A DNA stretch of 64,000 bases from Burkholderiaceae bacterium. Its GTDB lineage: Bacteria > Pseudomonadota > Gammaproteobacteria > Burkholderiales > Burkholderiaceae_B. This document shows, piece after piece, positions 1 through 64,000 of the stretch; positions within the stretch are counted from its first letter, which is position 1; each line of letters opens with the position of its first letter. The stretch is from positions 24,184 to 88,183 of the forward strand of contig JAGOAJ010000008.1 in the NCBI GenBank assembly GCA_017983955.1, read 5' to 3'. The notes under the pieces are model-generated. The model had not been told where the DNA came from. It did no database searches and worked only from the letters and a program-made list of their open reading frames with translations. The translations under genes were made by a program, and so were the position numbers.

Positions 1-344
1 CCCGCAGTCGACTCACGCTCTAGCAACAGCCTATCAAGCACGGCCAAATCTGCCGGGCCGCAGCATTTAGGTATAACCACACCGACAATTCGCTCTACTG
101 GAAGAGCCGCTATATCATCTGCAAACCAGCCAGTGTCCAACCCATTGACACGTATCCATACTTGCTGCTTGGGACATTCTGATGCCTCAAGGGCCGAGAT
201 AGTCGTTGCGCGCCCACCAAGCTTATTTGATGGACCTATGGCATCTTCCCAATCAAATATAAGCGCATCAGCGTCACTTTGAAACGCGCTCGCGATCTTG
301 CGCGGACTATCGCCTGGCACAAACAACCAAGAACGCAAAGTCAT
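1..344 (-). CDS. HpcH/HpaI aldolase - citrate lyase beta (CitE)-like acyl-CoA lyase; 5' part only, the gene runs off the left edge
   Basis: My reverse-strand translation from the ATG at 344 gives MTLRSWLFVPGDSPRKIASAFQSDADALIFDWEDAIG...VWIRVNG...GVVIPKCCGPADL. This matches the N-terminal LFVPG / D-x-ED / R-x-N / PK pattern of CitE-type lyases. The start overlaps the MaoC stop (ATGA). It is absent from the ORF track because it is truncated. Confidence 0.75.
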   Translation of the reverse strand, partial: MTLRSWLFVPGDSPRKIASAFQSDADALIFDWEDAIGPSNKLGGRATTISALEASECPKQQVWIRVNGLDTGWFADDIAALPVERIVGVVIPKCCGPADLAVLDRLLLERESTA

Positions 345-796
345 ATAGTCGGCTCTCTATGCATCAATGCCGAGCGCGTGCAACGCGCCACTTCTGTACC
401 TTTCTGGTTATAGGCTAGGTGCAAAAATTCTACTATACCTGCATTGGGACGAGACGCACTTGCACGCATGGCCACCACCTCCGTTATTACAGATAAGGTA
501 TCGCCTTGAAATACAGGAGCAGGAAAGGCAATCTCACGCATCCCCAGATTGGCAATAGTTGTGCGCAAGGTCGTATCCCCCACGGATATTCCTATCATCA
601 GCCCTAATGTAAAAAGGCTATTCACCAGAGGTTGCCCGAACTCCGTGCCTGATGAATAGTGGGCATCTATATGCAATGGTTGCGGGTTCATGGTCATCGT
701 AGAAAACTGAACGTTATCCCACTCTGTAACCGTGCGCGTCAAGGTATGCTCAAAACGCATACCAACACTGAACTCTTCGTAATATAAGCCGCGCAT
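341..796 (-). CDS. MaoC-like (R)-specific enoyl-CoA hydratase/dehydratase (single hot-dog fold)
   Basis: 151 aa. The sequence YEEFSVGMRFEH...TEWDNVQFSTMTMNPQPLHID...GQPLVNS is typical of MaoC dehydratase domains. It is packed 8 nt downstream of the carboxylase alpha gene. Confidence 0.85.
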   Translation of the reverse strand: MRGLYYEEFSVGMRFEHTLTRTVTEWDNVQFSTMTMNPQPLHIDAHYSSGTEFGQPLVNSLFTLGLMIGISVGDTTLRTTIANLGMREIAFPAPVFQGDTLSVITEVVAMRASASRPNAGIVEFLHLAYNQKGTEVARCTRSALMHREPTI

Positions 797-804
797 AATA
801 TCTC

Positions 805-2835
805 CTAATTAGTCTCTAAGACAAGATCTTGCTGCTCGAGCTCCTGGAGCAGTACTAACACTTGCCCGCTGGAAACAATCTCGCCTATCCCACAATGTAT
901 GGACTCCACCTTACCTTTACGTGGCGCAACCAATGAAAATATCAACTTCATGGCCTCCATGATCACCAGAACATCTCCGGCTTCAACCTCGTCGCCGGGG
1001 GCGACATTGACTGTAGTTACGCTGCCCGGCATCTCGGCCTTAACTTCGCTTTCGCGTGCGCCCACTGCAGCATCTACGCGCGCTAGGGCCTGCAGCTCAG
1101 ACAATACCTGCAGGCGCCATTGCATTCCAGCAGTACTAACAACCGTGGTATCGTTATCTTGGCTCACCAAGTAGTCACTTGCAACACCATGCTTAGGCAT
1201 GACCCGAAAACGTCCATCTGCTAAAAGATCGACATCAACAACTAGTGTCTGACCGTCGATGTCGACCTTCCAACCGTTTGCGTGCCTTTCAAATGCCAAT
1301 AAGGTTTCAACATCGTCCAGGATCACCCGCACCCGGGTGATCGCACGGCGGCCCGTGGCCGACATAAACCGATAGCCATGGCGTTGCTGCCAATAATCAC
1401 GTGTCTGACACTTGCCCAAGGGGAAATCCATCGCCACTAGGCTAGCCACAATCTGAGCTCCAGAAAGTGCGTTCGCGCAAGGGCTCCATCCCGTCGGAAA
1501 TGCCTCACCAAGAAACCCGGTCGTTAAGCGCCCTGCTGTAAACAGGCTATGCTCAACGACTGACATCAAAAACGCCTGATTTGTGCCTATGCCCCCAGCC
1601 TCAAATGTCCGCAGTCCTTCGTGCAAGCGCTCTGCAGCCAAATGCCGTTGAGGGCCATAGCCGATAATCTTCGCGACCATGGAGTCGTAGTAAGGGCTTA
1701 TCGTTGAACCTTGAGCTATACCACTATCAACCCGCACACCAGCAATAGATGGCTCGCTATATCGGTCCACTTCACCTAATAGTGGTCGATAATCATTGCC
1801 AGGGTCTTCACAGTTAATACGAGCCTCAATAGCCCATCCGTTACACTGGATTTGCTCTTGAGTTAGAGGAAGCTGCTCTCCATAAGCGATGCGCAACTGC
1901 CACTCCACAAGATCAAGCCCGGTAATGGTTTCTGTTACTGGATGCTCAACTTGCAAGCGCGTATTCATTTCCAGGAAGTAAGGGTCTTCAGAGCCTTCGC
2001 CTAAAACAAACTCAACCGTTCCCAACGAGTCATAACCAATTTCTCGGCCAAGCCGGATCGCCGCATCAAATAACTTATTCCTCACCAACGGCTGTAAACT
2101 GGGTGCTGGCGCCTCTTCAATGACTTTCTGATAATTGCGCTGAATCGAACATTCACGCTCGAAAATATGCACCAGATTGCCGTGATGATCACCTGCCAGC
2201 TGAACCTCAAGATGGCGAGGCCGAAGTATCAGCTTTTCGATCAACATCCTATCGTCACCGAACGCACGCTGGGCTTCGCGCTTGGCAAGCTCCAGCTGTG
2301 CAAGGAAATCGCTCAGGTCATCTACTCGGCGCATCCCCTTACCACCACCGCCAGCACTAGCCTTGATAAGCAAAGGAACACCTATCGTCTTTGCTTGATT
2401 GTATAAAAACCCAGAGTCCTGATCATCGCCGTGATAGCCTGGTACACACGGAACACCGGCAGCCAGCGCTATGCGCTTGGACTCTATCTTGGAGCCCATG
2501 GACTCAATAACCTCAGCACGCGGACCTATCCAGACTATGCCGTGTTCTTTGCAAGCCCTGACTAAGCTTGTGGACTCCGCTAGAAAGCCATATCCCGGGT
2601 GTATAGCCTGGGCCTTGGTCTGAATCGCTGCGTGAATAATTGCTTCGGTGCTGAGGTAACTCTGTGAGACCTCGGCTTCACCTATGCAAATAGCCTCATG
2701 GGCTTCATGCACATGCCGGGCTTGCGCATCGGCGGTTGAGTAAACAGCAATAGATCGAATACCCAGACGGCGGCAACTGCGAATTACACGGCAGGCAATT
2801 TCACCGCGATTAGCTATCAATACTGATTCAAACAT
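805..2835 (-). CDS. Acyl-CoA carboxylase alpha subunit (biotin carboxylase plus C-terminal biotinyl carrier domain), MCC/GCC-like
   Basis: 676 aa. The N-terminus VLIANRGEIACRVIRSCRRLGI, the ATP-grasp core with EMNTRLQVEHPVTE, and the C-terminal biotinylation motif EAMKL are all present. Confidence 0.92.
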   Translation of the reverse strand: MFESVLIANRGEIACRVIRSCRRLGIRSIAVYSTADAQARHVHEAHEAICIGEAEVSQSYLSTEAIIHAAIQTKAQAIHPGYGFLAESTSLVRACKEHGIVWIGPRAEVIESMGSKIESKRIALAAGVPCVPGYHGDDQDSGFLYNQAKTIGVPLLIKASAGGGGKGMRRVDDLSDFLAQLELAKREAQRAFGDDRMLIEKLILRPRHLEVQLAGDHHGNLVHIFERECSIQRNYQKVIEEAPAPSLQPLVRNKLFDAAIRLGREIGYDSLGTVEFVLGEGSEDPYFLEMNTRLQVEHPVTETITGLDLVEWQLRIAYGEQLPLTQEQIQCNGWAIEARINCEDPGNDYRPLLGEVDRYSEPSIAGVRVDSGIAQGSTISPYYDSMVAKIIGYGPQRHLAAERLHEGLRTFEAGGIGTNQAFLMSVVEHSLFTAGRLTTGFLGEAFPTGWSPCANALSGAQIVASLVAMDFPLGKCQTRDYWQQRHGYRFMSATGRRAITRVRVILDDVETLLAFERHANGWKVDIDGQTLVVDVDLLADGRFRVMPKHGVASDYLVSQDNDTTVVSTAGMQWRLQVLSELQALARVDAAVGARESEVKAEMPGSVTTVNVAPGDEVEAGDVLVIMEAMKLIFSLVAPRKGKVESIHCGIGEIVSSGQVLVLLQELEQQDLVLETN

Positions 2836-2847
2836 TTTCTCTCGCCT

Positions 2848-4446
2848 TTACATACGGAATACAGGTGACGGGCCGGTGATGGGCGCCTCGGCTGCTGCAA
2901 GCGCCAGACACATCCCGATAACCTCACGTGTTTCTGAAGGTTCAATGATTCCATCGTCCCAAAGACGGGCAGTGGCGTAATACGGACTACTTTGCTCGCC
3001 GAACTGCGCGCGAGTAGCGCGCTCGATCTCGGTGATCTCCTCATCCGAAGCGGGCGACTTGAGGCTGCTACGTCTCAAGTCTGTGAGCACGGTGGTGGCA
3101 ATATCTGCGCTCATGGTTGCAATCTGCGAGTTGGGCCATGCGAAGAGAAACCGGGGATCAAATCCGCGCCCACACATTCCATAGTTCCCAGCCCCAAACG
3201 AACCCCCGATAATCACCGTCAAACGGGGGACTCGTGCAGTAGCCATGGCGTACACGAGCTTTGCGCTATGCCTGGCAATACCGCCCCGCTCTGCTTCTGT
3301 ACCCACCATAAACCCGGTAATATTCTGTAAAAACAACAGAGGAATGTTCCTCTGATTGCACAGTTCGATGAAGTGCGCCCCCTTAACCGCAGCATCGGAA
3401 AACAATACGCCATTGTTAGCCAGTATTCCGACAGGGTAACCACAGCAATAGGCTGTTCCACACACCAATGTGGTGCCAAAATCCGGCTTAAACTCTTGGA
3501 AATCGGAATCATCAATCACCCGTGCTATGACCTCGCGGACGTCATAGGGCTCTTTCAAATTGGGCGGCACGACACCGCGTAACTCGCTGATATCGTAGCG
3601 AGGGGCCCGTGGCTCTTTAACCGCTCCATGAATCGGCCGGTCGCGGTTCAGTTTGGCTACAATTTCACGGACTCTTACCAAAGCTTGAGCTTCGTTTTCA
3701 GCCAAGTAATCTGCAACACCTGAGACCTTCACATGCATTTCTGCACCACCCAGGGTCTCACCATCCACGATCTCATTGATGGCCGCTTTGACGATCTGGG
3801 GCCCGCCCAAATGTATACGTGCCTGCCCGCGTACCATTACGGTTTCATCGGACAAGGCTGGAATATATGCGCCGCCGGCAGTGCAACCGCCAAACACTGC
3901 CGCTATCTGTGGAATTCCAGCCGCTGACATTTGGCATTGCCGGTAAAAAGTATTGCCAAAATGATCCTTGTCCGGAAAGACTTTATCTTGCTCGGGCAAA
4001 TAGGCGCCTCCGCAATCCACAAGATAAATCACGGGGAGTTTATGCTGTTGAGCAATGTCCTGGGCTCGTACATGTTTCTTTACTGTTTCAGCAAAAAAAG
4101 ATCCACCTTTGACGGTTGCGTCATTCGCAATCAACATGCAAGGCGTTCCGGCAATCAACCCTATGCCAGTGATAATTCCAGCAGATGGCACCGCATTGCC
4201 GTACATACCCCACGCTGCAAGCGGGGAAAGCTCCATAAAACTAGACTGTGGATCCAGCAGCAGATCAATCCGCTCCCGGGCGAGCATCTTGTTACGGGCA
4301 TGGTGACGCTCTACCAGCTTAGGGCCACCACCTTGCTGTACCTTAGTATGCCGCGCTCGAAGATCGGTAAGCAGGGCATCACTGTGTTGTAAATTGCGCG
4401 CAAAGGACTCGCTCCTGGCGTCGATACGGGATTTAATAACACTCAT
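2848..4446 (-). CDS. Acyl-CoA carboxylase beta subunit (carboxyltransferase), methylcrotonyl-/geranyl-CoA carboxylase-like
   Basis: 532 aa. It has the N-terminal LTDLRARHTKVQQGGGPK...RNKMLARERIDLLLD pattern and two crotonase-like CT halves. It lies adjacent to the alpha subunit. Confidence 0.92.
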   Translation of the reverse strand: MSVIKSRIDARSESFARNLQHSDALLTDLRARHTKVQQGGGPKLVERHHARNKMLARERIDLLLDPQSSFMELSPLAAWGMYGNAVPSAGIITGIGLIAGTPCMLIANDATVKGGSFFAETVKKHVRAQDIAQQHKLPVIYLVDCGGAYLPEQDKVFPDKDHFGNTFYRQCQMSAAGIPQIAAVFGGCTAGGAYIPALSDETVMVRGQARIHLGGPQIVKAAINEIVDGETLGGAEMHVKVSGVADYLAENEAQALVRVREIVAKLNRDRPIHGAVKEPRAPRYDISELRGVVPPNLKEPYDVREVIARVIDDSDFQEFKPDFGTTLVCGTAYCCGYPVGILANNGVLFSDAAVKGAHFIELCNQRNIPLLFLQNITGFMVGTEAERGGIARHSAKLVYAMATARVPRLTVIIGGSFGAGNYGMCGRGFDPRFLFAWPNSQIATMSADIATTVLTDLRRSSLKSPASDEEITEIERATRAQFGEQSSPYYATARLWDDGIIEPSETREVIGMCLALAAAEAPITGPSPVFRM

Positions 4447-4452
4447 GTCAGC

Positions 4453-4923
4453 TCACTCCAGCACGTAGTGGAAGTCAGTAATCTTGCCTTCAGGGGCTTC
4501 ATTGAATACGACTTTTACACGAGTGCCTGGCTTCAATAGCTGAGCAGCTAAAGGAACGTCATCAAGATCCATACCTTTTACGAAATTGACCATTGCTGTG
4601 TCCACACCACTTAGCCTTACAAAGGCAATTGCGTACGGTGGCGTCGGTAAATTGTCGAACGCTGCTGTAACAATCGTTGCTGCCTCAATAACACCATGCT
4701 GCCCCGCTTCGACCCATGCATCGCACACTTCAAAGCTACGTTCGCAATATCCACGTGGTGGCAAATAGGTAATACCCGAGCTTGTACAATGGGTTGCCAA
4801 AATTTTCTTTTCTTTCAGGCCATCAAAGAATCGTGCACCGACTTCCCCCAAAGGGTAACGGTAGCGTACATTCCATTCGGTACTAATCATGTGATTAGCT
4901 GGCGTCATTTCATGCTTACTCAT
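4453..4923 (-). CDS. DUF35 / OB-fold, acyl-CoA-associated protein (thiolase-partner scaffold)
   Basis: 156 aa. A degenerate Zn-ribbon region (HCTSSGITYLPPRGYCERSFEVC) is followed by an OB-fold-like C-terminus. It sits directly downstream of the thiolase-fold genes, as in PhlB/BbsA/ChsH2-DUF35 arrangements. Confidence 0.8.
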   Translation of the reverse strand: MSKHEMTPANHMISTEWNVRYRYPLGEVGARFFDGLKEKKILATHCTSSGITYLPPRGYCERSFEVCDAWVEAGQHGVIEAATIVTAAFDNLPTPPYAIAFVRLSGVDTAMVNFVKGMDLDDVPLAAQLLKPGTRVKVVFNEAPEGKITDFHYVLE

Positions 4924-4939
4924 TTATTTCGTACTCCTT

Positions 4940-6142
4940 TCAGGCAGCGACTATCGCGCGCGGTTCATCACTCAACATAGTGACGGTGAAAAACTGAGTT
5001 GACCCACCAATGGCAGTTGCAATGGCATTGCTTACATTCGGCACCTGCATTTCACCGGCCTTACCCATAACTTGACGAGCGGCATCAGCGACCCGTACAA
5101 GCCCCGTGACCCCAATGGGATTAGTGCATAGCGTCCCGCCTGAAGGATTCACGGCAACTTTGCCATCCATATCAAATACCCCTTCGTCGCTCAAGTGTTG
5201 AGCAGTGCCCCTGCTGCAAAAGCCCAAGGACTCTAGCTGAGGAAACTGGAATGAACTGAAAGGATCGTAGATTTCTACTGCCTGAACCTGCGTAGTCACG
5301 TCGGTAATACCCGCCTGGCGATAACATTGCGCAGCGGCTTGGCTCAGTTCAGAAAAATCCGCGAAATCCGTGTCTCCAGAAGGCACCATCCTGTCGCCCA
5401 TGAAAACTGTATTTGACACACCGGAGGTTCCCGTGATGAATGCTGGTTTGGTGCAATGCTTACGCGCAAAGTTTTCGCTAGTAACAACTAACGCCGCAGC
5501 TCCCGCCGATCGCGGACAAATATCAAACCGCTTGTAGGGCCACGCAATCCGCGGAGAGTCCATGACGGCGTCAATATCTATCAACCCCTTCAAATGTGCC
5601 GATGGATTATTCATGGCATTACGACGTGCCCTGACGACGACATTTGCATATTGCTCTTCTGTTGTGCCATATTTATGCATATAGCGCTGCGTCGCCAACG
5701 CTGTCATGGTTACAGTATTAAGCGCAAAATCCTGCTCGTAAAAAGGATCCCAGATTAGATTTAGAATGAACTGCGCATCTGGCGTTTCTGTCAATCGGTC
5801 AGCGCCAACAACCAAGACTGTCTGGTGCTGCCCTGATGCAATATGGGCATAAGCGGCTTGCAAAGCGGAACCCCCGGTCGCACCACCGGTATGGACCCTC
5901 ATGAAAGGCTTCCCTCTAGCCCAAACATAATCGACAGACCACTTGTCGGCATCAGCAACACCCATAAACGTCGTGGGCGCCATCGAAAAAACCACCGCAT
6001 CTATCTGATCTATCCCTAACCCCGAGTCTTGCAGCGCAAGCACTACAGCATCTTGTGCCAATTCAGGATATGTCTTTTCATCAAACCGCGATTTAAACGG
6101 TGTTTGACCGACGCCTATGATGGCAACATTCTGCGCCCTCAT
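4940..6142 (-). CDS. Thiolase-fold protein, SCP-x/Ltp-type, lacking the canonical nucleophilic Cys
   Basis: 400 aa with SCP-x-type landmarks (DICPRSAGAAALVV, VNPSGGTLCTNPIGVTG). The nucleophile position reads HTGGATGGSAL where NNNCxTGS is expected. There is no Cys in the first ~200 aa. The C-terminal GHP motif reads TNP. Confidence 0.85.
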   Translation of the reverse strand: MRAQNVAIIGVGQTPFKSRFDEKTYPELAQDAVVLALQDSGLGIDQIDAVVFSMAPTTFMGVADADKWSVDYVWARGKPFMRVHTGGATGGSALQAAYAHIASGQHQTVLVVGADRLTETPDAQFILNLIWDPFYEQDFALNTVTMTALATQRYMHKYGTTEEQYANVVVRARRNAMNNPSAHLKGLIDIDAVMDSPRIAWPYKRFDICPRSAGAAALVVTSENFARKHCTKPAFITGTSGVSNTVFMGDRMVPSGDTDFADFSELSQAAAQCYRQAGITDVTTQVQAVEIYDPFSSFQFPQLESLGFCSRGTAQHLSDEGVFDMDGKVAVNPSGGTLCTNPIGVTGLVRVADAARQVMGKAGEMQVPNVSNAIATAIGGSTQFFTVTMLSDEPRAIVAA

Positions 6143-7233
6143 GATTGAACTCCTTCGAAAACCATAAAGCTATGCGTTTGCTGTGCAAAACCCGATACAC
6201 CATGCGCCATTGAGATCTTGGCGTTGTCCACTTGAGTAGCGCCCGCCAACCCGCTCACCTGCAATACCGCTTCTGCCGCGTTAACCAGACTGGTGCAGAA
6301 ATATGGGTTCTGGGCCCATGCCCCTCCGGAAGGACTGATAACTGCCTTGCCGTGGCGGCGAAATACTTGCGTCATTGCCAAATCCGACCAGCCCGTCTGG
6401 GCTTCAAGCTCGATAACATCCAGACTATCCGCGGACTCCAAACCGGCGCGTTTTACCGCCTCCAACAATGCACGCTCGAAGGCCTTCAGTGTCAGGCGCT
6501 CTGCATCAAGCTGATACCGGTCTACCACCGAGCTCATCCCTGCTATGCGAGCCAACGGCTTGCACTCTGGATGGTCCTGTACCCATTTTCCGGATGCCAA
6601 CACCATAGCAACCGCACCATCAGTAATAGATGCACAGTGTTCAGTGCGCAATGGATAAGCAATATAGGAAGACGAGGCGATATCTGCTGTTGAACGCTTC
6701 TTACGCGCGACGGCACGAGTATTTGCTGCAGCAGCCATCATGCGGCTATGTACTTGCATGGCTACGGCATCTTCTGTAAGACCATCATGGTGCATCAACG
6801 AATTAGCAAACAATCCGTCGGCTATTGCAAAATTCAACCCTATTGGGCGCAAGTAAAAGGGTTCTGCGCGCATACGTGCAATGTCTTGCATCGGACTCGC
6901 CGACGCCTGGACCGTGCTCACGACTAAGCCCAAATTCAAGTCGCCCGCCGCCACTCGCATTGCACCAAGCTGCAAGCCAGTCATCCCGGAATCCGTAACT
7001 CGCATTTCATCTTTTAAATAAGCGCCTGATGGCGCCGCAAGCAGCATGCTGCTGATTCCCCGGGCGTCAATCTCGTCACTGGCTGCCAGCGTGACGTGGT
7101 CTATTTGCTCACGCTTGACGCCAGCACTATCCAAAGCTGACCGTGCAGTCCGATAGGCCATTTCCTCAAGCCGCAGGCTATCAACCACATCTGCTGGGGG
7201 CAGCATCCCCACTCCTATCACAAAAACATCCAT
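6139..7233 (-). CDS. Thiolase/condensing-enzyme-fold partner protein (PhlA/HMGCS-like position), also Cys-less
   Basis: I moved the start to the ATG at 7233 (MDVFVIGVGM...), because the track ORF extends to 7407 and would overlap the thioesterase gene. The nucleophile region reads VTDSGMTGLQLG and the C-terminus ISPSGGAWAQNP. A 4-nt overlap with the next gene suggests translational coupling. Confidence 0.7.
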   Translation of the reverse strand: MDVFVIGVGMLPPADVVDSLRLEEMAYRTARSALDSAGVKREQIDHVTLAASDEIDARGISSMLLAAPSGAYLKDEMRVTDSGMTGLQLGAMRVAAGDLNLGLVVSTVQASASPMQDIARMRAEPFYLRPIGLNFAIADGLFANSLMHHDGLTEDAVAMQVHSRMMAAAANTRAVARKKRSTADIASSSYIAYPLRTEHCASITDGAVAMVLASGKWVQDHPECKPLARIAGMSSVVDRYQLDAERLTLKAFERALLEAVKRAGLESADSLDVIELEAQTGWSDLAMTQVFRRHGKAVISPSGGAWAQNPYFCTSLVNAAEAVLQVSGLAGATQVDNAKISMAHGVSGFAQQTHSFMVFEGVQS

Positions 7234-7264
7234 TTCTTGTCCTTGGCTTTTACCGTTAGTCCAA

Positions 7265-7705
7265 TCATGCTTCAGGCCGCGCACGGAATATGCGAAATGT
7301 TCCTGTGGCCTTGCAACACACCTCACCTTGCTCGCTACGAAATTCACTTTCTGCATAAGCAACAGCGCTTCCGTGGCGTACCACTCGCCCTTCCCCATGC
7401 AACACATGCTCTACAGAGGCAAGCGATAAATAAGAAATATTCAAATTCAATGTCGCAATTGCTCGGTTAGGCTGCACCAGAGTGCCTACCGCGGCCCCCT
7501 GAAGAATGTCGTGCAAATACGCCAAAATCGCACCATTTACAGCAGACGTCCCAGCTCCACCACGGTGATGCTCACCCACCAGCAACTGGATACGACTAAC
7601 ACCGCGTTCCAGAGAAACCATGCGTGCGCCAACCCAATCAACATATAGCTGATGGTTCCAGTACTCCAACGTCCAGCGAGTCGGTTGTGTCTCCATGAAA
7701 GACAT
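7265..7705 (-). CDS. PaaI/4HBT-type hot-dog thioesterase
   Basis: 146 aa. The pattern VSRIQLLVGEHHRGGAGTSAVNGAILAYLHD...LNISYL...G matches PaaI-family thioesterases. It is the first gene of the minus-strand operon. Confidence 0.75.
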   Translation of the reverse strand: MSFMETQPTRWTLEYWNHQLYVDWVGARMVSLERGVSRIQLLVGEHHRGGAGTSAVNGAILAYLHDILQGAAVGTLVQPNRAIATLNLNISYLSLASVEHVLHGEGRVVRHGSAVAYAESEFRSEQGEVCCKATGTFRIFRARPEA

Positions 7706-7737
7706 TCTATACTGGACATTCTACACAGTCAATTAAT

Positions 7738-7804
7738 TAACCGACCGGTTAGTTTGCTTCCTAACCAAGATGAAAATGCGTCGTTCAGGCATCTATACCT
7801 GAAC
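7738..7804. promoter_or_regulatory. Two inverted repeats in the divergent promoter: TAACCG-AC-CGGTTA (7738-7751) and GTTCAGG-N8-CCTGAAC (7783-7804)
   Basis: Both have exact arms, which I read directly. They lie between the thioesterase operon start (7705) and the crotonase start (7866). Confidence 0.4.
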
Positions 7805-7865
7805 ATCATCCCAACCATAGCCAACCCAGTACGGGTTATAGATCTGAACTTCTTGGAGATTTCTG

Positions 7866-8690
7866 ATGATAAAAAATTACGAAGGACCTGCATTTGAAGG
7901 TGTGGCCGTACACCTCACCTGGATAGAACGCGCTGTCGCCCTCATCACGTTGACGCGCCCGGAACAAATGAACACGCTTTCTATGGAGCTGATACAAGAG
8001 TTCAATCAGGCACTGAACTTAGTTGATGCCGCCGGGGCCCGCGCTCTGATAATCACAGGGCAAGACCGAGCCTTTTGTTGTGGAGCCCATTTACGCTACT
8101 TCGCCGGACCAGACGCGTCACTTCTCAATTCATTTGATGCACGAGACCGTTATCTTGCAGATATCGCGGTGCTATTTGACCGTCTTGAAGAGCTCCCTTT
8201 CCCGACTATTGCTGCGATTAATGGCTACGCAATGGGCGGCGGGTGCGAACTGGCGTTGTCTTGTGATATCCGAGTCCTGGCGGAAGATGCAAAAATCGGA
8301 CTGCCAGAAACAAAATTAGGCGCCGTGGCGGCTGCTGGCGGCGTTCAGAAACTGATACGTCATGTAGGCCGAAGCCGGGCTCTGGATTGGATACTACGGG
8401 CCACCCATCTTGACTCAGCTACGGTTGAACGTTATGGGCTTTGCTCAGATGTTGTACCCACCTCCGAGCTGATAACCACAGCCTTGAATATAGCGCTGGA
8501 GCTACGTAAACTTGGCCCACGTGCTATCGCTCAATCTAAACGGGCTATCTACCTTAGTGAAGACGCAGACTTACGCACGGCGCGACGCTATGGTCTTGAA
8601 GCCATATCTATTCTTGTCGGCGGTGATGAATGGAAAGAAGGAATGTCAGCCTTCACAGAGAAGCGGACACCTGAATTCGACAGCTGGTAA
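7866..8690 (+). CDS. Enoyl-CoA hydratase/isomerase (crotonase superfamily)
   Basis: 274 aa. It has LTRPEQMNTLS, FCCGAHL, INGYAMGGGCELALSCDIR and GLPETKLG, which are oxyanion-hole and catalytic-Glu motifs. Confidence 0.9.
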   Translation: MIKNYEGPAFEGVAVHLTWIERAVALITLTRPEQMNTLSMELIQEFNQALNLVDAAGARALIITGQDRAFCCGAHLRYFAGPDASLLNSFDARDRYLADIAVLFDRLEELPFPTIAAINGYAMGGGCELALSCDIRVLAEDAKIGLPETKLGAVAAAGGVQKLIRHVGRSRALDWILRATHLDSATVERYGLCSDVVPTSELITTALNIALELRKLGPRAIAQSKRAIYLSEDADLRTARRYGLEAISILVGGDEWKEGMSAFTEKRTPEFDSW

Positions 8691-8695
8691 CAAAT

Positions 8696-9391
8696 ATGCT
8701 GCAAGATCAAAAAACTTCTCAAGAAACGGCGATATCTTTCGAGGATGTGCTTGCATCCCGATACAGCTGCCGGGGATACCTGGAAAACCCAGTGCCTCCT
8801 ACCATCTTGCAGCATATTCTGCGGCTAGCCCAACGCACGCCATCATGGTGTAACTGCCAGCCCTGGGAACTCATAATCACATCAAAAAATGCAACTGAAA
8901 AATTTCGTAAAACCCTGCTTGAACAGGCTCTACTTCCGCCAGAAGAACCCGATTTTACGTGGCCGACAAACTACAACGAGCCGTATTTAAAGCGGCGTAG
9001 AGAATGCGGGTTTGCCCTTTATAACAGCGTTGGCATCAGCAAAAGCGACCGTGTTGGCAGAGCCCGCCAAGAGCAGGAGAATTTCCGCTTTTTTGGAGCC
9101 CCTCATGTAGCAATCGTTACGGTGGATAAAGGGCTGGGCATTTATGGCGCTATAGACTGCGGCGGCTACATCAACACTTTTATGATGGCTGCCTCGGTTT
9201 ACGGCGTTGCTTCTATCGCACAAGCCTCCCTGGCATCCCGGCCCGATTTTATACGGGCCTATTTTGGGATACCCTCAACACGGCACATAGTGTGCGGAAT
9301 TTCGTTCGGATACGCCGATAACAGCCATCCTGCAAACCAATTCAGAACCTCACGTGCGGAGCTGTGTGAAAACATCCAATTCATTGAATGA
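8696..9391 (+). CDS. Nitroreductase-family FMN oxidoreductase
   Basis: 231 aa. It has RYSCRGYL, LAQRTPSWCNCQPW and a C-terminal GISFGY pattern. It begins 5 nt after the crotonase stop. Confidence 0.85.
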   Translation: MLQDQKTSQETAISFEDVLASRYSCRGYLENPVPPTILQHILRLAQRTPSWCNCQPWELIITSKNATEKFRKTLLEQALLPPEEPDFTWPTNYNEPYLKRRRECGFALYNSVGISKSDRVGRARQEQENFRFFGAPHVAIVTVDKGLGIYGAIDCGGYINTFMMAASVYGVASIAQASLASRPDFIRAYFGIPSTRHIVCGISFGYADNSHPANQFRTSRAELCENIQFIE

Positions 9392-9469
9392 ACTTTTTGT
9401 TTGTCTACCGCGGAAATATGAAAATGCGCAAACGCTAACGTACTGACTGTTATGACTAGGCGCGCAGCA

Positions 9470-10006
9470 CTACCACATCAAATCATCCGGAACCTGATAT
9501 GCGGCATACGGATCATCTTCGTCGATCTCGGTACTGGTCTTGCTTACCCGTACAACAAGCGAGGGGTCGCGTTCGGCGATCTTGTCGGCGACAGTCCTGG
9601 GCACTAGCTCAGTTGCTTCGCCTAAGCGGACAATCACAAGGTGCCCGGCCGCCAGCTGCTCACGCACGGCGGCCGACACAAACATACGTTCTATCTTCGT
9701 GCCATAGGTAAAGTTGTAAGCGATGTCGCCAGCGCCCTTGCTTTGGCGACTCTGCTGCACCATCTGGACAATTTGCGCCATGATGGCCTTTTGCTTAGCC
9801 GCGGCATCGCGCTGGGCATTAAGCTCACGGGTGCGCTCGATATTTTTCTGTTGCGCCTCGAGGGCGGCCACACGCGCTTCATCAACGCTTTGCGTGCCAG
9901 TGCGACGCTCGACCTTCTTCTGCTGGCTTTTATCCTGATGGACCCGTTTGGCTTTCTTTTTGTCGATCAGACCCGCTTTTAAAAGTTGCTCTTGCAACGA
10001 GACCAT
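9470..10006 (-). CDS. DUF2058 (YaiL-like) lysine/glutamine-rich protein
   Basis: 178 aa. The N-terminus SLQEQLLKAGLIDKKKAKRVHQDK and the charged coiled region resemble E. coli YaiL-type proteins. Confidence 0.7.
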   Translation of the reverse strand: MVSLQEQLLKAGLIDKKKAKRVHQDKSQQKKVERRTGTQSVDEARVAALEAQQKNIERTRELNAQRDAAAKQKAIMAQIVQMVQQSRQSKGAGDIAYNFTYGTKIERMFVSAAVREQLAAGHLVIVRLGEATELVPRTVADKIAERDPSLVVRVSKTSTEIDEDDPYAAYQVPDDLMW

Positions 10007-10270
10007 CTTGTGCTACTCCGTAAATATAGGGACCGCCCAATTCGGGCTCAATGAACAGTGATAATTTCGGCTGAGCGACCCGACACGCCCTGGCCGCGGC
10101 TGCCCAGCCCGATTATCGATCTTAACGTAAGTGTTATCAAATTCCCGCCTTCGCATACTATCCCAACCGAACAAAAACCATTCGTAAAGAATCGGCTGCA
10201 ATGGTAATGCGGTAAGCCTAAAGCGACGCTGACAAGCGTAGAATAAAATATTCATGGAAGGAAAAACATC

Positions 10271-10738
10271 ATGCGCAACTTCACGACTAAAAGCGCTTGC
10301 GTTACTTGGGCAACTCGCAAAGTGGTTTTAACTTCAGCAACGGCCATTATTCTGCTGGGCGGAATCCTCGGCGCCAATTTTGCCCACGCCCAGTTGCCTG
10401 CAGCCCAACACTACAATCAAATCGAATATGTAAGCGGTGGCATTGGTATTGATGAGTCCACCGCCTTCAAAGATGCCATGTCGCAATTCCCGCTAGCCCT
10501 GACTTTTGCTGAAAAGTATGGCCACACGGCTGCATACGTCTCCGACGTGCCGGTCGTTATACGCAACAAGAAGGGCGATACTATTTTAAAGACCAACACA
10601 AATGGCCCCTACCTTCTGGTTAAGCTGCCAGCTGGCAGCTACAAGGTTTCTGCGACCTACAACGACAAAACCATATCGCAAACCGCCAACGTAGGTACAA
10701 AAGGAACGACCCGCGCCGTATTCGAATGGGGACAGTAA
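10271..10738 (+). CDS. Secreted hypothetical protein (possible carboxypeptidase-regulatory-like beta-sandwich)
   Basis: 155 aa with an N-terminal signal peptide (...LLGGILGANFAHA/QL). The C-terminal NGPYLLVKLPAGSYKVSATYN resembles CarboxypepD_reg-type strands. The function is unknown. Confidence 0.5.
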   Translation: MRNFTTKSACVTWATRKVVLTSATAIILLGGILGANFAHAQLPAAQHYNQIEYVSGGIGIDESTAFKDAMSQFPLALTFAEKYGHTAAYVSDVPVVIRNKKGDTILKTNTNGPYLLVKLPAGSYKVSATYNDKTISQTANVGTKGTTRAVFEWGQ

Positions 10739-10787
10739 ACTTATTATCGCGCACGTCGCCTTGCAAAGTTCACCAAGAGCCACACAC

Positions 10788-11384
10788 ATGACCCGCGACT
10801 TCAACGCCCAACTCGCCAAAACCGAGCTGAACGACACACCTGTACCTTCCAACCAAGGCTACAGCCGAATGGCCAAGCTTATGCATTGGCTGATCGTACT
10901 TTTGGTCCTGAGTCAATTTCTGGTTGCCATTCTGATGCCCGATATCAAGCCCGCAATGGTGCCTGGACTCTTGATCAATCTGCATTTTTCACTCGGTGTG
11001 CTTATCCTCGTCTTAATGGCGATACGTGGACTTTTGCGCGTGCTACACCCGGTACCACTTGATATGCCAGGTGCCCCAACCTGGGAACGTTGGCTTGCTT
11101 TGACCACACACAGGACTTTTTATTTCATTTTGTTGGTTGGACCATTTCTTGGCTGGGCGTCAGCTTCTGCTCACAAACTTTCCGTAAGCGTGTTTGGTAT
11201 GTTTGTCTTGCCCGATCTTGCAGCCCCCAAGGCCCGTTGGGCACTTGTCGCTGGCGATGCTCATGCCCTGATTATGTGGGTTTTGCTTGCCCTTATCGGA
11301 CTGCATGTGGCGGGTGCGTTTTACCATTACTTCTTTCGGCACGATCAGGTATTGCAACGCATGTTGCCCACACGCGGCAAATAA
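10788..11384 (+). CDS. Cytochrome b561 family (CybB-like) membrane di-heme protein
   Basis: It has YSRMAKLMHWLIVLLVLSQF, conserved His residues (LHFSLG, HRTFY, H..GAFYHYFFRHD) and four TM helices. I chose the ATG at 10788; the track start at 10761 is a TTG, and the ATG at 10869 is also possible. Confidence 0.8.
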   Translation: MTRDFNAQLAKTELNDTPVPSNQGYSRMAKLMHWLIVLLVLSQFLVAILMPDIKPAMVPGLLINLHFSLGVLILVLMAIRGLLRVLHPVPLDMPGAPTWERWLALTTHRTFYFILLVGPFLGWASASAHKLSVSVFGMFVLPDLAAPKARWALVAGDAHALIMWVLLALIGLHVAGAFYHYFFRHDQVLQRMLPTRGK

Positions 11385-11396
11385 GGGGATGCCAAA

Positions 11397-11423
11397 CCCG
11401 CAGTAGTCCACAACCACTGCGGG
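11397..11423. terminator. Candidate hairpin between convergent genes (CCCGCAGT-N11-ACTGCGGG)
   Basis: A perfect 8-bp stem lies between the cytochrome b561 stop (11384) and the flavoprotein stop (11436). The U-tract is weak. Confidence 0.4.
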
Positions 11424-11435
11424 CTTGATCTTAGC

Positions 11436-13145
11436 TTAGGCTTCCACCCCAGCCGCGCGACGCCCAACCAGATAGCCGAATGTCAGCGCAGGCCCCAGCG
11501 TAATCCCGGCACCTGGATAAGAGCCAGACATCAGGGAGTTGGCATCGTTGCCTACCGCGTATAGGCCAGGAATAACCAAAGCGTCTCGGTCACGCACTTC
11601 GCCATAGGCATTGATATCCAACCCCATGGTGGTGCCGATATCACCGGGGAAGATTTCCACGGCATACAAGCGCCCTTCCAGTGGCTTCACACACTGATTA
11701 GGCTGGTGATCGGGGTCGCCCAGTGCCGTCTGGTAAGGCGTGGAACCCTTGCCAAAGGCTGGGTCTTCCCCCCGTTCTGCTGGCCCATTGAACTGCGCAA
11801 TTGTGCTTTCAAGGCCCGCAGCGTCTATGCCGGTTGCTTGGGCAAGCTCATCTACCGTGGCCCCAGTCTTAAGATAGCCCGAGCGCAGGAACGATCCGAT
11901 ACGACCCGGGGCACATGGAACCGCCCCAAGGCCATAACGGCGCAACGCCGCGTGATCGCAAATCAACCATGCTGACTTCTGCTGATCTGCCAGCAGCTTG
12001 GCCACCATGTTCTGGACAAAATCATGATAGCTCAGCGCCTCGTTAGTGAATCGGGAACCATCACGCGCTACTGCCATCACACCGGGCTTGGCCCGGTCCA
12101 TGAACAGATGGGGGAAAGGTCGCTTGGAACCGTCCGCCTGCGGAATCAGCGAAACTGGCGCCCAACTGGCAGCATCGGAGTTAGAGGTCAGAAAATGTGC
12201 CCCTGCGGCTTCTGCCGCCGTCAGCGCACCACCAGTGGAGCTTTCCGGAGCCATAGAGTAATGCGGTAGGCCTTGTTGCACATGGGGGACTGTCTTCGCA
12301 CGACGTACAGCATCTTGCGGAAAACCGCCCGCCGCCAAGACAACTCCACGATCGGTAGCGATGCGCTTGTCCCCCTGAGGCGTCGTTACGACAGCCGCTA
12401 CGACACGTCCCTGCGCATCTCGTTCAATAGAACGCAACTCGTGTCGGGTCAGTACCGGTATGCCTAGTTCGAAGGCCGTCTCAGCCAGACGTGTTACAAG
12501 AGCCGCGCCAAGCTTGATTTTGGTATCGCGCCCGTGAATTAGACGGTCTTTGTAATAACCCAACACCGTCTGAGTAGCCCAGATAAAAGACTTGAGCTGC
12601 CGAGTCATGCGGGTGAAATGATAGAGACCCATGCGTCCCAGTTGCAGACCCCCAAGGATGGTGAACTCGGGGATGGGCGGGCGTAGACGTGTCAGCTCTT
12701 TACCTAGACGCAAACCGTCATGCTCCACTGGATCCAGGGCTCGACCGCCCAACGCGGCTCCCTCAAAATCCGGATGATAGTCTGGAGAATAAGGCCGATG
12801 CGTCATCTGCAAGGCCGTCTCTTCGTGGAAGAAACGTATGGCCTTGGGTCCATTTTCCAAAAAGCTGTCGACCAGTTCAGCGTTAAAACGGTCGCCAGCC
12901 TCGATCTGAAGATAACGGCGGGCCGCGGCCCGGTCATCTTTCATGCCTGCCGCTTCCATTAAGTGATTGCCTGGGCACCAAATAGCACCGCCAGAAAGGG
13001 CTGTTGAACCGCCGAACCATTCCGCTTTTTCGATGATGATGGGGTTCAGGCCGTGCTTGGCCGCCGAAATCGCAGCTGCAAATCCAGCGGCTCCCGAACC
13101 GACTACCAGCAAATCACAACGTTCGGGCAGTTGCTCAGTCGACAT
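11436..13145 (-). CDS. FAD-dependent dehydrogenase, 3-ketosteroid dehydrogenase / fumarate-reductase flavoprotein-like
   Basis: 569 aa. It has the N-terminal dinucleotide fold DLLVVGSGAAGFAAAISAAKHG...EKAEWFGGSTALSGGAIW and the C-terminal GLYAVGN motif typical of KstD/FrdA-like flavoproteins. Confidence 0.85.
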   Translation of the reverse strand: MSTEQLPERCDLLVVGSGAAGFAAAISAAKHGLNPIIIEKAEWFGGSTALSGGAIWCPGNHLMEAAGMKDDRAAARRYLQIEAGDRFNAELVDSFLENGPKAIRFFHEETALQMTHRPYSPDYHPDFEGAALGGRALDPVEHDGLRLGKELTRLRPPIPEFTILGGLQLGRMGLYHFTRMTRQLKSFIWATQTVLGYYKDRLIHGRDTKIKLGAALVTRLAETAFELGIPVLTRHELRSIERDAQGRVVAAVVTTPQGDKRIATDRGVVLAAGGFPQDAVRRAKTVPHVQQGLPHYSMAPESSTGGALTAAEAAGAHFLTSNSDAASWAPVSLIPQADGSKRPFPHLFMDRAKPGVMAVARDGSRFTNEALSYHDFVQNMVAKLLADQQKSAWLICDHAALRRYGLGAVPCAPGRIGSFLRSGYLKTGATVDELAQATGIDAAGLESTIAQFNGPAERGEDPAFGKGSTPYQTALGDPDHQPNQCVKPLEGRLYAVEIFPGDIGTTMGLDINAYGEVRDRDALVIPGLYAVGNDANSLMSGSYPGAGITLGPALTFGYLVGRRAAGVEA

Positions 13146-13926
13146 GAATGGGCTCCGGACGTGGGAACCGGCCTATCGTCCAGCCACCATCGATGGCTAT
13201 CACCTGACCCGTGATGAATGAGGCTTCGTCAGAAGCTAAAAAGCGCACTGCCCTAGCAATGTCCAAAGGCGTACCCACGCGAGGCAAAGGAGTCTGCTCT
13301 ATCATGAGTTGGCGGCGCCATGCTTCGGAGCGTATGCGTTCCGCCGTCAGTGGAGTCTCGATCAAACCTGGGGCTACAGCATTCACTCTGACGCCGGAAG
13401 GACCAAAGTCCGTCGCCATTTGGCGAGTCATGCCGATAACCGCGGCCTTCGATATGGAATAGCCTGCCGAGTTGTACGCACCGATCAGTCCGAATACGGA
13501 GGCGGTATTCACGATAGACCCACCTCCCCGGCGTATCATGCGCGGAATAGCCCAGCGAGACAGTGAAAAGACACCCTTGACGTTAATGTCGAGGTAACGC
13601 TGCAGATCGTCGTCCGATGTTTCTAGTGCATGGGTGCCACGAGCAATACCGGCGTTGTTGATCAGAATATCGATGTCTAGCCCGGCTGCTACCAGCGCGG
13701 CATCGATTTTTTCCAGCAGGCTGGGATCGGTCACATCGCCGGCAACGGGCACGACACGTTCGGAACGAGCCGCCAAGGCCTCAATACCTGCAGCCTCGCG
13801 ATCGATGGCAACCACATGCGCGCCCGTAGCCAAAAGTGCCTCGGCAATAGCTTCGCCTATACCTTGACCCGCACCGGTAACTAAGGCCGTGCGGCCTTTC
13901 AGAGAAGTAAGTTCAAAAGACATCAT
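13135..13926 (-). CDS. Short-chain dehydrogenase/reductase (SDR)
   Basis: It has TALVTGAGQGIG, NNAG and the YSISKAA catalytic Tyr-x3-Lys. I trimmed the start to ATG 13926 (MMSFEL...) so it no longer overlaps the upstream SDR stop at 13934. Confidence 0.9.
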   Translation of the reverse strand: MMSFELTSLKGRTALVTGAGQGIGEAIAEALLATGAHVVAIDREAAGIEALAARSERVVPVAGDVTDPSLLEKIDAALVAAGLDIDILINNAGIARGTHALETSDDDLQRYLDINVKGVFSLSRWAIPRMIRRGGGSIVNTASVFGLIGAYNSAGYSISKAAVIGMTRQMATDFGPSGVRVNAVAPGLIETPLTAERIRSEAWRRQLMIEQTPLPRVGTPLDIARAVRFLASDEASFITGQVIAIDGGWTIGRFPRPEPIHVD

Positions 13927-13933
13927 CGCTTCC

Positions 13934-14677
13934 TTAGAACGCCGCCGTGCCGCCGACCGAGCGGCCACCGTCAACGATCAACACCTGACCCGTCACAAAA
14001 TTGGCACGGGCGTCGGCAAAGTAAGACACCGCATGGGCAATGTCTTCTGGGATACCAAGTTCGCCGGTGGGCTGCTGCTCACGCAGCAGATGCACATCGG
14101 AACGCTCAAGCAGCATCTCGGTCTGGATCACGCCAGGCGCCACGGCGTTGACCGTGATCTGTTTAGCGCCTAAATCCAGAGCAAGAGCCTTGGTGAAACC
14201 GGCCACTGCCGCCTTGGACGAAACGTAATGCGCATAGTTACGGGCGCCAAACGCGGCGCGCGAAGCCAGATTGATGATGCGACCCCATTGCGGCAACTTG
14301 CGAGCAGCCTGCTGAGACAGAGTGAACATGCTCACCAGGTTGACTTCATACATTTTGCGAAAGTCATCGACTGTTAGCTCGTCAAAGGCTTTGACGTTGA
14401 AAATGCCTGCGTTGTTGACCAACACACGCAGTTGATCAGCCCCGTCAATCAGCGCCTGTGTCGCTACCGAATCTGTGATATCCAGGATCTCGGCACGTGC
14501 GTTGTAGCCTTTGGCCTGAAGCTGGTTGACTGTCTCGCGAGCAGGCGCTTCGGCACGGTCGGCCACAATCACATAAAAGCCGTCTTCGGCCAGACGATGT
14601 GCAATGGCGCGGCCAATGCCCGAGCCTGCGCCGGTGACAATTGCGGTTTGTTGAATAGATACAGACATAGGTTTCAC
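13934..14677 (-). CDS. Short-chain dehydrogenase/reductase (SDR)
   Basis: 247 aa with TAIVTGAGSGIGRA, NNAG and YVSSKAA. Confidence 0.9.
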   Translation of the reverse strand: MKPMSVSIQQTAIVTGAGSGIGRAIAHRLAEDGFYVIVADRAEAPARETVNQLQAKGYNARAEILDITDSVATQALIDGADQLRVLVNNAGIFNVKAFDELTVDDFRKMYEVNLVSMFTLSQQAARKLPQWGRIINLASRAAFGARNYAHYVSSKAAVAGFTKALALDLGAKQITVNAVAPGVIQTEMLLERSDVHLLREQQPTGELGIPEDIAHAVSYFADARANFVTGQVLIVDGGRSVGGTAAF

Positions 14678-14702
14678 TTTCTTAATTCACATTACGTCAA
14701 GG

Positions 14703-15821
14703 TCACAGGCCGTAGCCGTTCTCGTCGATTTTGCTATAGATTTCATCCATCACCAATTGAGTAACAACGTCCTCGTTTTGGCGATCCACCTGATCCAGCA
14801 GTTTGGTCCATTTAGCCTGCAAAGCCAGAAACTCATTTGCAACCTCGGTCGGATCTGCAACGCGGCGCTCTTTCTCGGTACGGCCAGGATATGTCGCGAT
14901 CACATTGGCGCGAAACTTGTCCAGCGCATCAACCAGTGTTGGGTCCGGCTGGTCGATAGACACACCACGCTCTTTGGAACCCTGAAGAGCGGACTCCGCC
15001 TCCTGGGCATAAACAATCTGTGTGCGCACGACATTGCGTGCAGTCACATCAAGCAGCTTGCGACGGTTCTGGGCACCGATCTCCTTCCAGAAGTCCTTGT
15101 TATAGACGTAAGTCAGGCCAAGCGTAGCACCCTGCTCCAGCATGGTGATGGTCTTTGCCACTTCCCAGAACTTATAGCCTGACGACAGGTTGGTAGCCTC
15201 GGAAAGCGTGCAGTCAATTGAGCCACGCTCCAGTCCTGAATAAACGTCGGTGATGGGCACAGCCACGGGGATAGCGCCCAGCGAAGCAGCCCATTCGTTT
15301 TGGGCTGTCCCGGCTGTACGAATTTTCACCCCCTTAAGCGAATCCAGATCACCCAGAGTACGCATGCACAGAAAAAGGTAGGGTGGTGTCGAATAGGCGC
15401 CCACGGTTACGGTGTTGTGCTTTGCAAGTTCATCCAGCAAGCGCTGATTGGTCATAGAAATCTCAGTGATCGCAAAACCAGTGGCCATACCGTCGGTGGC
15501 CACGAAAGCCAAGTCATTGATCATTCCCGATAGAGGCAGATCAGATGGGGTGTAAGAAGCAGAAACTATCCCCAATTGCGCTACACCATCGCCCACCGCA
15601 CCCAATGTGGTCTGGGCGGGGACCAGAGAACCCGACGAAAAAATCTCGAAGTCAATGTCGCCACCAGTCACTTGCTTGACATCTGCGGCAAAGGTTCCGT
15701 AGGCTACGTTATTAAGAACGTGCGCCGGGCCCAACCAATTGGTCGCCTGATAGGTATCGGCATGCGCCGACGCGAACGCCAGAGCGGAAACAGCAGTAAA
15801 CAATAGTTTTTTCACGATCAC
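14703..15821 (-). CDS. dctP: TRAP transporter solute receptor, DctP family (copy A)
   Basis: 372 aa with a signal peptide ...ALAFASAHA/DT and DctP-like blocks (FEIFSSGSLVP, RTAG...ASLGAIPVAV...VYSGLERGSIDC). The start is a GTG at 15821 or at 15815. It overlaps or abuts the stop of copy B. Confidence 0.85.
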   Translation of the reverse strand: MIVKKLLFTAVSALAFASAHADTYQATNWLGPAHVLNNVAYGTFAADVKQVTGGDIDFEIFSSGSLVPAQTTLGAVGDGVAQLGIVSASYTPSDLPLSGMINDLAFVATDGMATGFAITEISMTNQRLLDELAKHNTVTVGAYSTPPYLFLCMRTLGDLDSLKGVKIRTAGTAQNEWAASLGAIPVAVPITDVYSGLERGSIDCTLSEATNLSSGYKFWEVAKTITMLEQGATLGLTYVYNKDFWKEIGAQNRRKLLDVTARNVVRTQIVYAQEAESALQGSKERGVSIDQPDPTLVDALDKFRANVIATYPGRTEKERRVADPTEVANEFLALQAKWTKLLDQVDRQNEDVVTQLVMDEIYSKIDENGYGL

Positions 15822-16930
15822 AATCCGTAGCTGTTTTCGTCGATCTTGCTGTAGATTTCATCGCCCACCAGCTTGGCCAGTGCTTGTTGGTCATAGCGGT
15901 CGATCTGAGCCAACAACTTCACCCACTTGTCTTGCAACGCCAAAAACTCTGTTGCAATCTCGGTAGGATCAGCAACGCGACGCTCTTTCTCGGTACGGCC
16001 GGGATATGTCTCAATTACATTGGCGCGGAATTTTTCCAATGCCTCAACGAGAGTCGGATGCGGTTCAACAATCGCCAAACCACGTTCTTTGGAACCTTCC
16101 AGGGCAGACTCCACCGCCTTGGAGTAAGCGATCTGCGTGCGGGCCACATTGACAGCGGTCACATCAAGCAGCTTGCGACGGTTCTGAGCGCTGATTTCCT
16201 TCCAGAAATCCTTGTTGTAGACATAGGTCAGGCCTAGCGAAGTGCCCTGTGTCAGCATGGTGATGGTCTTTGCCACTTCCCAGAATTTATAACCAGCCTC
16301 TAGGTTGGTAGGATCCGAAAGCGTGCAATCAATAGAACCGCGCTCTAGCCCCGAATAAACATCAGTCATGGGCACGGCCACGGGGATGGCGCCCAGCGAA
16401 GCAATCCACTCATTCTGGGCGGTACCCGCTGTACGTACTTTTTTGCCCTTCAGGGAGTCCAAATCTCCCAGCTCACGCATGCACAGGAAAACGTAGGTCG
16501 GTGTCGAATAGGCGCCCAGAACCAGCGTGTTGTGTTTGGCCAGCTCATCTATCATGCGCTGATTCGTCAAGGAAATCTCGGTCAGCGCAAAAGCCGTGGC
16601 CATGTCATCATTAGCCACAAAGGCCAAATCATTGATGAGTCCCGACAGCGGCAAGTCAGATGGAGTGTAAGAGGCCGCAACGATTCCCAATTGCGCTACG
16701 CCGTCACCCACGGCACCCAGTGTGGTCTGAGCGGGTACAAGGGAACCGGAAGAAAACAGTTCAAAGTCGATATCGCCGCCAGTCGCTTCCTTGGCATCGG
16801 CAATAAAGGCTTCATAGGCCACACCGTTAAGGATGTGCGTCGGCGACATCCAGTTAGATGCCTGGTAGGTATCAGCATGGGCTGACGCGAACGCCAGGGC
16901 GGAAATAGCGGTAAAAAGAATTTTTTTCAT
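15818..16930 (-). CDS. dctP: TRAP transporter solute receptor, DctP family (copy B)
   Basis: 370 aa. It is collinear with copy A and, by eye, identical at roughly four of five residues. It has the same signal peptide and the same C-terminal ...EIYSKIDEN.YGL. Confidence 0.85.
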   Translation of the reverse strand: MKKILFTAISALAFASAHADTYQASNWMSPTHILNGVAYEAFIADAKEATGGDIDFELFSSGSLVPAQTTLGAVGDGVAQLGIVAASYTPSDLPLSGLINDLAFVANDDMATAFALTEISLTNQRMIDELAKHNTLVLGAYSTPTYVFLCMRELGDLDSLKGKKVRTAGTAQNEWIASLGAIPVAVPMTDVYSGLERGSIDCTLSDPTNLEAGYKFWEVAKTITMLTQGTSLGLTYVYNKDFWKEISAQNRRKLLDVTAVNVARTQIAYSKAVESALEGSKERGLAIVEPHPTLVEALEKFRANVIETYPGRTEKERRVADPTEIATEFLALQDKWVKLLAQIDRYDQQALAKLVGDEIYSKIDENSYGL

Positions 16931-16952
16931 TACTTAATCCAATATATTTTGA

Positions 16953-18257
16953 TCAGCCTTGCATAAAGCCAGGCAACCATAGTGAAAGTATGGGGAACAA
17001 GATCAACAGCGCCAAAGTCACCAAGTCGATGGCTATAAACCAACTTACCCCTTTGAATATCTCACCCAGCGTGACCCTGTCCCCCATAGCGGATTTGATG
17101 ACGAAAACGTTCATACCCATGGGCGGCGTTACCAGACCGATTTCAAGTAGCTTGATGGTCAAAACACCGAACCAGATCAGATTGATATCGTGCGCCAACA
17201 GCAAGGGTCCCAGGACTGGCAAACACAGGAGCATGATAGAAATCGACTCAAGGAAAGCACCCAGCAGTAGAAATAGCAGACAGATAAGTAACAACACCTG
17301 CAGGGTCGTGAACCCTTCGAAAGCGCCAATAATCCAGGTAGGAATCGTTGCAAAGCCCACAAAGCGCGAAAACAACGCAGCACCCAGCATGACCATGAAG
17401 ATTTCAGCCGTGCCCGATGCTGTGTCGATCAACGCTCTCTTCATGATGCTGAAGGACAAACGCTTGCGCGCAAGGGCCAGAACGAAAGCTAGAAACGCGC
17501 CTGCGGCTCCGGCTTCCGTCGCGGTCACAATACCCGCGAAAATGCCGCCCATTACTCCAACAATCAAGACTGGTAGCGGCCACGAATCCTTGATCAGCGC
17601 CCACTTTTCCTCTTTGCTGACTGTAATTTTCACAGCAGGAGCAAGTGAAGGATTGAAGTAGCAACGCACCGTGATCAATAGCAGGAACATCACCGCGGTC
17701 AGAATTCCAGGGATAACACCGGCAATAAACAAGGTTTTAATTGGCGTATCCAGCAGCATCCCAAACACTATCATCAAAATGGATGGCGGGATCAACGCAC
17801 CCAAGGTCCCAGCTGCAGCCACCGAACCAGTGGCCAAGCCGCGGTTGTAGCCGGCATCAAGCATTTCCGGCACGGCAATACGTGAGAATGCCGCTGCTGT
17901 CGCCACAGACGAACCAGATGCAGAGGCAAACAACGCTGACGCAACGGTTGTAGACGAGGCCAGGCCGCCTGGCAACCACGAGAGCAGGACACGCGCCGCA
18001 CCGAACAGCCCGCGAGTCAGTCCGGCCTCCACGGCAATGAATCCCATCAGCAAGAACATGGGAACTGCGGAAAGGTTCCAGTCACCGATCAAATGAAAGG
18101 GTACCGCCTTGACGATACCAACGGCGGGCTTCCAGCCCATCATGGTCCATATGCCCACAAAGGCGGTGCCGCCCATGGCCGCGCCTATCGGCACGCGGAT
18201 GCCAATCAAGCCCAGTAGAAAGACAATACCGAGCAAACCAATTTCTATGCGATCCAT
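16953..18257 (-). CDS. dctM: TRAP transporter large permease (DctM)
   Basis: 434 aa and highly hydrophobic with about 12 TM helices. It sits between the DctQ and DctP genes. Confidence 0.92.
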   Translation of the reverse strand: MDRIEIGLLGIVFLLGLIGIRVPIGAAMGGTAFVGIWTMMGWKPAVGIVKAVPFHLIGDWNLSAVPMFLLMGFIAVEAGLTRGLFGAARVLLSWLPGGLASSTTVASALFASASGSSVATAAAFSRIAVPEMLDAGYNRGLATGSVAAAGTLGALIPPSILMIVFGMLLDTPIKTLFIAGVIPGILTAVMFLLLITVRCYFNPSLAPAVKITVSKEEKWALIKDSWPLPVLIVGVMGGIFAGIVTATEAGAAGAFLAFVLALARKRLSFSIMKRALIDTASGTAEIFMVMLGAALFSRFVGFATIPTWIIGAFEGFTTLQVLLLICLLFLLLGAFLESISIMLLCLPVLGPLLLAHDINLIWFGVLTIKLLEIGLVTPPMGMNVFVIKSAMGDRVTLGEIFKGVSWFIAIDLVTLALLILFPILSLWLPGFMQG

Positions 18258-18266
18258 CGTGCTTCC

Positions 18267-18779
18267 TTAAAGAGCTGCGTGAGTTGACTCAACCGGGTCA
18301 ACCAGCGTGATCCTGTCGCCGCCGAAGATCTTCAGCAACAGCACGATACAAGCGATCGCCAAGCCCAGCGGCAGCATGAACTTCGCTGGCCAGACCGTAA
18401 CCCGCCACAACCCGTCGACACTTTCATTGATCCTGAAGGCCCGCATAGCAAGGTCCCAGGAAAACCAACCCAAGCCAACATAGAACGCCAGCGTGCCTAC
18501 CTGACCGATCTTGCGCATGATAAGTTTGCCCCGCTCGCCAACATTGTCGTAAATAAGATCAACCGATATTGCCGAACCACGGGCTTCTATATATGCCAGC
18601 GCCAAAAATACGCAAGCAATCATGTAATAGTTAGCCACGACCTCGGCCGTGCTTGGCACAGGCATGTGCAACAAATACTTGCCCAGCACATCGGCCATCA
18701 CATGAAACATCATCAATGCCACAGACAAGCCCGCCATCCAGGCCAATGCATCCGTCAGTGTTTTTATCGCTTTAATCAT
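18267..18779 (-). CDS. dctQ: TRAP transporter small permease (DctQ)
   Basis: 170 aa with 4 TM helices, immediately upstream of dctM. Confidence 0.85.
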   Translation of the reverse strand: MIKAIKTLTDALAWMAGLSVALMMFHVMADVLGKYLLHMPVPSTAEVVANYYMIACVFLALAYIEARGSAISVDLIYDNVGERGKLIMRKIGQVGTLAFYVGLGWFSWDLAMRAFRINESVDGLWRVTVWPAKFMLPLGLAIACIVLLLKIFGGDRITLVDPVESTHAAL

Positions 18780-18823
18780 TTTTCATCCTTTGCTCATCAC
18801 CTGCCTTGCAGACGATCGACGAT

Positions 18824-19567
18824 TTACTGCATTCGGTAGCCACCGTTCACATCAATGACGGCGCCGGTAATATAAGAAGCATCCGGCCCCATCAGAAAGG
18901 CGACCGCCCCCGCAATGTCTGCTGTGGTACCTACTCGCTGCAAAGGAATGCTGCCTGTAACCGTGTGATAGTCCTTAGGGGCTAGCGACTGGTGCAACAT
19001 AGGTGCGTCGATTAGTCCGGGAGCTACGCAGTTGACCGTGATTCCCAAATGCGCAGACTCACGGGCCGCAGCCTTGATAAAGCCCAATACAGCCGATTTC
19101 GAGGCGATATAAGCAGAGCTGGAGCGGTAACCGCCTAGTTGCGCTGCAACCGAAGCGAAGCCTACAAAACGCCCATTTTCAATCTTGCGCTGAGTAGCCC
19201 CACGCAGATAGGCACGGGTTAGAAGAAAGGTGCCCGTAGAGTTAACGCGCTGGGTAAGCTCCCAGTCCTTCAGTTCCATCTCGGTAATCAAAGGACGCTC
19301 GCCATTAGCGGCAAACAAAAGGATGCCAGCTGCAGCCACCACATGGTCAATCTGATACTGCGCGAACAGCGCCTCGACAGCCGCCTCATCGGAAACGTCC
19401 AGCGCAACCGCCGCATGGCCCTGGCCGGAAATCCCAACCAGCGACTGAGCCGCCTTTTCAAGTGACAAGTCAGCGGCTAATATCTTGAATCCATCTGCCG
19501 CCAAGCGGCTTACAACAGCACTGCCAATACCACCACCGGCGCCCGTTACTAAACAAAAATCTACCAT
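18824..19567 (-). CDS. Short-chain dehydrogenase/reductase (SDR)
   Basis: It has CLVTGAGGGIGSAV and YIASKSA. I trimmed the start to ATG 19567 (MVDFCLVTG...); the track ORF begins 14 codons earlier. Confidence 0.88.
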   Translation of the reverse strand: MVDFCLVTGAGGGIGSAVVSRLAADGFKILAADLSLEKAAQSLVGISGQGHAAVALDVSDEAAVEALFAQYQIDHVVAAAGILLFAANGERPLITEMELKDWELTQRVNSTGTFLLTRAYLRGATQRKIENGRFVGFASVAAQLGGYRSSSAYIASKSAVLGFIKAAARESAHLGITVNCVAPGLIDAPMLHQSLAPKDYHTVTGSIPLQRVGTTADIAGAVAFLMGPDASYITGAVIDVNGGYRMQ

Positions 19568-19600
19568 CGTGGCTGAGCCTTTTTCAATCATTGCAAAAAA

Positions 19601-19618
19601 AATGTACACAATCTATAG
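19601..19618. promoter_or_regulatory. Candidate GntR-type operator AATGTACACAATCTATAG, upstream of the SDR-TRAP operon
   Basis: It has a TGTACA palindromic core about 35 bp upstream of the SDR start, in the region divergent from the GntR gene. It resembles the ATTGTATACTATCTAC 16-mer at 24426 and 29863 (11 of 15 positions match). Confidence 0.45.
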
Positions 19619-19726
19619 TTACGACAGCCTATATCCGCGTAATGGCGCACAATATAACAAGGAATGGATACATTCCAGCCAATTAAAACGACTCACTAGG
19701 GAAAACCATGAGCAAGGAGCGCGACA

Positions 19727-20431
19727 ATGACAGGTAGCCAAACAAGCGCAGAAGGCGCCGCGCAAAGATTACGCGAAGCCATACTATCGGGTGAATTCCA
19801 GCCGGGGGAAAAGCTGCATCAAGATCAAGTGGCGGAGATGCTTGGCGTGTCGCGCACTCCTTTGCGCACAGCCTTGTCGATGCTGGCGCAAACCGGCTTG
19901 GTTGTGTATGAAAGCAACAAGGGGTTTCGTGTCAGAGAACACTCGCCGTCCCATATTCGTCACGCGTTTGTGGTTCGCGCCGAACTGGAAGCGCTGGCTT
20001 GCAAGCTAGCGGCTGAAAATATGACAGAAGAACGAGCGCAAGCCTTGCACGAGCTTGTTGTAGAAGGCGATAGGCTTCTGGCTGGCGACACCTTGCTCCC
20101 CCAGCACCACGCCGACTACCGGCTCATGAACGTCGCTTTTCACGCCAATATTGTTGATTACTCTGGAAACCTTTGGCTACGGGAAATGATCGACCAAATT
20201 CATAACGTACCGTTGATCTCGGATCGCGTAATCATCTGGAAAAACCGCGACATCTTCATTCGCACCCACGACGATCATCACCGTATTGCCCGTGCCTTGG
20301 CCAGTCGCGATGGTCAGCGGGCCAGCGCCATCATGCGCGAGCACGTCAGCTTTTCTATCGAATACATGCTTAGCCAACTTAAGGAGTCGACTGACTCCAA
20401 CCCATCTGAAGTTCGCCATATTGGCATCTAA
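19727..20431 (+). CDS. GntR-family transcriptional regulator (FadR/FCD subfamily)
   Basis: 234 aa. It has the winged-helix sequence LHQDQVAEMLGVSRTPLRTALSMLAQTGLV and an all-helical FCD-like C-terminal domain. Confidence 0.9.
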   Translation: MTGSQTSAEGAAQRLREAILSGEFQPGEKLHQDQVAEMLGVSRTPLRTALSMLAQTGLVVYESNKGFRVREHSPSHIRHAFVVRAELEALACKLAAENMTEERAQALHELVVEGDRLLAGDTLLPQHHADYRLMNVAFHANIVDYSGNLWLREMIDQIHNVPLISDRVIIWKNRDIFIRTHDDHHRIARALASRDGQRASAIMREHVSFSIEYMLSQLKESTDSNPSEVRHIGI

Positions 20432-20476
20432 ATTAGACCAGCCTTACTTATTTCTGAATCCACAAGGAGGATCAAC

Positions 20477-21091
20477 ATGAAACTATTCCACTCACCCGCT
20501 TCACCATATGTACGCAAGGTCATGGTAGCGGCATGGGAACGAGGCGTCCAAGAGTCCATCGAAATTCTTGGTTCGGCCGCAGGCCCAGTGATACGTGACG
20601 AAACCATAGTCACCGTAAACTCGTCAGGCAAAGTTCCCTGCGCCATCCTGCCCGATGGCGCACCGCTTTTCGACAGTCGCGTGATTACCCAATATGTAGA
20701 CAGCCTGGCTAAGCCAGAGGGTTCAATTTATCCAGTTGAGCGCCGCTTTGAAATTTTGACCCTTGAAGCACTGGGCGAGTCCATTCTTGACGCCTGCCTA
20801 CTGTGCCGCTACGAAACAGCCATGCGCCCCAAAGAGCTTTATTGGGCCGACTGGTATAAAGGCCAGATGGCAAAAATAGATTCCGGGCTAGATGATCTGG
20901 AAGGGAAGTGGTTCGAATCACTAACCTCCGGTGACTTCCATGCAGGCGCCATCGCCGTAGCATGTACGCTTGGTTATCTTGACTTCCGCTTTGCTGACAA
21001 AGACTGGCGCAACACGCATCCCAAGCTGACCCAGTGGTTTGCCCAGGTATCCGAGCGCAAATCAATGAAAGAAACCTTCCCTGCAGGCTAA
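20477..21091 (+). CDS. Glutathione S-transferase family protein
   Basis: 204 aa. It has the N-terminal thioredoxin-like MKLFHSPASPYVRKV..., the sequence GKVPCAILPDG..LFDSRVITQYV, and a helical C-terminal domain. Confidence 0.85.
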   Translation: MKLFHSPASPYVRKVMVAAWERGVQESIEILGSAAGPVIRDETIVTVNSSGKVPCAILPDGAPLFDSRVITQYVDSLAKPEGSIYPVERRFEILTLEALGESILDACLLCRYETAMRPKELYWADWYKGQMAKIDSGLDDLEGKWFESLTSGDFHAGAIAVACTLGYLDFRFADKDWRNTHPKLTQWFAQVSERKSMKETFPAG

Positions 21092-21257
21092 CTAGTTTAG
21101 TTATTATTACCTGGCCGTACACAAAGGCTTTATCCACAGTACGGTCAGGAAATTAGCACAAATAAGACTTGTAGCCAGTCTTACCGCGTCTTTACAATCA
21201 ATTTATGGATATAGACGATAAATACCTCCGTAAGCTCAAAACGTGGAGACTGATCAA

Positions 21258-22313
21258 ATGACGCGCTATGTGGATGTTAGTCAGATGAGTGCCATGATCC
21301 GGGACATTGGCCCGGAAAACATGATAGAGGCCATCGCTCGCTACATCAAGGAAGACTACCTTAGGTGGGACGACTTCGATAAAACAGCCCGCGTCGCTAC
21401 CCATTCCAAGTTAGGCGTCATTGAACTGATGCCTATCGCCGACAACCGGCTTTACGCATTCAAATACGTTAACGGTCACCCTGCAAATACACGCCAGGGC
21501 AAACTCACGGTCATGGCATTTGGCGTACTGGCCGATGTGGCCACAGGCTATCCCTTGCTGCTAAGCGAAATGACCATAGCTACTGCGCTGCGCACTGCCG
21601 CCATGTCGGCGCTGGCAGCCCGTACGCTGGCCAGGCCGAACTCGCAATCCATGGCCATCATAGGCAACGGCGCCCAAAGCGAATTCCAGGTATTGGGATT
21701 CTACAAACTTCTGGGAATCCGGGAGTTCCTCGCCTACGACATTGACAGCGCAGCGACCCAACGCCTGATCCACAATCTTGAGCACTACGCCGACATTAGC
21801 ATTACAGCCCCATCATCAGTCGCCCAGGCTGTCCAGGGCGCAGATATTGTCACTACCATCACCGCCGACAAAACCTTTGCCACCGTCTTGACACCCGACC
21901 TGATCGTTCCAGGCGTGCACATCAACGCCGTAGGCGGTGATTGTCCGGGCAAAACAGAGCTACACAGCCAGATATTGCTAGAAGGCAAGGTGTTCGTCGA
22001 ATACGCAAAACAAAGCCGTATAGAAGGGGAAATACAACGCCTGCCTGACGACTTCCCTGTTACCGAGTTCTGGGAGGTTCTGTCCCATTCCAAGGCGGGT
22101 AGAACCAGCCCCGACGAGGTTACCATCTTCGACTCAGTCGGATTCGCCCTGGAGGACTACTCGACGCTGCGCTACCTGTACGACCTGGTTGCAGCTACCG
22201 ATAGTGACACCCTGAACTTGATCCCTACACTGCCAGACCCCAAGAATTTATTCGGTGCAGCGATGGACTTGGCCGCACCGGCCGCCGTACTAGCAACGGG
22301 TGCATTCACATGA
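21258..22313 (+). CDS. ocd: Ornithine cyclodeaminase / mu-crystallin family
   Basis: It has LMPIAD...YAFKYVNGHP.N, TALRTAAMSALAA, the Rossmann sequence MAIIGNGAQSEFQ, and HINAVGGDCPGKTEL. I chose the ATG at 21258, which has a GGAG 9 nt upstream; the track start at 21243 is a GTG. Confidence 0.88.
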   Translation: MTRYVDVSQMSAMIRDIGPENMIEAIARYIKEDYLRWDDFDKTARVATHSKLGVIELMPIADNRLYAFKYVNGHPANTRQGKLTVMAFGVLADVATGYPLLLSEMTIATALRTAAMSALAARTLARPNSQSMAIIGNGAQSEFQVLGFYKLLGIREFLAYDIDSAATQRLIHNLEHYADISITAPSSVAQAVQGADIVTTITADKTFATVLTPDLIVPGVHINAVGGDCPGKTELHSQILLEGKVFVEYAKQSRIEGEIQRLPDDFPVTEFWEVLSHSKAGRTSPDEVTIFDSVGFALEDYSTLRYLYDLVAATDSDTLNLIPTLPDPKNLFGAAMDLAAPAAVLATGAFT

Positions 22314-23257
22314 CCACGCCCCTCCCCTTGGTCCACCACACCGGCGTCACGTTACTGGGGGCGCCAACCGATGTTGGTGCTGGTGTTCAAGGTAGCGCCT
22401 TGGCGCCACATGCCTTGCGGCTAGCTGGCCTAGCTAGCCGGTTGGCGCAAGCTGGCGTAAACGTGGTTGATAGGGGCGACCTGCAAGGTCCCGATAGACC
22501 ACCGGACCTAGATCAAGCCCAAGTAGGGCCGCCGCTACACCATTTGAATCAAGTCATAGCGTGGAACCAAACCGTACATGACGCCGTACTGGCTGAGCTG
22601 CAACAAGATCGCCTGCCCGTGCTGCTGGGCGGCGATCATAGCTTAGCTATAGGCTCAATTAGCGCCGTTGCCCGCTATTGTCGGCAACAGGGTAAGGCAT
22701 TGCGGGTAATCTGGCTGGATGCACATGCCGACTTCAACACTGCCGCCTCCAGTCCCAGCGGCAATATTCACGGTATGCCGGTCGCCTGCTTATGCGGCGA
22801 AGGGCCACAAGGGCTAACCACTCTGGCAGGCGTGAGCCCGGCGCTTACGCCCGATCAAGTCACCCAATTAGGTGTGCGTAGCGTCGATGCCACAGAAGCC
22901 CTGCGTATTCTGGCCAGAGGCCTGAAGATCTACAGCATGGCAGACATTCGGGCGCAGGGAATAGCAAAAGTGATGGAGCTGGCGTTGGCTGGAATAGACG
23001 CCAATACCCACCTACACGTCAGTTTTGATGTCGACTTTCTGGACCCATTACTGGCGCCGGGCGTAGGCACCCCAGCAGCACAGGGCCCAACGCTAGCGCA
23101 ATCCCTGTACTGCATCGATAGGCTAGCCGCCTGCGCGGGCTTGGGGTCCGTGGATGTTGTAGAGCTTAATCCTCGCACTGATAAGGGAACACGCACAACG
23201 GAGCTGGTAGCCACGCTGTTGACTCGGCTGTTGAACCAAAAGCCGCGTCAACAATAA
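22310..23257 (+). CDS. rocF: Arginase (ureohydrolase family)
   Basis: 315 aa with the Mn-ligand motifs GGDHSLAIGS, WLDAHADFNT and SFDVDFLDP. The start overlaps the ocd stop (ATGA). Confidence 0.92.
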   Translation: MTTPLPLVHHTGVTLLGAPTDVGAGVQGSALAPHALRLAGLASRLAQAGVNVVDRGDLQGPDRPPDLDQAQVGPPLHHLNQVIAWNQTVHDAVLAELQQDRLPVLLGGDHSLAIGSISAVARYCRQQGKALRVIWLDAHADFNTAASSPSGNIHGMPVACLCGEGPQGLTTLAGVSPALTPDQVTQLGVRSVDATEALRILARGLKIYSMADIRAQGIAKVMELALAGIDANTHLHVSFDVDFLDPLLAPGVGTPAAQGPTLAQSLYCIDRLAACAGLGSVDVVELNPRTDKGTRTTELVATLLTRLLNQKPRQQ

Positions 23258-23383
23258 TCACGGGATAGGAAGCCCTTTTTCTGCGGCGATCAAACGGTAG
23301 GCATGGCCCGACAAGCAGTGATTGCTCGCGCCATTCCATCACCACCGTCTTGGCCTTGGCAAGCGCGTCGTTATGCAGCCAAG

Positions 23384-23662
23384 CTACCAGGAAACCTTGA
23401 TGTCGCCATTGACGAAGGTTTGGCAGGCCATGCGATAGCCATTGTCAAAGTCTTCGGGCTTCAAGTGCTTACGCTCCTTCGGCTTGATGGCATCGGTATT
23501 TTCCACCCCCTCTTCGATACGACATTTACAAGTGCCACAAAGACCGCCGCCGCATTTGAATGGAATACCGCCTTTTTCCCTAAGCGACACACGCAACAGA
23601 TTGCTGTTTTCGGGTGCAGTGACAGCCAACCCGCCGTTGCTGATAAAAGTAATCTGAACCAT
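23384..23662 (-). CDS. Stand-alone plant-type [2Fe-2S] ferredoxin
   Basis: It has the cluster motif C-x4-C-x2-C (KCGGGLCGTCKC) plus a distal MACQ. I trimmed the start to ATG 23662 (MVQITFISNGG...) so it no longer overlaps the upstream gene, whose stop is at 23671. Confidence 0.85.
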   Translation of the reverse strand: MVQITFISNGGLAVTAPENSNLLRVSLREKGGIPFKCGGGLCGTCKCRIEEGVENTDAIKPKERKHLKPEDFDNGYRMACQTFVNGDIKVSW

Positions 23663-23670
23663 AAGTGACA

Positions 23671-23985
23671 CTATCCTGCTACTTGTGCATTCGAGCATGG
23701 CACCAACGAGGCGTCCATGCTTCCAAATGATGTTAAATAGTTGAGTTCCTTGCGGGCATCCTCGAGCGAGGCAAATTTTTCCAGAAATTTGGATGGCACA
23801 TCGTTGACGACATACGGTGGCTCGTCTTCAACCACCCGCACTTTCGTTTCACCGTCCAAGATGGCTATCTGAAAAACCGCTTTGATTTTGCCGTAAAAGT
23901 GGTATTCATAAGACTCGACAACGCTTAGCGCGGCTGCCAGTTCTGTATGAAATTTTCCTGGTTTGCTCGTTAATATCACGTACAT
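23671..23985 (-). CDS. Small hypothetical protein (104 aa), no recognisable cofactor motif
   Basis: The ORF is tightly packed between two ferredoxin genes. It has a single Cys near the C-terminus and no family that I recognise. Confidence 0.55.
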   Translation of the reverse strand: MYVILTSKPGKFHTELAAALSVVESYEYHFYGKIKAVFQIAILDGETKVRVVEDEPPYVVNDVPSKFLEKFASLEDARKELNYLTSFGSMDASLVPCSNAQVAG

Positions 23986-24026
23986 AAATAACCTCGTCCG
24001 TATCTGGCGAAAGTAAGCTTGCGCAA

Positions 24027-24323
24027 TCAGCCCACATCCTGCGTCAGTTCAATATCATGTGTCAGCCATAGCTGGCACGCCAGGCGATAGCCTTCGTCGA
24101 TGCGCTCGCCCAGTTGTTTCTTTTCCTTCCAATTCACTGGGGGAAGGTTTTCAGCGCCGGCAATAATGCGACATGCGCACTTGGCGCACTTGCCCATGCC
24201 GCACTCGTACTTCAAGTGCGGAAAAGGGAACTGTTTGATGCCTGCCCGTACTACGAGATTGGTGTTGTCTTTCACTTCTCCCGTGAACTTCTGGCCAGCC
24301 TGATGAAAAACGACAATTGGCAT
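24027..24323 (-). CDS. Stand-alone plant-type [2Fe-2S] ferredoxin
   Basis: 98 aa with ECGMGKCAKCAC (C-x4-C-x2-C) plus a distal LACQ. Confidence 0.85.
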   Translation of the reverse strand: MPIVVFHQAGQKFTGEVKDNTNLVVRAGIKQFPFPHLKYECGMGKCAKCACRIIAGAENLPPVNWKEKKQLGERIDEGYRLACQLWLTHDIELTQDVG

Positions 24324-24416
24324 AAAAATGACTCGCTACATAAATCAGTAAATAACGGCTCCCCACTGGGGCTATCACCACATCGATGAATGAATGTCTG
24401 GGCACTCTTATCGATA

Positions 24417-24470
24417 CATATGTAGATTGTATACTATCTACATATGATGTCTCTAAGGGAATATACCCAG
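24417..24470. promoter_or_regulatory. Operator region: a 30-bp perfect palindrome CATATGTAGA-TTGTATACTA-TCTACATATG followed by the box CTAAGGGAATATACCCAG
   Basis: I read this directly. The 10-bp arms are exact reverse complements and the spacer contains the GTATAC palindrome. It lies ~95-120 bp upstream of the ferredoxin operon start (24323). Confidence 0.55.
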
Positions 24471-24507
24471 AGAGCGCCCTAAAGGCGCGCTCTTTTGACG
24501 CGAATCG

Positions 24508-25476
24508 TCAGTCCGTCCGACGCGCAAACCGGGATGCCAGCACCGAACAAAGCATGAGTTGAATTTGGTGAAATATCATTAACGGTAAAACCACCATGCC
24601 CACGCCCCCACCTGCAAAAATGACTTGCGCCATGGGTACGCCAGTTGCCAGGCTTTTCTTGGAGCCGCAAAAAAGCGCAGTGATCTGATCCGCCTTGTCG
24701 AACTTCATGACTTTGCCGACCAGCACCGACCACAGCAGGATCAGCAACAGAACAACCAGGCTGCAAACTACCAGGCCAAGTATGGCCGTCAACGAGGTAG
24801 AGGACCACAGACCTTCATTGATGGCCTGCGAAAAGGCAACATATACCACCAATATGATAGAGCCCTGATCGACAAACTTAAGTATTGCCTTGTGCCGGGT
24901 GACCCACGCCCCTATCCAGCGCCGGGCAAATTGCCCAAGCACAAACGGCAGCAGCAACTGCAGCATTATCTTGCCGATCACATCATAAGAAATCGGTGCT
25001 GTGGCGGAACTGGCAATCACCAATCCCACCAAAAGTGGCGTTATAAAGATGCCCAGCAAGCTTGACGATGCCGCGCTGCACACAGCAGCGGGCAAGTTGC
25101 CCCGCGCAATCGAGGTCAGCGCAATGGCGGACTGAACCGTGGCGGGCAGACAGCACAAAAAGAGCACACCCGTGTAAAGCTGCGCGCCGACCAAGGGTTC
25201 CAGCACGGGCCGCAACGCCAGCCCCAAAAGCGGAAACACCAAAAATGTCGTGCTGAAGATGGTCAGATGCAAGCGCCAGTGCGTGACTCCCGCGACGATG
25301 GCCTGGCTTGAAAGACGTGCCCCATGCAGGAAAAAAAGCAAGGCAATGGCAATGTTAGTCGCCCATCCTAAACCATGAAGGACGAGTCCCTGCGCGGGCA
25401 AAAGGCTGGCTAAGCCCACTGCAATTAACAGATATAGAACGAAACGGTCGGGCAGCAAACGCGTGATGACGGACAT
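24508..25476 (-). CDS. yfeH: Bile acid:Na+ symporter (BASS) family transporter, YfeH-like
   Basis: 322 aa. Long blocks match my recollection of E. coli YfeH: LLFF.HGA.LS..AI.AG..HWRLHL, LPATVQSAIA.TS.A.GN..AAVCSA..SSLLGIF..PLLVGLV, GKIMLQLLLPFVLG, FCGSKKSLA.G.PMA and VLPLMIFHQIQLM.C.VLA.R. Confidence 0.9.
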   Translation of the reverse strand: MSVITRLLPDRFVLYLLIAVGLASLLPAQGLVLHGLGWATNIAIALLFFLHGARLSSQAIVAGVTHWRLHLTIFSTTFLVFPLLGLALRPVLEPLVGAQLYTGVLFLCCLPATVQSAIALTSIARGNLPAAVCSAASSSLLGIFITPLLVGLVIASSATAPISYDVIGKIMLQLLLPFVLGQFARRWIGAWVTRHKAILKFVDQGSIILVVYVAFSQAINEGLWSSTSLTAILGLVVCSLVVLLLILLWSVLVGKVMKFDKADQITALFCGSKKSLATGVPMAQVIFAGGGVGMVVLPLMIFHQIQLMLCSVLASRFARRTD

Positions 25477-25575
25477 GAATAGAGTGCAACTTTAAAGAGG
25501 CTGCAGAACGGTGCCTGTAACCCTTGAGGTGAGATAGGCAGACGTAAGCCACCGAAGCCCTTGATCCGTAAGGCG

Positions 25576-25594
25576 AAAAACGGTATACTTAAAT
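25576..25594. promoter_or_regulatory. GTATAC-box upstream of yfeH-like gene (reverse complement ATTTAAGTATACCGTTTTT)
   Basis: It lies ~105 bp upstream of the 25476 start. It shares GTATACCGTTT with the box at 33228-33247. Confidence 0.4.
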
Positions 25595-25847
25595 TCGTCA
25601 ACAAATACAATAGGTGTAAACCATGAATAAGGATTTAGCTCGTTATTTAAGCGCCCCCGTCGGTGAGCAGTTGCTTAAGCATTTCGAAAATCGCGCAGAA
25701 CTGCGTCGCACGATCCCTTTGTTTCCATTTTCATTTTCCAAGCTGTTTGCTCGTAAGTCGCATACAGACAAAGCTCGTACGCACAAGACGTCACATACGG
25801 TGTGTCACCACCACTGAACTGCTGTATACATTGGCGCATAACTAGTC

Positions 25848-26864
25848 TTACGCAGCCGCTTCAGTCTGGTACTGAAACGTGAAGCTGTCGGCATACATAT
25901 AGTCCAGGTCGGCGCCATGCTGGGCGAATAGCGACTTGGCATCGCCAATCATGTTTGGCGAGCCACAAAGGTAAATGGCGTGCTCAGACAAGTCATTGAA
26001 ATCTTGAGCCACCGCCTGCTGCACATGACCGCGGCGGCCTTGCCACTGCGGTCCGCCTTTTGACAGCACCGGCACAAAGTTGAATTCGTACAGACGATTT
26101 TTCCAGGATTCGATTTCGTCGCGCAAGTAAAGCTCTTCCTCGGTGCGCATGCCCCAATACAAAGACACTGGCGGGCAATCATCATTGTCCAGTAGCGATT
26201 CCAGTATGGCTTTGATGGGCGCCAATCCAGTGCCGTTAGCTACCATCACCAGAGGGCGCCAGTCGTCTTCGTGATAACAAAACGTACCTAGCGGCATTTC
26301 AATATTCAGAGCCGACCCTGCTGGCAAGGCCGTTAACAGCTGCTGGGTGAAGTGACCACCGGGTATCTGGCGTACGTGAAAATCAACTAAATTTCCGTTG
26401 ACTGCCGAAGAGGCCATGGAAAAACTGCGCGATGTACCATCATCCAGCAAAATATTCATGTATTGCCCTGGACGGTAGTCCAGCGGCGTATCGGCTGGGA
26501 GCTCTAGCGTCAAATGAACAATGTCGGCCGACAACGGTTGAACAGCGCTTAACCTAGCGCCCACACGCAATGGTTCGGCAAATGTCGGGCCTTTTTTCGC
26601 TGCGCTAAGCGTAACGTCTGAAACCGGTCGGGCTTGACAGGCCAACGCATAACCCTGGGCCGCCTCTTCTTCGGTAAGCGCCATCGGAAACTCGTCGTAG
26701 CGCACTGACCCGGCTTCTAGCTTTATTCGGCATGTGCCGCAACCGCCAAACTGGCACTCATGCGCCATCTTGACGTTGGCACGCAATGCCCCGTCCAGAA
26801 TAGACTCATCTTCATTGACCTCGAAGGCCTCGTCAGTTCCCAAAACATGAACACGATAAGACAT
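25848..26864 (-). CDS. Ferredoxin-NAD(P)+ reductase with N-terminal plant-type [2Fe-2S] domain (oxygenase-reductase type)
   Basis: It has ECQFGGCGTCRIK...ALACQ for the 2Fe-2S cluster, RSFSMAS for FAD binding, and MVANGTGLAPIKAIL for NAD(P)H binding. I trimmed the start to ATG 26864 (MSYRVHVLG), which has a GAAGG SD; the longer track ORF would run through a terminator hairpin. Confidence 0.9.
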   Translation of the reverse strand: MSYRVHVLGTDEAFEVNEDESILDGALRANVKMAHECQFGGCGTCRIKLEAGSVRYDEFPMALTEEEAAQGYALACQARPVSDVTLSAAKKGPTFAEPLRVGARLSAVQPLSADIVHLTLELPADTPLDYRPGQYMNILLDDGTSRSFSMASSAVNGNLVDFHVRQIPGGHFTQQLLTALPAGSALNIEMPLGTFCYHEDDWRPLVMVANGTGLAPIKAILESLLDNDDCPPVSLYWGMRTEEELYLRDEIESWKNRLYEFNFVPVLSKGGPQWQGRRGHVQQAVAQDFNDLSEHAIYLCGSPNMIGDAKSLFAQHGADLDYMYADSFTFQYQTEAAA

Positions 26865-26890
26865 ACCTTCACTCCGACAGTTTTTTGCGG

Positions 26891-26923
26891 AAAAAAAAGG
26901 GCGCATAACTACTGAATGCGCCC
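26891..26923 (-). terminator. Rho-independent terminator after glcG-like gene (stem GGGCGCAT/ATGCGCCC, then T8 on the minus strand)
   Basis: The minus-strand sequence reads GGGCGCATTCAGTAGTTATGCGCCC followed by TTTTTTTT. It is located between the glcG stop (26940) and the reductase start (26864). Confidence 0.7.
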
Positions 26924-26939
26924 CTTTTCACCCTAAGTT

Positions 26940-27419
26940 TTACTTCTTGATATCTGCTTGCACCAGGACTTTCATACCCTTGTCGGCCAAGGCGTCAGCC
27001 AGAGCCTGCAGACCAGCCAGTGCAGCCTTGGTGTCCTGCTCTCCGTTGCCGCCGCTCAGGCCGATACCGCCGATGACTTCATCGTCGACCACAATCGGGA
27101 ACCCACCCACGAAAGCTGCAAACTTGCCTTCGAAACTGAGCTGTATGCCAAAGGCTTCATTGCCTGGCAAGGCTGGGCCGTTAGGCGCCGTGGTGAACAG
27201 ATGGGTGGAACGCTTATGGCCGGCGGCCGTAAAGGCCTTGTTCCAAGCGATTTGCGGGCCGGTGATCCGGGCACCGTCCATACGCTCCAGAAGAATCGGG
27301 AAGCCACCTTCATCAACTACGCAGACAGTTTCCAGCACGTTGATTTCTTTGGACTTCTTGACTGCGGCAGCCACCATCAAACGGGCTTCTTCCACTTCCA
27401 GACGTAAAATCTTTTTCAT
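26940..27419 (-). CDS. GlcG/HbpS-like (DUF336) heme-binding/accessory protein
   Basis: 159 aa. It has LEVEEARLMVAAAVKKS..., VCVVDEGG.PILLERMDGA, NKAFTAA and GG.PI....EVIGGIG.SGG, all characteristic of DUF336. Confidence 0.85.
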   Translation of the reverse strand: MKKILRLEVEEARLMVAAAVKKSKEINVLETVCVVDEGGFPILLERMDGARITGPQIAWNKAFTAAGHKRSTHLFTTAPNGPALPGNEAFGIQLSFEGKFAAFVGGFPIVVDDEVIGGIGLSGGNGEQDTKAALAGLQALADALADKGMKVLVQADIKK

Positions 27420-27464
27420 TGCAAATCCTTTAATACTTTAAAAATAAATCCGAAGCTAAGCTGG

Positions 27465-28967
27465 TTAGCCCGCGCGATAGACTGTTTTGATCTGGGTATA
27501 GAACTCCAGGCCAACACGGCCCGACTCACGAAACGTCGAAGTGCTTGATCGCTTCAGGCCACCAAACGGCGCATTCATCAAGTTGCCAGTTGTTGTACGA
27601 TTGATCTTGACCGTACCGGACTGGATATCTTGCGCAAAACGGTGGGCATAGACAGCGTTTTTGGTGGCAATAGCTGCCGAAAGACCATATTCCGTGTCAT
27701 TGGCCTTGACTATGGCATCGTCGTAATCTTTGACTTCTATAATTGCCAGCACCGGTCCAAAGATTTCCTCTTTGGCGATCCGCATATCCTGCGTAACGTC
27801 GGTAAACACAGCCGGAGTCACGTAATATCCGTGCTCGAATTCGCCGTCCTCTAGACGGTCACCACCGATCAAGTGGGTAGCTTCGTCTTTTCCGATGGCA
27901 ATATAAGCCAGCACATTTTCCATCTGGCCCTGTGTAGCCAGGGGGCCCAGATCGAACCCGATTTGCATACCGTTGCCGATTTTCAAAGCTTTGACCTTGG
28001 CGATCAGCTTTTCGGTGAAAGCCGCCTTTACCGCAGACTCGACCAATACCCGACTGGTGCCGGTACATGCCTGGCCGCTAAGCGAAAACCCGCCCTTTAC
28101 AGCCAAATCAACCGCCTTGTCCAGATCGGCGTCCGCCAGAACGATCAAGGGGTTCTTGCCGCCCAGCTCCATTTGCGTGCGTGTTGTCATGCCGACAGCA
28201 CGATGAATATGTTCACCTGCCGCTGTTGATCCAGTGAAGGAGATCGCCCTGACTTCAGGGGATTCGGTAATGGTTTTGCCTACCGCCGATGCGCGGCCGG
28301 TAATGAAGTTAAGCACGCCTGCCGGTATGCCAGCCTTCACAAAGGCCTCGGCCAGACGGTATCCGCTTAGCGGCGTATCGGTTGATGGCTTGAAGACTAC
28401 GGTATTGCCAGCAATCAAAGCCGGAGCAATTTTTCGCGCCGGTATGGAAACGGGGAAGTTCCATGGCGAAATAACAGTAACAACGCCCAGCGGTTCGCGC
28501 TGAGTGTAGACAATCATGTCATTGTCGTCCTGGGGAAAGGTTTCGCCGGTAAATGTCTGGCCTTCCACTGCGTAAAAACGCAGGGTCTGCGCCGACCGAA
28601 TCACTTCGCCCTTACTAAGATCCAGGCCTTTGCCTTCTTCGCGAGTCAGCTCTTCGGCAATTTGATCTGCATTCTGTTCCAGATAGTCAGCCGCCGAAAA
28701 CAGGATTTGCGCCCGTTTAGCAATAGGGGTATTTTTCCAGCCAACAAATGCGGCCTGCGCTGCGGCAACTGCCGCTGCGGCGTCGCTGGCATCGCTGGCT
28801 TGAAAGTTGCCGACGATATCACGCGTATCAGCCGGACTGATGTTTTTGTATGTATTGCCAGATGCGCTGGAAACCCAGGCGCCGCCAATGTAATTTTGAA
28901 ATACCTGATTCTTTAAATCTTGCACTTTATTGTTCCCTGAACACCTGCCGATAAGGCTGCCAATCAA
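27465..28967 (-). CDS. NAD(P)+-dependent aldehyde dehydrogenase
   Basis: It has YIGGAWV, VISPWNFP, FTGST, ELGGKNP and the catalytic Cys in GQACTGTSR. The start is uncertain: TTG 28967 has AAGGA 7 nt upstream, and GTG 28925 has AGGGAA 7 nt upstream. Confidence 0.92.
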   Translation of the reverse strand: MIGSLIGRCSGNNKVQDLKNQVFQNYIGGAWVSSASGNTYKNISPADTRDIVGNFQASDASDAAAAVAAAQAAFVGWKNTPIAKRAQILFSAADYLEQNADQIAEELTREEGKGLDLSKGEVIRSAQTLRFYAVEGQTFTGETFPQDDNDMIVYTQREPLGVVTVISPWNFPVSIPARKIAPALIAGNTVVFKPSTDTPLSGYRLAEAFVKAGIPAGVLNFITGRASAVGKTITESPEVRAISFTGSTAAGEHIHRAVGMTTRTQMELGGKNPLIVLADADLDKAVDLAVKGGFSLSGQACTGTSRVLVESAVKAAFTEKLIAKVKALKIGNGMQIGFDLGPLATQGQMENVLAYIAIGKDEATHLIGGDRLEDGEFEHGYYVTPAVFTDVTQDMRIAKEEIFGPVLAIIEVKDYDDAIVKANDTEYGLSAAIATKNAVYAHRFAQDIQSGTVKINRTTTGNLMNAPFGGLKRSSTSTFRESGRVGLEFYTQIKTVYRAG

Positions 28968-29050
28968 CCAACAATCCTTTAGTCGGCGGCTGCAATTGCA
29001 GTCGCCGATCCCTGATCACAAGCCGATTGGCCGTAATATGCAGCAGTGGC

Positions 29051-29782
29051 TTAGGCCGCTACTTCCAGTTCTTCCAGCGCAATTTCGGACTGCACGTAAT
29101 CGGTATACAAGGCGGTTGTGTACAACAGACGCATTTCAGCCCCAATTTCGCAAATCTTCAGGCAACGTTGCTGCAACTCTACGGTATCGGCATGCTCCAG
29201 CACGATCTGGTAACCACGTTCGCCGTGGATTTCGTCCGACACAATATGCAGGTCGAAAAACTCGACTTCTTCGTCAGTGAAGCCATAAGTGTCGCGTAGC
29301 GTCGGCGTTTGTTTGCGATAAATGGAAGGCACTTGCGATTCCAGACCCACTACCAAGCCGGCAACGGCCACAACGGGATCTTCGCGCATCGCTACGGCAT
29401 AGCACCATGACTGCAAGGCGCGGGTAGTAGGCGACATATTATCTGGGTTGACCACGCGTTCGCGTGTGGTACCGCAGGCTTCGGCAAAACGGATAAGCAG
29501 ATCGGTGTGGCGATCGCCACCGATTTCTTCTTCATACATATTAGCCAGCAGGAAGTCTTTTGCTTCAACAAATGCGGCTGGCGTACGGGCATAAAGGTAG
29601 CCCAAGTAGTCGGCAAATGGGCCTACATAATGGTAGTGATTTTCAGCCCAGCGAGCCAGGTGTTCGCGGCTTAATTTACCAGTTGCCCAGGCAATGCTGA
29701 AAGGCGATTTATTCGCTGTCTTGCCTTTGATAGCATTTTCGAGTGCGGTACGGAAATCGTCGCGGTTCATTAATTCGGCCAT
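29051..29782 (-). CDS. CADD/PqqC/TenA-superfamily heme-oxygenase-like protein with complete di-iron ligand set
   Basis: 243 aa and all-helical. It has a PqqC-like N-terminus (GKLSREHLARWAENHYHYV). The candidate ligands are E85-x6-H92, E148 and H179-x3-D183-x2-H186. It has a strong SD (AAGGA) and an ATG start. Confidence 0.8.
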   Translation of the reverse strand: MAELMNRDDFRTALENAIKGKTANKSPFSIAWATGKLSREHLARWAENHYHYVGPFADYLGYLYARTPAAFVEAKDFLLANMYEEEIGGDRHTDLLIRFAEACGTTRERVVNPDNMSPTTRALQSWCYAVAMREDPVVAVAGLVVGLESQVPSIYRKQTPTLRDTYGFTDEEVEFFDLHIVSDEIHGERGYQIVLEHADTVELQQRCLKICEIGAEMRLLYTTALYTDYVQSEIALEELEVAA

Positions 29783-29862
29783 GGTCTATCCTTTGTTAAA
29801 AGCACCTGCTGGTGCGGGGCAGTGCCAAGCGGCACATTAGTCTGAATCAAGCTTATGTGAAT

Positions 29863-29906
29863 ATTGTATACTATCTACTAAGTCGCAAAACTAGGGATAT
29901 CCCTAG
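29863..29906. promoter_or_regulatory. Operator region: ATTGTATACTATCTAC (an exact copy of 24426-24441), then the 16-bp perfect palindrome CTAGGGATATCCCTAG
   Basis: It lies 80-125 bp upstream of the CADD-like gene start (29782). The order and ~25-bp spacing of the two boxes match those at 24428/24453. Confidence 0.55.
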
Positions 29907-29932
29907 AGTTGGACTGCTATCTGCAACAATAA

Positions 29933-31387
29933 TTATTTTCCTAGCGAAATGCCGTCTTTGCGTGGGTCTGAAGCGCCCACCAAGCCACCATCGTCGGCCC
30001 TAAGAACTACTTGGGCACCGCCGAAATCGCTACGCCCCCCCAGTTCACCCACGTTTACAGCCGGCTCGCTATACCCTGCTGCCCGCAAGGCCGCTTCGAC
30101 TGAAGCGGGCATGCCAGCCTCGATAGCCAAGGTGTTACCGGCCTCGAGCCGCCACCGGGGCGCGTTGACAGCCGCCTGCAGTTCTTCCTTACCGGCAAGA
30201 ACACGAGTCAGAATTTGAAGCTGGCCCTGGGGCTGCATAAGCCCCCCAACGACCCCCATGCCAAGCAGAAACTTGCCGTTCCGGGTTGTGGCTCCAGGTA
30301 CCACGGTATGGTAGGGCCGTTTGCCTGGCGCGGCGCCATTGATATGCCCAGGGGCTGCAAAGCCAAAACCTCGGTTTTGCAGCACAAAACCACCGCCCGG
30401 CACCGCTATGCCTGAGCCAAAGCGCTTGAAGGTACTGGACATAAGCGTAATTGCCAGCCCATCGGCATCGACAATCACGGTACATACGGTATTACCCGCC
30501 GGATCAGCCACGGTTTCACTAGCCCGCCTCATAGCACTGGCAGTGGCATTGACTAATTGCACCGCGGCCTGCGGACTGCCTGGTTCAAAGTCGTGTGTCT
30601 GCATCTCTTGCAAGGCATCTAGAACAGCGACCCCATGTGTGTTGGGCGGACACTGATGCACCACAGCACCACAAAACGGCGTAGATAACGCCGGGCGAAA
30701 ATCACCCGTATGCTGCTCAAAATCTGCTGTCGCCAACACGCCGCCATGCGCCTGTACCGCCTGCGCCGCCGCATGGGCGACCGCGCCGCTATAGAAGGAC
30801 TGATAACCTTCTGCGGCTATCCCTTCTAGCACACGCGCCAGGTCCGTATTGACAAACTGCTCGCCGGCGCGCGGACTATGGCCTGCTCTGTACAGCTGCG
30901 CACAGTACGCATCGTTGTGCAAGACATGGTCAAATATTTGCCATTCATGCGCCACTATGGGGGCGACGGCGAAACCGTCGCGCGCCAGCTGTATTGCGTC
31001 GTCAAACAACAAGCGCCAATCCAGCCGTCCATAACGGCTATGCAAATCGTGCCACCCACGTACGGCGCCTGGAGTGGTCACAGAAAGCGGATGACGCTCA
31101 GGTATTTTTTGATTAGGCAGGCGAGCGACGTCGTCAGCCGACAACCCCAACGGCGCGCGGCCCGTACCGTTATAGCTTAGGACGCTGCCATCCGGGTGAA
31201 CCAACATCGCCAGCAAGTCGCCGCCAATGCTGGTGGCCATGGGCTCAACAACCCCTAACACCGCGTCGGCAGCAATGGCTGCATCGATAGCGCTGCCGCC
31301 CAGATCCAGCATTTTCTGGGCCGCAGATGCCGCCAAAGGATTGCCTGTGGCGATCATACTGACACGCCCGAATGCTTGTTTGCCCAT
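29933..31387 (-). CDS. Gamma-glutamyltransferase-family Ntn amidohydrolase, no signal peptide (cytoplasmic)
   Basis: 484 aa. It has the GGT blocks ATGNPLAA, GGSAIDAAIA, GGD and the autoprocessing/nucleophile region PAGNTVCTVIVDADG. This aligns with E. coli QTTHYSVVDKDG with the Thr conserved. It also has GGGFVLQN. The N-terminus is not hydrophobic. Confidence 0.88.
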   Translation of the reverse strand: MGKQAFGRVSMIATGNPLAASAAQKMLDLGGSAIDAAIAADAVLGVVEPMATSIGGDLLAMLVHPDGSVLSYNGTGRAPLGLSADDVARLPNQKIPERHPLSVTTPGAVRGWHDLHSRYGRLDWRLLFDDAIQLARDGFAVAPIVAHEWQIFDHVLHNDAYCAQLYRAGHSPRAGEQFVNTDLARVLEGIAAEGYQSFYSGAVAHAAAQAVQAHGGVLATADFEQHTGDFRPALSTPFCGAVVHQCPPNTHGVAVLDALQEMQTHDFEPGSPQAAVQLVNATASAMRRASETVADPAGNTVCTVIVDADGLAITLMSSTFKRFGSGIAVPGGGFVLQNRGFGFAAPGHINGAAPGKRPYHTVVPGATTRNGKFLLGMGVVGGLMQPQGQLQILTRVLAGKEELQAAVNAPRWRLEAGNTLAIEAGMPASVEAALRAAGYSEPAVNVGELGGRSDFGGAQVVLRADDGGLVGASDPRKDGISLGK

Positions 31388-31394
31388 TATTGCC

Positions 31395-32930
31395 TTACCC
31401 GAAAATTACAATCGCGCAGATAGTGGAGATAAATAAGCCTATCAACACGGGCGGCATCAAGGCCCTGACCAAATCAAGCACATGCACACGCGCAAACCCC
31501 GCCACGGCAATCAACGACGACCAGGCGATCAAGGTTCCACCACCAGTCCATATAGCGCCCATCTGACCAATAGCCGCCAAGGTAGCGGGCTCAATGCCAA
31601 CCACCGGACCCAAGGCTCCTGACAACGTACCTGTTAACGGAAGCCCGGAAAACCCTGACCCGTCAATACCGGAAATCATACCGACCAGCAATACACCAAA
31701 GGCCACCATGAAATGGTTATCAGGAATAAGGTGTTGGCCTGCAGAAATGATTTCAAACAACAAGCCTGGAGCTTGGTCGGTCGGAACCCCCAGTATCATT
31801 GCCGCGACTTCATTGGCGCCCAGGAAAAAGAAACCAGCAATGGGCAGTACCGAACCCATGGCCTTAAACGCAAACACAAAACCATCGGTTAAGTGATCGG
31901 GACAGGTGTCCAGCATCTTACGGGGGCCATCGGTAGCCAGCGCCGCCAGCATCATTAGTACAAATGCCACCCCGCCAACCAACCCGGCTGCATCGCCGCC
32001 ACGCAAGGCGGGCAGACTGGGGAATATGCTTGGCAAAACCATAATCATGATTACGCCCAAAAATGCCAGCGGTGTGACCACAGCAAACAATTTCGACCAT
32101 TTGATGCGGGTCCGTTCCTTAGCGGTCATGCCGACCTCAATTGGCTCGTCCGTCACCAGCTCATGTGTCGTACCGCGTGCAATTTCAGCCTTATCGAAAC
32201 TACCAGAGGACTCGACTTGCGTCAGCGTACTGTCTTGGGCGGTATTCTGCCAGGCCGTCAGCAAAGCGGCATTGGGTGCAACAAAATGCCTGCGCGTGAC
32301 TATATAGGTAATCAACAGAGCCACGACGCCAGTAATAATCGACAGCACCAGCGCGCGGTTACCCACGTCAATAACACTAACGGCGACCCCTGCTGCTTTG
32401 GCACTGATGCCAGGGGCAACGCCAATCACGTAATCAGACGACAAGGCCATGCCCTGACCTGCAATGGCGATAACCATCGCACCGACCAGGGGTGGCAAGC
32501 CTGCTGCAATTGCTGCGGGAAGCAAGATGGCCGAAACGAGGGGAACGGCAGGCGTTGGCCAAAAGAACAACGAAATGGTGTACGTACATATCGCAATCAC
32601 CAAAAACGAGGCAGGCCCGCCCTTCATGACTTTGCGAAACGGCTCGACCATTCTGACATCGGCCTCAAGCACCTTCAGCGAATTAAGCAGTGCGGTCATA
32701 AACGTAATGACCAGGAAAATATTGAACAACTCCTTAGCGGCGACAAAGCTGGCCGAAAAAATCCCGATCAAACCGCTGACTGGACTTCCAGTGATGGCAA
32801 AAACCACCAGGAATGTGCCTATCACCGAAGGCACGACAACGTTGGCCCGCATGATCATCGTAATGATAATGACGACTACACTGGCTAAATAAACCCAATG
32901 TGACACATTGAGCATGACATCTGTTGGCAT
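31395..32930 (-). CDS. Large polytopic membrane transporter, family unassigned (two hydrophobic halves joined by a hydrophilic loop)
   Basis: 511 aa with at least 12 predicted TM segments. A central polar loop reads ...NTAQDSTLTQVESSGSFDKAEIARGTTHELVTDEPIEVGMTAKERTR.... The gene ends 7 nt upstream of the GGT-family gene. Confidence 0.65.
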   Translation of the reverse strand: MPTDVMLNVSHWVYLASVVVIIITMIMRANVVVPSVIGTFLVVFAITGSPVSGLIGIFSASFVAAKELFNIFLVITFMTALLNSLKVLEADVRMVEPFRKVMKGGPASFLVIAICTYTISLFFWPTPAVPLVSAILLPAAIAAGLPPLVGAMVIAIAGQGMALSSDYVIGVAPGISAKAAGVAVSVIDVGNRALVLSIITGVVALLITYIVTRRHFVAPNAALLTAWQNTAQDSTLTQVESSGSFDKAEIARGTTHELVTDEPIEVGMTAKERTRIKWSKLFAVVTPLAFLGVIMIMVLPSIFPSLPALRGGDAAGLVGGVAFVLMMLAALATDGPRKMLDTCPDHLTDGFVFAFKAMGSVLPIAGFFFLGANEVAAMILGVPTDQAPGLLFEIISAGQHLIPDNHFMVAFGVLLVGMISGIDGSGFSGLPLTGTLSGALGPVVGIEPATLAAIGQMGAIWTGGGTLIAWSSLIAVAGFARVHVLDLVRALMPPVLIGLFISTICAIVIFG

Positions 32931-33065
32931 GTGGTTTTCCCCCTAACTGATCGCTAATATGTCGTTGATACCTTGCCGCCTTGCAGCTGATACCGGGACG
33001 TTGATAATAATTAACAGCGAACAGTGACGTTCCTGAAATTGATCGACACGGCATCCTAAGCGCCG

Positions 33066-33247
33066 CGAACGGTATACTGTATTTCAAAAATGATTTGATA
33101 GTTGAAGAAAAAACAGCTTATAAGGGATTACGATAATAAAAAACTGCCGATAACAGGCAAAACCTCTAGGGTATTCCCGCAAATCCTCATCAGACTGTGT
33201 CCAGTCCTTTCGATTCCCAACAAAATAGAATATCGTATACCGTTTAT
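33066..33247. promoter_or_regulatory. Divergent control region with two oppositely oriented GTATAC-boxes (33066-33085, 33228-33247) and an internal CTAGGGTATTCCC box (33166-33178)
   Basis: In gene orientation the boxes read GAAATACAGTATACCGTTCG (toward the minus-strand transporter) and GAATATCGTATACCGTTTAT (toward the plus-strand TauE-like gene). Confidence 0.45.
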
Positions 33248-33267
33248 AGCGTCCGGATTAGTCAACC

Positions 33268-34002
33268 ATGCATCAACTCGTTATGTTTTCCGACCCATGG
33301 CTATACGCCATGATGGCCGTGCTGATATTTTTTGCAGCCTTCATGCAGGGCCTGGGCGGAGTCGGGTTTGCCATGTTTGCCGCACCGATAGCCGCGATAT
33401 TTTTTCCACAAATGGTGCCCGGCACTCTGTTGACGCTAGGCGGGTTCGTGTCCTTGCTCACCGCATTACGCGAGCGCCACGATACCCTTTGGCCAACGGC
33501 CGGCGCAGCTCTGGCTGGGCGCGCCATCGGCACGTTAATCGCTGTCTTTGTCTTGGCTCAGCTGGCGCACAAATCCGTGAACCTGCTGTTTGCTGCCCTT
33601 ATTCTTATTGCTGTCGTCCTAAGCGTGGCTGGCCTACGCATCGCCACTACTCCTAGAAACATCACGCTGGCAGGAATAGTTTCGGGCATCATGGGCACGC
33701 TGACCTCGGTAGGCTCGCCGCCGCTGGTCATCGCGCTACAGCACACCCCGCCGCCCAATCTGCGCGCAACGCTGGGCGTTACCCTATTTTGCGGCTCGGC
33801 TTTTTCATTGATCATGCTGTCCTTTACCGGACACTACACCCTAGAGCAGCTCTTGCTAAGCGTGACCCTTGCACCCTTCATGTTTCTGGGCTTTTCACTG
33901 TCCAGCCAAATACATCAGAAAGTCAGCCCGGCAGCAATCAGGAAGCTACTGTTGACGTTTTGCGCCACCAGCGCTGTGGGCCTGATATTGAAGACCCTAT
34001 AA
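33268..34002 (+). CDS. TauE/SafE (TSUP, DUF81) family anion-export membrane protein
   Basis: 244 aa with 7-8 TM helices. It has the motif FAAFMQGLGGVGFAMFAAP near the N-terminus and a repeated half (GIMGTLTSVGSPPLV). Confidence 0.82.
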   Translation: MHQLVMFSDPWLYAMMAVLIFFAAFMQGLGGVGFAMFAAPIAAIFFPQMVPGTLLTLGGFVSLLTALRERHDTLWPTAGAALAGRAIGTLIAVFVLAQLAHKSVNLLFAALILIAVVLSVAGLRIATTPRNITLAGIVSGIMGTLTSVGSPPLVIALQHTPPPNLRATLGVTLFCGSAFSLIMLSFTGHYTLEQLLLSVTLAPFMFLGFSLSSQIHQKVSPAAIRKLLLTFCATSAVGLILKTL

Positions 34003-34059
34003 GGCCCTGGCCTGCCGAACCGGCAAGCGTTTATCTAACCGTAACCAAAAGATCATATA

Positions 34060-34803
34060 ATGGAAGCTCCGTCCATCACTTTTACACTCGGCTTAATGAA
34101 ATTGCCTGCTATTACCGCCGGACTGCCTGCCGCCAAGACTGACCCAGCGTCGTTGAAAATAGGTAATCAGCACTCCTCATTATTTGCGGTCATTGCCGAT
34201 AAGTTACGGGAACGTATCCTTAGCGGGGAATTCAAGCCAGGCGACCGACTAGTCGAAGGCAAGCTGTCAACCGATATGGCCGTTTCCCGCGTACCTGTGC
34301 GCGAAGCCCTGCGTGCGCTGGCTGCCGAAGGCCTGGTCACCATCGAGCCCCGACGCGGTGCCTATGTATCTATCTTGTCCGACGAAATCGCCTATGACAT
34401 GGTCGAAGTCCGCGCAACGCTTGAAGGCCTGAACGCCAAGCTGGCAGCACAGCGACGCGACGACAACACCATCGCTAACCTGCAAAAGATACTCGCCGAA
34501 GGCGCACAGGCCATTAACACTCAAAGCACTGAAAAACTGTTCGCCCTGAATATCCAGTTTCATGAAACGCTGGCGATTATCGCTGGCAATATTGTGCTGA
34601 CCGAGCTCATGCGCTCATTACGCGACCGTACTGCCCTTCTTTTTGCGCCCAGCAATATGCATCGGATCAAACAGAACTGGGAAGAACATGCGCAAATCCT
34701 AAGCGCTGTGATCGCCGGTAACGGCGATCTGGCTAGCCTGCTGGCCACGCAACACGTCCATAACGCCGCCAAGGCGTATGTCGACACCCGCAAGACGCCC
34801 TAA
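34060..34803 (+). CDS. GntR-family transcriptional regulator (FCD subfamily)
   Basis: It has LRERILSGEFKPGDRLVEGKLSTDMAVSRVPVREALRALAAEGLV and a helical FCD domain. The start may be at 34096 (MKLPA...). Confidence 0.88.
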   Translation: MEAPSITFTLGLMKLPAITAGLPAAKTDPASLKIGNQHSSLFAVIADKLRERILSGEFKPGDRLVEGKLSTDMAVSRVPVREALRALAAEGLVTIEPRRGAYVSILSDEIAYDMVEVRATLEGLNAKLAAQRRDDNTIANLQKILAEGAQAINTQSTEKLFALNIQFHETLAIIAGNIVLTELMRSLRDRTALLFAPSNMHRIKQNWEEHAQILSAVIAGNGDLASLLATQHVHNAAKAYVDTRKTP

Positions 34804-34941
34804 CGTCTCGCCCTCCCACAAAACCGCTGTACCCCACCCCTTCAGCCACGCCGACCTGCTCGCCTGAGCACGTCGCGCCGCTAGGCAATCCCTGACGACC
34901 GACCACCAACACGCGTCGTCACGCTCAATACACGTAAAACC

Positions 34942-35023
34942 CTAGGGATAACCCCGGATTCTTAAACTGGGCCATCCATGCTATTTTTCACATCTTGTAA
35001 TAAAGAATACTGTATACGAAAAC
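34942..35023. promoter_or_regulatory. Control region of the ABC operon: CTAGGGATAACCCC (34942-34955) and GTATAC-box GAATACTGTATACGAAAAC (35005-35023)
   Basis: The box order and ~70-bp spacing are the same as upstream of 33268. The GTATAC core lies ~60 bp upstream of the 35072 start. Confidence 0.45.
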
Positions 35024-35071
35024 ACAACGCATTGTAGTACTCCAGGACCACCTTAATAAGGAAACCAACCA

Positions 35072-36085
35072 ATGCTTTATTTCTCTACCAGTTCTTCCTC
35101 CGTCTTGCGCAAGCTATTGATTGCGTCCACAGCTGCCCTAATCAGCACCCAAGCCATCGCCGACACTGCCCCTACCAAGGTACGCTACGAAGAGGTTGTC
35201 AGATCCGTCCTTTATATGCCGATGTATGTCGCCTTGAATCAGAACTACTTCAAGGATGTCGGCCTGGATGTCAGCATGAAAACATCCCAGGGTACAGATA
35301 AAGGCATGGCCGCACTGCTATCGGGCAGCGCCGACATTGTGTTGATTGGACCGGAAGCGTCGATTTATGTCGCCAACAGCGAATCGCCAGTAAAACCCAA
35401 AGTGTTCGCCGGCCTGACGGCTACCGATGGGTTCCTGCTACTGTCTCGCCAACCCATAGAGAAATTCACTTGGGATATGGTCAAAGGTAAAAAGGTCATG
35501 TCGTTCCGGCCTGGCTCTAATCCAGATGTGTTTCTGGAATCGGCCATACGAAAAAACAATTTAGATCCGAAACGCGACCTAACCATGGTCAGTAACATTG
35601 GTGCAGCCGCGCGTGCGGGTGCCTGGATGGCCGGACAAAGCGACTTTGCCATCTTTCTAGAGCCTGAAGCAAGCAATCTTCAGAAAGACGGCCATGGGCA
35701 GATCGTCGCCTCTGTGGGTCAGGAAGTCGGCCAAGTGGACTTTACCGCTTTTACAGCCACCGACGCCTACTTGGAGAAAAACCCCAAGGTCGCGCAAGCG
35801 TGGACCAACGCCATTTACCGCGCACAGAAATACGTAGCCGATGCACCGCCCAGCGACTTGGCCAAGCAGATCAGTTCCTACTTTCCCGGCATCACGCAAG
35901 ACGAGTTGGTGACAACAATAGAGCGCTATCGCCAATACGACCTATGGAAGAAAACCCCCATGGTCGAACCAGCCGCCATCGAGGCGTTGCAAGATATGCT
36001 AATTGCCAGCGGGCTGCTTGAGTCAAAAGACCGTGTGCCCTACGAACAAGTAGTCCTAACCAATTTTGCAACCGAGGCCAAATAA
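35072..36085 (+). CDS. ABC transporter periplasmic binding protein, NMT1/THI5-SsuA/TauA-like (NitT/TauT family)
   Basis: 337 aa with a signal peptide ...STQAIA/DT. It has VRYEEV.RSVLYMPMYVA...YFKDVGLDV, typical of NMT1/SsuA-type receptors. Confidence 0.85.
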   Translation: MLYFSTSSSSVLRKLLIASTAALISTQAIADTAPTKVRYEEVVRSVLYMPMYVALNQNYFKDVGLDVSMKTSQGTDKGMAALLSGSADIVLIGPEASIYVANSESPVKPKVFAGLTATDGFLLLSRQPIEKFTWDMVKGKKVMSFRPGSNPDVFLESAIRKNNLDPKRDLTMVSNIGAAARAGAWMAGQSDFAIFLEPEASNLQKDGHGQIVASVGQEVGQVDFTAFTATDAYLEKNPKVAQAWTNAIYRAQKYVADAPPSDLAKQISSYFPGITQDELVTTIERYRQYDLWKKTPMVEPAAIEALQDMLIASGLLESKDRVPYEQVVLTNFATEAK

Positions 36086-36087
36086 CA

Positions 36088-36921
36088 ATGACCACACAAG
36101 TTCTGGAAAGAGCCTCGGCCCCCAGCCACGCAGCCGCCATACGGGCACGTATCGAGATCGACAATGTCTCGTTGCACTATTTCACCAAGCAAGGGGAAAC
36201 ACAGGCGCTGGACAACATCTCGCTGGATATCGGCGCAGGTGAATTCGTCAGTATCATCGGACAATCCGGCTGTGGGAAAAGCACGCTGCTGTCGATTATG
36301 GCCGGCATTCTTCGTCCATCCCAAGGCAGTATTAAAGTCGACGGCAAGGCTGTCACGGCGCCATCGCCGCGTATAGGCTACATGCTGCAGCAGGACTATC
36401 TGTTTGAATGGCGCACCATACTCGATAACACACTGTTAGGCGCCGAGATCCAGAAACGTGACATGAAGCAGGCACGGGAACGTGCCATCTACTTGCTTGA
36501 AAAGTGTGGCATGGGCGACTTCCAAGATCACTACCCTAGGGCCTTGTCGGGCGGCATGCGCCAGCGCGTTGCCCTGGCCCGTACCTTGGTGACCGATCCA
36601 GACGTCGTCTTGCTAGATGAACCATTTTCCGCCCTGGACTCGCAAACTCGCCTAGCCATCGCCGACGAAGTCGTCGATGTGCTTCGCAGCGAAGGCAAGT
36701 CAGTGGTGCTGGTCACGCATGATATTGGCGAAGCCATTGCCATGACCGACCGCGTCATCGTTCTGTCCCGCCGTCCAGGCCGCATCAAATCGCAGTATCT
36801 GATGAAGTTCCCTAGTCACGGCGCTGGGCACCCCACTCCGTTCGAGGCACGTTCTTTACCTGAATTCAACACCTACTTCAACATGTTGTGGGACGAGCTT
36901 GACGTGCACGTAGAAGGCTAA
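36088..36921 (+). CDS. ABC transporter ATP-binding protein (NitT/TauT family)
   Basis: It has Walker A GQSGCGKST, the signature LSGGMRQR and Walker B VVLLDEPFSALD. Confidence 0.92.
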   Translation: MTTQVLERASAPSHAAAIRARIEIDNVSLHYFTKQGETQALDNISLDIGAGEFVSIIGQSGCGKSTLLSIMAGILRPSQGSIKVDGKAVTAPSPRIGYMLQQDYLFEWRTILDNTLLGAEIQKRDMKQARERAIYLLEKCGMGDFQDHYPRALSGGMRQRVALARTLVTDPDVVLLDEPFSALDSQTRLAIADEVVDVLRSEGKSVVLVTHDIGEAIAMTDRVIVLSRRPGRIKSQYLMKFPSHGAGHPTPFEARSLPEFNTYFNMLWDELDVHVEG

Positions 36922-36936
36922 CCCTGGAGCAACACT

Positions 36937-37815
36937 ATGGAACTAAACCCTGCTATGTCTCTGAATAATACATCGGTCCAAACCCAAGTCGCCGATCACG
37001 CGTCGGCCGCCCAGGCCAACAAAGGCCCCAGCCCAGCCTATGTTGCCTATTTGAAAAAACAAAGCCGTCGGCAAAACATGATTTCGCTAAGCCGCATCAT
37101 GCTATTGGTGATATTTTTGGGTCTGTGGGAATTTATGGCCAAGACCAAAATGGTCAATCCCATGCTAACCAGCTACCCCAGCGCACTATGGCCCACCTTT
37201 CTTGATCTGCTGCAAAACGGCAATCTTATGCTGCACACCTGGGCTACCTTCAAAGCCACTATCATCGGCTTTATTATCAGCATGATTATGGGCGTGGCTG
37301 TAGCTGCCGCATTATGGTGGTCGGATTTTGCCAACAGGGTACTAGACCCCTTTCTGGTCATAGCCAACGCCATGCCAAAAATCGCCTTTGTCCCCATCTT
37401 CTACATTTGGCTGGGTTCGGAATATTCTGTGTATGGCATGGCTGTCGCCATTTCGGTCTTTATCACCATAATGGTGGCCTATGAAGGCTTTCGCGGTATC
37501 GATCCCAACAAAATCAAGCTGGCCCTTACCCTGGGAGCCTCGCGTTGGCAGATCCTTAATATGGTGGTGCTTCCCGGCAGCGTGCCCACCTTGCTGGCAG
37601 CCTTGAAGATGAATATCGGACTTGCACTGGTCGGTGTTATTGTTGGCGAGTTTCAATCAGCCAGCGAAGGCCTAGGATTTTTAATCATCAATGGCAGCCA
37701 GGTATTCAAACTGAACATCGTCATGACCGCCATCGCTATCCTGGCCGTCTTGTCCGGCTTGATGTATTTGGCTGTTGCACGCCTGGAAGCAGTCACTTCC
37801 CGCCGTTACGCTTAA
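36937..37815 (+). CDS. ABC transporter permease (NitT/TauT family)
   Basis: 292 aa with 6 TM helices. It has an EAA-like loop (...ALTLGASRWQILNMVVLPGSVP). Confidence 0.88.
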   Translation: MELNPAMSLNNTSVQTQVADHASAAQANKGPSPAYVAYLKKQSRRQNMISLSRIMLLVIFLGLWEFMAKTKMVNPMLTSYPSALWPTFLDLLQNGNLMLHTWATFKATIIGFIISMIMGVAVAAALWWSDFANRVLDPFLVIANAMPKIAFVPIFYIWLGSEYSVYGMAVAISVFITIMVAYEGFRGIDPNKIKLALTLGASRWQILNMVVLPGSVPTLLAALKMNIGLALVGVIVGEFQSASEGLGFLIINGSQVFKLNIVMTAIAILAVLSGLMYLAVARLEAVTSRRYA

Positions 37816-37824
37816 GGAGCTGAA

Positions 37825-38538
37825 ATGGATTTTCCTCAATGGGTTATTGATCGGGTCGTAGCACGCCAGGGGTGCTTACACCCCTATCCCGAGTTTGACC
37901 CCAGCAAGACGGCTTTCGTCATTATTGACCTGCAAAACTACTACACGCAGCCAGGCTTCCAAGGTGAGTGCGCCCCCGCGCGGGCGACGTTCGGCGCAGT
38001 CAACAAACTGGCGCAAGCCTTGCGCCAGGCCGGTGGCCACGTGGTTTGGATAAAAACCAGTTCAGACGGCGCCGACCAATTCTGGTCGCACCACCATAAC
38101 CATATGCTCACGCCTGAACGCAGTGCACGGCGACTGACCGAACTTAGCCCCAATCATGACGGCTTTCGCATGCCGCCCGAACTGGACGTTGACCCGCAAG
38201 ACCAGCAGGTCATCAAGCGCTGTTATAGCGCTCTGTCACCTGGCTCATCAAGCCTGGATGACGTGCTTAAAGCGAAAGGCATCACTACAGTCCTTATTGG
38301 CGGCACGGTGACCAACGTCTGTTGCGAGTCAACCGCGCGCGACGCCATGATGATGGATTACGCCACCATCATGGTCGATGATGCGCTATCGGCTGTTACG
38401 CCCGATGAACACGTCAACTCTTTAAACAACTGGATGCTGTTCTTCGGTGATGTGCTTAGCGTTGATGAGGTAATAGAACGCCTTCAACCTGGCGGCATCA
38501 TCCAAACCGAGGAAGCAGAAATACAAGCTGCGGTGTAG
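37825..38538 (+). CDS. Isochorismatase-family cysteine hydrolase (amidohydrolase)
   Basis: 237 aa. It has AFVIIDLQNYY (catalytic Asp) and VLIGGTVTNVCCESTARDA (nucleophilic Cys), with a Lys in between. Confidence 0.88.
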   Translation: MDFPQWVIDRVVARQGCLHPYPEFDPSKTAFVIIDLQNYYTQPGFQGECAPARATFGAVNKLAQALRQAGGHVVWIKTSSDGADQFWSHHHNHMLTPERSARRLTELSPNHDGFRMPPELDVDPQDQQVIKRCYSALSPGSSSLDDVLKAKGITTVLIGGTVTNVCCESTARDAMMMDYATIMVDDALSAVTPDEHVNSLNNWMLFFGDVLSVDEVIERLQPGGIIQTEEAEIQAAV

Positions 38539-38554
38539 GGCCAAGGTCCAACAC

Positions 38555-38584
38555 AAAAAAAGCCGCATAATGCGGCTTTTTTTG
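38555..38584 (+). terminator. Bidirectional rho-independent terminator (A6-AGCCGCA-TAA-TGCGGCT-T6)
   Basis: A perfect 7-bp GC-rich stem is flanked by A- and T-tracts, immediately after the hydrolase stop. Confidence 0.75.
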
Positions 38585-38630
38585 TTTCTGCAACTATTGA
38601 CGCGCCACCCCAGCCGTTGCACACTAAATC

Positions 38631-39872
38631 ATGGAAAACACTCAGCGCGCCCTTAACACCCGTTGCTGCGTAGTTGGCGGCGGTCCTGCAGGCATGATGC
38701 TCGGTTTGCAACTTGCACGAGCAGGGGTGGACGTTATTGTGTTAGAAAAACACGGCGATTTTCTACGTGATTTCCGAGGCGATACAGTACATCCAGCAAC
38801 GCTGGAAATACTGTCTGAACTGGGACTGAAACAACGTTTCGATGCCTTGCCACAGCATAGAGCAGATAAAATCGAGGGGCTTTTTGCCGATGGCGTCTAT
38901 GCGATCGGCGACTTTCGCGGGCTAAAACCATTTCCGTATATCGCGCTGGTTCCTCAGTGGGATCTATTGAACCTACTGGCGCAAGAGGCGCAGACCTATC
39001 CAAACTTCAGATTGCTTATGCGCTCTGAGGTAACAGATCTCGTCCACGACTCGAATACTAATCGTGTATGCGGTGTAATTGCTGACACGCCACATGGTCC
39101 ATTACATGTCCATGCCGATTTGGTGGTCGGCTGCGATGGTCGCCATTCACTCTTGCGCCAGGCGTCGGGACTACAGCCTAAGAATCTGGGCGCCCCTATG
39201 GACGTGCTGTGGTTTCGACTGCCACGACACGCCAGTGACCCAGACGGCACCTATGGCGTCCCAGGCAAAGGAAGCTTGCTGGTCTTACTGAATCGTAACG
39301 ACTATTGGCAAGCAGCCCTAGTCATTCCCAAAGGCGGAGCCGGGCAATGGCAGGCGCGCCCAATTAGCGACTTGCATAGGCTAATTGTGCGACGCGTGGC
39401 TTTCTTGTCGACCAACGTCGAAGCGCTGACCTCATGGGATGACGTCAAATTGCTAGAGGTCCGTGTAGACAGACTTCCTGACTGGCACCAGCCTGGCCTG
39501 CTACTGATCGGAGATGCCGCGCACGCTATGTCACCTATAGGCGGGGTCGGGATTAATCTGGCAATACAGGATGCCGTTGCTACTGCCAACATTTTAGGGC
39601 CAGCATTGCTTGCCCCCGGCCTGCCTGACGAGGCCCTGTTAGCAGCGGTGCAACGGCGTCGCTTACTGCCCACGCGAATCATCCAGACGATACAAGTCTT
39701 GCTACAACGCCGACTGATTGCCCCGGTGCTGAGTCTACATGACGATGGCCAGCCTTTAGTACTACCTGCGGCGGTTAAGTGGTTATTACGCTGGCGCTTG
39801 ATTCGCTCAATACCTGCGCGTGTATTCGGGGTGGGTTTTTTCCGCGAGCACGTGAAACTGAATAAGCGCTAG
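38631..39872 (+). CDS. FAD-dependent monooxygenase/oxidoreductase (UbiH/PHBH-like fold)
   Basis: 413 aa. It has CCVVGGGPAGMMLGLQLARAGVDVIVLEK, DG..S and the LLIGDAAHAMSPIGGVGINLAIQDA motifs. Confidence 0.85.
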   Translation: MENTQRALNTRCCVVGGGPAGMMLGLQLARAGVDVIVLEKHGDFLRDFRGDTVHPATLEILSELGLKQRFDALPQHRADKIEGLFADGVYAIGDFRGLKPFPYIALVPQWDLLNLLAQEAQTYPNFRLLMRSEVTDLVHDSNTNRVCGVIADTPHGPLHVHADLVVGCDGRHSLLRQASGLQPKNLGAPMDVLWFRLPRHASDPDGTYGVPGKGSLLVLLNRNDYWQAALVIPKGGAGQWQARPISDLHRLIVRRVAFLSTNVEALTSWDDVKLLEVRVDRLPDWHQPGLLLIGDAAHAMSPIGGVGINLAIQDAVATANILGPALLAPGLPDEALLAAVQRRRLLPTRIIQTIQVLLQRRLIAPVLSLHDDGQPLVLPAAVKWLLRWRLIRSIPARVFGVGFFREHVKLNKR

Positions 39873-39913
39873 TTCGCTGGCCCTCTTATCGCCACCAACC
39901 TGCCTATACGCAC

Positions 39914-40921
39914 CTACCCCATATCATTTAAGTGACAGGCAGATAGCCTGCCACTGGCAATACTCTTCAAAACAGGCGCTTGTTCAAGGCATATAGGCAT
40001 GGCGTGCGGACATCGAGGATGAAAGTAGCACCCAGCCGGAGGATTAAGCGGGGAAGGGATTTCGCCTTTAATGGGTATATATTCCCGCTTTTCGGCTGTT
40101 GCCCGCCCCATTTCGGACAGCAACGCTACGGTATACGGATGATTCGGCTGAGCAAATATATCATCCACCGGACCAGTTTCAACCACCCGCCCCAAATACA
40201 TGATGACAATACGGTCGCTGATGTGTTGGACCACGCCCAGGTCATGGCTGATAAATAAATAGGTCAGATTCAGCTGAGCGCGTAGATCCAGGAACAGGTT
40301 GATGACTTGGGCCTGGATAGACACATCCAATGCCGCCACGGACTCGTCACAAACTAATAACTCTGGATTTACGGCCAGGGCCCGAGCTATACCTATACGT
40401 GCTCGCTGACCACCGGAAAACTGGTGCGGGAAACGTCGCATTAATGCAGGGTCCAAGCCAACGCGGCTCAGTTGTTCGCTCACGTATTCATCACGTTGCT
40501 TGCGCGGCACCAGGCCGTGAGCAACAGGCGCTTCGCCAACGATATTGGTAACTCGCAAACGCGGGTTAAGGGACGAATAAGGGTCCTGAAAAACCATTTG
40601 CATACGTAGTTGCAACTTACGCTTCTCGATGTCGTCCAGGCTCGCAATAGGCACGCCCTTCCAGTAACGCTCACCCTCGGTCATGGGCATCAGGCCCAAC
40701 ACCAATCTGCCTAGTGTTGACTTGCCGCAGCCGGATTCGCCCACTAGACCTACTACTTCGCCAGAGGCAATGGCCAAATTAACGCCATCGACTGCACGCA
40801 CCACTTGTTCGGAGGCTTTTCCGCCAAACCGATTCACCAGTCTGTCAGCGATATCAAGCGATTTGACGAAACGCTTAGAGGCTCCTTTTACTTCGATCAG
40901 CGCCGCAGCCGCCTGAGTCAT
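39914..40921 (-). CDS. Oligo/dipeptide ABC transporter ATP-binding protein (DppF/OppF-like)
   Basis: It has Walker [31 protein letters not shown] and a C-terminal oligopeptide-type extension with Cys residues. I chose the start at ATG 40921 (AGGAA SD); the track start at 40954 would overlap the upstream gene. Confidence 0.9.
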
Positions 40922-40932
40922 AGAGGTTCCTT

Positions 40933-41907
40933 TCAGTTCAGAGGGTGGTGACAACGCACTGTATGCTGGCTGTCACTAGCGCTTACGGGGCGTGCCAGCG
41001 GCATAACGCTGCAATCTGCGCTGGCATAGGCGCAACGGGTACGAAATGGGCAGCCCTGCGGCAGGTCCAACAACGAAGGCGTCATGCCAGGAATTTGCTT
41101 GAGCTTGCTGCCGCGCGAGGTGCGCGACGGCAAAGAATCCAGCAGACCGCGAGTGTAAGGATGTGCAGACCGCATCAGTACGTCTTCTGTGCTGCCTTCT
41201 TCAACGATACGTCCGGCATACATGACGCAGACACGATCAGCCAGCCCGGCGACCACGGAAATATCATGAGTAATCCAGATCAACGCTGCCCCGGTTTCCC
41301 GGGTCAGGTTCTGCATTTCATAAAGTATCTGACCTTGAATTGTGACGTCCAAGGCGGTGGTAGGCTCGTCTGCAATGATAAGTTGTGGCTGATTAAGCAA
41401 AGCAATGGCAATCGCGACACGCTGTCGCATTCCACCTGAGAACTGGTGCGGATAAGCGCGCAGGCGTTCATCGGGCGACGGGATGCCTACCTTAGCCAGC
41501 GCTGCACTGGCCCGTTCCAAAGCAACGGAACGTTTGACCGATGCATGTGCCTGTATGGCCTCTATCATCTGGACGTCAATGCGCAAAACAGGATTAAGCG
41601 TCATCATAGGGTCTTGGAATATCATGGCCATGCGGTTGCCCCGCAACTGGCGCATATCTTCCTCGGACAGGGTACGCAAGTCTCGACCTGCAAACATCAA
41701 GGTTCCGCCCACGACCTTACCGGGGGGATCTATTAAGCCCATCAAGGAATAACCCGTCATGGACTTACCAGAACCAGACTCGCCCACCAAACCCAGAATT
41801 TCGCCTTTACGTAAGGTCAGGGACACATCTTCTACCGCATTCACCACTCCAGCCTTTGTATAAAAACGGGTCTGCAGGCCGGTCACGTCTAACAAGGGAG
41901 CGTTCAT
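40933..41907 (-). CDS. Oligo/dipeptide ABC transporter ATP-binding protein (DppD/OppD-like)
   Basis: It has [30 protein letters not shown] and the C-terminal CPF..RC motif. Confidence 0.9.
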
Positions 41908-42809
41908 TTCTGCAACCTGGGATTCAACACATCACGCAACTGATCCGCGACAAGGTTGATGCTAAGTATGGCCAGCAACAGTGCCACGCCGGGAAAGAAG
42001 CTAATCCAGTAGTCGCCCGCCAACAGGTATTGATAACCATTGGCAATCAGCAGCCCCAAAGAGGGTTCGGTAATGGGCAGACCCAACCCCAGGAACGACA
42101 ATGTGGCTTCCAGCGCAATGGCACCAGCAACTTGGACAGTAGCCACAATAATCATGGGCGGTAAACAGTTAGGTAGCAGGTGGCCAACCACAATGCGCCA
42201 CGGCGACAAGGCCAGACAACGAGCCGCTTCCATGTATTCTTTGTTTCTTTCGACCAAAGCCGCGCTACGTACGGTGCGGGCATAGTAAGCCCACTGTACA
42301 GTGACCAGCGCGGCTATCACCTTGCCTGTGCCCTGCCCCAAGGCAGCGATCAGAATAAGCGCCACCAGTATGGCGGGGAAAGACAACTGTATATCCACGA
42401 GACGCATAATCAGCATTTGAGTCCTACGGCCGAAATACGCTGCCGATAGCCCGGCGGTCAATCCTATAGCTAAAGCAATGGCGGTACTGATAATTCCCAC
42501 GCTTAGACTGATACGTAGGCCATAGAAAATTGCCGAAAGCATGTCACGGCCCTGATCGTCGGTCCCCAACCAGAAAGTGCCTCCGGCCGGATTAACCGAG
42601 CCTGGCGCCAATCGGCCTGACATCATGTCTAACTGGGCCAGATCGTAAGGGTTTTGTGGCGAAATATGGGGCGCCAAAACTGCAACAATCAAGATAAGCA
42701 GCAATAACACAGCGCCAAAAATTGCAACCGTGCTTCCGCAAAAATCGGCAAGTAGGCGACGCCATGGTGACTCGACGGCCACGACTGGGGTGCTGAACTG
42801 GGTATTCAT
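41904..42809 (-). CDS. Oligo/dipeptide ABC transporter permease (DppC-like)
   Basis: 301 aa with 6 TM helices. It has the EAA loop YMEAARCLALSPWRIVVGHLLPN. Confidence 0.9.
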   Translation of the reverse strand: MNTQFSTPVVAVESPWRRLLADFCGSTVAIFGAVLLLLILIVAVLAPHISPQNPYDLAQLDMMSGRLAPGSVNPAGGTFWLGTDDQGRDMLSAIFYGLRISLSVGIISTAIALAIGLTAGLSAAYFGRRTQMLIMRLVDIQLSFPAILVALILIAALGQGTGKVIAALVTVQWAYYARTVRSAALVERNKEYMEAARCLALSPWRIVVGHLLPNCLPPMIIVATVQVAGAIALEATLSFLGLGLPITEPSLGLLIANGYQYLLAGDYWISFFPGVALLLAILSINLVADQLRDVLNPRLQK

Positions 42810-43783
42810 TCGCTCTCCGCCAAACGCACCCTGGGGTCCAACATGGAATAAAAGATATCCACCACCAGATTAATGACGATAAAAATCGTAACTATGATCA
42901 GCAAATAGGCAACGATCACAGGACGATCAAGGACATTGATTGAATCGATCAATAACTTGCCCATGCCCGGCCAGGAAAACACGGTCTCGGTGACGATAGC
43001 AAATGCAATCACAGAACCGAACTCGAGCCCTATTACCGTCACGATGGGTATCATGATATTGCGTAAAACATGCACGCCTATAACCCGGCGGTTGCGTAAA
43101 CCCTTGGCACGTGCAAACTTTACGTAATCCTGCATCATAGCTTCGCGAGCCCCTGCACGTGTAAGGCGGATCAACAGGGCTATTTGAAAAAGGGCCAGAT
43201 TCATGGCGGGCAGTATCAGGTGTGACCAGCCCTCTAAGGACAGGAATGACACGGGAAAGACACCAAACAAGTCCACCGTAGGGCCCCGACCACTGGCTGG
43301 GAGCCAGCCCAGCATCACGGAAAAAACCATAATAAGCATCAAGCCCACCCAAAATGTGGGCAGTGAAAAACCGAGTATGGAGCCCACCATGATGGTGCGA
43401 CTGGACATGCCGTTTGGACGCAGGCCCGCCCACAAACCCAGTGGCACGCCCAACACCATGGCCAATAAAGTAGCTATCGCCGCCAGCTCTATGGTGGCCG
43501 GCATGCGTTGAGTAATCAGCGCGAGTGCAGAAGTGCCATAAGCGAATGAATCACCCAGGTTGCCCTGAGCTATCCCTTGCAAAAAACTAAGGTACTGCTC
43601 GGGCAGGGACTTATCCAGCCCTAGCGCAATAATCGCCTTGGCGCGATCTGCCTGGTCAGCCTGTGGACTGATCAGCGTATCTATAGGATTGCCCAGGGCG
43701 TAAATACCTACAAATACAATCAAGGACATGATAAGCAACACCATGACGCTTTGAATGCCACGACGTAGCAGAAAGGCTAGCAT
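42806..43783 (-). CDS. Oligo/dipeptide ABC transporter permease (DppB-like)
   Basis: I trimmed the start to ATG 43783 (MLAFLLRRGIQSV...), which is the usual DppB N-terminus and avoids overlap with the AsnC gene stop at 43833. It has YVKFARAKGL. Confidence 0.9.
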   Translation of the reverse strand: MLAFLLRRGIQSVMVLLIMSLIVFVGIYALGNPIDTLISPQADQADRAKAIIALGLDKSLPEQYLSFLQGIAQGNLGDSFAYGTSALALITQRMPATIELAAIATLLAMVLGVPLGLWAGLRPNGMSSRTIMVGSILGFSLPTFWVGLMLIMVFSVMLGWLPASGRGPTVDLFGVFPVSFLSLEGWSHLILPAMNLALFQIALLIRLTRAGAREAMMQDYVKFARAKGLRNRRVIGVHVLRNIMIPIVTVIGLEFGSVIAFAIVTETVFSWPGMGKLLIDSINVLDRPVIVAYLLIIVTIFIVINLVVDIFYSMLDPRVRLAESE

Positions 43784-43832
43784 GACAGTTCTTGCCCTGA
43801 CGCCCTGCCCTGCCCGCTGTTGTTGATGCCGC

Positions 43833-44330
43833 TCATTTACCACCTCCTAGGTGATTCAATGGCAATGCCGTTGTCTTGATCACATTGCGTATTGCAAAAG
43901 TGGTTTTTATGCGCTTCACGCCTTCAATTTGACTGATATTGTCTTGCAGGAAATGCTGGATATCGTCCATGTCCTGGGCGACCACATGCAGCATGTAGTC
44001 CCAGTCGCCCGTCATGACATAGCATTCAAGGATGCAAGAAAAGCGTTTGATCGTGTCCTCGAAGATATCCAACAGCCTTTTGACCTGGCTGGCCATCTGG
44101 ACCTGGATAAAAGCGTCGACCCCCAGCGATACGCTGCGCATATCAACCAGCCCGACATAACCCTGTATAACGCCACTTTCCTCCAGAACTTGAACCCGCC
44201 TAAGACAGGGGGCTGGCGAAAGCCCCACTGCATTGGCCAAGTCTACATTGGAGATGCGAGCATTTTTTTGCAGCACATCCAGTATCGCCCTGTCCAGACG
44301 ATCAAACTCAGTTTTTTTAGCTGTCGTCAT
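43833..44330 (-). CDS. Lrp/AsnC-family transcriptional regulator
   Basis: 165 aa. It has LDRAILDVLQKNARISNVDLANAVGLSPAPCLRRVQVLEESGVI and a C-terminal RAM domain. Confidence 0.9.
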   Translation of the reverse strand: MTTAKKTEFDRLDRAILDVLQKNARISNVDLANAVGLSPAPCLRRVQVLEESGVIQGYVGLVDMRSVSLGVDAFIQVQMASQVKRLLDIFEDTIKRFSCILECYVMTGDWDYMLHVVAQDMDDIQHFLQDNISQIEGVKRIKTTFAIRNVIKTTALPLNHLGGGK

Positions 44331-44367
44331 ATCAACCTTGCTGATCGCCTAGAAGCAACTTACGTCA

Positions 44368-45954
44368 TTATTCTGCGATGAAATATTGAGCCAGAGTATA
44401 TTCGTCAGTACGGGGGATATAGCGTATGCCTTTGCGGCTACCCCAGCTGGTCGCCTGCTGCTGTATGGGCACCACGGCTGTATCCTTCTTGATTAGCCTA
44501 ATCATATCCTTAAGCAGTTCCTCACGTTGGCCATTATCCAGGGTCTGCAAGGCCTGCCCAAGCATGTTGTCAAAGTCAGGGTTAGAGTAACGCCCCCAGT
44601 TATATGCACCCATCCCTGTGTCAGGATTATTCGTGGCAATAAGCGCGCGCATGGGCGAAGATGCTTCGGCGCTAGTGGCCCCCCAACCCAGCAAGACCAT
44701 ACTGAACTCCAGCTTGCTGGCTCGCCCTACATAGACAGAAAAAGGCATGGCTTCAACTTTGGACTGTATGCCCACTTGCGTCAGCATTTGCGCCACGGCC
44801 TGTGTGATCCTTGAGTCGTTAACAAAGCGATTATTGGGTGTATGCAGCGTCAATCCGAAACCGTCTGGGTAACCTGCTTCAGCCAGCAGCTTCTTGGCGG
44901 CAGCCGGATCGTAGTTTTCCACGGTCACATCAGCAGCATGTCCGAAAATAGATGGAGGCACCAAATTGGCCGTGGGCAGTGACAGCCCCTCCATGACACG
45001 GTCAGTAATTCCCTGGCGATTAATCGACTTGGAAATGGCCAGACGCACCTTGGGATCTTTCAACGGGTTCTTGGTTAGCGGCTTACCGGCCTTATCGGTC
45101 ACGAACGGTGAAACATCGCGATTGCTATCCAGCAGGAACATCAGCGTGCGGTGCGAAACCTTGCTGGCCACATTGAACTTGTCGTTGAGTTTGAGTTTTC
45201 CATAATCGGCTGATGGCACGTTCTCGATGGCGTCCACATCGCCTGACAACAATGCAGCCATGCGACCTGCATCGTTTGTCAGAATACGGATGGTAACTTT
45301 ATCCCATGGGGCCTTATTGCCCCAGTAATCGTCATTGCGGTTAAGCTCGACACGATCACCGCGTGCAAAGCTAGCGAACTTGAATGGGCCGGTACCCACC
45401 ATGCCCACGCCCTGATCAAAGTCAGCGCTTTTCACATCAGCAGTGGCTTTTTTGGAGACTATATAGATAGCAGTAAGATCGTTGGGTAGCAACGGATGCG
45501 GCTGCGCCGTTTGTACACGTACCCTGGTCGGGCCATCTGCGGTGGCGCTGACTATGCCCTTGGTATACGTTGTGAATGGCGCCGTACTATTGGTGAGCGT
45601 TGCTGGGCGCTGCAAAGAATAAACCACATCATCGGCGGTCAGCTCTGAGCCGTCATGGAACTTTACCCCTGGACGCAAGGTAAATTCCCACGTCGTTGGG
45701 TCTACGGTTTTCCAGGACACAGCCAGCCCGGGCTGCAGAACGGAATCAGCATCGCGTCCCACCAAGGTCTCGAACACATGTTCCATCACGTTGTTATTAG
45801 GAAAGATGTTCCCGAAGTGCGGATCCATCGACGTGATCTCGCCACTAACCGCCATTTTAAAGTCGGCAGCGTGGGCTTGCAGGCCAGCACCAAACAAAGC
45901 AACTGTAGCAAATACCAGAGAGCCTATACGCCCCTTAAGTTTTCCAATATGCAT
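44368..45954 (-). CDS. ABC transporter periplasmic binding protein, family 5 (DppA/OppA-like)
   Basis: I trimmed the start to ATG 45954 (MHIGKLKGRIGSLVFATVALFGAGLQAHA/AD signal peptide, GGAG SD). The body is typical of the SBP_bac_5 family. Confidence 0.9.
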   Translation of the reverse strand: MHIGKLKGRIGSLVFATVALFGAGLQAHAADFKMAVSGEITSMDPHFGNIFPNNNVMEHVFETLVGRDADSVLQPGLAVSWKTVDPTTWEFTLRPGVKFHDGSELTADDVVYSLQRPATLTNSTAPFTTYTKGIVSATADGPTRVRVQTAQPHPLLPNDLTAIYIVSKKATADVKSADFDQGVGMVGTGPFKFASFARGDRVELNRNDDYWGNKAPWDKVTIRILTNDAGRMAALLSGDVDAIENVPSADYGKLKLNDKFNVASKVSHRTLMFLLDSNRDVSPFVTDKAGKPLTKNPLKDPKVRLAISKSINRQGITDRVMEGLSLPTANLVPPSIFGHAADVTVENYDPAAAKKLLAEAGYPDGFGLTLHTPNNRFVNDSRITQAVAQMLTQVGIQSKVEAMPFSVYVGRASKLEFSMVLLGWGATSAEASSPMRALIATNNPDTGMGAYNWGRYSNPDFDNMLGQALQTLDNGQREELLKDMIRLIKKDTAVVPIQQQATSWGSRKGIRYIPRTDEYTLAQYFIAE

Positions 45955-46179
45955 TTTCTTGTCTCCACAAAAATATACTCCCGCGACCTTGTCGCGGTAG
46001 GGGCAAGCATATTCGGACATACGCTTTAACCTCTGGATAACGCCCTCTTATGGTCCAGACTGCAAACACTCCGGGGCTGACAGAAATTATAGGTCAGCAG
46101 CCCCACGGAACGATTGCGTGTTTCTATAACTGAAGCACTCAATAAACAACAAACAAGGCATTTTCAACCTTATAAATTA

Positions 46180-46331
46180 ATTTCATTGCGCATAAGCGAT
46201 AGGAGGTGATGAAAAACTAACGACCAAGGTATTTATAAGCACCGCCTAACCTGAAAAGCTCATTAAGGTCTCAGCCAGCGGGCACAAAACTTTCATGATG
46301 CTAAGACAGGAATTACTGTCATTTCATTGCG
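46180..46331. promoter_or_regulatory. AT-rich divergent control region with exact 11-nt direct repeat ATTTCATTGCG (46180-46190 and 46321-46331)
   Basis: I read the repeats directly. Related ATTGCG/CGCAAT cores also occur near 46112 and 46358. The region lies between the dpp-like operon and the 46448 operon. Confidence 0.35.
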
Positions 46332-46447
46332 TTTAAGGCCTGAATTCCAAGCCACAACGCAATCGTCTCTGTCGTGAAACATGCTCTAATTTTGCTAGGA
46401 CTTACCCTGATCCAATAACCGGGCACGACACACCAAGGAACGTTTAC

Positions 46448-47410
46448 ATGATCCCTTTAACCACCGCCGACTTCCAAGCAGCACGCGCGATTGCCGACCC
46501 CTATATTCATCGCACCCCCATTATTCCCAGCTCCACCTTAAGCGAACTAACGGGCGCCAACGTATTGCTTAAAGCAGAACTATTTCAGCGCACCGGTTCG
46601 TACAAAATTCGCGGCCCTCTGAATGTACTCTCGAAAATGTCGGCAGCGGACAAAGCCAAAGGGATAATCTGTTCATCGGCAGGCAACCACGCCCAAGGCG
46701 TAGCCTACGCCGCTAGGGTGCATGGCATACCCGCCACCGTCGTCATGTCGGTGAATGCGCCCGCCGCGAAGGTCAACGCCACGCGCGGCTATGGCGCCAC
46801 GGTGATTCAGTACGGCGAAATCTGGGACGACGCCTACGCAAAGTCACTAGAAATCCAACAGGAACAGGGGCTGACTTATATACACCCCTTCGACAACCCT
46901 CAACTGATAGCAGGCCAAGGCACTGTTGGCCTGGAAATTATCGAGGACGTCCCAGATGTGGACTACGTAATAGTTCCTATAGGCGGCGGCGGACTGATTT
47001 CGGGAGTCTCCATGGCCATCAAGGCGGCCAATCCCAATGTCAAGATCATAGGCGTGGAGTCCACCGGTGCTCCATCCATGTCGCGTTCGGTCCAAGCAGG
47101 CAAGCGCATACAGCTGGACGAAGTGACCTCAACCGTTGATGGTCTGGTTGTACGCCAGGTTGGGGAAAATAACTTGTGGGCGGTACAGCGCTATGTTGAT
47201 GACATCGTATTAGTCGACGATGTGGATATCTTCAAAACAGTTACCTGGATCATGGAACGCTGTAAGCTAGTCGCTGAAGGGGCTGCGGCAGCCACTGTCT
47301 GCGCCTTACTGACCGGAAAAGTACGCATACCTGCTGGCAAAAAGGTGGTCTGCGTACTTAGCGGGGGCAACCTCAAGGTCGATCAGATACATAACTTGAA
47401 GTGGAACTGA
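46448..47410 (+). CDS. PLP-dependent threonine/serine dehydratase family (serine-racemase / EutB-like)
   Basis: 320 aa with the PLP-Lys motif GSYKIRGP, SSAGNHAQGVAYAA and GGGGLISG. Confidence 0.88.
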   Translation: MIPLTTADFQAARAIADPYIHRTPIIPSSTLSELTGANVLLKAELFQRTGSYKIRGPLNVLSKMSAADKAKGIICSSAGNHAQGVAYAARVHGIPATVVMSVNAPAAKVNATRGYGATVIQYGEIWDDAYAKSLEIQQEQGLTYIHPFDNPQLIAGQGTVGLEIIEDVPDVDYVIVPIGGGGLISGVSMAIKAANPNVKIIGVESTGAPSMSRSVQAGKRIQLDEVTSTVDGLVVRQVGENNLWAVQRYVDDIVLVDDVDIFKTVTWIMERCKLVAEGAAAATVCALLTGKVRIPAGKKVVCVLSGGNLKVDQIHNLKWN

Positions 47411-47430
47411 TTTAAAGCAAGGAACCAGCC

Positions 47431-48444
47431 ATGACAGCGTTGAACGACCAAAAGTCGCAAATCACTACCGATATAGATTACGACAAAGAAGGCATACAGA
47501 CGGGAAGCTTACGTGTTCCCTACTCCCACGATAGGGACGCTTATGGATATATTCCCATACCCCTGATGGTCGCTAAACGCGGTGATGGTCCAACAGTAGT
47601 ACTGACCGGCGCCAATCATGGCGACGAGTACGAAGGATCTGTCGCGTTAATGCACTTGATGCATACGCTTGAGTTGGACCGCTTACAGGGTCGGCTCATC
47701 ATCATCCCCGGGCTTAACTTCCCGGCATATCTGAATGGCACGCGTACCTCGCCGCTAGACAAAGGCAACCTGAATCGCCTCTTCCCCGGGGACCCCAACG
47801 GCACGCCGACTCAGATGATTGCCCACTATGTGCAGAATGAGCTCATGCCACGCGCCGACTACCTGCTGGATTTTCACGCTGGTGGCACCACCATGGACTA
47901 TTTGCCCTTGCTGTTTGTGGGCCGCCCCAAAGACGCCCACCAAGAGGAGCAAACCGAAATGCTGATCAAGGCGTTCGGTGCGCCCAGGGTTATGTATATG
48001 GAGTCCATGGAAAGCGAACTCATGATAGGTTCGGCCGCGCGCAAGCATAATGTCTTTTTTGCCACTGGCGAATTTGGCGGCTGCGGTGCCGTCAATCCCG
48101 ACGGCGTAGACATCATAGATGCGGGCATCGCCGGCCTGCTGGACCAGTTAGGCGTATTGCCATTGGAAACGCCGCGACAGACCGCCGCCCCATCCAAGCG
48201 TTACTCATTCCGGCCCGAACACTACGTTTTTGCGCCGGTACCAGGCATTTTTGAGCCTGCCTACCGCATAGGCGACTGGATAGAAGCGGGTCAGCTTGCA
48301 GGCACGATCTATGATCCATATCGCCCCTGGAATAAACCCGAATTGGTGTATTTCCAGGCCAGCGGCCTGGCTGTCATGAAACGCATGCTGGCCCGAATTG
48401 ACGCCGGCGATTGTCTTGGCCATCTTGCACACGAAGAGACCTGA
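47431..48444 (+). CDS. Succinylglutamate desuccinylase/aspartoacylase-family Zn deacylase (DoeB/EutE-like)
   Basis: 337 aa. It has DIDYDKEG.QTG.LRVPYS...AYGYIPIP, GANHGDEYEG, NRLFPG and DFHAGG. Confidence 0.82.
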   Translation: MTALNDQKSQITTDIDYDKEGIQTGSLRVPYSHDRDAYGYIPIPLMVAKRGDGPTVVLTGANHGDEYEGSVALMHLMHTLELDRLQGRLIIIPGLNFPAYLNGTRTSPLDKGNLNRLFPGDPNGTPTQMIAHYVQNELMPRADYLLDFHAGGTTMDYLPLLFVGRPKDAHQEEQTEMLIKAFGAPRVMYMESMESELMIGSAARKHNVFFATGEFGGCGAVNPDGVDIIDAGIAGLLDQLGVLPLETPRQTAAPSKRYSFRPEHYVFAPVPGIFEPAYRIGDWIEAGQLAGTIYDPYRPWNKPELVYFQASGLAVMKRMLARIDAGDCLGHLAHEET

Positions 48445-48446
48445 AT

Positions 48447-49622
48447 ATGTACGCCGCCCTGCCTACTCCCCACGCCCGCCCGCTGGTCAGCAGCTTACGA
48501 TCCTCCAAGATACGCGAAGTAGCCAACTTAGGCATGGGCATGAAGAACGTACTGCCCTTCTGGTTTGGCGAACCCGACGAACCCACCCCAGAGTTCATAC
48601 GCGAGGCGGCGATCCAAGCCTTGCGCGAAGGCCAGACATTTTATGTGCAAACGCATGGCCTGCCGCAACTGCGCACTAGCCTGGCAACGTATCTTAGCGG
48701 CTTACACGCCACCGACATCAGCGCACAACGCATTGCCATCGCCAGTTCCGGCACCAGCGCACTGATGATAGCCATCCAAGCCGTCGTAGGGCCAGGCGAC
48801 CATGTCGTCGCCGTTACCCCGCTATGGCCTAATCTGGTTGAGATGCCCAAATTGCTAGGCGCTACTGTTCAAACAGTTGGACTGGTCTACGAAGGTGGCT
48901 GGGCGCTGGATATCCAGCAGTTGCTGGATGCATTGAAACCCGGCACCCGAGCCCTGTTGGTCAATTCGCCGAATAACCCTACAGGCTGGGCCCTGACGCG
49001 CGAACAGCAGCAAATCATTCTGGACCATTGCCGCAAACACGGTATTTGGATTATTGCCGATGACGTCTACGAACGCCTTTATTTCGATACGCGCTGCGCC
49101 CCATCATTCCTGCAAATTGCTGATGAAAATGACCTGCTGATTAGTTGCAATTCATTTTCCAAGGCCTGGCGCATGACGGGATGGCGACTGGGCTGGATGG
49201 TCGCGCCAGCGTCATTGCACGAAGATATAGGCAAGCTGATTGAATACAACATCACCTGCGCCCCCACGTTTACTCAATATGCAGCAGTAGCGGCAATAGA
49301 ACACGGCGAGGACGAAATCAGCCGTAGCCAGCAACGCTTCAAAATAGCTCGGGATCGGTTAATTGCCGGTTTGCAAACTCTACCAGGCGTGCAGGTTCCT
49401 ACCCCTCCTGCTGGCGCTATGTACCTATTGTTCAGCGTGCCTGGTGCTAATAACAGCCTAGAATTCTGCAAACATCTGCTCGTCACGGAAGGCCTGGGCC
49501 TAGCACCGGGAATAGCCTTTGGTGAATCCGCCGAAGGCTACTTACGATGGTGTTTTGCCAGCAGCCTGGAACGCATAGATCAAGGTGTAGAAAGGCTGGC
49601 CAAGGCACTAGGACGGCCTTAA
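48447..49622 (+). CDS. Class I/II (aspartate-type) PLP aminotransferase
   Basis: I set the start at ATG 48447 (MYAALP...), 2 nt after the upstream stop. It has NSPNNPTG and the PLP-Lys motif SFSKAWRMTGWRLGW. Confidence 0.9.
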   Translation: MYAALPTPHARPLVSSLRSSKIREVANLGMGMKNVLPFWFGEPDEPTPEFIREAAIQALREGQTFYVQTHGLPQLRTSLATYLSGLHATDISAQRIAIASSGTSALMIAIQAVVGPGDHVVAVTPLWPNLVEMPKLLGATVQTVGLVYEGGWALDIQQLLDALKPGTRALLVNSPNNPTGWALTREQQQIILDHCRKHGIWIIADDVYERLYFDTRCAPSFLQIADENDLLISCNSFSKAWRMTGWRLGWMVAPASLHEDIGKLIEYNITCAPTFTQYAAVAAIEHGEDEISRSQQRFKIARDRLIAGLQTLPGVQVPTPPAGAMYLLFSVPGANNSLEFCKHLLVTEGLGLAPGIAFGESAEGYLRWCFASSLERIDQGVERLAKALGRP

Positions 49623-49639
49623 TAAAAATCACCGGCTGC

Positions 49640-50398
49640 TTAAGGCTGACTTACCTGCGTCAACCCCACATCCCCCACCAACCCCAAAAACTGCTGCAGC
49701 TCTGGCGTACGGGGGTTGGCAAAAATGTCGTCGGGCCGGCCCATTTCATGGACCATGCCCTTGTGCATGAAAACCACGCGATCGCAGACTTTTTGCGCAA
49801 AGCGCATTTCATGCGTCACCATAAGCAAGGTCATGCCATCGGCGGCCAGTTCCCCGACAACAGCTAATACTTCGTTGACCAGCTCTGGATCCAGGGCCGA
49901 GGTAATTTCGTCGCATAGCAAGGTTTCAGGCTGCATGGCCAGGGCTCGGGCAATGGCAACGCGCTGCTGCTGGCCACCGGAGAGCTCGTCCGGCCAAGCA
50001 TCAAATTTTTCAGCCAAGCCTACCCGCTCCATCATGCGACGAGCCAATGGTTCCGCCTCGCGCTCGGGCATGTTTTTGACGACCATGGGTGACAGCATGA
50101 CATTGCGGCCTGCGCTGTAATGGGGGAACAGGTTGAACTGTTGAAAGATCATGCCCGCTTTCAGCCTAAGCGCGCGCAGTTGTGCCTCGCCGGTAGATAC
50201 CTGTATACCTGCCACGGTGATGGAACCGCCATCTATGGTTTCAAGCCCGTTAATACAGCGTAATAGCGTGCTTTTCCCTGAGCCGCTTTTGCCTATGATG
50301 GCGACGACTTCGCCTGGCTCTACGCTAAGCGTAATGCCTTTAAGGACTTCGTTGTCACCGAAGTGCTTCCTGAGATTATCAATGACGATGAGCGGCAT
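49640..50398 (-). CDS. Polar amino-acid ABC transporter ATP-binding protein
   Basis: I trimmed the start to ATG 50398 (MPLIVIDNLRKHFG). It has GKSGSGKST, LSGGQQQRVAIARAL and LLCDEITSALD. Confidence 0.92.
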   Translation of the reverse strand: MPLIVIDNLRKHFGDNEVLKGITLSVEPGEVVAIIGKSGSGKSTLLRCINGLETIDGGSITVAGIQVSTGEAQLRALRLKAGMIFQQFNLFPHYSAGRNVMLSPMVVKNMPEREAEPLARRMMERVGLAEKFDAWPDELSGGQQQRVAIARALAMQPETLLCDEITSALDPELVNEVLAVVGELAADGMTLLMVTHEMRFAQKVCDRVVFMHKGMVHEMGRPDDIFANPRTPELQQFLGLVGDVGLTQVSQP

Positions 50399-51035
50399 GA
50401 AAGCTTTTTTCCAGAAATCGGCTGTAGCGCGACAAAGGCCAGCACAGCGCAAAGTAGATTAAGGCCGTGAACCCATAAACGGTAAAGGGTTCAAAGGTAG
50501 CGTTAGTGATCATGGTGCTGGCTTTAAGTACTTCGACAAAACCGATAATGGACGCCAGCGCGGTGCCTTTGATGATTTGAACGGAAAACCCGACCGTGGG
50601 CGGGATAGCAATACGCAGCGCCTGTGGCAATACCACATAGCGCATTTGCTGCAAATAGCCCATGGCTAGTCCCGAAGACGCTTCCCATTGTCCTTTTGGC
50701 ACGGATTCCACGCAGCCCCGCCAGATTTCCGCCAAAAAGGCGGCCGACCAGAAGGTCAGTGCAAGCACTGCCGCCAGCCAAGCGGAAATTTCCATGCCGC
50801 CCAACGACAACCCGAAAAACATCAGAAACAACTGCATCAGCAAGGGAGTGCCCTGGAATAATTCGATATACGCCCAGCTAATGCGACGCATCCAAGCTAT
50901 CTTCGAGGTGCGTAGCAACAGGACGATTAGACCGACTACACCGCCGCCTATGAACGCCACCAGCGACAAGGCCACGGTCCAACGTGCTGCCAACAGCAAG
51001 TTGCGCAGTATGTCCCAGAGCGAAAAATCCATCAT
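50379..51035 (-). CDS. Polar amino-acid ABC transporter permease (HisM/GlnP-like)
   Basis: 218 aa with 5 TM helices. It has the EAA loop EASSGLAMGYLQQMRYVVLPQALR. Confidence 0.88.
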   Translation of the reverse strand: MMDFSLWDILRNLLLAARWTVALSLVAFIGGGVVGLIVLLLRTSKIAWMRRISWAYIELFQGTPLLMQLFLMFFGLSLGGMEISAWLAAVLALTFWSAAFLAEIWRGCVESVPKGQWEASSGLAMGYLQQMRYVVLPQALRIAIPPTVGFSVQIIKGTALASIIGFVEVLKASTMITNATFEPFTVYGFTALIYFALCWPLSRYSRFLEKSFHAAHRH

Positions 51036-51703
51036 CAGTGCGCCCTCCGGGTAAACAACCAGGCGCCAATAACACGCAGCACCTGACGCAGCAATATGGC
51101 CAGCACCAGATAAATGCCGGTAGTCACAAAATACACTTCGAAGGCACGAAAGTTACGGGACTGGATAAAGTTGGCAGCAAAGGTTAGTTCGTCCGCAGCC
51201 ACCTGTGAGCACACGGCAGATCCCAGCATGACCAGTATGACTTGAGAGGACAGGGCCGGCCATACGCGCCGCAACGCCGGCTTAAGGACGATATAACGAA
51301 ACACCTGCAACTGCGTCATCGCCAGGCTAACACTGGCCTCATATTGACCGCGTGGCGTGGCCTGGATACCGGCGCGGATGATCTCGGCGCTATAGGCACC
51401 CAGATTGATTACCATAGCCAACGTTGATGCTTCCATGGCGGTTAGCTTGATGCCGGCTGATGGCAGACCAAAGAAAATAAAGAACAACTGGATCAAGAAC
51501 GGTGTGTTGCGTATCACTTCAATATACGCAACCACCGGAGCCCGAATCGTTTTTGACGCGAATACGCAGGCCCAGGCACACGCAATACCCAGCGCTATTC
51601 CCAAACCCGCCCCAACAACAATAAGCTGTGTGGTAACGATAATGCCCTTGATCAGGACGGGGGTGTAATCAAATATGCTGGTGAAGTCGAATTGGTAAGC
51701 CAT
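51035..51703 (-). CDS. Polar amino-acid ABC transporter permease (HisQ-like)
   Basis: 222 aa with IRNTPFLIQLFFIFFGLP and EASVSLAMTQLQVFRYIVLKPAL. Confidence 0.88.
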   Translation of the reverse strand: MAYQFDFTSIFDYTPVLIKGIIVTTQLIVVGAGLGIALGIACAWACVFASKTIRAPVVAYIEVIRNTPFLIQLFFIFFGLPSAGIKLTAMEASTLAMVINLGAYSAEIIRAGIQATPRGQYEASVSLAMTQLQVFRYIVLKPALRRVWPALSSQVILVMLGSAVCSQVAADELTFAANFIQSRNFRAFEVYFVTTGIYLVLAILLRQVLRVIGAWLFTRRAH

Positions 51704-51720
51704 GTTCCCAATCCGGTTCG

Positions 51721-52503
51721 TTATAGACCAGTTGGCAGATCAGCCCCCAGCCACTTTTTGGAAATAGCATTAAGAGAACCATCTTTTTTTGCTGCCACCA
51801 GAATTTCATTAACCTGTGCGCGCAATTCAGGTTCGTTTTTATTCAAGCCTATGTAGCATGGCGAATTCTTGATCAGAAACTTAGTTTCCGGCTTTTTGGG
51901 TGGGTTCCTGGCAAGGATGGCGGCAGCGACAACGTTGCCAGTGGCGATCAACTGGACCTGGCCCGACAAGAAGGCCGAGATCGTGCCGTTATTATCTTCG
52001 TAGCGATTGACGGTGGCTGAAGCTGGCACTATTTTGCTAAGCTCAATATCTTCCACCGCGCCGCGCGTGACGCCTATGGTTTTGCCAGCCAGGTCGGCTG
52101 CATTCTTAATTTCAATATCTGGCGGCCCAAACACACCATTAAAAAATGGCGCATAGGCATCGGTAAAGTCTATGGCTTTTTCACGCTCGGCGTTCTTGCC
52201 CATGCTGGAGATAATCAGGTCAGCCTTCTTGGTTTGCAGATAGGGGACTCGATTAGTACTGGTAACGGGTATCAGCTCCAGTTTGACTCCCAGCTTGTCG
52301 GCGATAAGCTGAGCTGTGTCGATGTCGTAACCCACGGGCTTAAGGTCTGTACCAACTGATCCAAAAGGTGCAAAGTCCTGCGGCACAGCAACTTTAAGCA
52401 CCCCCGCCTTCTTGATGTCATCCAAGGTGTTGGCGCTGCCAAGCGAAGGAATACTTAATACGGAGGCAGCGGCCATGGCCAGCAACAATTTCCTGCGATT
52501 CAT
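51721..52503 (-). CDS. Polar amino-acid ABC transporter periplasmic binding protein (family 3)
   Basis: 260 aa with a signal peptide. It has LKVAVPQDFAPFG...GYDID.A..IA..LGVK and IISSMGKN.ER. Confidence 0.9.
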   Translation of the reverse strand: MNRRKLLLAMAAASVLSIPSLGSANTLDDIKKAGVLKVAVPQDFAPFGSVGTDLKPVGYDIDTAQLIADKLGVKLELIPVTSTNRVPYLQTKKADLIISSMGKNAEREKAIDFTDAYAPFFNGVFGPPDIEIKNAADLAGKTIGVTRGAVEDIELSKIVPASATVNRYEDNNGTISAFLSGQVQLIATGNVVAAAILARNPPKKPETKFLIKNSPCYIGLNKNEPELRAQVNEILVAAKKDGSLNAISKKWLGADLPTGL

Positions 52504-52618
52504 CGTTATTCTCCTTCAAGGACCTACGCAACGGCCGGGTAACCATATAGATAGAGCGTGAAAGAGAACACTATAGGCAGCTTTCGCCGCCGTCAACCGC
52601 GTATATGCCCTAGGTGAC

Positions 52619-53908
52619 CTATATGCTGCTGTCCGTCATTGAACGCTTGGAGGTTTCTGGCAGGAAAATCGCCACCACCAAAACCAACAAGGAAATAACG
52701 GCCATGTAGGCGGCGGGCGCAATTTTTGATTCTGTCACCATGACCAGATAGGTACCTACAAAAGGCGCGGTTCCACCAAAAATCGTGTATGCCAAGTTAT
52801 AGCTGATGGCCGATCCGCTGAACCGAGTCTTGGTAGGAAACAACTCTAATAGCGTTATACCCAGCGGTCCCGAAAACATACCCATACCAATCGCCAGCAT
52901 GGATTGCGCCAGTATGGCGTTGGGCAAATTGCCATTTGATGCCAGCATATACGCAGGAATACTGATGCATGCATTAAAGACCAGACCAGCAATCAAGACT
53001 GGCTTGCGCCCAACCTTATCAGATAGATGTCCACTGAATACCATGGCAGCAAACGCAACCAGCATGGCGACGCCGTTGGAAATCAGTGCATCATTGCGAC
53101 TCATGCCCACTGTCACGGTCAAATAGGTCACGAAATAGCCCGCCAGCGTATAGAAAGCCAGGCTAGAGAATGCCGCCAGGGCAAAGCTAAATCCCATGGC
53201 CTTTTTCTGTTCGCGTATCGCATCCTGAACGGGCGCCTTGGATATTTCCTGTTTGCTTTTGGCCTGTTCGAAAGCCGGTGACTCATCAACCTTGCTACGG
53301 ATATACAACCCGACCAGCGCTAGTGGACCGCTGATCAAGAACGGTATGCGCCAGCCCCAGCTATCGTAAGCATCATTACCCATTAAGTTGACCAGGAACA
53401 GAATAATCAGCGCAGCAGCCACTGGCGGCAAGTTCGCAAACGCATAGGTAAACGCAACATGCAAGCCTCGCCGCGCAGAAGGCGCATGTTCAGCCACGAA
53501 TGAATTCGATCCTATGGTTTCGCCCGCTGCCGACAACCCTTGCAATAACCGCAAAACCACCAGCAACACAGGCGCCCAGATACCTATCTGAGCATAAGTG
53601 GGTAGTAGCCCGATACCTACAGTTGCTGCCCCCATCAGCAAGATAATAAATGCCAGTATCGCCTTGCGACCATAGCGATCGCCCAAGCTACCAAATAAGA
53701 AGCCGCCCAGGGGGCGCATCACGAAACCCACGCCATACACCGCAAACGTTGACAGCAGTGCTGCGCTGGGATCGGAACCAGGGAAAAAATGCTTGGCAAT
53801 GACGGTCGCTGAATAGGCATAGATAACAAAGTCATACCACTCAACGAACTGCCCCAATGCTGCAGAGTACAAAACTCGCTTGCCCGACTTGGACTGATGT
53901 TTAGTCAT
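52619..53908 (-). CDS. MFS transporter, metabolite:H+ symporter (MHS) family
   Basis: I trimmed the start to ATG 53908 (MTKHQSK...). It has the MHS hallmark FVEWYDF.IY and GDRYGRK, with 12 TM helices. Confidence 0.88.
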
Positions 53909-54726
53909 TATTCTTCTCCTTTTTTCCAAGCTGCTATCGCGTAACGCCTATGCTCCAAGCACGGCAAGTGTTTCCTGACTTCGGCCAGCCTATGCATGCC
54001 AATTTCCGCTGTGACTACACCGGTTTGTTCCGCCATTCCTGCAACCACCAGGCCACTAGGGTCGATCAGCATGCTCATGCCGACCGATGTAGGTGGTGGC
54101 TGGCACGACGCCACGGCAAAACAGGTGTTCTCGATCGCCCTGGCCTTTAACAAGGTTTCCCAGTGCATTTCTTTGAGTGACCCAGCTATCCAGCCGGCAC
54201 TGTAAACCAAGACATCAGCCCCTTTATCTACGGCGATACGCGAGATCTCGGGAAAGCGCAGGTCATAGCAGTTCAGAATGCCGAATTGGATGCCATCAAT
54301 CGCGGCGACATACACTTCCGCATGCTCCGCCAGCAAATCACCGGGTTTATTTTTCTCGGACTCGACAAAGCTGAAGGCGTCATAGAGGTGTATTTTCTCG
54401 TAGCGGCCTTGTACAACGCCAACATCGTCGATATGCAAAATGGTGTTCTTGGTCCGCATATCGTCATACGGCTCATAAATACCAATAAACACATGGATGG
54501 CATGCCGTAGCGCTTCGTCGCAGACCGCTTGGACGAAGGGGGCTGTACTGTCGCGCGTAATGGCGACCAGCTCCTGACCCGAGGTCTCGTAGGCGATCAT
54601 GCTGGCTTCCGGGAAAACAATCAGCCGCGCGCCACTTTCGGCGGCATCGCTAATATGGCGCTTGATTACCTCCAGATTGTCTGGGATGCTGGCTGTACTC
54701 TTGAACTGTGATATTGAAACTTTCAT
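53908..54726 (-). CDS. Carbon-nitrogen hydrolase (nitrilase superfamily; omega-amidase/Nit-like)
   Basis: 272 aa with the catalytic triad context VFPE (Glu), a Lys, and NCYDLRFPE (Cys). Confidence 0.88.
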
Positions 54727-54824
54727 GTCTCGTTTCTTATGGCTTTAAAAGCAGCCATGTTATTTTTTGAAGAGCTATGCTGTCCAATACCATTTGCCGC
54801 CTGATTGATATAATTATTTGATCA

Positions 54825-55754
54825 ATGAAACATTACCCATCCCTGAAACGCCTGCAACAATTTCAGCATCTTGCGCGCACCCTGAATTTCCGTCGCTCGG
54901 CAGAAGAGCTTAATATTGCTCAGCCAGCGCTTAGCCGCTCAATCCGGCTACTAGAGGACGAACTCGGTTTCAGCCTATTTACTCGCTCTACACGCTCGAC
55001 CACCATTACCGCTGCTGGCGAACACCTACTGAACCAATTGGGCACGCTATTTGGCGGGTTAGAACAAACCTTGCGCGAAGCGCGCCGCATTGCCAGTCAC
55101 CAAACCAAGCGCAAGCTAAAAATAGGCTACTCAGCCCAGGCCGCCAATGGGGCCATGCCCAGCCTGTTATTTAGCTTTGGCGGTCACCACACTGATGTCG
55201 AACTGGGCTTGCTCCAAGCACCATCGGAAGAACTTTATATGTCGGTGCGCGCAGGAACATTGGATGCAGCATTTCTGCTGGGTCCTGCACAACACGGCGA
55301 AGATGCAGAGCTAGAGTGCCTGCACGTAGACCGGCAGCCTTTGGTGGCCTTATGTGCGGCACGGCACGCACTGGCAAAGCGCCAGGAAGTCAGCTTGGCG
55401 GAGCTACAAAAATACGGTCTGATCATAGGTTCGCCAAGTCGCTGGGGGATATTCCGTGATCTGCTGGATATTATTTTCCAGCGACACCAGATCACGCCAC
55501 ATATTGTGTACGAACCAGACGACACCCCCATTTTGCTGGAGTCCGTGGCGCGTAGCGATAATATCGCCTTGTATGGCAACGGTATTATCGACAAACTGCC
55601 TCCAGGCATCGTCGCCATTCCTCTTCAGGAAGCCGATGCCAGTTTAGATATTTATTTTTTATGGCGCCGCACAGCCAACGATCCCTTGGCGGCTCTGGAG
55701 ACCTTTATTCGTAACCGAACAAGCACACCAGAACGCCCCACTAACATGCTATAG
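54825..55754 (+). CDS. LysR-family transcriptional regulator
   Basis: It has the HTH sequence LQQFQHLARTLNFRRSAEELNIAQPALSRSIRLLEDELG and a LysR substrate-binding domain. It is divergent from the amidase-MFS pair. Confidence 0.92.
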   Translation: MKHYPSLKRLQQFQHLARTLNFRRSAEELNIAQPALSRSIRLLEDELGFSLFTRSTRSTTITAAGEHLLNQLGTLFGGLEQTLREARRIASHQTKRKLKIGYSAQAANGAMPSLLFSFGGHHTDVELGLLQAPSEELYMSVRAGTLDAAFLLGPAQHGEDAELECLHVDRQPLVALCAARHALAKRQEVSLAELQKYGLIIGSPSRWGIFRDLLDIIFQRHQITPHIVYEPDDTPILLESVARSDNIALYGNGIIDKLPPGIVAIPLQEADASLDIYFLWRRTANDPLAALETFIRNRTSTPERPTNML

Positions 55755-55762
55755 GCACGTGT

Positions 55763-56272
55763 TTATTCGTCGCACCCGGAAATGACCTTCCCCGACTCTG
55801 CAAACTGAATTAACTCATCACCTGCCAAGCGATAACGGGTCCATTCTGTTTGCGGCTGCCCACCCACCGCGTCATATAAGCGTATCGCTGGCTGATTCCA
55901 GTTCAATACGCTCCATTCCATGCGGCGGCAGCCTTGCGCCACCCCCGCCTTGGCAACTTCCTGCAGCAGCTTACGCCCAGCGCCTAGGCCACGATATTCT
56001 GGCGCCACATACAAATCCTCCAGATAGATGCCATGGCGCCCTAACCAAGTAGAGTAGCTGGAAAAATACACAGCAAAGCCAGCCGCCTGGCCATCTATCT
56101 CACAGATCAGGGCCACACAGGACTGCGGTTCATCAAATAGGGTGCGGGAGATATCGTCCACTGTGGCAGAGACTTCATCCTTGGCTTTTTCATAAATAGC
56201 CAGATCGATAATAAATTGAAATATCACCGCCACGTCGCTACGAAGGGCCGGACGTATATGTATCACTGCCAT
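55763..56272 (-). CDS. GNAT-family N-acetyltransferase (diamine/SSAT-like)
   Basis: 169 aa with IRPA...D...I..FI..LA.YEK, LEDLYV.PEYRG.G.G..LL and W.VL.WN..A...Y. Confidence 0.88.
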   Translation of the reverse strand: MAVIHIRPALRSDVAVIFQFIIDLAIYEKAKDEVSATVDDISRTLFDEPQSCVALICEIDGQAAGFAVYFSSYSTWLGRHGIYLEDLYVAPEYRGLGAGRKLLQEVAKAGVAQGCRRMEWSVLNWNQPAIRLYDAVGGQPQTEWTRYRLAGDELIQFAESGKVISGCDE

Positions 56273-56380
56273 AGTGCGTAATTCAGTCTAAGTAAATGGG
56301 AGAAAAACGCCCAAGTTTACACGCCCCACTGCCAGTATTAATTTTCGCTTCCCTATCCTTTAATCAAAACCTTCATGTTT

Positions 56381-56412
56381 TTGATATTTGCTTTATGTTT
56401 GGTTGATATTTG
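56381..56412 (+). promoter_or_regulatory. Direct repeat TTGATATTTG-N12-TTGATATTTG (22-bp periodicity), a candidate response-regulator binding site
   Basis: Exact 10-mers at 56381-56390 and 56403-56412 lie 55-85 bp upstream of the GT2 start, embedded in TGTTT-rich sequence. Confidence 0.45.
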
Positions 56413-56466
56413 TTTGTTGACCGCAGCAGTACTTTGCGCCTGTACCCAACCTTAAGGTCGCATCGT

Positions 56467-57519
56467 ATGAATGTCCTATCTGATCCCTGGCCGCCTGAAC
56501 CCGAAATCCGCGGCATCACTCTGTCCGTTGTTATCCCCGTCTATAACGAGCGCCCGGTACTGCCCATGCTTTATGAGCGTCTGCGCGCCGTGCTGGACCC
56601 GCTGCATATTCGCTACGAGCTGGTACTGGTTGACGATGGCAGCCGGGACGGCAGTGGCGACTATCTGGTTGGCCTGGCCACCGAGGTCCCTTTTATCAAG
56701 GCAATACGCCTAAGCCGTAACTTCGGCAAAGAAGCGGCCTTAACTGCAGGCCTGGCTCAGGCCACTGGCGAAGCCGTGATTATCCTGGACGCTGATTTGC
56801 AGGATCCGCCAGAACTGATCCCGCAAATGCTGCAAGCCTGGCGCGATGGCGCCGATGTGGTGTGTATGCGGCGACGATCCAGAGCAGGTGAAACCTGGTT
56901 CAAGCGCACCAGTGCACATGTATTTTATAGGCTGCTCAATAGCATCAGCGATGTAGATATCCCCGAAGACACGGGCGACTTCAGGCTAATTAGCCGCCAG
57001 GCCGTGGAGGCACTGAATCAACTGGGCGAGCGCAAGCGTTATATGAAAGGCTTGTTTGCCTGGATAGGTTTACCCACCAAGGTCATAACATACGACCGCG
57101 ATGCCCGTGTCGCAGGCATCAGCAAATGGGATTATCTGGGGCTGCTGGGGCTGGCCTTTGAAGGCGTTACCTCGTTTTCGGTAGCACCGCTGCGGCTGGC
57201 CATGGGCGCGGGGCTGTTGACCGCCTTGGTAGGCATGCTATTTGGGCTGTGGATAGTCGCTAAAACGCTGATGCTGGGCGAACCCGTGCAAGGCTACACG
57301 TCGTTGATCAGCATTATGACTTTTTTAGGTGGTGTGCAACTGATCTCTATAGGCTTGCTGGGCGAGTACGTTGGTAAGACGTATTTCGAGGCAAAACAGC
57401 GCCCGGTCTACCTCATCCGTGATGTGGTGCAGGCTCGCCGTCCAGCGCGGCTTAACACGGCCATTCCTTTTAAAACCCGCGCAAACAAACTAGGTAAGAA
57501 ACATGCTGCGTCGCTTTAA
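56467..57519 (+). CDS. GT2 polyprenyl-phosphate glycosyltransferase (ArnC/GtrB/LgmA-like)
   Basis: I set the start at ATG 56467 (MNVLSD...). It has LSVVIPVYNE, VLVDDGSRDGS, ILDADLQDPPE (DxD) and two C-terminal TM helices. Confidence 0.88.
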   Translation: MNVLSDPWPPEPEIRGITLSVVIPVYNERPVLPMLYERLRAVLDPLHIRYELVLVDDGSRDGSGDYLVGLATEVPFIKAIRLSRNFGKEAALTAGLAQATGEAVIILDADLQDPPELIPQMLQAWRDGADVVCMRRRSRAGETWFKRTSAHVFYRLLNSISDVDIPEDTGDFRLISRQAVEALNQLGERKRYMKGLFAWIGLPTKVITYDRDARVAGISKWDYLGLLGLAFEGVTSFSVAPLRLAMGAGLLTALVGMLFGLWIVAKTLMLGEPVQGYTSLISIMTFLGGVQLISIGLLGEYVGKTYFEAKQRPVYLIRDVVQARRPARLNTAIPFKTRANKLGKKHAASL

Positions 57520-58972
57520 CCTATGGTGGGTGCTGGCCGCCTTGTTGTGCCTGCCGCTATTGAGCATGTGGCTACTACCCCTGATCGATACTTCGGAGCC
57601 CCGTTACGCCGAGATCGCTCGCCTTATGGCGCAATCTGGCGACTGGATCACACCCTGGTTCGAACCTGGACTGCCCTTTTGGGGCAAGCCCCCCCTATCG
57701 TTCTGGGCACAAGCACTATCCTTCAAACTTTTTGGAGTCAGCGAATTTAGCGCACGCCTACCGTCCTGGCTGGCCATGCTGGGAACCGTCAGCCTGCTAA
57801 TTGCTTATACGCGCTCGGTATTTAGCCTGCGCACTGCGCTTTGGGCCGCCATCATCTATAGCTCGTGCGCCCTGGCCTACCTGACGTCTGGCGCTGTGCT
57901 GACTGATCCGTTTTTAGCACTGGCTACCACCTGGGCCATGGTCGCATTTGTCATGGCCAGCCGCCAGCCAACATTCATCTGGCGCTATGGGTTTTTCATA
58001 GGCGTAAGCCTAGGTCTGCTGGCCAAAGGCCCGCTTGCGCTGGTTCTAATTGCAGGCCCCTTGGCCCTGTGTCTGCTGGCATACCCATCAGTACGTCACA
58101 ACTTGCGTGCCTTGCCCTGGGTGACTGGCACGCTATTAACACTAGCAATCAGCCTGCCCTGGTATATCTTGGCTGAAATCAAGACGCCAGGCTTTCTGAA
58201 TTACTTTATTATCGGCGAGCATTTTTTACGTTTTGTTGATCCCGGCTGGAAAGGAGATCTGTACGGCTCAGCACATCAGCGCATGTACGGCACGATCTGG
58301 TGGTACTGGCTGCAAGCAACCTTCCCCTGGGGGATACTGGCTACCGTCATGCTGGCCATGGCCGCCGCCCATAAAACGGGACGACGTCTGGCACGACTAG
58401 CCATCTTGCAGCCTGACCTAGGCTATTTGTTGGCTTGGTCCTTGTTCACACCGCTGTTTTTCACTGTGGCTGGCAATATACTTTGGACCTATCTGCTGCC
58501 CTGCCTAGGCGCATTCAGCATACTGATGGCGGTCACGCTGCGGGCCTGGCAGACCCAATCACCACGAACGGTGCAGCGCATGCGGTTCTTGGCCGCGATA
58601 GCCCCTGTCGCCTTGTTCGTGATGACGCTGGCCACGGTATTGCAGCCTGACCGCGTGAAAACCGAGCGTGAATTGGTGCATTATGCTGAACAGCAGTCCA
58701 ACCTGGACAGCCATCTACTTTATCTGGATAAACGTCCATTTTCAGCCCGTTTTTATTCGCATGGCACAGCGGGACTACTTAGCCTGGCCCAATTGCCAGA
58801 GGCGTTAAGCGGCCAGGAACCATTTTATTTGGCAGTCCCCAAACCCCTGCTCCCAGAAGCAGAAAAGGTACTGACGTCGCCATTACACATACAGTTTGAA
58901 AATCAACGCTATGTGCTGCTCAAGGTACAGCCCAGTACCCATATAGCAAGTGCCCAAAATCCTGTACAGTGA
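57503..58972 (+). CDS. GT-C (GT39/GT83, ArnT/PMT-like) membrane glycosyltransferase
   Basis: 489 aa with ~11 TM helices. It has the N-terminal loop DTSEPRYAEIARLMAQSGDWITPWF...PFWGKPPL, typical of ArnT-like enzymes. It overlaps the GT2 gene by 17 nt. Confidence 0.85.
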   Translation: MLRRFNLWWVLAALLCLPLLSMWLLPLIDTSEPRYAEIARLMAQSGDWITPWFEPGLPFWGKPPLSFWAQALSFKLFGVSEFSARLPSWLAMLGTVSLLIAYTRSVFSLRTALWAAIIYSSCALAYLTSGAVLTDPFLALATTWAMVAFVMASRQPTFIWRYGFFIGVSLGLLAKGPLALVLIAGPLALCLLAYPSVRHNLRALPWVTGTLLTLAISLPWYILAEIKTPGFLNYFIIGEHFLRFVDPGWKGDLYGSAHQRMYGTIWWYWLQATFPWGILATVMLAMAAAHKTGRRLARLAILQPDLGYLLAWSLFTPLFFTVAGNILWTYLLPCLGAFSILMAVTLRAWQTQSPRTVQRMRFLAAIAPVALFVMTLATVLQPDRVKTERELVHYAEQQSNLDSHLLYLDKRPFSARFYSHGTAGLLSLAQLPEALSGQEPFYLAVPKPLLPEAEKVLTSPLHIQFENQRYVLLKVQPSTHIASAQNPVQ

Positions 58973-58996
58973 TGTAAACCGTAAAGACCATACAAC

Positions 58997-59704
58997 ATGC
59001 TTGCATTTCAGGATCGCATACGCCTGCTGATCGTAGAAGATCACGTAGCACTGGCCGAGAACCTTTTTGAGTTTTTTGGCGACCAGCGCTACGTACTGGA
59101 TTTCGCATCGGACGGCCTGACTGCCCTGCACCTTGTTGCTACCAACCACTACGATGTGATTATTCTAGATGTCATGCTGCCAGGGCTGTCCGGCTTCGAG
59201 GTCTGCCGTCGAATACGCCAGGATATGCAGTGCCCTACCCCGGTTATTCTGATGACTGCCAAGGATCAGCTGACTGACAAAGAGCAAGGTTTCACACTGG
59301 GCGCCGACGATTATCTGGTCAAGCCCTTTAACCTGCGCGAACTGCAGCTTAGAGTAGAGGCCATGTACCGCCGCCAACCGGGCAACACCAAAACCGTACT
59401 GCTGCAGGCGCCCGGCGTTAGCTTCGATCCCGGCAACCTGTGTGTGCAAACTGACAATGGCACCACACTGGAACTATCCGGCACGGCGGCCAAAATCTTC
59501 TCGACCCTGATCCAGGCCTATCCCAACTTTGTCTCCTACGAACAATTACGCAACAGCGTATGGGGCGAACGCGAAGCCGACATGAATACCTTACGTACTC
59601 ACGTATACGCCCTGCGTAAACAGCTGCAGGATGTTTTTCAGATGCCCATGATCAAAACCCTGCATGGACGCGGCTACCGCTTAATCGCGCCCGCCAAGCA
59701 CTGA
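58997..59704 (+). CDS. OmpR/PhoB-family response regulator
   Basis: It has the receiver sequence RLLIVEDH...DVIILDVMLPGLSGFEV...KP and the winged-helix output LRTHVYALRKQL...IKTLHGRGYRL. Confidence 0.92.
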   Translation: MLAFQDRIRLLIVEDHVALAENLFEFFGDQRYVLDFASDGLTALHLVATNHYDVIILDVMLPGLSGFEVCRRIRQDMQCPTPVILMTAKDQLTDKEQGFTLGADDYLVKPFNLRELQLRVEAMYRRQPGNTKTVLLQAPGVSFDPGNLCVQTDNGTTLELSGTAAKIFSTLIQAYPNFVSYEQLRNSVWGEREADMNTLRTHVYALRKQLQDVFQMPMIKTLHGRGYRLIAPAKH

Positions 59705-59706
59705 CC

Positions 59707-60978
59707 ATGAAATCCATAGGCCGCCGAATTTCACGCGCCATGTTGGCCATCAGCCTGGCCAGCATGGCTGTCATGCTGATCGTGGTCCTGATGGTCAATG
59801 AAGACCTGGAAAACACCATGCTGCAGGCAGAGCTGCAAGAACAACGCGATATCTTCCTGGCGCTAAAGCCAGATGCCGCACCCCTGGTGTGGGAAACCAC
59901 CAACCTAAGCGTCGCCCACTTACCCAAGAACGCGCCCCTGCCTGCCAATATGCCTGCCATATTCGCTAATCTGCCCATCAATTACTCCGGCGAACTAAAA
60001 CACGATGGCAGGACCTTCTTGGTGCGCATAGACCCAGGTGTGTCCGGTGTTTTTTATGTGGCCAAAGACATTACCCACTTCGAGGAAAGGGAAACCTTAT
60101 TCCAGATGACTTTGGGGGTTGTGATCATAGTGCTGACTGGCCTAGCCCTGCTGCTGGCCGCGCTAAGCAGCCGCCGCATTGTCATACCCTTGCGACGCCT
60201 GTCTTATCAAATTAGCGATACTCCCGTGGGCGCCCACATGCCGCGCATCCCACTGGACTACCAAGACAGCGAACTGCATGCCATCGCCCATACGTTTAAT
60301 CGCTTCCTGGATGAACTGGAATCATTTGTTAAACGCGAGCAGTCCCTGCTGAATTTGGCCAGCCACGAATTACGCACCCCGATTGCGGTGATTTCAGGCG
60401 CGCTGGATGTGCTGGAGCAACGTCGACAATTAGCGGCTAACGATCAGGCCACCGTGGCCCGCATCCGTAGCGCCTGCACGGAGATGGAGGCTAACGTTGC
60501 CATGCTACTGACTTTGGCCAGACGTGATCCGAAGCAAGACAAACAACAGCCTGTAGCCTTATTGGCTGCGGTGCACTTGGCCTTAGACAACCTGGATATA
60601 TCACACCAGGCTGCATCCAGGGTGACGGTAAGCGCGCATCACCCGGCAACTGTCATGGCCGACTCAGTGATCGTAGGTATGCTATTGCGCAACCTGATAC
60701 AAAACGCTTTGCTGCACACCCCACACGCTATACAAGTACGCCTTACTGGCGATGTAATCGAAATAGCAGATCAAGGCGCGGGATTAAATGAGGATCAGCT
60801 CGCCATACTGGCCGGCCAGCAGCGCCTTGCTCAAAGCGGATCGCCGCTTACCGGACTAGGTCTATATATAGTCACCTTAATGTGCGAACGTCTACGCTGG
60901 CGTCTGGATGTGGTGCAAAGCACCAACAGTGGCACCATCATTCAACTGCATACTCAGCCATTATCGGTCAGCACCTAG
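59707..60978 (+). CDS. Sensor histidine kinase (two TM helices, HAMP-like, HisKA, HATPase)
   Basis: It has the H-box ASHELRTPIAV, an N-box LIQNALLHTP and a G-box DQGAGL...GLGLYIV. It begins 2 nt after the regulator stop. Confidence 0.9.
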   Translation: MKSIGRRISRAMLAISLASMAVMLIVVLMVNEDLENTMLQAELQEQRDIFLALKPDAAPLVWETTNLSVAHLPKNAPLPANMPAIFANLPINYSGELKHDGRTFLVRIDPGVSGVFYVAKDITHFEERETLFQMTLGVVIIVLTGLALLLAALSSRRIVIPLRRLSYQISDTPVGAHMPRIPLDYQDSELHAIAHTFNRFLDELESFVKREQSLLNLASHELRTPIAVISGALDVLEQRRQLAANDQATVARIRSACTEMEANVAMLLTLARRDPKQDKQQPVALLAAVHLALDNLDISHQAASRVTVSAHHPATVMADSVIVGMLLRNLIQNALLHTPHAIQVRLTGDVIEIADQGAGLNEDQLAILAGQQRLAQSGSPLTGLGLYIVTLMCERLRWRLDVVQSTNSGTIIQLHTQPLSVST

Positions 60979-62184
60979 CCAATTCAATACCCCTTGACCC
61001 GCCACTCTACCGCTGGCAAAACAGGCGGTTAGCAAATACCCGCCGGTGGGGGCTTCCCAATCCAACATTTCACCCGCGCAAAAAACTCCAGGCATAACCT
61101 GCAACATCAGGTCCGGAGTCAATCCATCCAGACACACGCCACCTGCTGAACTAATTGCCTCATCCAAAGGCCGGATACCCAGCAGTTGAACCGGCAGACG
61201 CTTAATCGCCCGAGCCACACTTTCTGGGTGATCAAAAGCAGACTTAGGCAGGCACTCGCGTAATAAGCCCGCCTTAACCCCGCGCAAACTTAAGCGACTG
61301 GCCAAGTGACTGGACCAGGACCGCGCGCCCCGTGGTCGGGTCACTTCGCTCATAACGTAATTGAGGTCACGCCCCGGCAACAGATCAATGTCTAAAGTGG
61401 CTTGGCCATCAGCCAACACAGCACTACGCAACACCGACGACCACGAATAAACCAGCCCGCCTTCCAGGCCATCGTCCGTTACCATGCATTCACCACGACG
61501 CAGCTTGAAATCGCCCTGCGGCGCCATGGCGATGGACTTCAGGGGTTGACCTGCAAAACGCTCGGAAAAATATGGGCTCCAGGAAGTTAAGAACCCACAG
61601 TTGGCAGGCAACAAGGGCGTCACAGCTACGCCTTGCTGCTGCAACAGAGTCTGCCAGGCGCCGTTCGACCCCAAGCGTGCCCAACTACCGCCGCCCATTG
61701 CCAGCACCACAGCATCGGCCCGTTTTGTAATGGGTCCAGCTGCGGTATCCAGCATCAACTCGCCATCATCGCTCCACCCACGCCATACATGGCGGGTATG
61801 TACCCTAACCCCAGTGGCCCTTAGCCTTTGGAGCCAACTACGCAGCAATGGCGCAGCCTTCATTTGCTCGGGAAACACCCGGCCGGATGAGCCCACAAAC
61901 GTGTCTATGCCCAACTGATGCGACCAATCACGTAAAGCCTGGGCATCCAGTTGATCCAGCCACTGCGACACCCGAGGTTGAGCCTGACCAAACCGCGCGC
62001 GAAAATCCTGGTCAACTTCATTGTGGGTCAAGTTAAGCCCACCTCGCCCCGCCAGCAGAAACTTACGACCTACCGAGGGCATGGCATCGTAGACGTCCAC
62101 GCCCATACCCGCCTGGGCCAGGGTTTCAGCAGCCATCAATCCGGCGGGCCCGCCACCAATTACAGCTATCGAATAAGTCGGCAT
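60961..62184 (-). CDS. HI0933/BaiN-like NAD(FAD)-dependent flavoprotein
   Basis: 407 aa. It has IAVIGGGPAGLMAAETLAQAG, GRKFLLAGRGGLNLTH and a C-terminal GVFCAGEMLDWEAPTGGYLL. Confidence 0.85.
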   Translation of the reverse strand: MPTYSIAVIGGGPAGLMAAETLAQAGMGVDVYDAMPSVGRKFLLAGRGGLNLTHNEVDQDFRARFGQAQPRVSQWLDQLDAQALRDWSHQLGIDTFVGSSGRVFPEQMKAAPLLRSWLQRLRATGVRVHTRHVWRGWSDDGELMLDTAAGPITKRADAVVLAMGGGSWARLGSNGAWQTLLQQQGVAVTPLLPANCGFLTSWSPYFSERFAGQPLKSIAMAPQGDFKLRRGECMVTDDGLEGGLVYSWSSVLRSAVLADGQATLDIDLLPGRDLNYVMSEVTRPRGARSWSSHLASRLSLRGVKAGLLRECLPKSAFDHPESVARAIKRLPVQLLGIRPLDEAISSAGGVCLDGLTPDLMLQVMPGVFCAGEMLDWEAPTGGYLLTACFASGRVAGQGVLNWLGADR

Positions 62185-62385
62185 CTTATATAACCATCAA
62201 GAATAGGCCAGTGAGGCCCGAAGGAAAGTGCTACGGTAGCAGAAACTGAACCGGGTATAAGACCATGGTATAAACCTGCCCTTGTACATAAGCTTGAAAA
62301 CAGACAGGTGAAAGACTACCATCTGTGACAGTCGGCCCTTCGTTCATAAGAGCCCCCACATTGAATCCACCAGGAGGGCACGCAT

Positions 62386-63420
62386 ATGCGTACCATACAA
62401 CGTCGAGATTTTCTGAAATTGGCTGGCGCCGCCGGCTTGGCTGGTCTGCCAGGAGCATGGCCACTAGCTTACGCTGCTGACGCGAATCCGCTGGCCAAAG
62501 CGCAAGCTCAGGGCAAGGCCGTGTTCTACGCCAACATCACGGCAGTTTCGCCGATTATGAAGGCCTTCGAAGCAGATACCGGCATCAAGGGCGAATACAC
62601 CCGCACCTCTAGCTCTAAATTTCTGCCCACGATACTGACCGAGTTCAACGCAGGCAAGCTGATGGCTGACGTCATCCAGGCTCCCCAGCCTATGCTGGAG
62701 CTGCTTAAAGAACAAGGCGTGCTGGCACCCTACCGCTCGCCAGCCGCTGCGGGCTACCCCGACTGGGCAGTTAAGGACGAATACATCACGCTGTTCGGCA
62801 TCGAATACGTGTCCTACTTGTACAACACCGACCACGTCAAGAAAGCAGACGCGCCATCGCGCTACGAAGACCTGGCCGACCCCAAGTGGAAAAATCAGAT
62901 CGTCATGGCCGACCCCAGCACTCATGCCTCGACCATTTCATGGCTGGTTGGCCTGAAAGAACAGGTCTTCGCATCTGAAGCCGAGTGGATGGAGTTCGTC
63001 AAGGGACTGGCTGCTAATCGACCCATGTTCGTAGCGTCCTTTGGTCCCACCCCTGCCCCCATAGAAAGCGGTGAAAAGCTGATCAGTATTTCCATGCCGA
63101 AATACATCACTACCAAAGCTCCTGCCCCGCTGGCCTGGGCGCCACAATCCGGTCAGCCTTTGCTGGGCTCTTCACGGGCTATCGCTATTAGCTCGCAGTC
63201 GCCACGTCCTGATGCGGCGCGCGCTTTTATTGACTACTGGCTGTCCCAAAAAGCCATGAGCCTGCTGGCCAAGGATGTAGGCGAGTACGTTTTGGCTCCT
63301 GGCGTTTTCCCACCTATCGAAAACATCGATCAGGCCAAGGTATTGCCCGTACGCGATTTGTCCGACGCGGAAATCCAGACCTGGGGACGTGAATTCAACA
63401 AAATATTTGCTGCTAAGTAA
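62386..63420 (+). CDS. ABC transporter periplasmic binding protein, family 1 (Fe3+/polyamine/phosphonate-type) with Tat-like signal
   Basis: 344 aa. The N-terminus MRTIQRRDFLKLAGAAGLAGLPGAWPLAYA has a twin-arginine motif. The body is SBP_bac_1/AfuA-like. Confidence 0.82.
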   Translation: MRTIQRRDFLKLAGAAGLAGLPGAWPLAYAADANPLAKAQAQGKAVFYANITAVSPIMKAFEADTGIKGEYTRTSSSKFLPTILTEFNAGKLMADVIQAPQPMLELLKEQGVLAPYRSPAAAGYPDWAVKDEYITLFGIEYVSYLYNTDHVKKADAPSRYEDLADPKWKNQIVMADPSTHASTISWLVGLKEQVFASEAEWMEFVKGLAANRPMFVASFGPTPAPIESGEKLISISMPKYITTKAPAPLAWAPQSGQPLLGSSRAIAISSQSPRPDAARAFIDYWLSQKAMSLLAKDVGEYVLAPGVFPPIENIDQAKVLPVRDLSDAEIQTWGREFNKIFAAK

Positions 63421-63428
63421 CACACACA

Positions 63429-64000
63429 ATGGAAATAAAAATCGAAGGCCTGAGCAAAAACTATGTTTCTGAAGGCAAAATCTTCAAGGCTCTGGACAAT
63501 ATCAACCTCACCATACCGTCCAACGAAATCTTCACTTTGCTAGGCCCCAGCGGCTGTGGCAAAACCACCTTGCTGCGCTGCATCGTCGGGCTGGAAACCC
63601 CTGACGAAGGCCAGATCAGTATAGGTGGCGAAGTAGTTTGGTCCAAAGCCAAAGGCATAGCCATTCCGCCCGAAAAGCGGGGTCTGGGCATGGTCTTCCA
63701 GACCTACGCCATCTGGCCGCACATGAGCGTCTTCGATAATATTGCCTACCCGCTACAAATTCGCGGCATGCGCAAGGACGAAATCCGCGAGCGTGTCGCC
63801 AAAACCCTGCGCTTTGTACAGCTTGAAGGCGTGGAAAAACGTTCAGCCACCAAACTGTCGGGGGGCCAGCAACAGCGTGTGGCCTTGGCTCGCGCCTTAG
63901 TGGCCGAGCCTAAAGTCATACTGTTTGACGAACCCTTAAGTAATCTTGACGCCAAACTACGTGAAGAAACCCGCAAGGAACTTAGAACCTTCCTAAGCGC
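63429..64000 (+). CDS. ABC transporter ATP-binding protein (PotA/FbpC-like); 5' part, runs off the right edge
   Basis: My translation from the ATG at 63429 gives MEIKIEGLSKNY...LLGPSGCGKTTLLRCI...LSGGQQQRVALARAL...ILFDEPLSNLD. It is not in the ORF track because it is truncated. Confidence 0.9.
   Translation, partial: MEIKIEGLSKNYVSEGKIFKALDNINLTIPSNEIFTLLGPSGCGKTTLLRCIVGLETPDEGQISIGGEVVWSKAKGIAIPPEKRGLGMVFQTYAIWPHMSVFDNIAYPLQIRGMRKDEIRERVAKTLRFVQLEGVEKRSATKLSGGQQQRVALARALVAEPKVILFDEPLSNLDAKLREETRKELRTFLS

Follow-up and report, generated by a model that had tools for sequence, protein, structure and literature searches.

The window that we analysed, a 64,000-nucleotide stretch of a Burkholderiaceae contig, opens with eight tightly packed minus-strand genes, described here in the direction of transcription. 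The first encodes a 4HBT/PaaI-type hotdog thioesterase (7265..7705, or from a start at 7696; Pfam 4HBT 33 bits; TIGR00369 38.7 bits, over its cut-off of 36.6). It is followed by ThlA (6139..7233), a degenerate thiolase-fold partner subunit with weak Pfam Thiolase_N and Thiolase_C_1 matches, for which we rejected the start of a 422-aa ORF at 7407 in favour of a 364-aa gene call; by ThlB (4940..6142), an SCP2-thiolase-fold protein (Pfam Thiolase_C_1 and Thiolase_N) whose start overlaps the ThlA stop by 4 nt; and, after 16 nt, by a stand-alone 156-aa DUF35 OB-fold protein of the ChsH2 C-terminal type (4453..4923; Pfam OB_ChsH2_C 37.9 bits). The carboxyltransferase beta subunit (2848..4446, 532 aa; Pfam Carboxyl_trans 483 bits) begins 6 nt further on, and the biotin carboxylase alpha subunit (805..2835, 676 aa) another 12 nt downstream; alpha carries BC, BT and BCCP parts (Pfam Biotin_carb_N, CPSase_L_D2, Biotin_carb_C, Biotin_lipoyl and a weak BT_MCC_alpha) and an EAMKL biotinylation motif. 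Last come a MaoC-family (R)-specific enoyl-CoA hydratase (341..796, 151 aa; Pfam MaoC_dehydratas 80 bits, MC_hydratase 55 bits) and the first 114 codons of a gene for a CitE/HpcH-type beta-hydroxyacyl-CoA lyase (1..344; Pfam HpcH_HpaI 54 bits), which runs off the window edge. ORFs and domain annotation confirm all gene positions given in a first-pass annotation, and its 8-nt and 4-nt junctions are exact: they are the alpha-MaoC spacer and an ATGA overlap that places the CitE start on the MaoC stop.

Divergently from this operon runs a crotonase-family enoyl-CoA hydratase gene (7866..8690, plus strand, 274 aa; Pfam ECH_1 189 bits) in which both catalytic Glu motifs are visible (GGGCELAL and GLPETKLG). 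Its orthologues, 65-77% identical, stand divergent from ThlA in all window-type loci. Upstream of the operon, a promoter scan found the promoter-like site TTGACT-17-TAGAAT with an adjoining palindrome, TAACCGACCGGTTA (7704..7751, minus strand; palindrome 7738-7751), which occurs once in the 64 kb. A T[GA]ACC-N4-GGT[TC]A palindrome lies beside an ATTGACC -35 box in nine of the ten window-type loci scanned, the loci that carry it having it only in the ECH/ThlA intergenic region, while L093 has a degenerate copy only; it is a candidate TetR operator. A nitroreductase-family gene (8696..9391, plus strand; Pfam Nitroreductase 80 bits) starts 5 nt after the crotonase, is absent from this position in L002, L083, L088 and L090, and does not belong to the conserved system.

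A contig from the same sample (L082) carries the region beyond the left edge. There the complete CitE, of 286 aa, is the last gene of the operon, so that hardly any of the continuation expected beyond this edge exists. It is followed by a convergent operon of an AMP-ligase, four LIV-type ABC genes, a CoA-transferase-like pair and a binding protein, and then by a TetR gene. Domain annotation yields no acyl-CoA dehydrogenase (ACAD) in the locus.

Both carboxylase subunits have P. aeruginosa 3-methylcrotonyl-CoA carboxylase (MCC) as their best solved relative (523 bits for alpha; 644 bits for beta, which scores 626 bits against AccD1 and 464 bits against the geranyl-CoA carboxylase (GCC) beta), and NCBI names the beta subunit methylcrotonoyl-CoA carboxylase. 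Phe157, Phe163 and Phe167 of the MCC-type segment are kept, without indel; an MCC-type Phe blocks geranyl-CoA, and the GCC-type deletion is absent here (PMC4673880). In the phylogeny, the beta subunit nevertheless falls in a separate MCC-like clade (clade A; bootstrap 100/100) set apart by 38 diagnostic residues, otherwise invariant positions next to the catalytic loops at which all characterised MCCs differ from it, and so is not a housekeeping LiuB. Its identity to canonical MCCs is 51-59%, against at least 64% between human and bacterial MCCs, which by sequence puts it further from the bacterial enzymes than the human one. Furthermore, canonical liuB-ECH-liuD loci are also present in Burkholderiales and other Betaproteobacteria (L040, L049, L064), and clade A is thus not simply this lineage's orthologue. 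The clade is both separate and uncharacterised. Membership in a separate MCC-like subfamily suggests that the enzyme may in truth use 3-methylcrotonyl-CoA or a near analogue, and the 38 differences near the catalytic loops that 3-methylcrotonyl-CoA itself may not be its substrate. MaoC follows clade-A beta and alpha in 9 of 32 genome loci, with CitE detected in eight.

The first-pass annotation held that MaoC and CitE replace the crotonase and HMGL-family lyase of the Liu and Atu pathways of Pseudomonas (LiuABCDE; AtuCF GCC, AtuE), and the locus bears this out: it has no HMGL-family lyase, and its sole crotonase is the divergent, generic one, without specific similarity to LiuC. Shared with these pathways is biotin-dependent gamma-carboxylation of a 3-methyl-2-enoyl-CoA, which unblocks the beta-methyl branch; different from Liu are the substitution of LiuC and LiuE, the adjacency of beta and alpha with no liuC between them, and the beta clade, and different from Atu GCC are the kept Phe and insertion. 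Hydratase-lyase pairs of the MaoC and CitE families act on beta-hydroxyacyl-CoA in Mch/Mcl, of the 3-hydroxypropionate and ethylmalonyl-CoA pathways, and in Ich/Ccl (RipB/RipC), of itaconate degradation. The window MaoC is, however, well under the NCBIfam cut-off for RipB/Ich (123.7 bits against 340), as is CitE for RipC/Ccl (173 against 375) and for CitE (141 against 443), there is no Ict-type transferase, and the pair is always coupled to a carboxylase; this syntenic lock across many genomes argues against an independent itaconate module. The window MaoC is 62-78% identical to those downstream of clade-A carboxylases and 49% identical over 147 aa to that of the mycobacterial citE-scoA operon. 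For CitE, whose full-length L082 form also matches C-C_Bond_Lyase, the best solved relatives were Y. pestis RipC, at 119.6 bits, and M. tuberculosis Rv2498c, at 117 bits; its ETA and GAEDL stretches align with both.

The mycobacterial operon tempers the claimed novelty. In M. tuberculosis, AccD1-AccA1 is a proven MCC and shares an operon with MaoC and Rv2498c, a CitE homologue proven to act as (R)-HMG-CoA lyase in leucine catabolism (PMC4347857, PMC6689899). This operon, Rv2498c-Rv2504c, comprises the AccD1/AccA1 MCC, FadE19, MaoC (Rv2499c), Rv2498c and ScoAB; the locus that we inspected reads TetR, ligase, CoA-transferase pair, beta, alpha, ACAD, MaoC and CitE. Like it, the window operon has a beta-alpha pair followed by MaoC and a CitE-type lyase in one operon, a locus that also includes a TetR gene, an acyl-CoA ligase and a CoA-transferase of two subunits, and an apparent logic of carboxylation, (R)-hydration and lysis. 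Unlike it, the window has its beta subunit in another clade than AccD1 (55% identity), a CitE only 32% identical, no ACAD, a CoA-transferase pair that is AibA/Gct-like rather than ScoAB-like, and the added ThlA-ThlB-DUF35, thioesterase and divergent crotonase. The MaoC/CitE pairing is therefore not confined, as had been supposed, to mesaconyl- and itaconyl-CoA chemistry, and the novelty was overstated, because the citE-scoA operon already has MaoC and CitE after an MCC-type carboxylase. Of the proposal of an enzymatically distinct route, the separate carboxylase clade, the missing HMGL lyase and the coupling of MaoC and CitE to the carboxylase stand; the operon represents an uncharacterised version of a route already known rather than novel chemistry.

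Both thiolase-fold proteins are Cys-less, as first described. Aligned to thiolases, ThlB has Gly87 at the nucleophile position, YDPF for HDCF and Asn341 for His; among 120 homologues, G87, Y292, D293 and F295 are invariant, P294 is kept in 113 and N341 in 115. With an SCP2-thiolase fold that lacks the catalytic Cys and His, ThlB is a candidate retro-aldolase catalytic subunit. The nearest precedents are Ltp2-ChsH2(DUF35) and Sal-Shy(DUF35), in which the nucleophilic Cys of the same fold is likewise lost (Gly in Sal, as here), Tyr comes first in the HDCF-equivalent motif (YDHF in Ltp2, YDCY in Sal) and a DUF35 protein is the partner (PMC12329534). ThlB differs from them in Pro294 for His/Cys and Asn341 for Tyr (the Tyr344/Gln352 position), so that neither general acid known from these aldolases is present; it also differs in its second, degenerate thiolase-fold subunit, in having no steroid context, and in a DUF35 that stands alone and has a degenerate zinc ribbon, the usual CxxC reading CxxS and then C-x6-C in window-type loci. 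ThlA has Thr at the nucleophile position and no HDCF/YDxF motif; it is probably non-catalytic and has diverged faster, with 64% identity to L002 where ThlB has 82%.

The neighbourhood is conserved. At least six more complete and distinct loci, one of which was read three times, and four shorter, truncated contigs show the same gene order, a recurrence that argues against chance; the whole architecture is found in Variovorax paradoxus, Paraburkholderia sp. ZP32-5, a Polaromonas MAG and metagenomes. New, besides the beta clade, is a carboxylase module joined, in Burkholderiales and related metagenomes, to a YDPF-motif thiolase-fold/DUF35 aldolase-like module, both behind one conserved palindromic operator. 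Variovorax (L083-85), L090 and L092 also have the thioesterase, whereas L002 lacks it and none was detected next to ThlA in L088, L093, L095, L096, L105 or L114, a patchiness that marks it as accessory; the acyl-CoA ligase, by comparison, is a constant partner of ThlAB-DUF35. In Hydrogenophaga, ThlAB-DUF35 stands without the carboxylase, together with an orthologous ligase, a 60% identical crotonase and an ACAD that is 71% identical to one adjoining a clade-A carboxylase with MaoC; both modules are thereby linked to a single pathway.

Our leading interpretation, tentative and held at a little under an even chance, is a repressor-controlled catabolic operon, in this Burkholderiaceae MAG, in which two modules would break a C-C bond at the blocked tertiary beta-carbon of a short methyl-branched acyl-CoA; a short beta-methyl-branched acyl-CoA is the most likely substrate. 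Gene content, clade membership, residue patterns, synteny and the operator are observed directly; the reactions that follow are ones that we infer. Beta, alpha, MaoC and CitE would form the proteobacterial counterpart of the AccD1-AccA1-MaoC-Rv2498c route: gamma-carboxylation, dependent on ATP and biotin, of a 3-methyl-2-enoyl-CoA roughly as large as 3-methylcrotonyl-CoA, (R)-specific hydration of the product by MaoC, and Mg-dependent cleavage by the CitE-type lyase to acetyl-CoA and a beta-keto acid. ThlA-ThlB-DUF35, a putative heteromeric Cys-less thiolase-fold enzyme, would act with the divergent crotonase and the accessory thioesterase, most likely as a retro-aldolase on the tertiary 3-hydroxyacyl-CoA that the crotonase makes; this may provide a second hydratase-lyase exit of opposite stereochemistry from the same family of intermediates, and we lean slightly towards the uncarboxylated rather than the carboxylated hydroxyacyl-CoA as its substrate. 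The convergent operon would supply uptake by the LIV-type ABC transporter, an acyl-CoA ligase and the glutaconate-CoA-transferase/AibA-type pair; AibA and GctA act on (3-methyl)glutaconyl compounds, which favours this reading. Several points weigh against this interpretation: two hydratase-lyase pairs look redundant, the locus has no ACAD, beta departs from characterised MCCs at the 38 positions, ThlB is without the known general acids, and the ThlAB-DUF35 modules of soil loci sit with PaaX and TonB receptors, hinting at a different, possibly aromatic, acid.

Ordinary leucine/isovalerate catabolism, in which the carboxylase would be the lineage's MCC on the (R)-HMG-CoA route while ThlAB-DUF35, thioesterase and crotonase serve an unrelated substrate from a shared promoter, strikes us as unlikely, if worth taking seriously. 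The NCBI name, the MCC-type Phe segment, a gene inventory matching the mycobacterial Leu operon and the occurrence of ThlAB-DUF35 without carboxylase elsewhere all agree with it; the low identity of beta to canonical MCCs, the canonical liuB-ECH-liuD loci of these groups, the stable joining of ThlAB-DUF35 across the six further complete loci with a shared operator, and the missing isovaleryl-CoA dehydrogenase do not, and the ACAD family associated with clade A shares only about 35% identity with FadE19. We think it improbable that the operon instead assimilates methyl ketones, the aldolase joining acetone or butanone to acetyl-CoA to give a 3-hydroxy-3-methylacyl-CoA, the crotonase dehydrating this, and carboxylase, MaoC and CitE yielding acetoacetate and acetyl-CoA, as a biotin-dependent alternative to acetone carboxylase. 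Such a route would give every operon gene a role without a redox step, match gene order to pathway order and account for crotonase and aldolase replacing the ACAD of other clade-A carboxylases. Aldol addition to a ketone is, however, thermodynamically uphill, the conserved ABC importer and acid-CoA ligase speak for an acid as substrate, close homologues of ThlB lie beside an ACAD in an arrangement that is plainly catabolic, and a search of the literature found no precedent.

Removal of terpenoid or sterol branches, on the model of the Atu pathway or of the C28 carboxylation proposed for sitosterol, had been the earlier speculation and is to us the least probable reading. The thiolase-like aldolases Ltp3/Ltp4 are implicated in cleavage of C24-branched sterol side chains (PMC6593523), and a heteromeric thiolase-fold pair does adjoin the carboxylase here; against this, beta keeps the geranyl-CoA-blocking Phe without the GCC-type deletion (PMC4673880) and matches GCC beta far more weakly than MCC, the transporter belongs to the LIV-type ABC systems, steroid-ring, Mce, Atu and terpene genes are absent from the 64 kb, and the related loci have no steroid-ring, Mce or Atu genes. 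Scarcely more probable is a carboxylase-independent role of MaoC and CitE in breaking down a C5 dicarboxylate (itaconate, mesaconate or citramalate): RipB/Ich and RipC/Ccl are their best NCBIfam matches, but at scores far under the equivalog cut-offs, MaoC is closer to its mycobacterial Leu-operon counterpart, and the pair always directly follows beta/alpha, here with 8-nt and overlapping junctions. The CoA-transferase-like pair nearby, which would suit such a substrate, is of the Gct/AibA type. This left-flank, two-subunit CoA_trans pair, outside the window, has AibA (94 bits; AibA/AibB is 3-methylglutaconyl-CoA decarboxylase) and GctA (87 bits; GctAB is glutaconate CoA-transferase) as its best or near-best solved relatives, at low identity, and is a candidate transferase or decarboxylase.

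Every gene that the first-pass annotation had named at the left end of the window was recovered by the ORF list, translations, and Pfam and NCBIfam scans. On the minus strand, a hotdog thioesterase (7705/7696-7265) is followed by ThlA (7233-6139; degenerate thiolase fold, 364 aa, with the start set by the gene call and by homologue length), ThlB (6142-4940), also of thiolase fold, the DUF35 OB-fold protein (4923-4453), the beta subunit of the carboxyltransferase (4446-2848), the biotin carboxylase alpha subunit (2835-805), a MaoC hydratase (796-341) and a CitE/HpcH lyase starting at 344 in an ATGA overlap with MaoC; a crotonase (7866-8690) is encoded divergently from this operon. Junctions are 4-nt overlaps or gaps of 6-16 nt, with about 31 nt between thioesterase and ThlA, and the 8-nt and 4-nt junctions first quoted for MaoC and CitE are exact. 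The operon had also been described as running past the left edge, which holds for the remainder of CitE only: in L082, a second contig from the same sample, CitE is completed to 286 aa and closes the operon. Downstream of it, L082 carries a convergent operon for a binding protein, a CoA_trans pair, a LIV-type ABC system (two permeases and two ATPases) and an AMP-forming acyl-CoA ligase, and then a TetR gene. No acyl-CoA dehydrogenase (ACAD), and hence no isovaleryl-CoA dehydrogenase, is present in the window operon or the 10 kb of left flank in L082.

The CoA_trans pair (L082, 7461-9139) most resembles AibA (94 bits), IpdA and glutaconate CoA-transferase, and not ScoA/ScoAB. Enzymes of these three types act on (3-methyl)glutaconyl-type compounds, a role that would fit the product expected of the carboxylase. 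The pair may be a transferase or a decarboxylase, AibA/AibB being 3-methylglutaconyl-CoA decarboxylase.

The beta subunit of the source genome, a Burkholderiaceae MAG, is named methylcrotonoyl-CoA carboxylase (MCC) by NCBI. The alpha subunit has the make-up expected of an MCC alpha subunit: BC, BT and BCCP domains by Pfam, the BT domain weakly (22 bits against a cut-off of 31), and in its sequence the biotinyl-lysine motif EAMKL. For both subunits the best solved relative is the P. aeruginosa MCC, PaMCC (beta 644 bits, alpha 523 bits); the beta subunit of geranyl-CoA carboxylase, GCC (5ikl), reaches 464 bits. MCC carries Phe191, which obstructs geranyl-CoA, after a three-residue insertion, where GCC has Gly and no insertion; an N-terminal helix is found in MCC beta and is absent from PCC beta (PMC4673880). 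The window beta subunit aligns to PaMCC beta from residue 1, as the helix of MCC would require, and places F163 opposite human F191, with all phenylalanines of the segment retained and zero gaps; that PMC4673880 numbers PaMCC by human positions we infer from a 28-residue offset, its supplement containing no alignment. Because the Phe segment is intact and gap-free, the pocket is predicted to be of the MCC type; the marks of GCC (Gly for Phe191, no insertion, closest similarity to GCC beta) are all absent. Also clustering among MCC beta subunits is a PDB chain titled 'Propionyl CoA carboxylase beta subunit' (9tps), whose related entries 9TQC and 9TQG are cited by a Legionella MCC paper; its deposited name appears to be wrong.

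The window carboxylase is, as far as its sequence predicts, not a canonical MCC. Scanning one genome per species, we found 32 loci at 66-84% identity to the window beta subunit, after which identity drops abruptly to 55-59%. In a neighbour-joining tree without outgroup, the window protein and these loci (L002-L033, together clade A) separate from the MCC clade with a bootstrap of 100/100, bearing out the earlier expectation that the carboxylase would not cluster with housekeeping LiuB. The canonical clade holds the P. aeruginosa, Legionella, M. tuberculosis (AccD1), M. smegmatis-type and human MCCs, along with all loci of classical liuB-crotonase-liuD layout. Canonical MCCs are at least 64% identical to one another, from bacteria to human, and 51-59% identical to the window protein. 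At 38 diagnostic positions all or nearly all clade-A members (at least 29 of 32) share one residue where the canonical clade is fixed for another; several lie beside glycine-rich catalytic loops (GGSFFxET versus GGTYYPLT, DCGGA versus DSGGA, GGCTAGG versus GSCTAGG, and Ala in place of Tyr385). Since Burkholderiales, Gammaproteobacteria and Acetobacteraceae are represented in both clades, clade A is predicted to be a paralogous subfamily, not one lineage's orthologue. If so, a second MCC-like carboxylase subfamily is now merged under methylcrotonoyl-CoA carboxylase in annotation.

Several clade-A loci have neighbourhoods of their own. In L011, L013, L016 and L030 (Porticoccaceae and related), beta-alpha is followed by an ACAD, not by MaoC-CitE, with neither a hydratase nor a lyase within 10 kb; in all of these except L016, an APH-like kinase, two ACADs, an SDR and a MAPEG protein precede beta-alpha. 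In L004, a full set of biotin-synthesis families (900-5900: AAA_26 of BioD type, bioF-like, bioB-like radical SAM/BATS, bioA-like and a bioC-like methyltransferase) directly adjoins the clade-A cluster, which also contains a 1166-aa protein resembling indolepyruvate-ferredoxin oxidoreductase, a GlcD-like FAD oxidase and ThlA-ThlB-DUF35. L003 and L004 are labelled as Candidatus Paceibacteria and Candidatus Neomarinimicrobiota MAGs despite typical proteobacterial clade-A clusters, and these labels may reflect mis-binning.

MaoC directly follows beta-alpha in nine of the 32 clade-A loci, CitE being detected in eight of those nine, and the pair follows in every window-type locus found later (that is, those with ThlA-ThlB-DUF35, beta-alpha-MaoC-CitE and a divergent crotonase). 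This recurrence ties MaoC and CitE functionally to the carboxylase and argues against a stray itaconate module independent of it, a possibility the first-pass annotation had raised against its own reading. The arrangement has a mycobacterial counterpart: M. tuberculosis AccD1-AccA1, a proven MCC, is encoded in the citE-scoA operon (PMC4347857), and Rv2498c, its CitE homologue, has been proven to be an (R)-HMG-CoA lyase, with leucine catabolism in this organism proceeding via (R)-HMG-CoA (PMC6689899). Neither Rv2499c nor MaoC is mentioned in the Rv2498c papers or supplement; gene order was taken from an M. tuberculosis-complex locus, L121, fetched by the exact AccD1 sequence, and reads TetR, AMP-ligase, two CoA_trans subunits, beta, alpha, ACAD, MaoC (153 aa) and CitE (273 aa). 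The mycobacterial AccD1-AccA1-FadE19-MaoC-Rv2498c module thus resembles the operon of the window and L082 in joining beta-alpha, MaoC and CitE, but includes a FadE19-type ACAD where the window operon has none. Identities between the two are 49% for MaoC, 32% for CitE, 55% for beta and 41% for alpha. The window MaoC is much closer to the mycobacterial operon MaoC than to any solved MaoC protein, and the comparison suggests that the two may be orthologous; CitE, at 32%, is no closer to its mycobacterial counterpart than to RipC. The "analogous but enzymatically distinct branch-removal route" proposed from the first reading is, as a novelty, already known as the mycobacterial R-route: the observation itself was confirmed, the interpretation is supported in part only, and, with a precedent for the core idea already in print, the pathway is not of a new kind. 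If our assignment is correct, (R)-specific MaoC/CitE branch removal, shown so far only in mycobacteria, extends to Proteobacteria. What is uncharacterised is the separate carboxylase clade, the YDPF aldolase-like heteromer, and their conserved fusion under one operator.

When ThlB is aligned with archaeal and SCP2-type thiolases, Gly87 falls where these have the nucleophilic Cys, YDPF where they have HDCF, and Asn341 where they have the catalytic His. ThlA carries Thr in place of the nucleophile and lacks an HDCF-type motif altogether. Across 120 ThlB homologues, G87, Y292, D293 and F295 are invariant, P294 is found in 113 and N341 in 115. From these motifs we read ThlAB-DUF35 as a putative variant of the thiolase-fold aldolase type. 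The two thiolase-fold retro-aldolases characterised so far, Ltp2 (YDHF plus Tyr344) and Sal (YDCY, with Gly at the nucleophile), both use the motif Tyr as catalytic base and are partnered by a DUF35 domain (PMC12329534). ThlB likewise combines the thiolase fold and a lost nucleophilic Cys with a motif Tyr and a DUF35 partner, but has neither known general acid (Tyr344 of Ltp2; motif Cys304 of Sal): Pro294 occupies the place of the Sal motif Cys304 and Asn341 that of Tyr344/Gln352, equivalences placed by spacing from PMC12329534 and not by direct alignment with Ltp2. The window set differs further in its extra degenerate subunit, ThlA, in a DUF35 that is a free-standing OB_ChsH2_C protein encoded 16 nt downstream of ThlB, and in the lack of steroid gene context in the window and related loci. 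If the reading holds, the small group of thiolase-fold aldolases gains a member outside steroid metabolism whose active-site motif differs. The zinc ribbon of the window DUF35 is degenerate, its first CxxC reading CxxS; window-type proteins have CxxS...C-x6-C and soil-type homologues CxxC...C-x6-C. We also considered ThlAB as a thiolase for the keto-acyl-CoA product and rejected it, the nucleophile being missing in both subunits. A literature search combining DUF35 with biotin carboxylase returned nothing relevant.

Ahead of the operon, the palindrome TAACCGACCGGTTA (7738-7751) adjoins a promoter-like TTGACT-17-TAGAAT (7732-7704, minus strand) and occurs once in the 64 kb. The form T[GA]ACC-N4-GGT[TC]A beside an ATTGACC -35 box was found in nine of ten window-type loci scanned, only in the crotonase/ThlA intergenic region, and is a likely TetR operator. 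Second copies of the palindrome are present in L088, L095 and L096.

The full layout (divergent crotonase; optional thioesterase; ThlA, ThlB, DUF35, beta, alpha, MaoC, CitE; convergent ligase and ABC genes) is complete in Variovorax paradoxus, Paraburkholderia sp. ZP32-5, a Polaromonas MAG and four metagenome contigs, and four further, shorter contigs agree with it as far as they extend; these synteny counts come from tblastn, greedy longest-ORF calling failing on high-GC loci and the codon-position GC filter being imperfect. Variovorax paradoxus and Paraburkholderia sp. ZP32-5 are cultured hosts with an identical operon, in which the questions raised here are directly testable. In Variovorax paradoxus (L083-L085, 2000-7300), IS66- and IS3-family transposase genes flank the operon, and the collection indexes an identical ThlB protein in 73 blocks, pointing to recent mobility or to wide sampling of one strain. 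Loci that lack the carboxylase also encode ThlB homologues, at 68-73% identity. In Hydrogenophaga these are accompanied by a TetR, an ACAD, the orthologous crotonase, two AMP-binding (ligase-type) genes and ABC genes, and in about 15 soil loci by PaaX, a TonB-dependent receptor and further genes, roughly half of these soil loci also carrying the orthologous ligase (~60% identity). The Hydrogenophaga ACAD is 71% identical to the ACAD that adjoins a clade-A carboxylase with MaoC in L006, and this similarity links the carboxylase and ThlAB modules to one pathway; NCBIfam did not classify the neighbouring ACADs.

In the reading with most support, a short beta-methyl-branched acid would be imported and activated, and the clade-A enzyme would carboxylate the 3-methyl-2-enoyl-CoA of that acid at its gamma carbon; MaoC would then hydrate the carboxylated product to an (R)-alcohol, which CitE would cleave to acetyl-CoA and a beta-keto acid. 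The crotonase and ThlAB-DUF35 would form a second hydratase-lyase pair, cleaving a tertiary (S)-3-hydroxyacyl-CoA. The carboxylase-MaoC-CitE part we consider probable; the five steps taken whole, with both pairs, are a tentative proposal with slightly less than an even chance of being right. The second pair might act on an uncarboxylated compound to give a methyl ketone, or on a carboxylated one as an analogue of HMG-CoA lyase: stand-alone ThlAB-ligase modules slightly favour the former substrate, and the latter is favoured by the fusion of the modules in one operon and by the chemistry proposed for sitosterol.

Plain leucine catabolism accompanied by an unrelated passenger module has the MCC-type pocket and the mycobacterial leucine operon on its side, and the separate clade, the absence of isovaleryl-CoA dehydrogenase nearby and the recurring fusion with ThlAB-DUF35 on the other; we regard it as unlikely. 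We give little credence to an undescribed pathway in which a new gamma-carboxylase subfamily, with a substrate other than 3-methylcrotonyl-CoA, is fed by a YDPF-type ThlAB-DUF35 aldolase. In one form of it, acetone or another methyl ketone would undergo aldol addition with acetyl-CoA, dehydration, carboxylation, (R)-hydration and cleavage, which, if true, would be a biotin-dependent alternative to acetone carboxylase. Assimilation of a ketone by the reverse aldol reaction we think quite improbable, and a literature search for 3-hydroxyisovaleryl-CoA with acetone returned nothing relevant; a lead from tert-amyl alcohol and Aquincola likewise yielded nothing. Itaconate-type use of MaoC and CitE, families known from that chemistry, is very improbable: besides their synteny with the carboxylase, both miss the Ich/Ccl (RipB/RipC) NCBIfam equivalog cut-offs (MaoC 123.7 against 340; full-length CitE 173 against 375). 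The terpenoid or sterol side chains suggested in the first reading, for which carboxylation-dependent branch removal had been invoked, fare worst against the MCC-type Phe pocket, the 464 bits to GCC beta and a window free of steroid-ring and Atu genes, and we hardly expect them. We also considered a route in which mesaconyl-CoA is carboxylated to aconityl-CoA, on which a citryl-CoA lyase then acts, and rejected it because mesaconyl-CoA can be cleaved without carboxylation.

The rest of the 64-kb window contains no steroid-ring, Mce, Atu or Liu genes; among its contents are an arginase, an ornithine cyclodeaminase, peptide and NMT1-type ABC systems and other unrelated genes. A 511-aa ORF (31395-32930, minus strand) beside a gamma-glutamyltranspeptidase gene matches no Pfam family at E<=1e-8. 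A TRAP-dependent catabolic unit occupies 11436-20431: its minus-strand cluster encodes a 569-aa FAD_binding_2 protein (KstD/fumarate-reductase-like), two SDRs, two DctP binding proteins, DctM, DctQ and another SDR, and a GntR/FCD regulator gene is divergent from it.

Follow-up and report, generated by a model that had tools for sequence, protein, structure and literature searches.

The window (the whole 64-kb stretch of DNA analysed) contains a cluster of 16 open reading frames between positions 23384 and 38538. All of them were found at the positions given in the original prediction, and the family assignments made there were borne out by an HMM check, with scores above the Pfam gathering thresholds. 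The genes are as follows:
23384..23662, minus strand: Fer2_B, a [2Fe-2S] ferredoxin (Pfam Fer2, 50 bits; the ORF reaches 23698)
23671..23985, minus strand: 104-aa protein of no family (no Pfam, NCBIfam or PDB sequence match)
24027..24323, minus strand: Fer2_A, a small [2Fe-2S] ferredoxin (Pfam Fer2)
24508..25476, minus strand: SBF_like (BASS/YfeH) transporter (Pfam SBF_like, 331 bits)
25848..26906, minus strand: NAD(P)H:ferredoxin-type reductase with an N-terminal [2Fe-2S] domain (Pfam Fer2, FAD_binding_6 and NAD_binding_1)
26940..27419, minus strand: GlcG/HbpS-like (DUF336) protein (Pfam HbpS-like, 112 bits)
27465..28967, minus strand: NAD(P)-dependent aldehyde dehydrogenase, ALDH (Pfam Aldedh, 558 bits)
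29051..29782, minus strand: HDO, a heme-oxygenase-like di-iron protein (Pfam Haem_oxygenas_2, 131 bits; also TENA_THI-4)
29933..31387, minus strand: GGT-family Ntn hydrolase (Pfam G_glu_transpept, 350 bits)
31395..32930, minus strand: 511-aa membrane transporter (no family match), with which the transporter-GGT operon opens
33268..34002, plus strand: TauE/SafE (TSUP) anion transporter (Pfam TauE, 87.5 bits)
34060..34803, plus strand: GntR/FCD transcription factor (Pfam GntR and FCD)
35072..37815, plus strand: NitT/TauT-type ABC importer, comprising binding protein, ATPase and permease (Pfam NMT1, ABC_tran and BPD_transp_1)
37825..38538, plus strand: isochorismatase-family cysteine hydrolase, last gene of the ABC operon (Pfam Isochorismatase, 119 bits)

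The HDO-linked gene set was found in hundreds of proteobacterial genomes, and synteny was analysed in a sample of 68 related loci from many genera of alpha- and beta-proteobacteria, counting partners encoded no more than 10 kb from HDO. The partners were Fer2_B and the 104-aa protein (67/68 each), Fer2_A and the GlcG/HbpS-like protein (66/68 each; median identity of the latter, 79%), the GntR regulator (65/68), the ALDH (60/68), the 511-aa transporter (57/68), the Fer2-FNR reductase (56/68) and TauE (46/68). The gene order is shuffled between genera although the gene set is kept, and independent gene calls agree. The predicted co-localisation in relatives is therefore strongly supported for the core, as is the claim that the ferredoxins and the reductase belong with HDO, the trio lying within 10 kb of it in 66-67 of the 68 loci despite the rearranged order. 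The prediction of a single system including the periphery stood for the core and not for the GGT (12/68), the ABC importer together with the isochorismatase (3/68) and the BASS transporter (0/68), all of which are accessory; the last is an insertion into the regulon specific to the window. The ALDH and the reductase are absent from 8 loci (Acetobacteraceae included) and from the minimal locus L088, where only the genes for the HbpS-like protein and for HDO, Fer2, small protein, Fer2 and GntR remain amid housekeeping genes, indicating that these two enzymes are not strictly required in cis. The region is well supported as a real co-regulated gene set, with a core of HDO, the ferredoxins, the 104-aa and the GlcG-like proteins, usually accompanied by the reductase and the ALDH.

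By composition the region is not the 'island' that had been proposed, GC being 0.52-0.58 across the whole window. The reported absence of a flavin oxygenase holds inside the cluster and fails just outside it: a FAD_binding_3 monooxygenase (38631-39872) starts 93 bp downstream, separated from the cluster by a terminator hairpin, and is not syntenic (0/68 related loci). Across the 68 loci, no conserved oxygenase other than HDO was found.

The operons are linked, as predicted, by recurrent intergenic motifs. A GTATAC box lies upstream of every cluster operon (7 of the 13 sites in the window are in cluster promoter regions) and, in 19 of the 20 alpha- and beta-proteobacterial loci examined, the same box precedes the HDO gene by 50-130 nt. 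The motif AGGG-W4-CCC has four matches in the window, all in the cluster (0.32 expected), and in Alcaligenaceae loci GGG-W4-5-CCC precedes the GTATAC box by about 30 nt. The regulatory features, none of which is assigned to a strand, are:
24429..24434: GTATAC box in front of the Fer2_A operon; it overlaps a -10-like hexamer, TACAAT
25583..25588, second copy 25824-25829: GTATAC boxes within the 371 bp upstream of SBF_like
29866..29871: GTATAC box, preceding the HDO start by 84-89 nt
29893..29904: AGGGATATCCCT, a palindromic motif in front of the HDO operon
33072..33240: divergent transporter/TauE promoter region, with GTATAC at 33072-33077 and 33235-33240 and AGGGTATTCCC at 33168-33178
34944..35017: promoter of the ABC/isochorismatase operon, with AGGGATAACCC at 34944-34954 and GTATAC at 35012-35017
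38555..38585: bidirectional intrinsic terminator hairpin at the right end of the regulon, AAAAAAAGCCGCATAATGCGGCTTTTTTTG
The hairpin is the sole place in the 21-41 kb interval with sub-threshold Rfam leader/terminator matches. The GntR/FCD protein (best NCBIfam match phnR_burk, 131 bits, under cutoff) is proposed as the repressor of the whole regulon, and AGGGATATCCCT is a possible site for a second factor.

HDO aligns to CADD/4-aminobenzoate synthase (E 5e-18), these enzymes being its closest solved relatives, and keeps all six CADD metal ligands (E85, H92, E148, H179, D183 and H186), which are invariant among 73 orthologues. Its identity across proteobacterial classes is 84-93%, and we propose it as the terminal oxygenase of the system. 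Both ferredoxins keep their cluster cysteines: all of 60 Fer2_A orthologues have C41, C46, C49 and C83, and all of 52 Fer2_B orthologues have C49, C54, C57 and C92. Wherever it is present (66/68), Fer2_A adjoins the small protein and Fer2_B. As the N-terminal extension of Fer2_B is absent from 50 of its 52 orthologues, translation most likely starts at the internal Met13 (23662), giving 92 aa. The reductase has the domain architecture of the BenC/MmoC type (NCBIfam BenC 197 bits, MmoC 185 bits, both under cutoff), and its Fer2 domain weakly matches YfaE. The 104-aa protein (361 homologues) is always encoded between the two ferredoxin genes, has no conserved Cys or His, and matched nothing in Pfam, NCBIfam or PDB sequences; its AF2 model is confident (pLDDT 88.9), with no PDB fold match by Foldseek (best E 0.34) and no similarity to MmoB/DmpM-type effectors in sequence or by Foldseek. 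We propose that it is a cofactor-less coupling or effector subunit.

No description of the cluster was found in the searchable literature, in agreement with the prediction of an undescribed system. The statement that HDOs lack dedicated encoded redox partners now has one published exception, the only one in the searchable papers: MboA, an HDO of a biosynthetic pathway, has a dedicated redox partner, MboB, needed for turnover (2026; PMC13185094). The cluster reductase belongs to the class of MboB, the single HDO partner that has been proven. The gene set suggests a catabolic pathway that depends on oxygen and has not been described before.

The GlcG/HbpS-like protein, a core partner of HDO, has among its PDB relatives OrfY (2a2l), NahX, the PduO C-terminal domain and the formaldehyde sensor EfgA, a DUF336 relative that binds formaldehyde (PMC8153426). 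DUF336 relatives associate with aldehyde-producing pathways. The ALDH best matches alpha-ketoglutaric semialdehyde dehydrogenase in NCBIfam (573 bits, under the cutoff of 770), its nearest solved structures are betaine/amino-aldehyde dehydrogenases, and it is proposed to oxidise the aldehyde product of the pathway. A gene of the OCD/mu-crystallin family, which comprises imine reductases and cyclodeaminases, is conserved in about 25-30 loci, where it follows either Fer2_B or TauE; it is absent from the window and from many loci.

The 511-aa transporter gave no Pfam or NCBIfam match even at E<=10. Its AF2 model (pLDDT 76) matches elevator-type anion transporters in Foldseek, with the isethionate TRAP transporter IseQM on top (E 2.7e-6) and further matches to SiaQM, MleN, ArsB, NaS1, Pho90 and VcINDY, so that the protein is probably an importer of a small anionic substrate. 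TauE is proposed to export sulfite or a sulfonate, or alternatively to act as an importer, which would also fit its partial complementarity with the 511-aa transporter: one or both are present in 64 of 65 loci, TauE only in 10 and the 511-aa transporter only in 21. The ABC importer, a predicted accessory uptake module, is syntenic in L008, L034, L081, L083 and L089, and an NMT1-type ABC transporter adjoins the core, without the isochorismatase, in L087; the isochorismatase is present in L089 too, besides the 3/68. Its nearest relatives are the RutB ureidoacrylate amidohydrolase and biuret hydrolase, under cutoffs. The GGT homologue is under the TIGR00066 cutoff (255 vs 358), its nearest solved structure is a 'cephalosporin acylase' (2nlz), and no signal peptide was predicted, in line with the cytoplasmic location originally claimed. 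Both hydrolases, on which the substrate guess of the original prediction was based, are lineage-specific accessories and are proposed as 'feeder' enzymes. The strongest substrate hints are related to sulfite and were missed in the original prediction: TauE, the SorA/SorB (SorAB sulfite dehydrogenase) genes adjoining HDO in Achromobacter, a single-genus feature, and the ABC binding protein, whose best NCBIfam matches are SsuA_fam (62 bits) and taurine binding protein (33 bits), both under cutoff. Together they are hints that sulfite may be released from a small sulfonate as the putative substrate.

The locus is probably one GntR/FCD regulon encoding an HDO oxygenase of several components that depends on NAD(P)H and O2, with uptake and downstream steps, for the catabolism of a small anionic compound. 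When the inducer is absent, the GntR protein would occupy the GTATAC operators overlapping the -10 of each operon. The substrate would be imported by the 511-aa elevator-type transporter, or by the ABC system in some lineages. We infer that NAD(P)H supplies electrons to the Fer2-FAD reductase, from which both small [2Fe-2S] ferredoxins carry them to the di-iron site of HDO, the cofactor-less 104-aa protein and the GlcG/HbpS-like protein possibly acting as coupling, effector or aldehyde-handling subunits. HDO would hydroxylate a leaving-group-bearing carbon, the adduct would collapse to an aldehyde, and the ALDH would convert this to the acid. The ALDH, the DUF336 relatives from aldehyde pathways and EfgA count as aldehyde hints, and the similarity of the 511-aa model to anion elevator transporters also counts in favour.

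In the specific version that we prefer, and put forward tentatively, a C2-C3 sulfonate such as those of the taurine, isethionate or sulfoacetate type would undergo oxygenolytic C-S cleavage. TauE would export the sulfite, or SorAB would oxidise it in Achromobacter. Conjugates would be a source of the substrate, freed from them by lineage-specific feeders, namely the GGT, the amidase, the isochorismatase and the esterase. We count as sulfite hints TauE, the SorAB adjacency, the binding protein and, in Roseococcus, genes for a luciferase-like oxygenase and an FMN reductase next to the cluster. Against the model, including this version, we count the loci without TauE (22/68), the partial complementarity of TauE and the 511-aa transporter, the restriction of SorAB to one genus, the sub-cutoff SsuA_fam and taurine matches, the OCD-family gene, which has no clear role in a sulfonate model, the dissimilarity of the 104-aa protein to MmoB/DmpM-type effectors, and the 8 loci, with L088, without ALDH and reductase. 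To our knowledge, moreover, the substrates of known HDOs are amino acids, peptides and fatty acids, sulfonates not being among them.

The same multi-component oxygenase might instead, though this is rather doubtful, carry out oxidative C-N cleavage of an amino compound or a cyclic or N-methylated amino acid, by N-dealkylation or ring-opening hydroxylation next to N, yielding an amino-aldehyde, oxo-aldehyde or formaldehyde, with TauE as an alternative importer and not a sulfite exporter. Characterised HDOs use amino acids and peptides (PMC13108848), the ALDH resembles semialdehyde and amino-aldehyde dehydrogenases, EfgA binds formaldehyde, the feeder enzymes are all amine-releasing amide/ureide hydrolases, and the OCD-family gene and the partial complementarity of the two transporters would fit as well. 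However, SorAB directly adjoins HDO in Achromobacter, the ABC binding protein is closest to sulfonate and taurine families, and the OCD gene is missing from the window and many loci.

YfaE maintains ribonucleotide reductase, and XylT catechol dioxygenase. By analogy, the ferredoxins, the 104-aa and the GlcG-like proteins could maintain HDO, re-reducing or re-assembling its di-iron site once this is inactivated, HDO being an oxidase that takes all electrons from its substrate, which we regard as unlikely. Several HDOs do perform four-electron oxidations without stoichiometric reductant (PMC13108848), the weak YfaE match would agree, and in 8 loci and L088 ferredoxins occur with no reductase within 10 kb; nevertheless, a dedicated BenC-type reductase co-localises in most loci, two ferredoxins plus a reductase are a heavy investment for repair only, and, as MboB illustrates, turnover by an HDO can depend on a reductase. 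That HDO is a self-sacrificing synthase of 4-aminobenzoate or another cofactor with unrelated neighbours is highly improbable: the CADD enzymes are its closest solved relatives and its best NCBIfam match (TIGR04305), but that score is far under the cutoff (97.5 vs 200), the sacrificial Tyr27 of CADD is Ser29 in HDO and Ser in 72 of 73 orthologues, and the tight synteny with transporter, regulator, ALDH and redox proteins has no place in a CADD-type model.

The ORF map and the Pfam/NCBIfam scans confirmed each gene named in the original prediction, which had put forward a candidate oxidative catabolic system built around a heme-oxygenase-like di-iron protein (HDO), the proposed terminal oxygenase. 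The genes of the cluster (23384-38538) are:

31395-32930, minus strand: polytopic membrane protein of 511 aa, no family (ORF map, Pfam/NCBIfam)
29933-31387, minus strand: GGT (G_glu_transpept-family) hydrolase, 7 bp downstream of the 511-aa gene, no signal peptide
29051-29782, minus strand: HDO, after a 150-bp gap from the GGT gene
27465-28967, minus strand: aldehyde dehydrogenase (ALDH), downstream of the HDO gene
26940-27419, minus strand: GlcG/HbpS-like DUF336 protein of 159 aa (Pfam)
25848-26906, minus strand: reductase with the domain order Fer2 / FAD_binding_6 / NAD_binding_1 (Pfam)
24508-25476, minus strand: SBF_like transporter, 371 bp after the reductase gene
24027-24323, minus strand: Fer2_A, small [2Fe-2S] ferredoxin, 184 bp after the SBF_like gene
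23671-23985, minus strand: 104-aa protein, no family, between Fer2_A and Fer2_B
23384-23698, minus strand: Fer2_B, second small [2Fe-2S] ferredoxin, last gene of the trio, start probably Met13
33268-34002, plus strand: TauE (Pfam)
34060-34803, plus strand: GntR/FCD regulator (Pfam)
35072-37815, plus strand: NMT1-type ABC importer (Pfam)
37825-38538, plus strand: isochorismatase-family hydrolase (Pfam)

The start of Fer2_B is probably Met13, since the N-terminal extension is absent in 50 of 52 orthologues. The SBF_like gene (region 24508-25847) was inserted between the reductase and Fer2_A genes in this window alone; in the 371 bp upstream of it there are two GTATAC boxes and, on the opposite strand, an ORF of 64 codons that is probably spurious. 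The term island, used in the original prediction, found no counterpart in base composition; a plasmid or mobile-island origin was rejected (0 megablast matches in 72,556 plasmids, no compositional anomaly). The statement that a flavin terminal oxygenase is missing was correct inside 23384-38538, but a FAD_binding_3 monooxygenase gene (38631-39872, plus strand; NCBIfam PRK06185-type, 553 bits, above the cutoff) begins 93 bp past the right border.

Homologues of the HDO numbered 1,444 (E≤1e-10) among the candidates scored, and relatives were located at at least 574 places in a collection with one genome per species. Seventy-nine loci, with flanks of up to 10 kb, were fetched and searched with every window protein; the counts use those 68 that span 15 kb or more. 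Conservation of the neighbourhood, proposed earlier as the check on the catabolic reading, was run on these 68 loci, and the core was co-localised in 65-67 of them: Fer2_B and the 104-aa protein in 67 each, Fer2_A and the DUF336 protein in 66 each, and GntR in 65. The ALDH (60 loci), the 511-aa transporter (57), the reductase (56) and TauE (46) followed; GGT was present in 12 loci, the ABC importer with the isochorismatase in 3, and SBF_like, the flavin monooxygenase and the window's ocd/arginase in 0. The source genera include Achromobacter, Bordetella, Cupriavidus, Paraburkholderia, Variovorax, Ramlibacter, several Acetobacteraceae, Aminobacter, Kaistia and Methylocella, and the cluster is also found in tractable organisms (Cupriavidus necator, Alcaligenes, Achromobacter, Bordetella bronchiseptica, Paraburkholderia). 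Gene order and strand vary between loci; the Fer2_A/104-aa/Fer2_B trio is never split. Independent gene calls with precomputed Pfam agreed in Achromobacter, the roseobacter Poseidonocella, Aminobacter, the gammaproteobacterium Billgrantia, Roseococcus, Alcaligenes and metagenomic contigs. The minimal locus, set among leuS, lptE, pnp and rpsO, has no more than the DUF336 gene and HDO-Fer2-small protein-Fer2-GntR, and its HDO is 85% identical to that of the window. The locus counts and this minimal locus therefore define a predicted functional core of HDO, the two ferredoxins, the 104-aa protein, DUF336 and GntR. The reductase, the ALDH and the 511-aa transporter form the usual second shell as judged from gene content, and TauE and an OCD/mu-crystallin-family gene a third.

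The OCD/mu-crystallin-family gene was detected in about 25-30 loci (uncharacterised solved orthologue 3hdj), after Fer2_B in the closest relatives (loci L008, L032, L034 and L040, and L090 of Alcaligenes), and no OCD-family gene of the cluster type was found at the window locus. An ornithine cyclodeaminase and arginase operon (21243-23257, plus strand) converges on Fer2_B there, at the spot that the different OCD-family gene (the 3hdj orthologue) occupies in these five loci. Both genes were rejected as members of the system: they encode a genuine ornithine cyclodeaminase and arginase (above the NCBIfam cutoffs), the former only ~30% identical to the cluster-specific OCD of the relatives, and were treated as a separate operon. 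Outside the shells, individual lineages add feeders of their own: GGT; a PRK06170-type amidase; an Abhydrolase_3 esterase; and the isochorismatase with the ABC importer, in Alcaligenaceae, Variovorax and the metagenomic locus L089. In Aminobacter species the redox trio/ALDH/TauE block lies several kb from the HDO/DUF336/reductase block, and in the methylotroph Aminobacter aminovorans (locus L006, 20607-20759) a second Haem_oxygenas_2 gene begins ~10 kb downstream of the first. In one metagenomic genome (L089, 13401-15605) malate synthase G adjoins the cluster GntR gene. In E. coli, too, malate synthase G is found with GlcG (DUF336) and a GntR/FCD regulator, in the glycolate operon, and the arrangement is a possible hint that glyoxylate is an end product.

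The HDO belongs to the HDO superfamily by its match to Pfam Haem_oxygenas_2 (PF14518, 131.3 bits, gathering threshold 28.9) and carries the three-His/three-carboxylate ligand set (E85, H92, E148, H179, D183, H186), whose six residues are invariant in 73 orthologues and align with E81, H88, E142, H174, D178 and H181 of CADD. Among solved structures, CADD-type 4-aminobenzoate synthases are nearest to it (E 5e-18 to 2e-16 over ~180-200 residues), although identity to the CADD/CT610 type is only about 25-30%; from the alignment to the solved CADD structures we infer a seven-helix heme-oxygenase fold for residues 10-214. The sacrificial Tyr27 of CADD aligns with Ser29 of the HDO, a serine kept in 72 of the 73 orthologues. 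Since this tyrosine is replaced by a conserved serine and the family scores are far under the cutoffs, the HDO is neither a CADD-type self-sacrificing pABA synthase (TIGR04305, 97.5 bits, cutoff 200) nor PqqC (TIGR02111, 48.5 bits, cutoff 240); several sources annotate its homologues as PqqC. CADD, for all its six shared metal-binding residues, works alone in a self-sacrificing, biosynthetic reaction, whereas the HDO sits in a regulon with transporters, a regulator, an ALDH and redox proteins. The HDO protein is 84-93% identical across alpha-, beta- and gamma-proteobacteria (DNA 70-79%), and in a library clustered at 50% identity its orthologues collapse into 1 full-length representative, the next full-length relatives reaching at most 48%. 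The DUF336 partner comes next in conservation (79% median) and the 104-aa protein last (55%). Such a near-frozen sequence suggests a component of a densely constrained multi-protein machine.

The cluster cysteines of both ferredoxins were complete and invariant (Fer2_A, C41/C46/C49/C83 in 60 orthologues; Fer2_B, C49/C54/C57/C92 in 52). The reductase combines an N-terminal plant-type [2Fe-2S] domain with an FNR module, as in multicomponent monooxygenases, and is assigned to this class and not to the MmoC or BenC families because both equivalog scores fell under the cutoff. The 104-aa protein (361 homologues, without conserved Cys or His) gave an AlphaFold model of six strands and one helix (pLDDT 88.9), with no fold match in the PDB (Foldseek, best E 0.34) and no family match in Pfam at E≤10. 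It was consequently rejected as an MmoB/DmpM-like effector, and also as the ferredoxin of its NCBI name, having neither the conserved Cys/His nor a Fer2 signature; the ferredoxin label of its homologues P0129, P0131, P0134 and P0141 was probably carried over from the two neighbours. The PDB relatives of the DUF336 protein are OrfY, NahX, the PduO C-terminal domain and EfgA, the last a formaldehyde-binding sensor, and DUF336 genes are typical of reactive-aldehyde pathways (PMC8153426). The window protein shares its family with GlcG, the PduO C-terminal domain, NahX and EfgA, from pathways making reactive aldehydes, but its subfamily is far more conserved and obligatorily linked to the HDO. By NCBIfam the ALDH is nearest to alpha-ketoglutaric-semialdehyde dehydrogenases (below the cutoff), and its nearest solved structures are betaine/amino-aldehyde dehydrogenases. 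The GGT protein has the Pfam domain, scores 255 against TIGR00066 (cutoff 358) and has no signal peptide, and is thus classed by sequence as a GGT-superfamily member outside the gamma-glutamyltransferase equivalog and its periplasmic export.

A GTATAC-centred box, roughly (A/C)GGTATACA(A/G)T(A/G)T, precedes every transcription unit of the cluster (positions 24429, 25583, 25824, 29866, 33072, 33235 and 35012), which holds 7 of the 13 GTATAC sites of the 64-kb window, all inside ~1.3 kb of intergenic DNA. In 19 of 20 loci inspected, among them GC-rich genomes with only 2-7 GTATAC per 20 kb, the same box stands 50-130 nt ahead of the HDO start. The box overlaps a TACAAT -10-like hexamer, which is the classical arrangement of a GntR/FCD repressor and makes the box a putative operator. 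As in GntR/FCD catabolic regulons, this palindromic putative operator is common to the units and kept in orthologous loci. Because they share it, the ABC/isochorismatase operon and the SBF_like gene are tied to the core in this organism, though accessory elsewhere. A second palindrome, AGGG-W4-CCC (longer variant GGGAATATACCC), has 4 matches in the window against 0.32 expected, all in the cluster and accompanying GTATAC boxes (29893-29904, 33168-33178, 34944-34954 and about 24457-24468). As GGG-W4-5-CCC it occurs, among the inspected loci, only in Alcaligenaceae and two unclassified relatives, and in the Alcaligenaceae it lies ~30 nt upstream of the GTATAC box; a second regulator may bind there. 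A strong hairpin with a T-run (38555-38585), a bidirectional terminator, closes the regulon ahead of the flavin monooxygenase. No riboswitch or leader RNA that could name a ligand was found in the cluster, and the consensus promoter/terminator scan performed no better than on shuffled sequence.

The 511-aa protein models as an elevator-type anion transporter (pLDDT 76): the top Foldseek matches were the isethionate TRAP transporter IseQM, sialic-acid TRAP transporters, MleN, ArsB, the sulfate transporter NaS1, Pho90 and INDY-type dicarboxylate carriers. Because the model matches anion elevator transporters, the substrate is probably a small anion. Several circumstantial observations hint at sulfite: TauE in 46 of 68 loci; SorA/SorB sulfite dehydrogenase genes adjoining the HDO, only in Achromobacter; the ABC binding protein, with its best matches in the SsuA and taurine families (below the cutoffs); ssu-like genes adjoining the cluster in Roseococcus; and the isethionate transporter as best structural match of the 511-aa importer. 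The SorA/SorB genes, divergent to the HDO in 12 Achromobacter loci (L001-L004, 7798-9355), are the clearest hint of sulfite as a possible pathway product. That the feeder hydrolases are so varied suggests a compound existing in several conjugated forms. On account of the sulfite-related hints and this variety, oxygenolytic desulfonation of a C2-C3 sulfonate to an aldehyde and sulfite is the favoured substrate reading, held tentatively and with considerable doubt. The proposed reaction (sulfonate + O2 + 2e- -> aldehyde + sulfite) is that of TauD, SsuDE and MsmABCD, and the likeness may extend to TauE, to SorAB in relatives and to the SsuA/TauA-like binding protein; unlike these systems, the cluster has no Fe/2OG enzyme, luciferase-like flavin enzyme or Rieske protein, and the sulfonate link is circumstantial.

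The main rival is oxidative C-N cleavage of an amino compound, which is favoured by the OCD-family gene, the ALDH type and the substrate range of known HDOs, and against which stand the hints of sulfite. It also draws on the distribution of TauE and the 511-aa transporter, at least one of which is present in 64 of 65 loci in a partly complementary manner (TauE only in 10, transporter only in 21), so that TauE may be an importer instead of a sulfite handler. Attempts to name the substrate from the nearest relatives of the ALDH, the binding protein, the regulator, the OCD and the hydrolases were rejected, all being below family cutoffs, and for this reason we do not commit past a small anion, possibly a C2-C3 sulfonate. 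The substrate suggested originally, a nitrogen-containing and possibly gamma-glutamylated compound, was derived from GGT and the isochorismatase and is not sustained, both genes being accessory (12 and 3 of 68 loci).

For the enzyme itself a multi-component monooxygenase is the best-supported reading. NAD(P)H would reduce the BenC/MmoC-type reductase; one or both small ferredoxins would carry the electrons on to the HDO di-iron site; the 104-aa protein and/or the DUF336 protein might serve in coupling or gating, or in dealing with the aldehyde; and the ALDH would oxidise the product aldehyde. The HDO is the only candidate acceptor because no other oxygenase is conserved with the cluster, and the central proposal, that the HDO receives electrons from its own redox chain as part of a catabolic system not yet described, was upheld on synteny. 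A second rival makes the ferredoxins repair factors and not stoichiometric donors. The FAD_binding_3 monooxygenase was rejected as the real oxygenase, lying behind the terminator and being absent from all 68 loci.

Characterised HDOs belong mainly to the biosynthesis of natural products (and cofactors), and in vitro work usually supplies them with artificial reductants; what is new here is a known superfamily in a predicted catabolic role and its multi-component organisation, in which the HDO is firmly joined to an electron-transfer chain and two accessory proteins of its own within a regulated uptake-and-degradation module. The nearest described case is MboA, an HDO needing the Fe2S2-flavin reductase MboB, for which chemical mediators are no substitute; the two are presented as perhaps the first case of an HDO with a dedicated redox partner (PMC13185094). 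By this description the likeness lies in an HDO gene beside a BenC/T4moF-class reductase required for turnover; MboAB differs in serving mangotoxin biosynthesis with a tripeptide substrate, without separate ferredoxins, small accessory protein or DUF336 protein. The window system may also contradict a 2026 superfamily review, according to which none of the HDOs examined up to then needs a protein effector (PMC13108848). With sMMO, the toluene/phenol monooxygenases and PaaABCDE it shares a di-iron oxygenase, an NADH reductase with N-terminal [2Fe-2S], a separate ferredoxin (in some systems) and a ~100-aa cofactor-less subunit, but its oxygenase is predicted to have the heme-oxygenase and not the ferritin-like fold, and the 104-aa protein lacks the MmoB/DmpM signature. 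No ferritin-like hydroxylase ORF was found in the cluster or the related loci. The system is thus predicted to work like a bacterial multicomponent di-iron monooxygenase but, without ferritin-like hydroxylase and MmoB-type effector, is not one. No description of the gene cluster was found in the openly searchable full-text literature; the 'iron-containing redox enzyme' of a P. aeruginosa N-acetylcysteine study is PA3519, a different HDO.

It is possible, though less likely than not, that this is the first true multi-component HDO monooxygenase (reductase, two dedicated ferredoxins, an effector without fold match and a DUF336 subunit), with which proteobacteria of soil, water and hosts break C-S (or C-N) bonds oxygenolytically in a small sulfonate or amine that is abundant; if true, it would be a route parallel to TauD, SsuD and Xsc. 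Enzymologists would gain a natural reductase/ferredoxin system for an HDO, and microbiologists a widespread pathway without assigned substrate, possibly a new desulfonation route, with the GntR operator as experimental handle for an inducer screen. The case for follow-up rests on exceptionally strong synteny, on tractable organisms, on an operator that allows such a screen and on a result that would matter both for di-iron enzymology and for the assignment of a widespread orphan pathway.

Two other gene groups of the window lie outside the cluster. A separate catabolic unit at 11436-20431 includes a FAD_binding_2 oxidoreductase, three short-chain dehydrogenases, a TRAP transporter, two DctP binding proteins and its own divergent GntR/FCD regulator, and is followed by a glutathione S-transferase (20477-21091). 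The region 39914-49622 encodes an Opp-type peptide ABC transporter and an AsnC-family regulator, and then a PLP-dependent (PALP) enzyme, an AstE/AspA-type deacylase and an aminotransferase, a set similar to the genes for ectoine/hydroxyectoine degradation. In several other genomes the HDO cluster is bordered by Opp-type transporters, beside GGT in Poseidonocella and a few kb off in Aminobacter.

Follow-up and report, generated by a model that had tools for sequence, protein, structure and literature searches.

A predicted heme-oxygenase-like di-metal oxygenase encoded with candidate redox partners in a conserved proteobacterial gene cluster

The window, that is the whole stretch of 64,000 nucleotides that was analysed, contains a gene for a heme-oxygenase-like di-metal oxygenase (HDO), as predicted from fold and ligand set. 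The gene starts with ATG, and a GGA ribosome-binding site is located 7 nt 5' of the start codon. An open reading frame at this place had been reported in a first-pass annotation; it is real, but the account given of it had to be corrected, as the gene is encoded on the minus strand. Read on the plus strand, 29051..29782 contains many stops. The HDO gene belongs to a co-directional run with the order permease, GGT-like gene, HDO, aldehyde dehydrogenase (ALDH), DUF336 gene and reductase. Coordinates of these and the surrounding features are listed in Table 1.

Table 1. Genes and operator-like elements at the HDO locus (positions within the window)
Feature	Position	Strand	Remarks
Ferredoxin 2, plant-type [2Fe-2S]	23384..23698	-	Pfam Fer2 50 bits; alignment A4
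Small conserved protein, 104 aa, no Cys cluster	23671..23985	-	between the two ferredoxin genes
Ferredoxin 1, plant-type [2Fe-2S], 98 aa	24027..24323	-	Pfam Fer2; C41, C46, C49, C83
30-bp near-perfect palindrome CATATGTAGATTGTATACTATCTACATATG, GTATAC core	24417..24446		~100 bp upstream of ferredoxin 1
SBF-like (bile acid:Na+ symporter family) transporter, lineage-specific	24508..25476	-	Pfam SBF_like 331 bits
NAD(P)H:ferredoxin-type reductase, BenC/MmoC class	25848..26906	-	Pfam Fer2 + FAD_binding_6 + NAD_binding_1
DUF336/HbpS-like (GlcG-like) protein	26940..27419	-	Pfam PF03928 112 bits
NAD(P)-dependent aldehyde dehydrogenase	27465..28967	-	Pfam Aldedh 558 bits; longest open reading frame has a TTG start
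HDO, predicted heme-oxygenase-like di-metal oxygenase	29051..29782	-	243 aa; ligands E85, H92, E148, H179, D183, H186
Operator-like motif ATATTGTATAC, part of element GGTATACAGTAT	29861..29871		80-90 bp upstream of HDO start
Cytoplasmic GGT-family Ntn amidohydrolase, accessory, lineage-variable	29933..31387	-	Pfam G_glu_transpept 350 bits
Polytopic membrane protein, 511 aa, presumed substrate permease	31395..32930	-	conserved in 45/54 loci
Operator-like motif, one mismatch	33072..33082		divergent promoter region, upstream of the permease gene
Operator-like motif ATATCGTATAC	33230..33240		upstream of the TauE-GntR unit
TauE/SafE-family (DUF81) anion exporter, predicted	33268..34002	+	Pfam TauE 87.5 bits
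GntR/FCD transcriptional regulator	34060..34803	+	Pfam GntR + FCD
Operator-like motif ATACTGTATAC	35007..35017		upstream of the ABC-transporter operon
Accessory operon	35072..39872	+	NitT/TauT-type (SsuA-like) binding protein, ATPase, permease, isochorismatase-family hydrolase, FAD monooxygenase

Since ALDH orthologues are 484-486 amino acids long, the true start of the ALDH gene in the window seems to be located near 28925. The nearest NCBIfam models for ALDH are alpha-ketoglutarate semialdehyde dehydrogenase (573 bits, below the cutoff of 770) and betaine aldehyde dehydrogenase, and its best PDB matches are betaine aldehyde dehydrogenases (~1e-106). The DUF336 protein has as PDB relatives 2a2l, NahX, the C-terminal domain of PduO and the formaldehyde sensor EfgA; DUF336 proteins have been linked to aldehyde-generating pathways, and EfgA binds formaldehyde (PMC8153426). 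The reductase consists of a [2Fe-2S] ferredoxin, an FAD-binding and an NAD-binding domain and matches the NCBIfam models BenC, MmoC and AntC, each below cutoff. Between it and the ferredoxin triplet the gene for the SBF-like transporter is inserted. The four cysteines of ferredoxin 1 are invariant in alignment A4, and ferredoxin 2 probably starts at an internal methionine near 23662.

The GGT-like protein has PDB 2nlz, a "cephalosporin acylase", as its best match; at other loci an AS-family amidase (~17 Cupriavidus loci; Aminobacter) or an alpha/beta hydrolase takes its place. The 511-aa permease yielded no match in Pfam, NCBIfam or PDB profiles, and its public names are "hypothetical" or "integral membrane protein". 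In Aminobacter the TauE-family gene shares an operon with the ALDH gene; the TauE family is broad, and the export role is predicted by family. At other loci the cluster is accompanied by a gene resembling ornithine cyclodeaminase (OCD). The OCD and arginase genes beside the cluster in the window were considered as its counterpart and rejected, as they encode a true ornithine cyclodeaminase and a true arginase and are distinct from that OCD-like gene. The base composition of the cluster carries no signature of horizontal transfer (53.2% GC compared to 53.4% for the window).

The first-pass annotation had described six ligands of the type found in the Chlamydia protein CADD, and these were located at the positions and in the motifs it had given (YEEEIGGDRH, GLESQ and HIVSDEIH). 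A HMMER alignment to PDB 1rcw pairs E85, H92, E148, H179, D183 and H186 one-to-one with E81, H88, E142, H174, D178 and H181 of CtCADD, and counting along this alignment verified the CADD numbering given there. The residues form the pattern of three histidines and three carboxylates on core helices 1-3 (E...H / E / H...D...H). In a diverse alignment of the query, seven orthologues and 20 relatives, reaching down to 24% identity, just eight columns are invariant, and because six of these eight are the ligands, the match is judged from the alignment to be far beyond chance. All six residues are likewise invariant in 92 of 92 orthologous copies, an orthologue set that was collected from 83 genome loci.

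Family models and structure prediction agree with this assignment. Pfam PF14518 ("iron-containing redox enzyme") matches HDO with 131 bits (E 4e-38), and the top PDB sequence matches are CADD/PabS structures (E 5e-18 to 1e-16), to which HDO is ~30% identical. The AF2 model of HDO is all-helical with a pLDDT of 95.9. When it was compared with known structures using Foldseek, as the first-pass annotation had proposed, the first match was CtCADD (8va9; TM 0.82/0.92, rmsd 1.8 A), followed by PqqC, UndA, HrmI, BesC and FlcD, all of these top matches with a probability of 1.00; model and matches thus place HDO in the seven-helix heme-oxygenase-like fold. The CADD alignment and the 1.8 A superposition suggest that the six residues converge on one site, and the metal there is most likely di-iron. 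Sequence alignment, AF2 model and Foldseek therefore concur with the earlier description of a metal-dependent heme-oxygenase-like enzyme with CADD-type ligands.

Members of the HDO orthogroup share 84-93% identity across alpha-, beta- and gamma-proteobacteria, and 153 of the 243 positions are invariant in the 92 copies, which by sequence comparison indicates very strong constraint. The whole orthogroup falls into a single 50% cluster; the closest full-length relative outside it is 48% identical. It occurs in several hundred proteobacterial species, with hosts including Achromobacter, Bordetella bronchiseptica, Cupriavidus, Paraburkholderia, Variovorax, Aminobacter and Halomonadaceae; some genomes carry two copies, as in Cupriavidus basilensis, where both are identical (AJG22943/AJG22948), and in others the gene is plasmid-borne, for instance on a Caballeronia plasmid. 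Public names are generic or wrong ("pyrroloquinoline-quinone synthase"/"PQQ synthase", "TenA family transcriptional regulator", "aldehyde dehydrogenase"), and annotated plasmid records of the loci give generic PGAP names only. Full-text literature searches found no published work on the orthogroup or the gene cluster and no biochemical or genetic data on any member, and the Fitness Browser preprint does not mention it. A Rosetta-stone fusion search was uninformative on function, as the additional parts of longer relatives are only TPR repeats or a second copy of the HDO domain.

Co-occurrence of neighbouring genes was counted in 54 alpha- and beta-proteobacterial loci for which the full 10-kb flanks were available. 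The small Cys-free protein and ferredoxin 2 are each encoded in 53 of the 54 loci, ferredoxin 1 and the DUF336 protein in 52, the GntR/FCD regulator in 50, ALDH in 48 and the permease without family assignment in 45. A Fer2-FAD-NAD reductase is present in 44 loci, and none was found within 10 kb in the other ten; a dedicated NAD(P)H reductase and ferredoxins are thus encoded with the oxygenase in 44/54 and 52-53/54 loci, respectively. The TauE-family protein occurs in 39 loci, the GGT-like gene in just 8, the ABC-transporter accessory operon in only 2 and the SBF-like transporter in 0/54 other loci. In many genera the ferredoxin triplet directly follows the HDO gene, and in 71 of 75 loci the small protein has a ferredoxin on both sides. 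The same core genes are found in Halomonadaceae locus L001, which has shorter flanks and is outside the 54, and the Aminobacter, Billgrantia and Caballeronia plasmid loci examined also show the partnership.

Among more distant relatives, one with 48% identity is followed by a Rieske ferredoxin gene and a DUF336 gene, and one with 33% identity has a DUF336 gene next to it, downstream. A relative with 35% identity lies between two ALDH genes, and the genes around it (isochorismatase, GGT, FAD_binding_3, ALDH) resemble the set in and near the accessory operon of the window; a TauE gene is found near one with 34% identity. Contexts of remote relatives (24-39% identity) are mixed or on short contigs and partly informative. 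The redox partners and the aldehyde dehydrogenase had already been seen beside the gene in the first-pass annotation. Their association with HDO proved to be conserved across classes of Proteobacteria, which supports the catalytic role on a small molecule that had been suggested; the system is larger than described there, including two ferredoxins, the small protein, the DUF336 protein, the permease, the GntR regulator and the TauE protein.

A conserved element, GGTATACAGTAT, precedes the HDO gene in distant genera. Aligned regions upstream of HDO genes have no conserved block other than the operator motif, which precedes the gene by 40-95 bp in over 20 loci from other genera. The window contains six matches to the motif, compared to 1.9 ± 1.2 in shuffled sequences (0 of 100 shuffles reach six), and the matches are concentrated in the promoter regions of the HDO cluster. 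HDO and ferredoxin units in the window have the motif in common, and a further GTATAC core is located at 25583, upstream of the SBF-like transporter gene. The motif is also present upstream of the accessory ABC operon in loci L005 and L078; the operon is probably part of the HDO regulon in this lineage. The GntR/FCD regulator is the probable binder of the GTATAC operator. The earlier claim that the HDO gene heads an operon does not hold literally in the window, where it is the third gene of the run, but is essentially right given its own conserved operator and, judging from the upstream sequence, its own probable promoter.

The 104-aa protein encoded between the ferredoxins gave no sequence match in Pfam, NCBIfam or PDB, and only 361 homologues were found. 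Its AF2 model (pLDDT 88) is beta-rich, and Foldseek returned nothing better than E 0.2. NCBI names some homologues as ferredoxins; a degenerate ferredoxin was rejected, as hhalign against the two ferredoxin families gave a probability of 0.1% and there is no Cys cluster. An effector of the MmoB/DmpM type is unsupported by the same sequence and Foldseek searches. The protein may be an effector or coupling protein.

Building on the fold, ligand set, loss of sacrificial residues (see below), gene partnership and operator conservation demonstrated in this analysis, we propose that HDO is the oxygenase in a multi-component catabolic system that is driven by NADH and forms an aldehyde, and that it acts on a free small molecule with many turnovers; we assign this reading a probability of roughly 0.6. 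We infer the route of the electrons, the type of reaction, the aldehyde as product and the class of substrate as follows, the reaction type being read from the gene neighbours. NAD(P)H would reduce the Fer2-FAD-NAD reductase, and one or both [2Fe-2S] ferredoxins would carry the electrons to the Fe2(III/III) site of HDO, with the Cys-free protein of ~100 aa possibly serving as coupling or effector protein. The Fe2(II/II) form would then activate O2 and oxidise an imported small polar substrate, most likely by hydroxylation of a carbon beside a heteroatom (N or S), and the product would collapse to an aldehyde. The co-encoded ALDH would convert this aldehyde to the acid, while the DUF336 protein plausibly binds or senses it. 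The TauE-family protein would export an anion formed as by-product, either sulfite or an acid, sulfonated or of another kind; lineage-variable amide hydrolases such as the GGT-like protein in the window would feed conjugated substrate forms into the pathway, and the GntR/FCD regulator would control the whole set through the conserved GGTATACAGTAT-type operator.

An aminosulfonate is a possible substrate in view of the TauE-family exporter that recurs across loci, the ABC transporter of NitT/TauT type and an ALDH of the aminoaldehyde type. Counting against the proposed system are the loci lacking a nearby reductase, the separation of the ferredoxin triplet from the reductase by the inserted transporter gene in the window and the dissimilarity of the small protein to known monooxygenase effectors; the proposed reaction type has against it that the reactions known for HDOs also include desaturation, C-C cleavage and N-oxygenation. 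A more specific version is put forward tentatively, at somewhat under even odds: this would be the first multi-component HDO monooxygenase, catabolic and comprising a reductase, two ferredoxins and a coupling protein of ~100 aa with a new fold, which would yield an aldehyde by breaking a C-N or C-S bond in a metabolite that is small, polar and common.

A multi-component HDO would be without close precedent, since according to a 2026 review (PMC13108848) no HDO characterised to date requires a protein effector, and MboA is the only one noted to require a redox partner. The characterised catalytic HDOs (UndA, BesC, HrmI/BelK, SznF, RohS, AetD, FlcD/E, PolF, MboA) belong to the same superfamily, have the same kind of di-iron site and act on free small molecules. 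They match the fold with TM 0.7-0.8, but are only 16-18% identical to the HDO described here; moreover, all are biosynthetic and encoded in natural-product clusters, whereas this HDO comes with a conserved reductase, two ferredoxins and a small protein in a catabolic context. The component logic of a di-iron oxygenase, a Fer2-FAD-NAD reductase, a ferredoxin and a small non-redox protein is shared with sMMO, toluene-4-monooxygenase and phenol hydroxylase. The reductase is MmoC/T4moF-like, and a Rieske-type ferredoxin occurs in one HDO relative. In contrast to the four-helix-bundle hydroxylases of bacterial multicomponent monooxygenases, however, HDO is heme-oxygenase-like and not ferritin-like, and the small protein resembles neither the MmoB/DmpM effectors nor any other known protein in sequence or fold. 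The resemblance is thus best described as an analogy in working and not as family membership.

With the same partners HDO might belong to another reaction class, namely N-oxygenation (HrmI, SznF, RohS), oxidative C-C fragmentation or desaturation (BesC, UndA) or direct C-S/C-P cleavage; ALDH would then act on a downstream or upstream intermediate and not on the immediate product of HDO. Characterised HDOs all perform such reactions and not simple hydroxylation (PMC13108848), whereas a dedicated reductase and ferredoxins imply an input of two electrons per turnover, the typical monooxygenase stoichiometry. Formaldehyde, which is released by BesC, would fit the DUF336/EfgA-like partner; on the other side, ALDH is the most constant catabolic enzyme of the cluster, and no conserved alcohol dehydrogenase was found in the HDO loci. 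The N-oxygenase HrmI has the same set of three histidines and three carboxylates, yet HDO, as aligned to CADD, appears to lack the insertion with an additional Glu that is characteristic of N-oxygenases of the SznF type. We regard another reaction class as unlikely.

It is also conceivable, but improbable, that the redox genes nearby have a general function or belong to another enzyme, and that HDO acts without them and draws on a non-specific reductant of the cell, as has been reported for other HDOs in vitro. No alternative oxygenase is conserved in the HDO loci that these genes could serve, although characterised HDOs have been assayed without dedicated partners. The absence of the reductase from some loci and the separate transcription unit of the ferredoxins in the window would fit an enzyme working alone, but are set against the triplet that directly follows the HDO gene in many genera and the one type of operator motif that precedes both HDO and ferredoxin units. 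The Rieske ferredoxin beside the remote relative likewise argues for partnership, as a non-orthologous replacement that keeps the function.

CtCADD (CT610) and NePabS (PDB 1rcw, 8va9, 9pj4) are self-sacrificing Fe/Mn or Fe/Fe 4-aminobenzoate (pABA) synthases. As the best sequence and fold match and the nearest characterised relatives of HDO, sharing its fold and having the identical ligand set at equivalent positions, they raise the question of whether HDO could be a single-turnover synthase that sacrifices its own side chains, or residues of the small protein of ~100 aa, to make pABA or some other metabolite. The first-pass annotation had proposed checking whether the sacrificial tyrosine and lysine are conserved, and both are replaced: Tyr27 of CADD aligns to Ser29 and the amino donor Lys152 to Gln158, each invariant in the 92 orthologues. 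The relay tyrosines Tyr141 and Tyr170 align to the invariant Leu147 and Phe175, and Lys157, beside Gln158, is arginine in 10 of the 92 copies. A CADD-like subgroup in the diverse alignment, in contrast, retains the tyrosine (HPFY.AW) and the lysine.

Further points bear on self-sacrifice. Tyr155 and Trp45 of HDO are invariant and near the CADD relay positions, and the small protein has invariant tyrosines and lysines (among its invariant residues are Y2, K8, Y28 and K66); against this, HDO reaches 97.5 bits with the CADD/PabS model TIGR04305, which has a cutoff of 200. Unlike CADD/PabS, it is part of a regulated, catabolic-type gene set with reductase, ferredoxins, ALDH, permease and GntR/FCD regulator, as expected for a substrate-type regulon. 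Its hosts are metabolically versatile free-living proteobacteria, and duplication and plasmid carriage are the pattern of a catabolic module and not of a vitamin pathway. By its residues and family score HDO is not a CADD-type pABA synthase, in keeping with the catalytic role suggested in the first-pass annotation, and a self-sacrificing role of any kind is very improbable.

The public names point to a cofactor-less oxidase of the PqqC type or a TenA-type thiaminase/"transcriptional regulator". HDO shares the fold with PqqC (TM ~0.8) and matches Pfam PF03070 (TENA/THI-4/PQQC) above threshold with 40.5 bits; this model is superfamily-wide, and the match to PF14518 is far stronger. TenA structures are distant fold matches with 12-16% identity. 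The NCBIfam PqqC equivalog model TIGR02111 scores 48.5 bits, far under its cutoff of 240, and in a HMMER alignment to Methylobacterium extorquens PqqC, which is cofactor-less, the six invariant ligand positions are occupied by G, G, a gap, R, A and D, so that none is shared. No pqq or pab genes, and thus no pqqB/D/E, were found in a Pfam scan of the ~70 window open reading frames of at least 150 aa, and pqq genes are absent from the conserved neighbourhood of the HDO loci as well. The first-pass annotation had stated that genuine PqqC lacks the ligands, that the window has no other pqq genes and that the protein is unlikely to be a PQQ biosynthesis enzyme; our data bear out all three statements. 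By alignment and model score HDO is not PqqC, and a PqqC or TenA identity is very improbable. Picolinate 6HPA monooxygenase PicB was considered as a PqqC-like relative and rejected, the enzyme of the PicB paper being a four-component Rieske oxygenase.

Among ~10,000 predicted HDOs, a function is known for only about a dozen; without exception these act in biosynthesis or sacrifice themselves, and no protein effector is known to be required by any of them (PMC13108848). The orthogroup described here comes with a complete, regulated set of candidate partners, which makes the proposed multi-component system directly testable. If it is correct, HDO chemistry would reach into primary catabolism, and this would be the first system in which partner proteins may gate O2 activation by an HDO, the heme-oxygenase fold taking the part that the ferritin fold has in bacterial multicomponent monooxygenases. 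The names "PQQ synthase", "TenA family transcriptional regulator" and "aldehyde dehydrogenase" on members of the orthogroup would be corrected, and a widespread pathway for an environmental or host-derived compound would be uncovered.

The first-pass annotation had assigned a CADD-type set of six metal ligands (E85, H92, E148, H179, D183 and H186) to the PqqC-like protein, here termed HDO (heme-oxygenase-like di-metal oxygenase), and all six were found within the motifs it quoted. The gene lies on the minus strand at 29051-29782, and plus-strand reading of this interval is interrupted by stops; the protein is present in public records as MBP6019039.1 ('Burkholderiaceae bacterium' MAG). Pfam analysis assigned it to PF14518 ('iron-containing redox enzyme', 131 bits), and the superfamily model PF03070 (TENA/THI-4/PQQC) yielded only 40 bits. 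A sequence search of the PDB returned two '4-aminobenzoate synthases' at the top, 9pj4 and the Chlamydia pABA synthase CtCADD (1rcw/8va9; E 5e-18 to 1e-16), followed by PqqC entries, with UndA marginal. Counting along the HMMER alignment to 1rcw bore out the CADD numbering given in the first-pass annotation and showed that the ligands correspond one-to-one (E81/E85, H88/H92, E142/E148, H174/H179, D178/D183 and H181/H186). When the query was aligned with 7 orthologues and 20 relatives, the most distant at 24% identity, only eight columns proved invariant, and six of these are the metal ligands; nor do the six vary among 92 orthologous copies, which come from 83 genome loci. An AlphaFold2 model built from this alignment (pLDDT 95.9, pTM 0.91) was used for the structural comparison that had been proposed, and Foldseek retrieved CtCADD as top match (TM 0.82/0.92, rmsd 1.8 Å), followed by PqqC, UndA, HrmI, BesC and FlcD. 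As judged by alignment and predicted structure, the observation of a CADD-type ligand set is confirmed.

More than 1,400 HDO homologues were found. Orthologues share 84-93% identity over three classes and occur in beta- (Alcaligenaceae, Cupriavidus, Paraburkholderia, Variovorax), alpha- (Aminobacter, Kaistia, Methylocella, Acetobacteraceae) and gammaproteobacteria (Halomonadaceae); 153 of the 243 positions are invariant in the 92 copies. The orthogroup forms a single cluster in a 50%-identity library, the next full-length relatives having 48%, 39% and 36% identity, and at least 574 matching stretches were detected in a collection with one genome per species. Literature searches found no publication on this orthogroup. 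Some genomes carry two HDO copies within 10 kb, with 99.6-100% identity between copies in Cupriavidus (L039, L056) and about 89-92% in Aminobacter and Kaistia (L003, L066, L071); in these genomes the ferredoxin triplet (ferredoxin 1, small protein, ferredoxin 2) follows one copy and the ALDH, DUF336 and reductase genes follow the other. HDO copies are also borne by mobilizable plasmids, and IS elements adjoin in Caballeronia. On the mobilizable plasmid pSBC2-4 of Caballeronia sp. SBC2 (L094), the entire module adjoins a pair of ISNCY transposase genes, a setting that fits horizontal transfer of the cluster. The GC content of the cluster equals that of the window.

Features of the HDO cluster and operator-like motifs in the window. 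Minus-strand genes are listed in their order on that strand; frequencies refer to the 54 loci with full 10-kb flanks.
Feature	Position	Strand	Loci	Remarks
Permease	31395-32930	minus	45/54	511 aa, polytopic membrane protein
GGT-like	29933-31387	minus	8/54	
HDO	29051-29782	minus		243 codons, ATG start, GGA ribosome-binding site 7 nt upstream
Aldehyde dehydrogenase (ALDH)	27465-28967	minus	48/54	
DUF336/HbpS-like protein	26940-27419	minus	52/54	
Fer2-FAD-NAD reductase	25848-26906	minus	44/54	
SBF-like transporter	24508-25476	minus	0/54 (other loci)	bile acid:Na+ symporter family, lineage-specific
Ferredoxin 1	24027-24323	minus	52/54	
Small protein (~100 aa)	23671-23985	minus	53/54	104 aa in the window
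Ferredoxin 2	23384-23698	minus	53/54	
TauE-family protein	33268-34002	plus	39/54	divergent from the permease-HDO run
GntR/FCD regulator	34060-34803	plus	50/54	divergent from the permease-HDO run
Operator-like motif	24417-24446 (palindrome)			inside a 30-bp near-perfect palindrome upstream of ferredoxin 1
Operator-like motif	29861-29871			upstream of the HDO gene
Operator-like motif	33072-33082			upstream of the permease gene
Operator-like motif	33230-33240			upstream of TauE-GntR
Operator-like motif	35007-35017			upstream of the ABC-transporter/isochorismatase/FAD-monooxygenase operon (35072-39872)

To determine the partner genes, ORFs were called and clustered in the 83 genome loci. In 71 of 75 loci the small protein gene has one ferredoxin gene on each side, and the order HDO, ferredoxin 1, small protein, ferredoxin 2 recurs in many genera. 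Partnership extends to remote HDO relatives: one with 48% identity is followed by genes for a Rieske ferredoxin and a DUF336 protein, one with 33% identity by a DUF336 gene, and one with 35% identity is flanked on either side by an ALDH gene, with GntR/FCD, isochorismatase, GGT and FAD-monooxygenase genes nearby. Which accessory hydrolase is present depends on lineage: the window has a GGT-like one, Cupriavidus and Aminobacter have an AS-family amidase, and the Caballeronia plasmid has an alpha/beta hydrolase. Billgrantia has a single ferredoxin gene followed by an Asp-dehydrogenase-like gene, a position taken in some other loci by an ornithine cyclodeaminase (OCD)-like gene; OCD-family genes are present in 39 of all 83 loci. 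The SBF-like gene, with a GTATAC core upstream at 25583, is inserted between the reductase gene and the ferredoxin triplet. Adjoining the cluster is an arginine-to-proline module of bona fide OCD (530 bits, cutoff 350) and arginase (240 bits, cutoff 228) genes (21243-23257, plus strand, 4-bp overlap), which is absent from the other HDO loci and distinct from the OCD-like gene accompanying the cluster elsewhere.

The reductase combines Fer2, FAD_binding_6 and NAD_binding_1 domains and resembles BenC, MmoC and AntC, all below model cutoffs; both ferredoxins retain the four Cys of plant-type [2Fe-2S] proteins. The small protein has only 361 homologues, none with a Pfam assignment, and belongs to no Pfam or NCBIfam family. 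Its AlphaFold2 model is confident (pLDDT 88) and beta-rich, and no fold match was found in the PDB (best E 0.2). The name 'ferredoxin' given by NCBI to some homologues looks wrong, as the protein lacks a Cys cluster and shows no detectable homology to the ferredoxins. Relatives of the DUF336 protein include 2a2l, NahX, the PduO C-terminal domain and EfgA; DUF336 genes accompany aldehyde-generating pathways, and EfgA is a formaldehyde binder (PMC8153426). For the ALDH, the closest families are the alpha-ketoglutarate-semialdehyde and the betaine/aminoaldehyde dehydrogenases, but its scores stay below every equivalog cutoff. More than 3,000 proteins, named only 'hypothetical', make up the family of the permease, which Pfam, NCBIfam and the PDB leave unassigned.

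Of the 13 GTATAC hexamers in the window, nine fall within 24.4-35.0 kb. With one mismatch allowed, ATAYYGTATAC has six matches versus 1.9 ± 1.2 in shuffled sequences (none of 100 shuffles reached six), and all but one of these matches are in cluster promoter regions. More than 20 loci have the same motif at a distance of 40-95 bp upstream of the HDO gene, among them Aminobacter (both copies), Bordetella, Paraburkholderia, Kaistia, Variovorax and the Caballeronia plasmid, and its consensus, GGTATACAGTAT, is the sole conserved block in an alignment of HDO upstream regions. We infer that the co-conserved GntR/FCD regulator uses the motif as its operator and that the HDO gene is transcribed from a regulated promoter of its own; in this lineage the motif would also tie the operon at 35072-39872 into the regulon.

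Further gene sets were observed in the window. The genes at 43833-49622 encode an AsnC-type regulator, a family-5 binding protein with a dipeptide-type ABC transporter, a PLP-dependent (PALP) enzyme, a succinylglutamate-desuccinylase/aspartoacylase-family protein and a class I/II aminotransferase, presumably resembling ectoine-utilisation (eut/doe) genes. What looks like an acyl-CoA carboxylase/thiolase-like catabolic set (341-7407, minus strand) comprises biotin carboxylase, carboxyltransferase, two thiolase-like proteins, an OB-fold (ChsH2-type) protein and a MaoC hydratase. At 11436-18779 (minus strand), TRAP transporter genes (DctQ, DctM, a tandem pair of DctP-type binding proteins) are followed by two SDR genes and a FAD_binding_2 oxidoreductase gene. 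Genes for a family-2 and a PMT_2 (ArnT-like) glycosyltransferase precede those for an OmpR-type response regulator and a histidine kinase (56410-60978, plus strand); this looks like a module that modifies the envelope or lipid A, together with its two-component regulator.

The best-supported reading is that HDO is the oxygenase of a multi-component, NAD(P)H-driven system in a catabolic regulon. NAD(P)H would supply electrons to the reductase, and the ferredoxin(s) would carry them on to the di-iron site of HDO. By activating O2, HDO would oxidise a small polar compound taken up by the cell, giving an aldehyde for the ALDH. The TauE-family gene, the NitT/TauT-type ABC transporter in the regulon of this lineage and the aminoaldehyde-type ALDH suggest an aminosulfonate or other sulfonate as a candidate substrate, the OCD-like or Asp-DH-like genes suggest a cyclic or acyclic amine acid, and the variable amidases suggest amide conjugates of the substrate. 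It is quite possible that HDO carries out a different class of reaction, such as N-oxygenation or C-C cleavage. The idea that the redox genes have nothing to do with HDO is weakened, because no other conserved oxygenase was found among the clustered ORFs of the HDO loci, the operator is common to the units, and one HDO relative is accompanied by a non-orthologous Rieske ferredoxin.

A self-sacrificing role is unlikely in view of both the residue replacements and the gene context. CtCADD builds pABA out of its own Tyr27 and Lys152 via a tyrosine relay (PMC13108848). The proposed check of the sacrificial residues revealed Ser29 and Gln158 at these positions; the relay residues Tyr141 and Tyr170 are replaced by Leu147 and Phe175, and Tyr43 by Trp45. 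All five replacements are invariant in the 92 orthologues, and Lys157, beside Gln158, is Arg in 10 of them. In the family alignment, the HPFY.AW tyrosine and the ESQ.P..A..K lysine are retained by the CADD-like subgroup and absent in the clade of the query. HDO itself reaches 97.5 bits with the NCBIfam CADD model (cutoff 200). A PqqC role can for practical purposes be dismissed: HDO scores 48.5 bits with the NCBIfam PqqC model (cutoff 240), M. extorquens PqqC has G, G, a gap, R, A and D where HDO has its six ligands, and neither pqq genes, in agreement with the first-pass annotation, nor pab genes are among the window ORFs of at least 150 aa. A TenA role is very unlikely.

The proposed HDO system would parallel bacterial multicomponent monooxygenases in the logic of its components. 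Because the hydroxylase fold differs and the small protein is unrelated to known effectors, this likeness is one of analogy, not family membership. According to a 2026 review, no HDO investigated to date requires a protein effector, and the characterised members are all biosynthetic or self-sacrificing (PMC13108848), a pattern from which the proposed system would depart.
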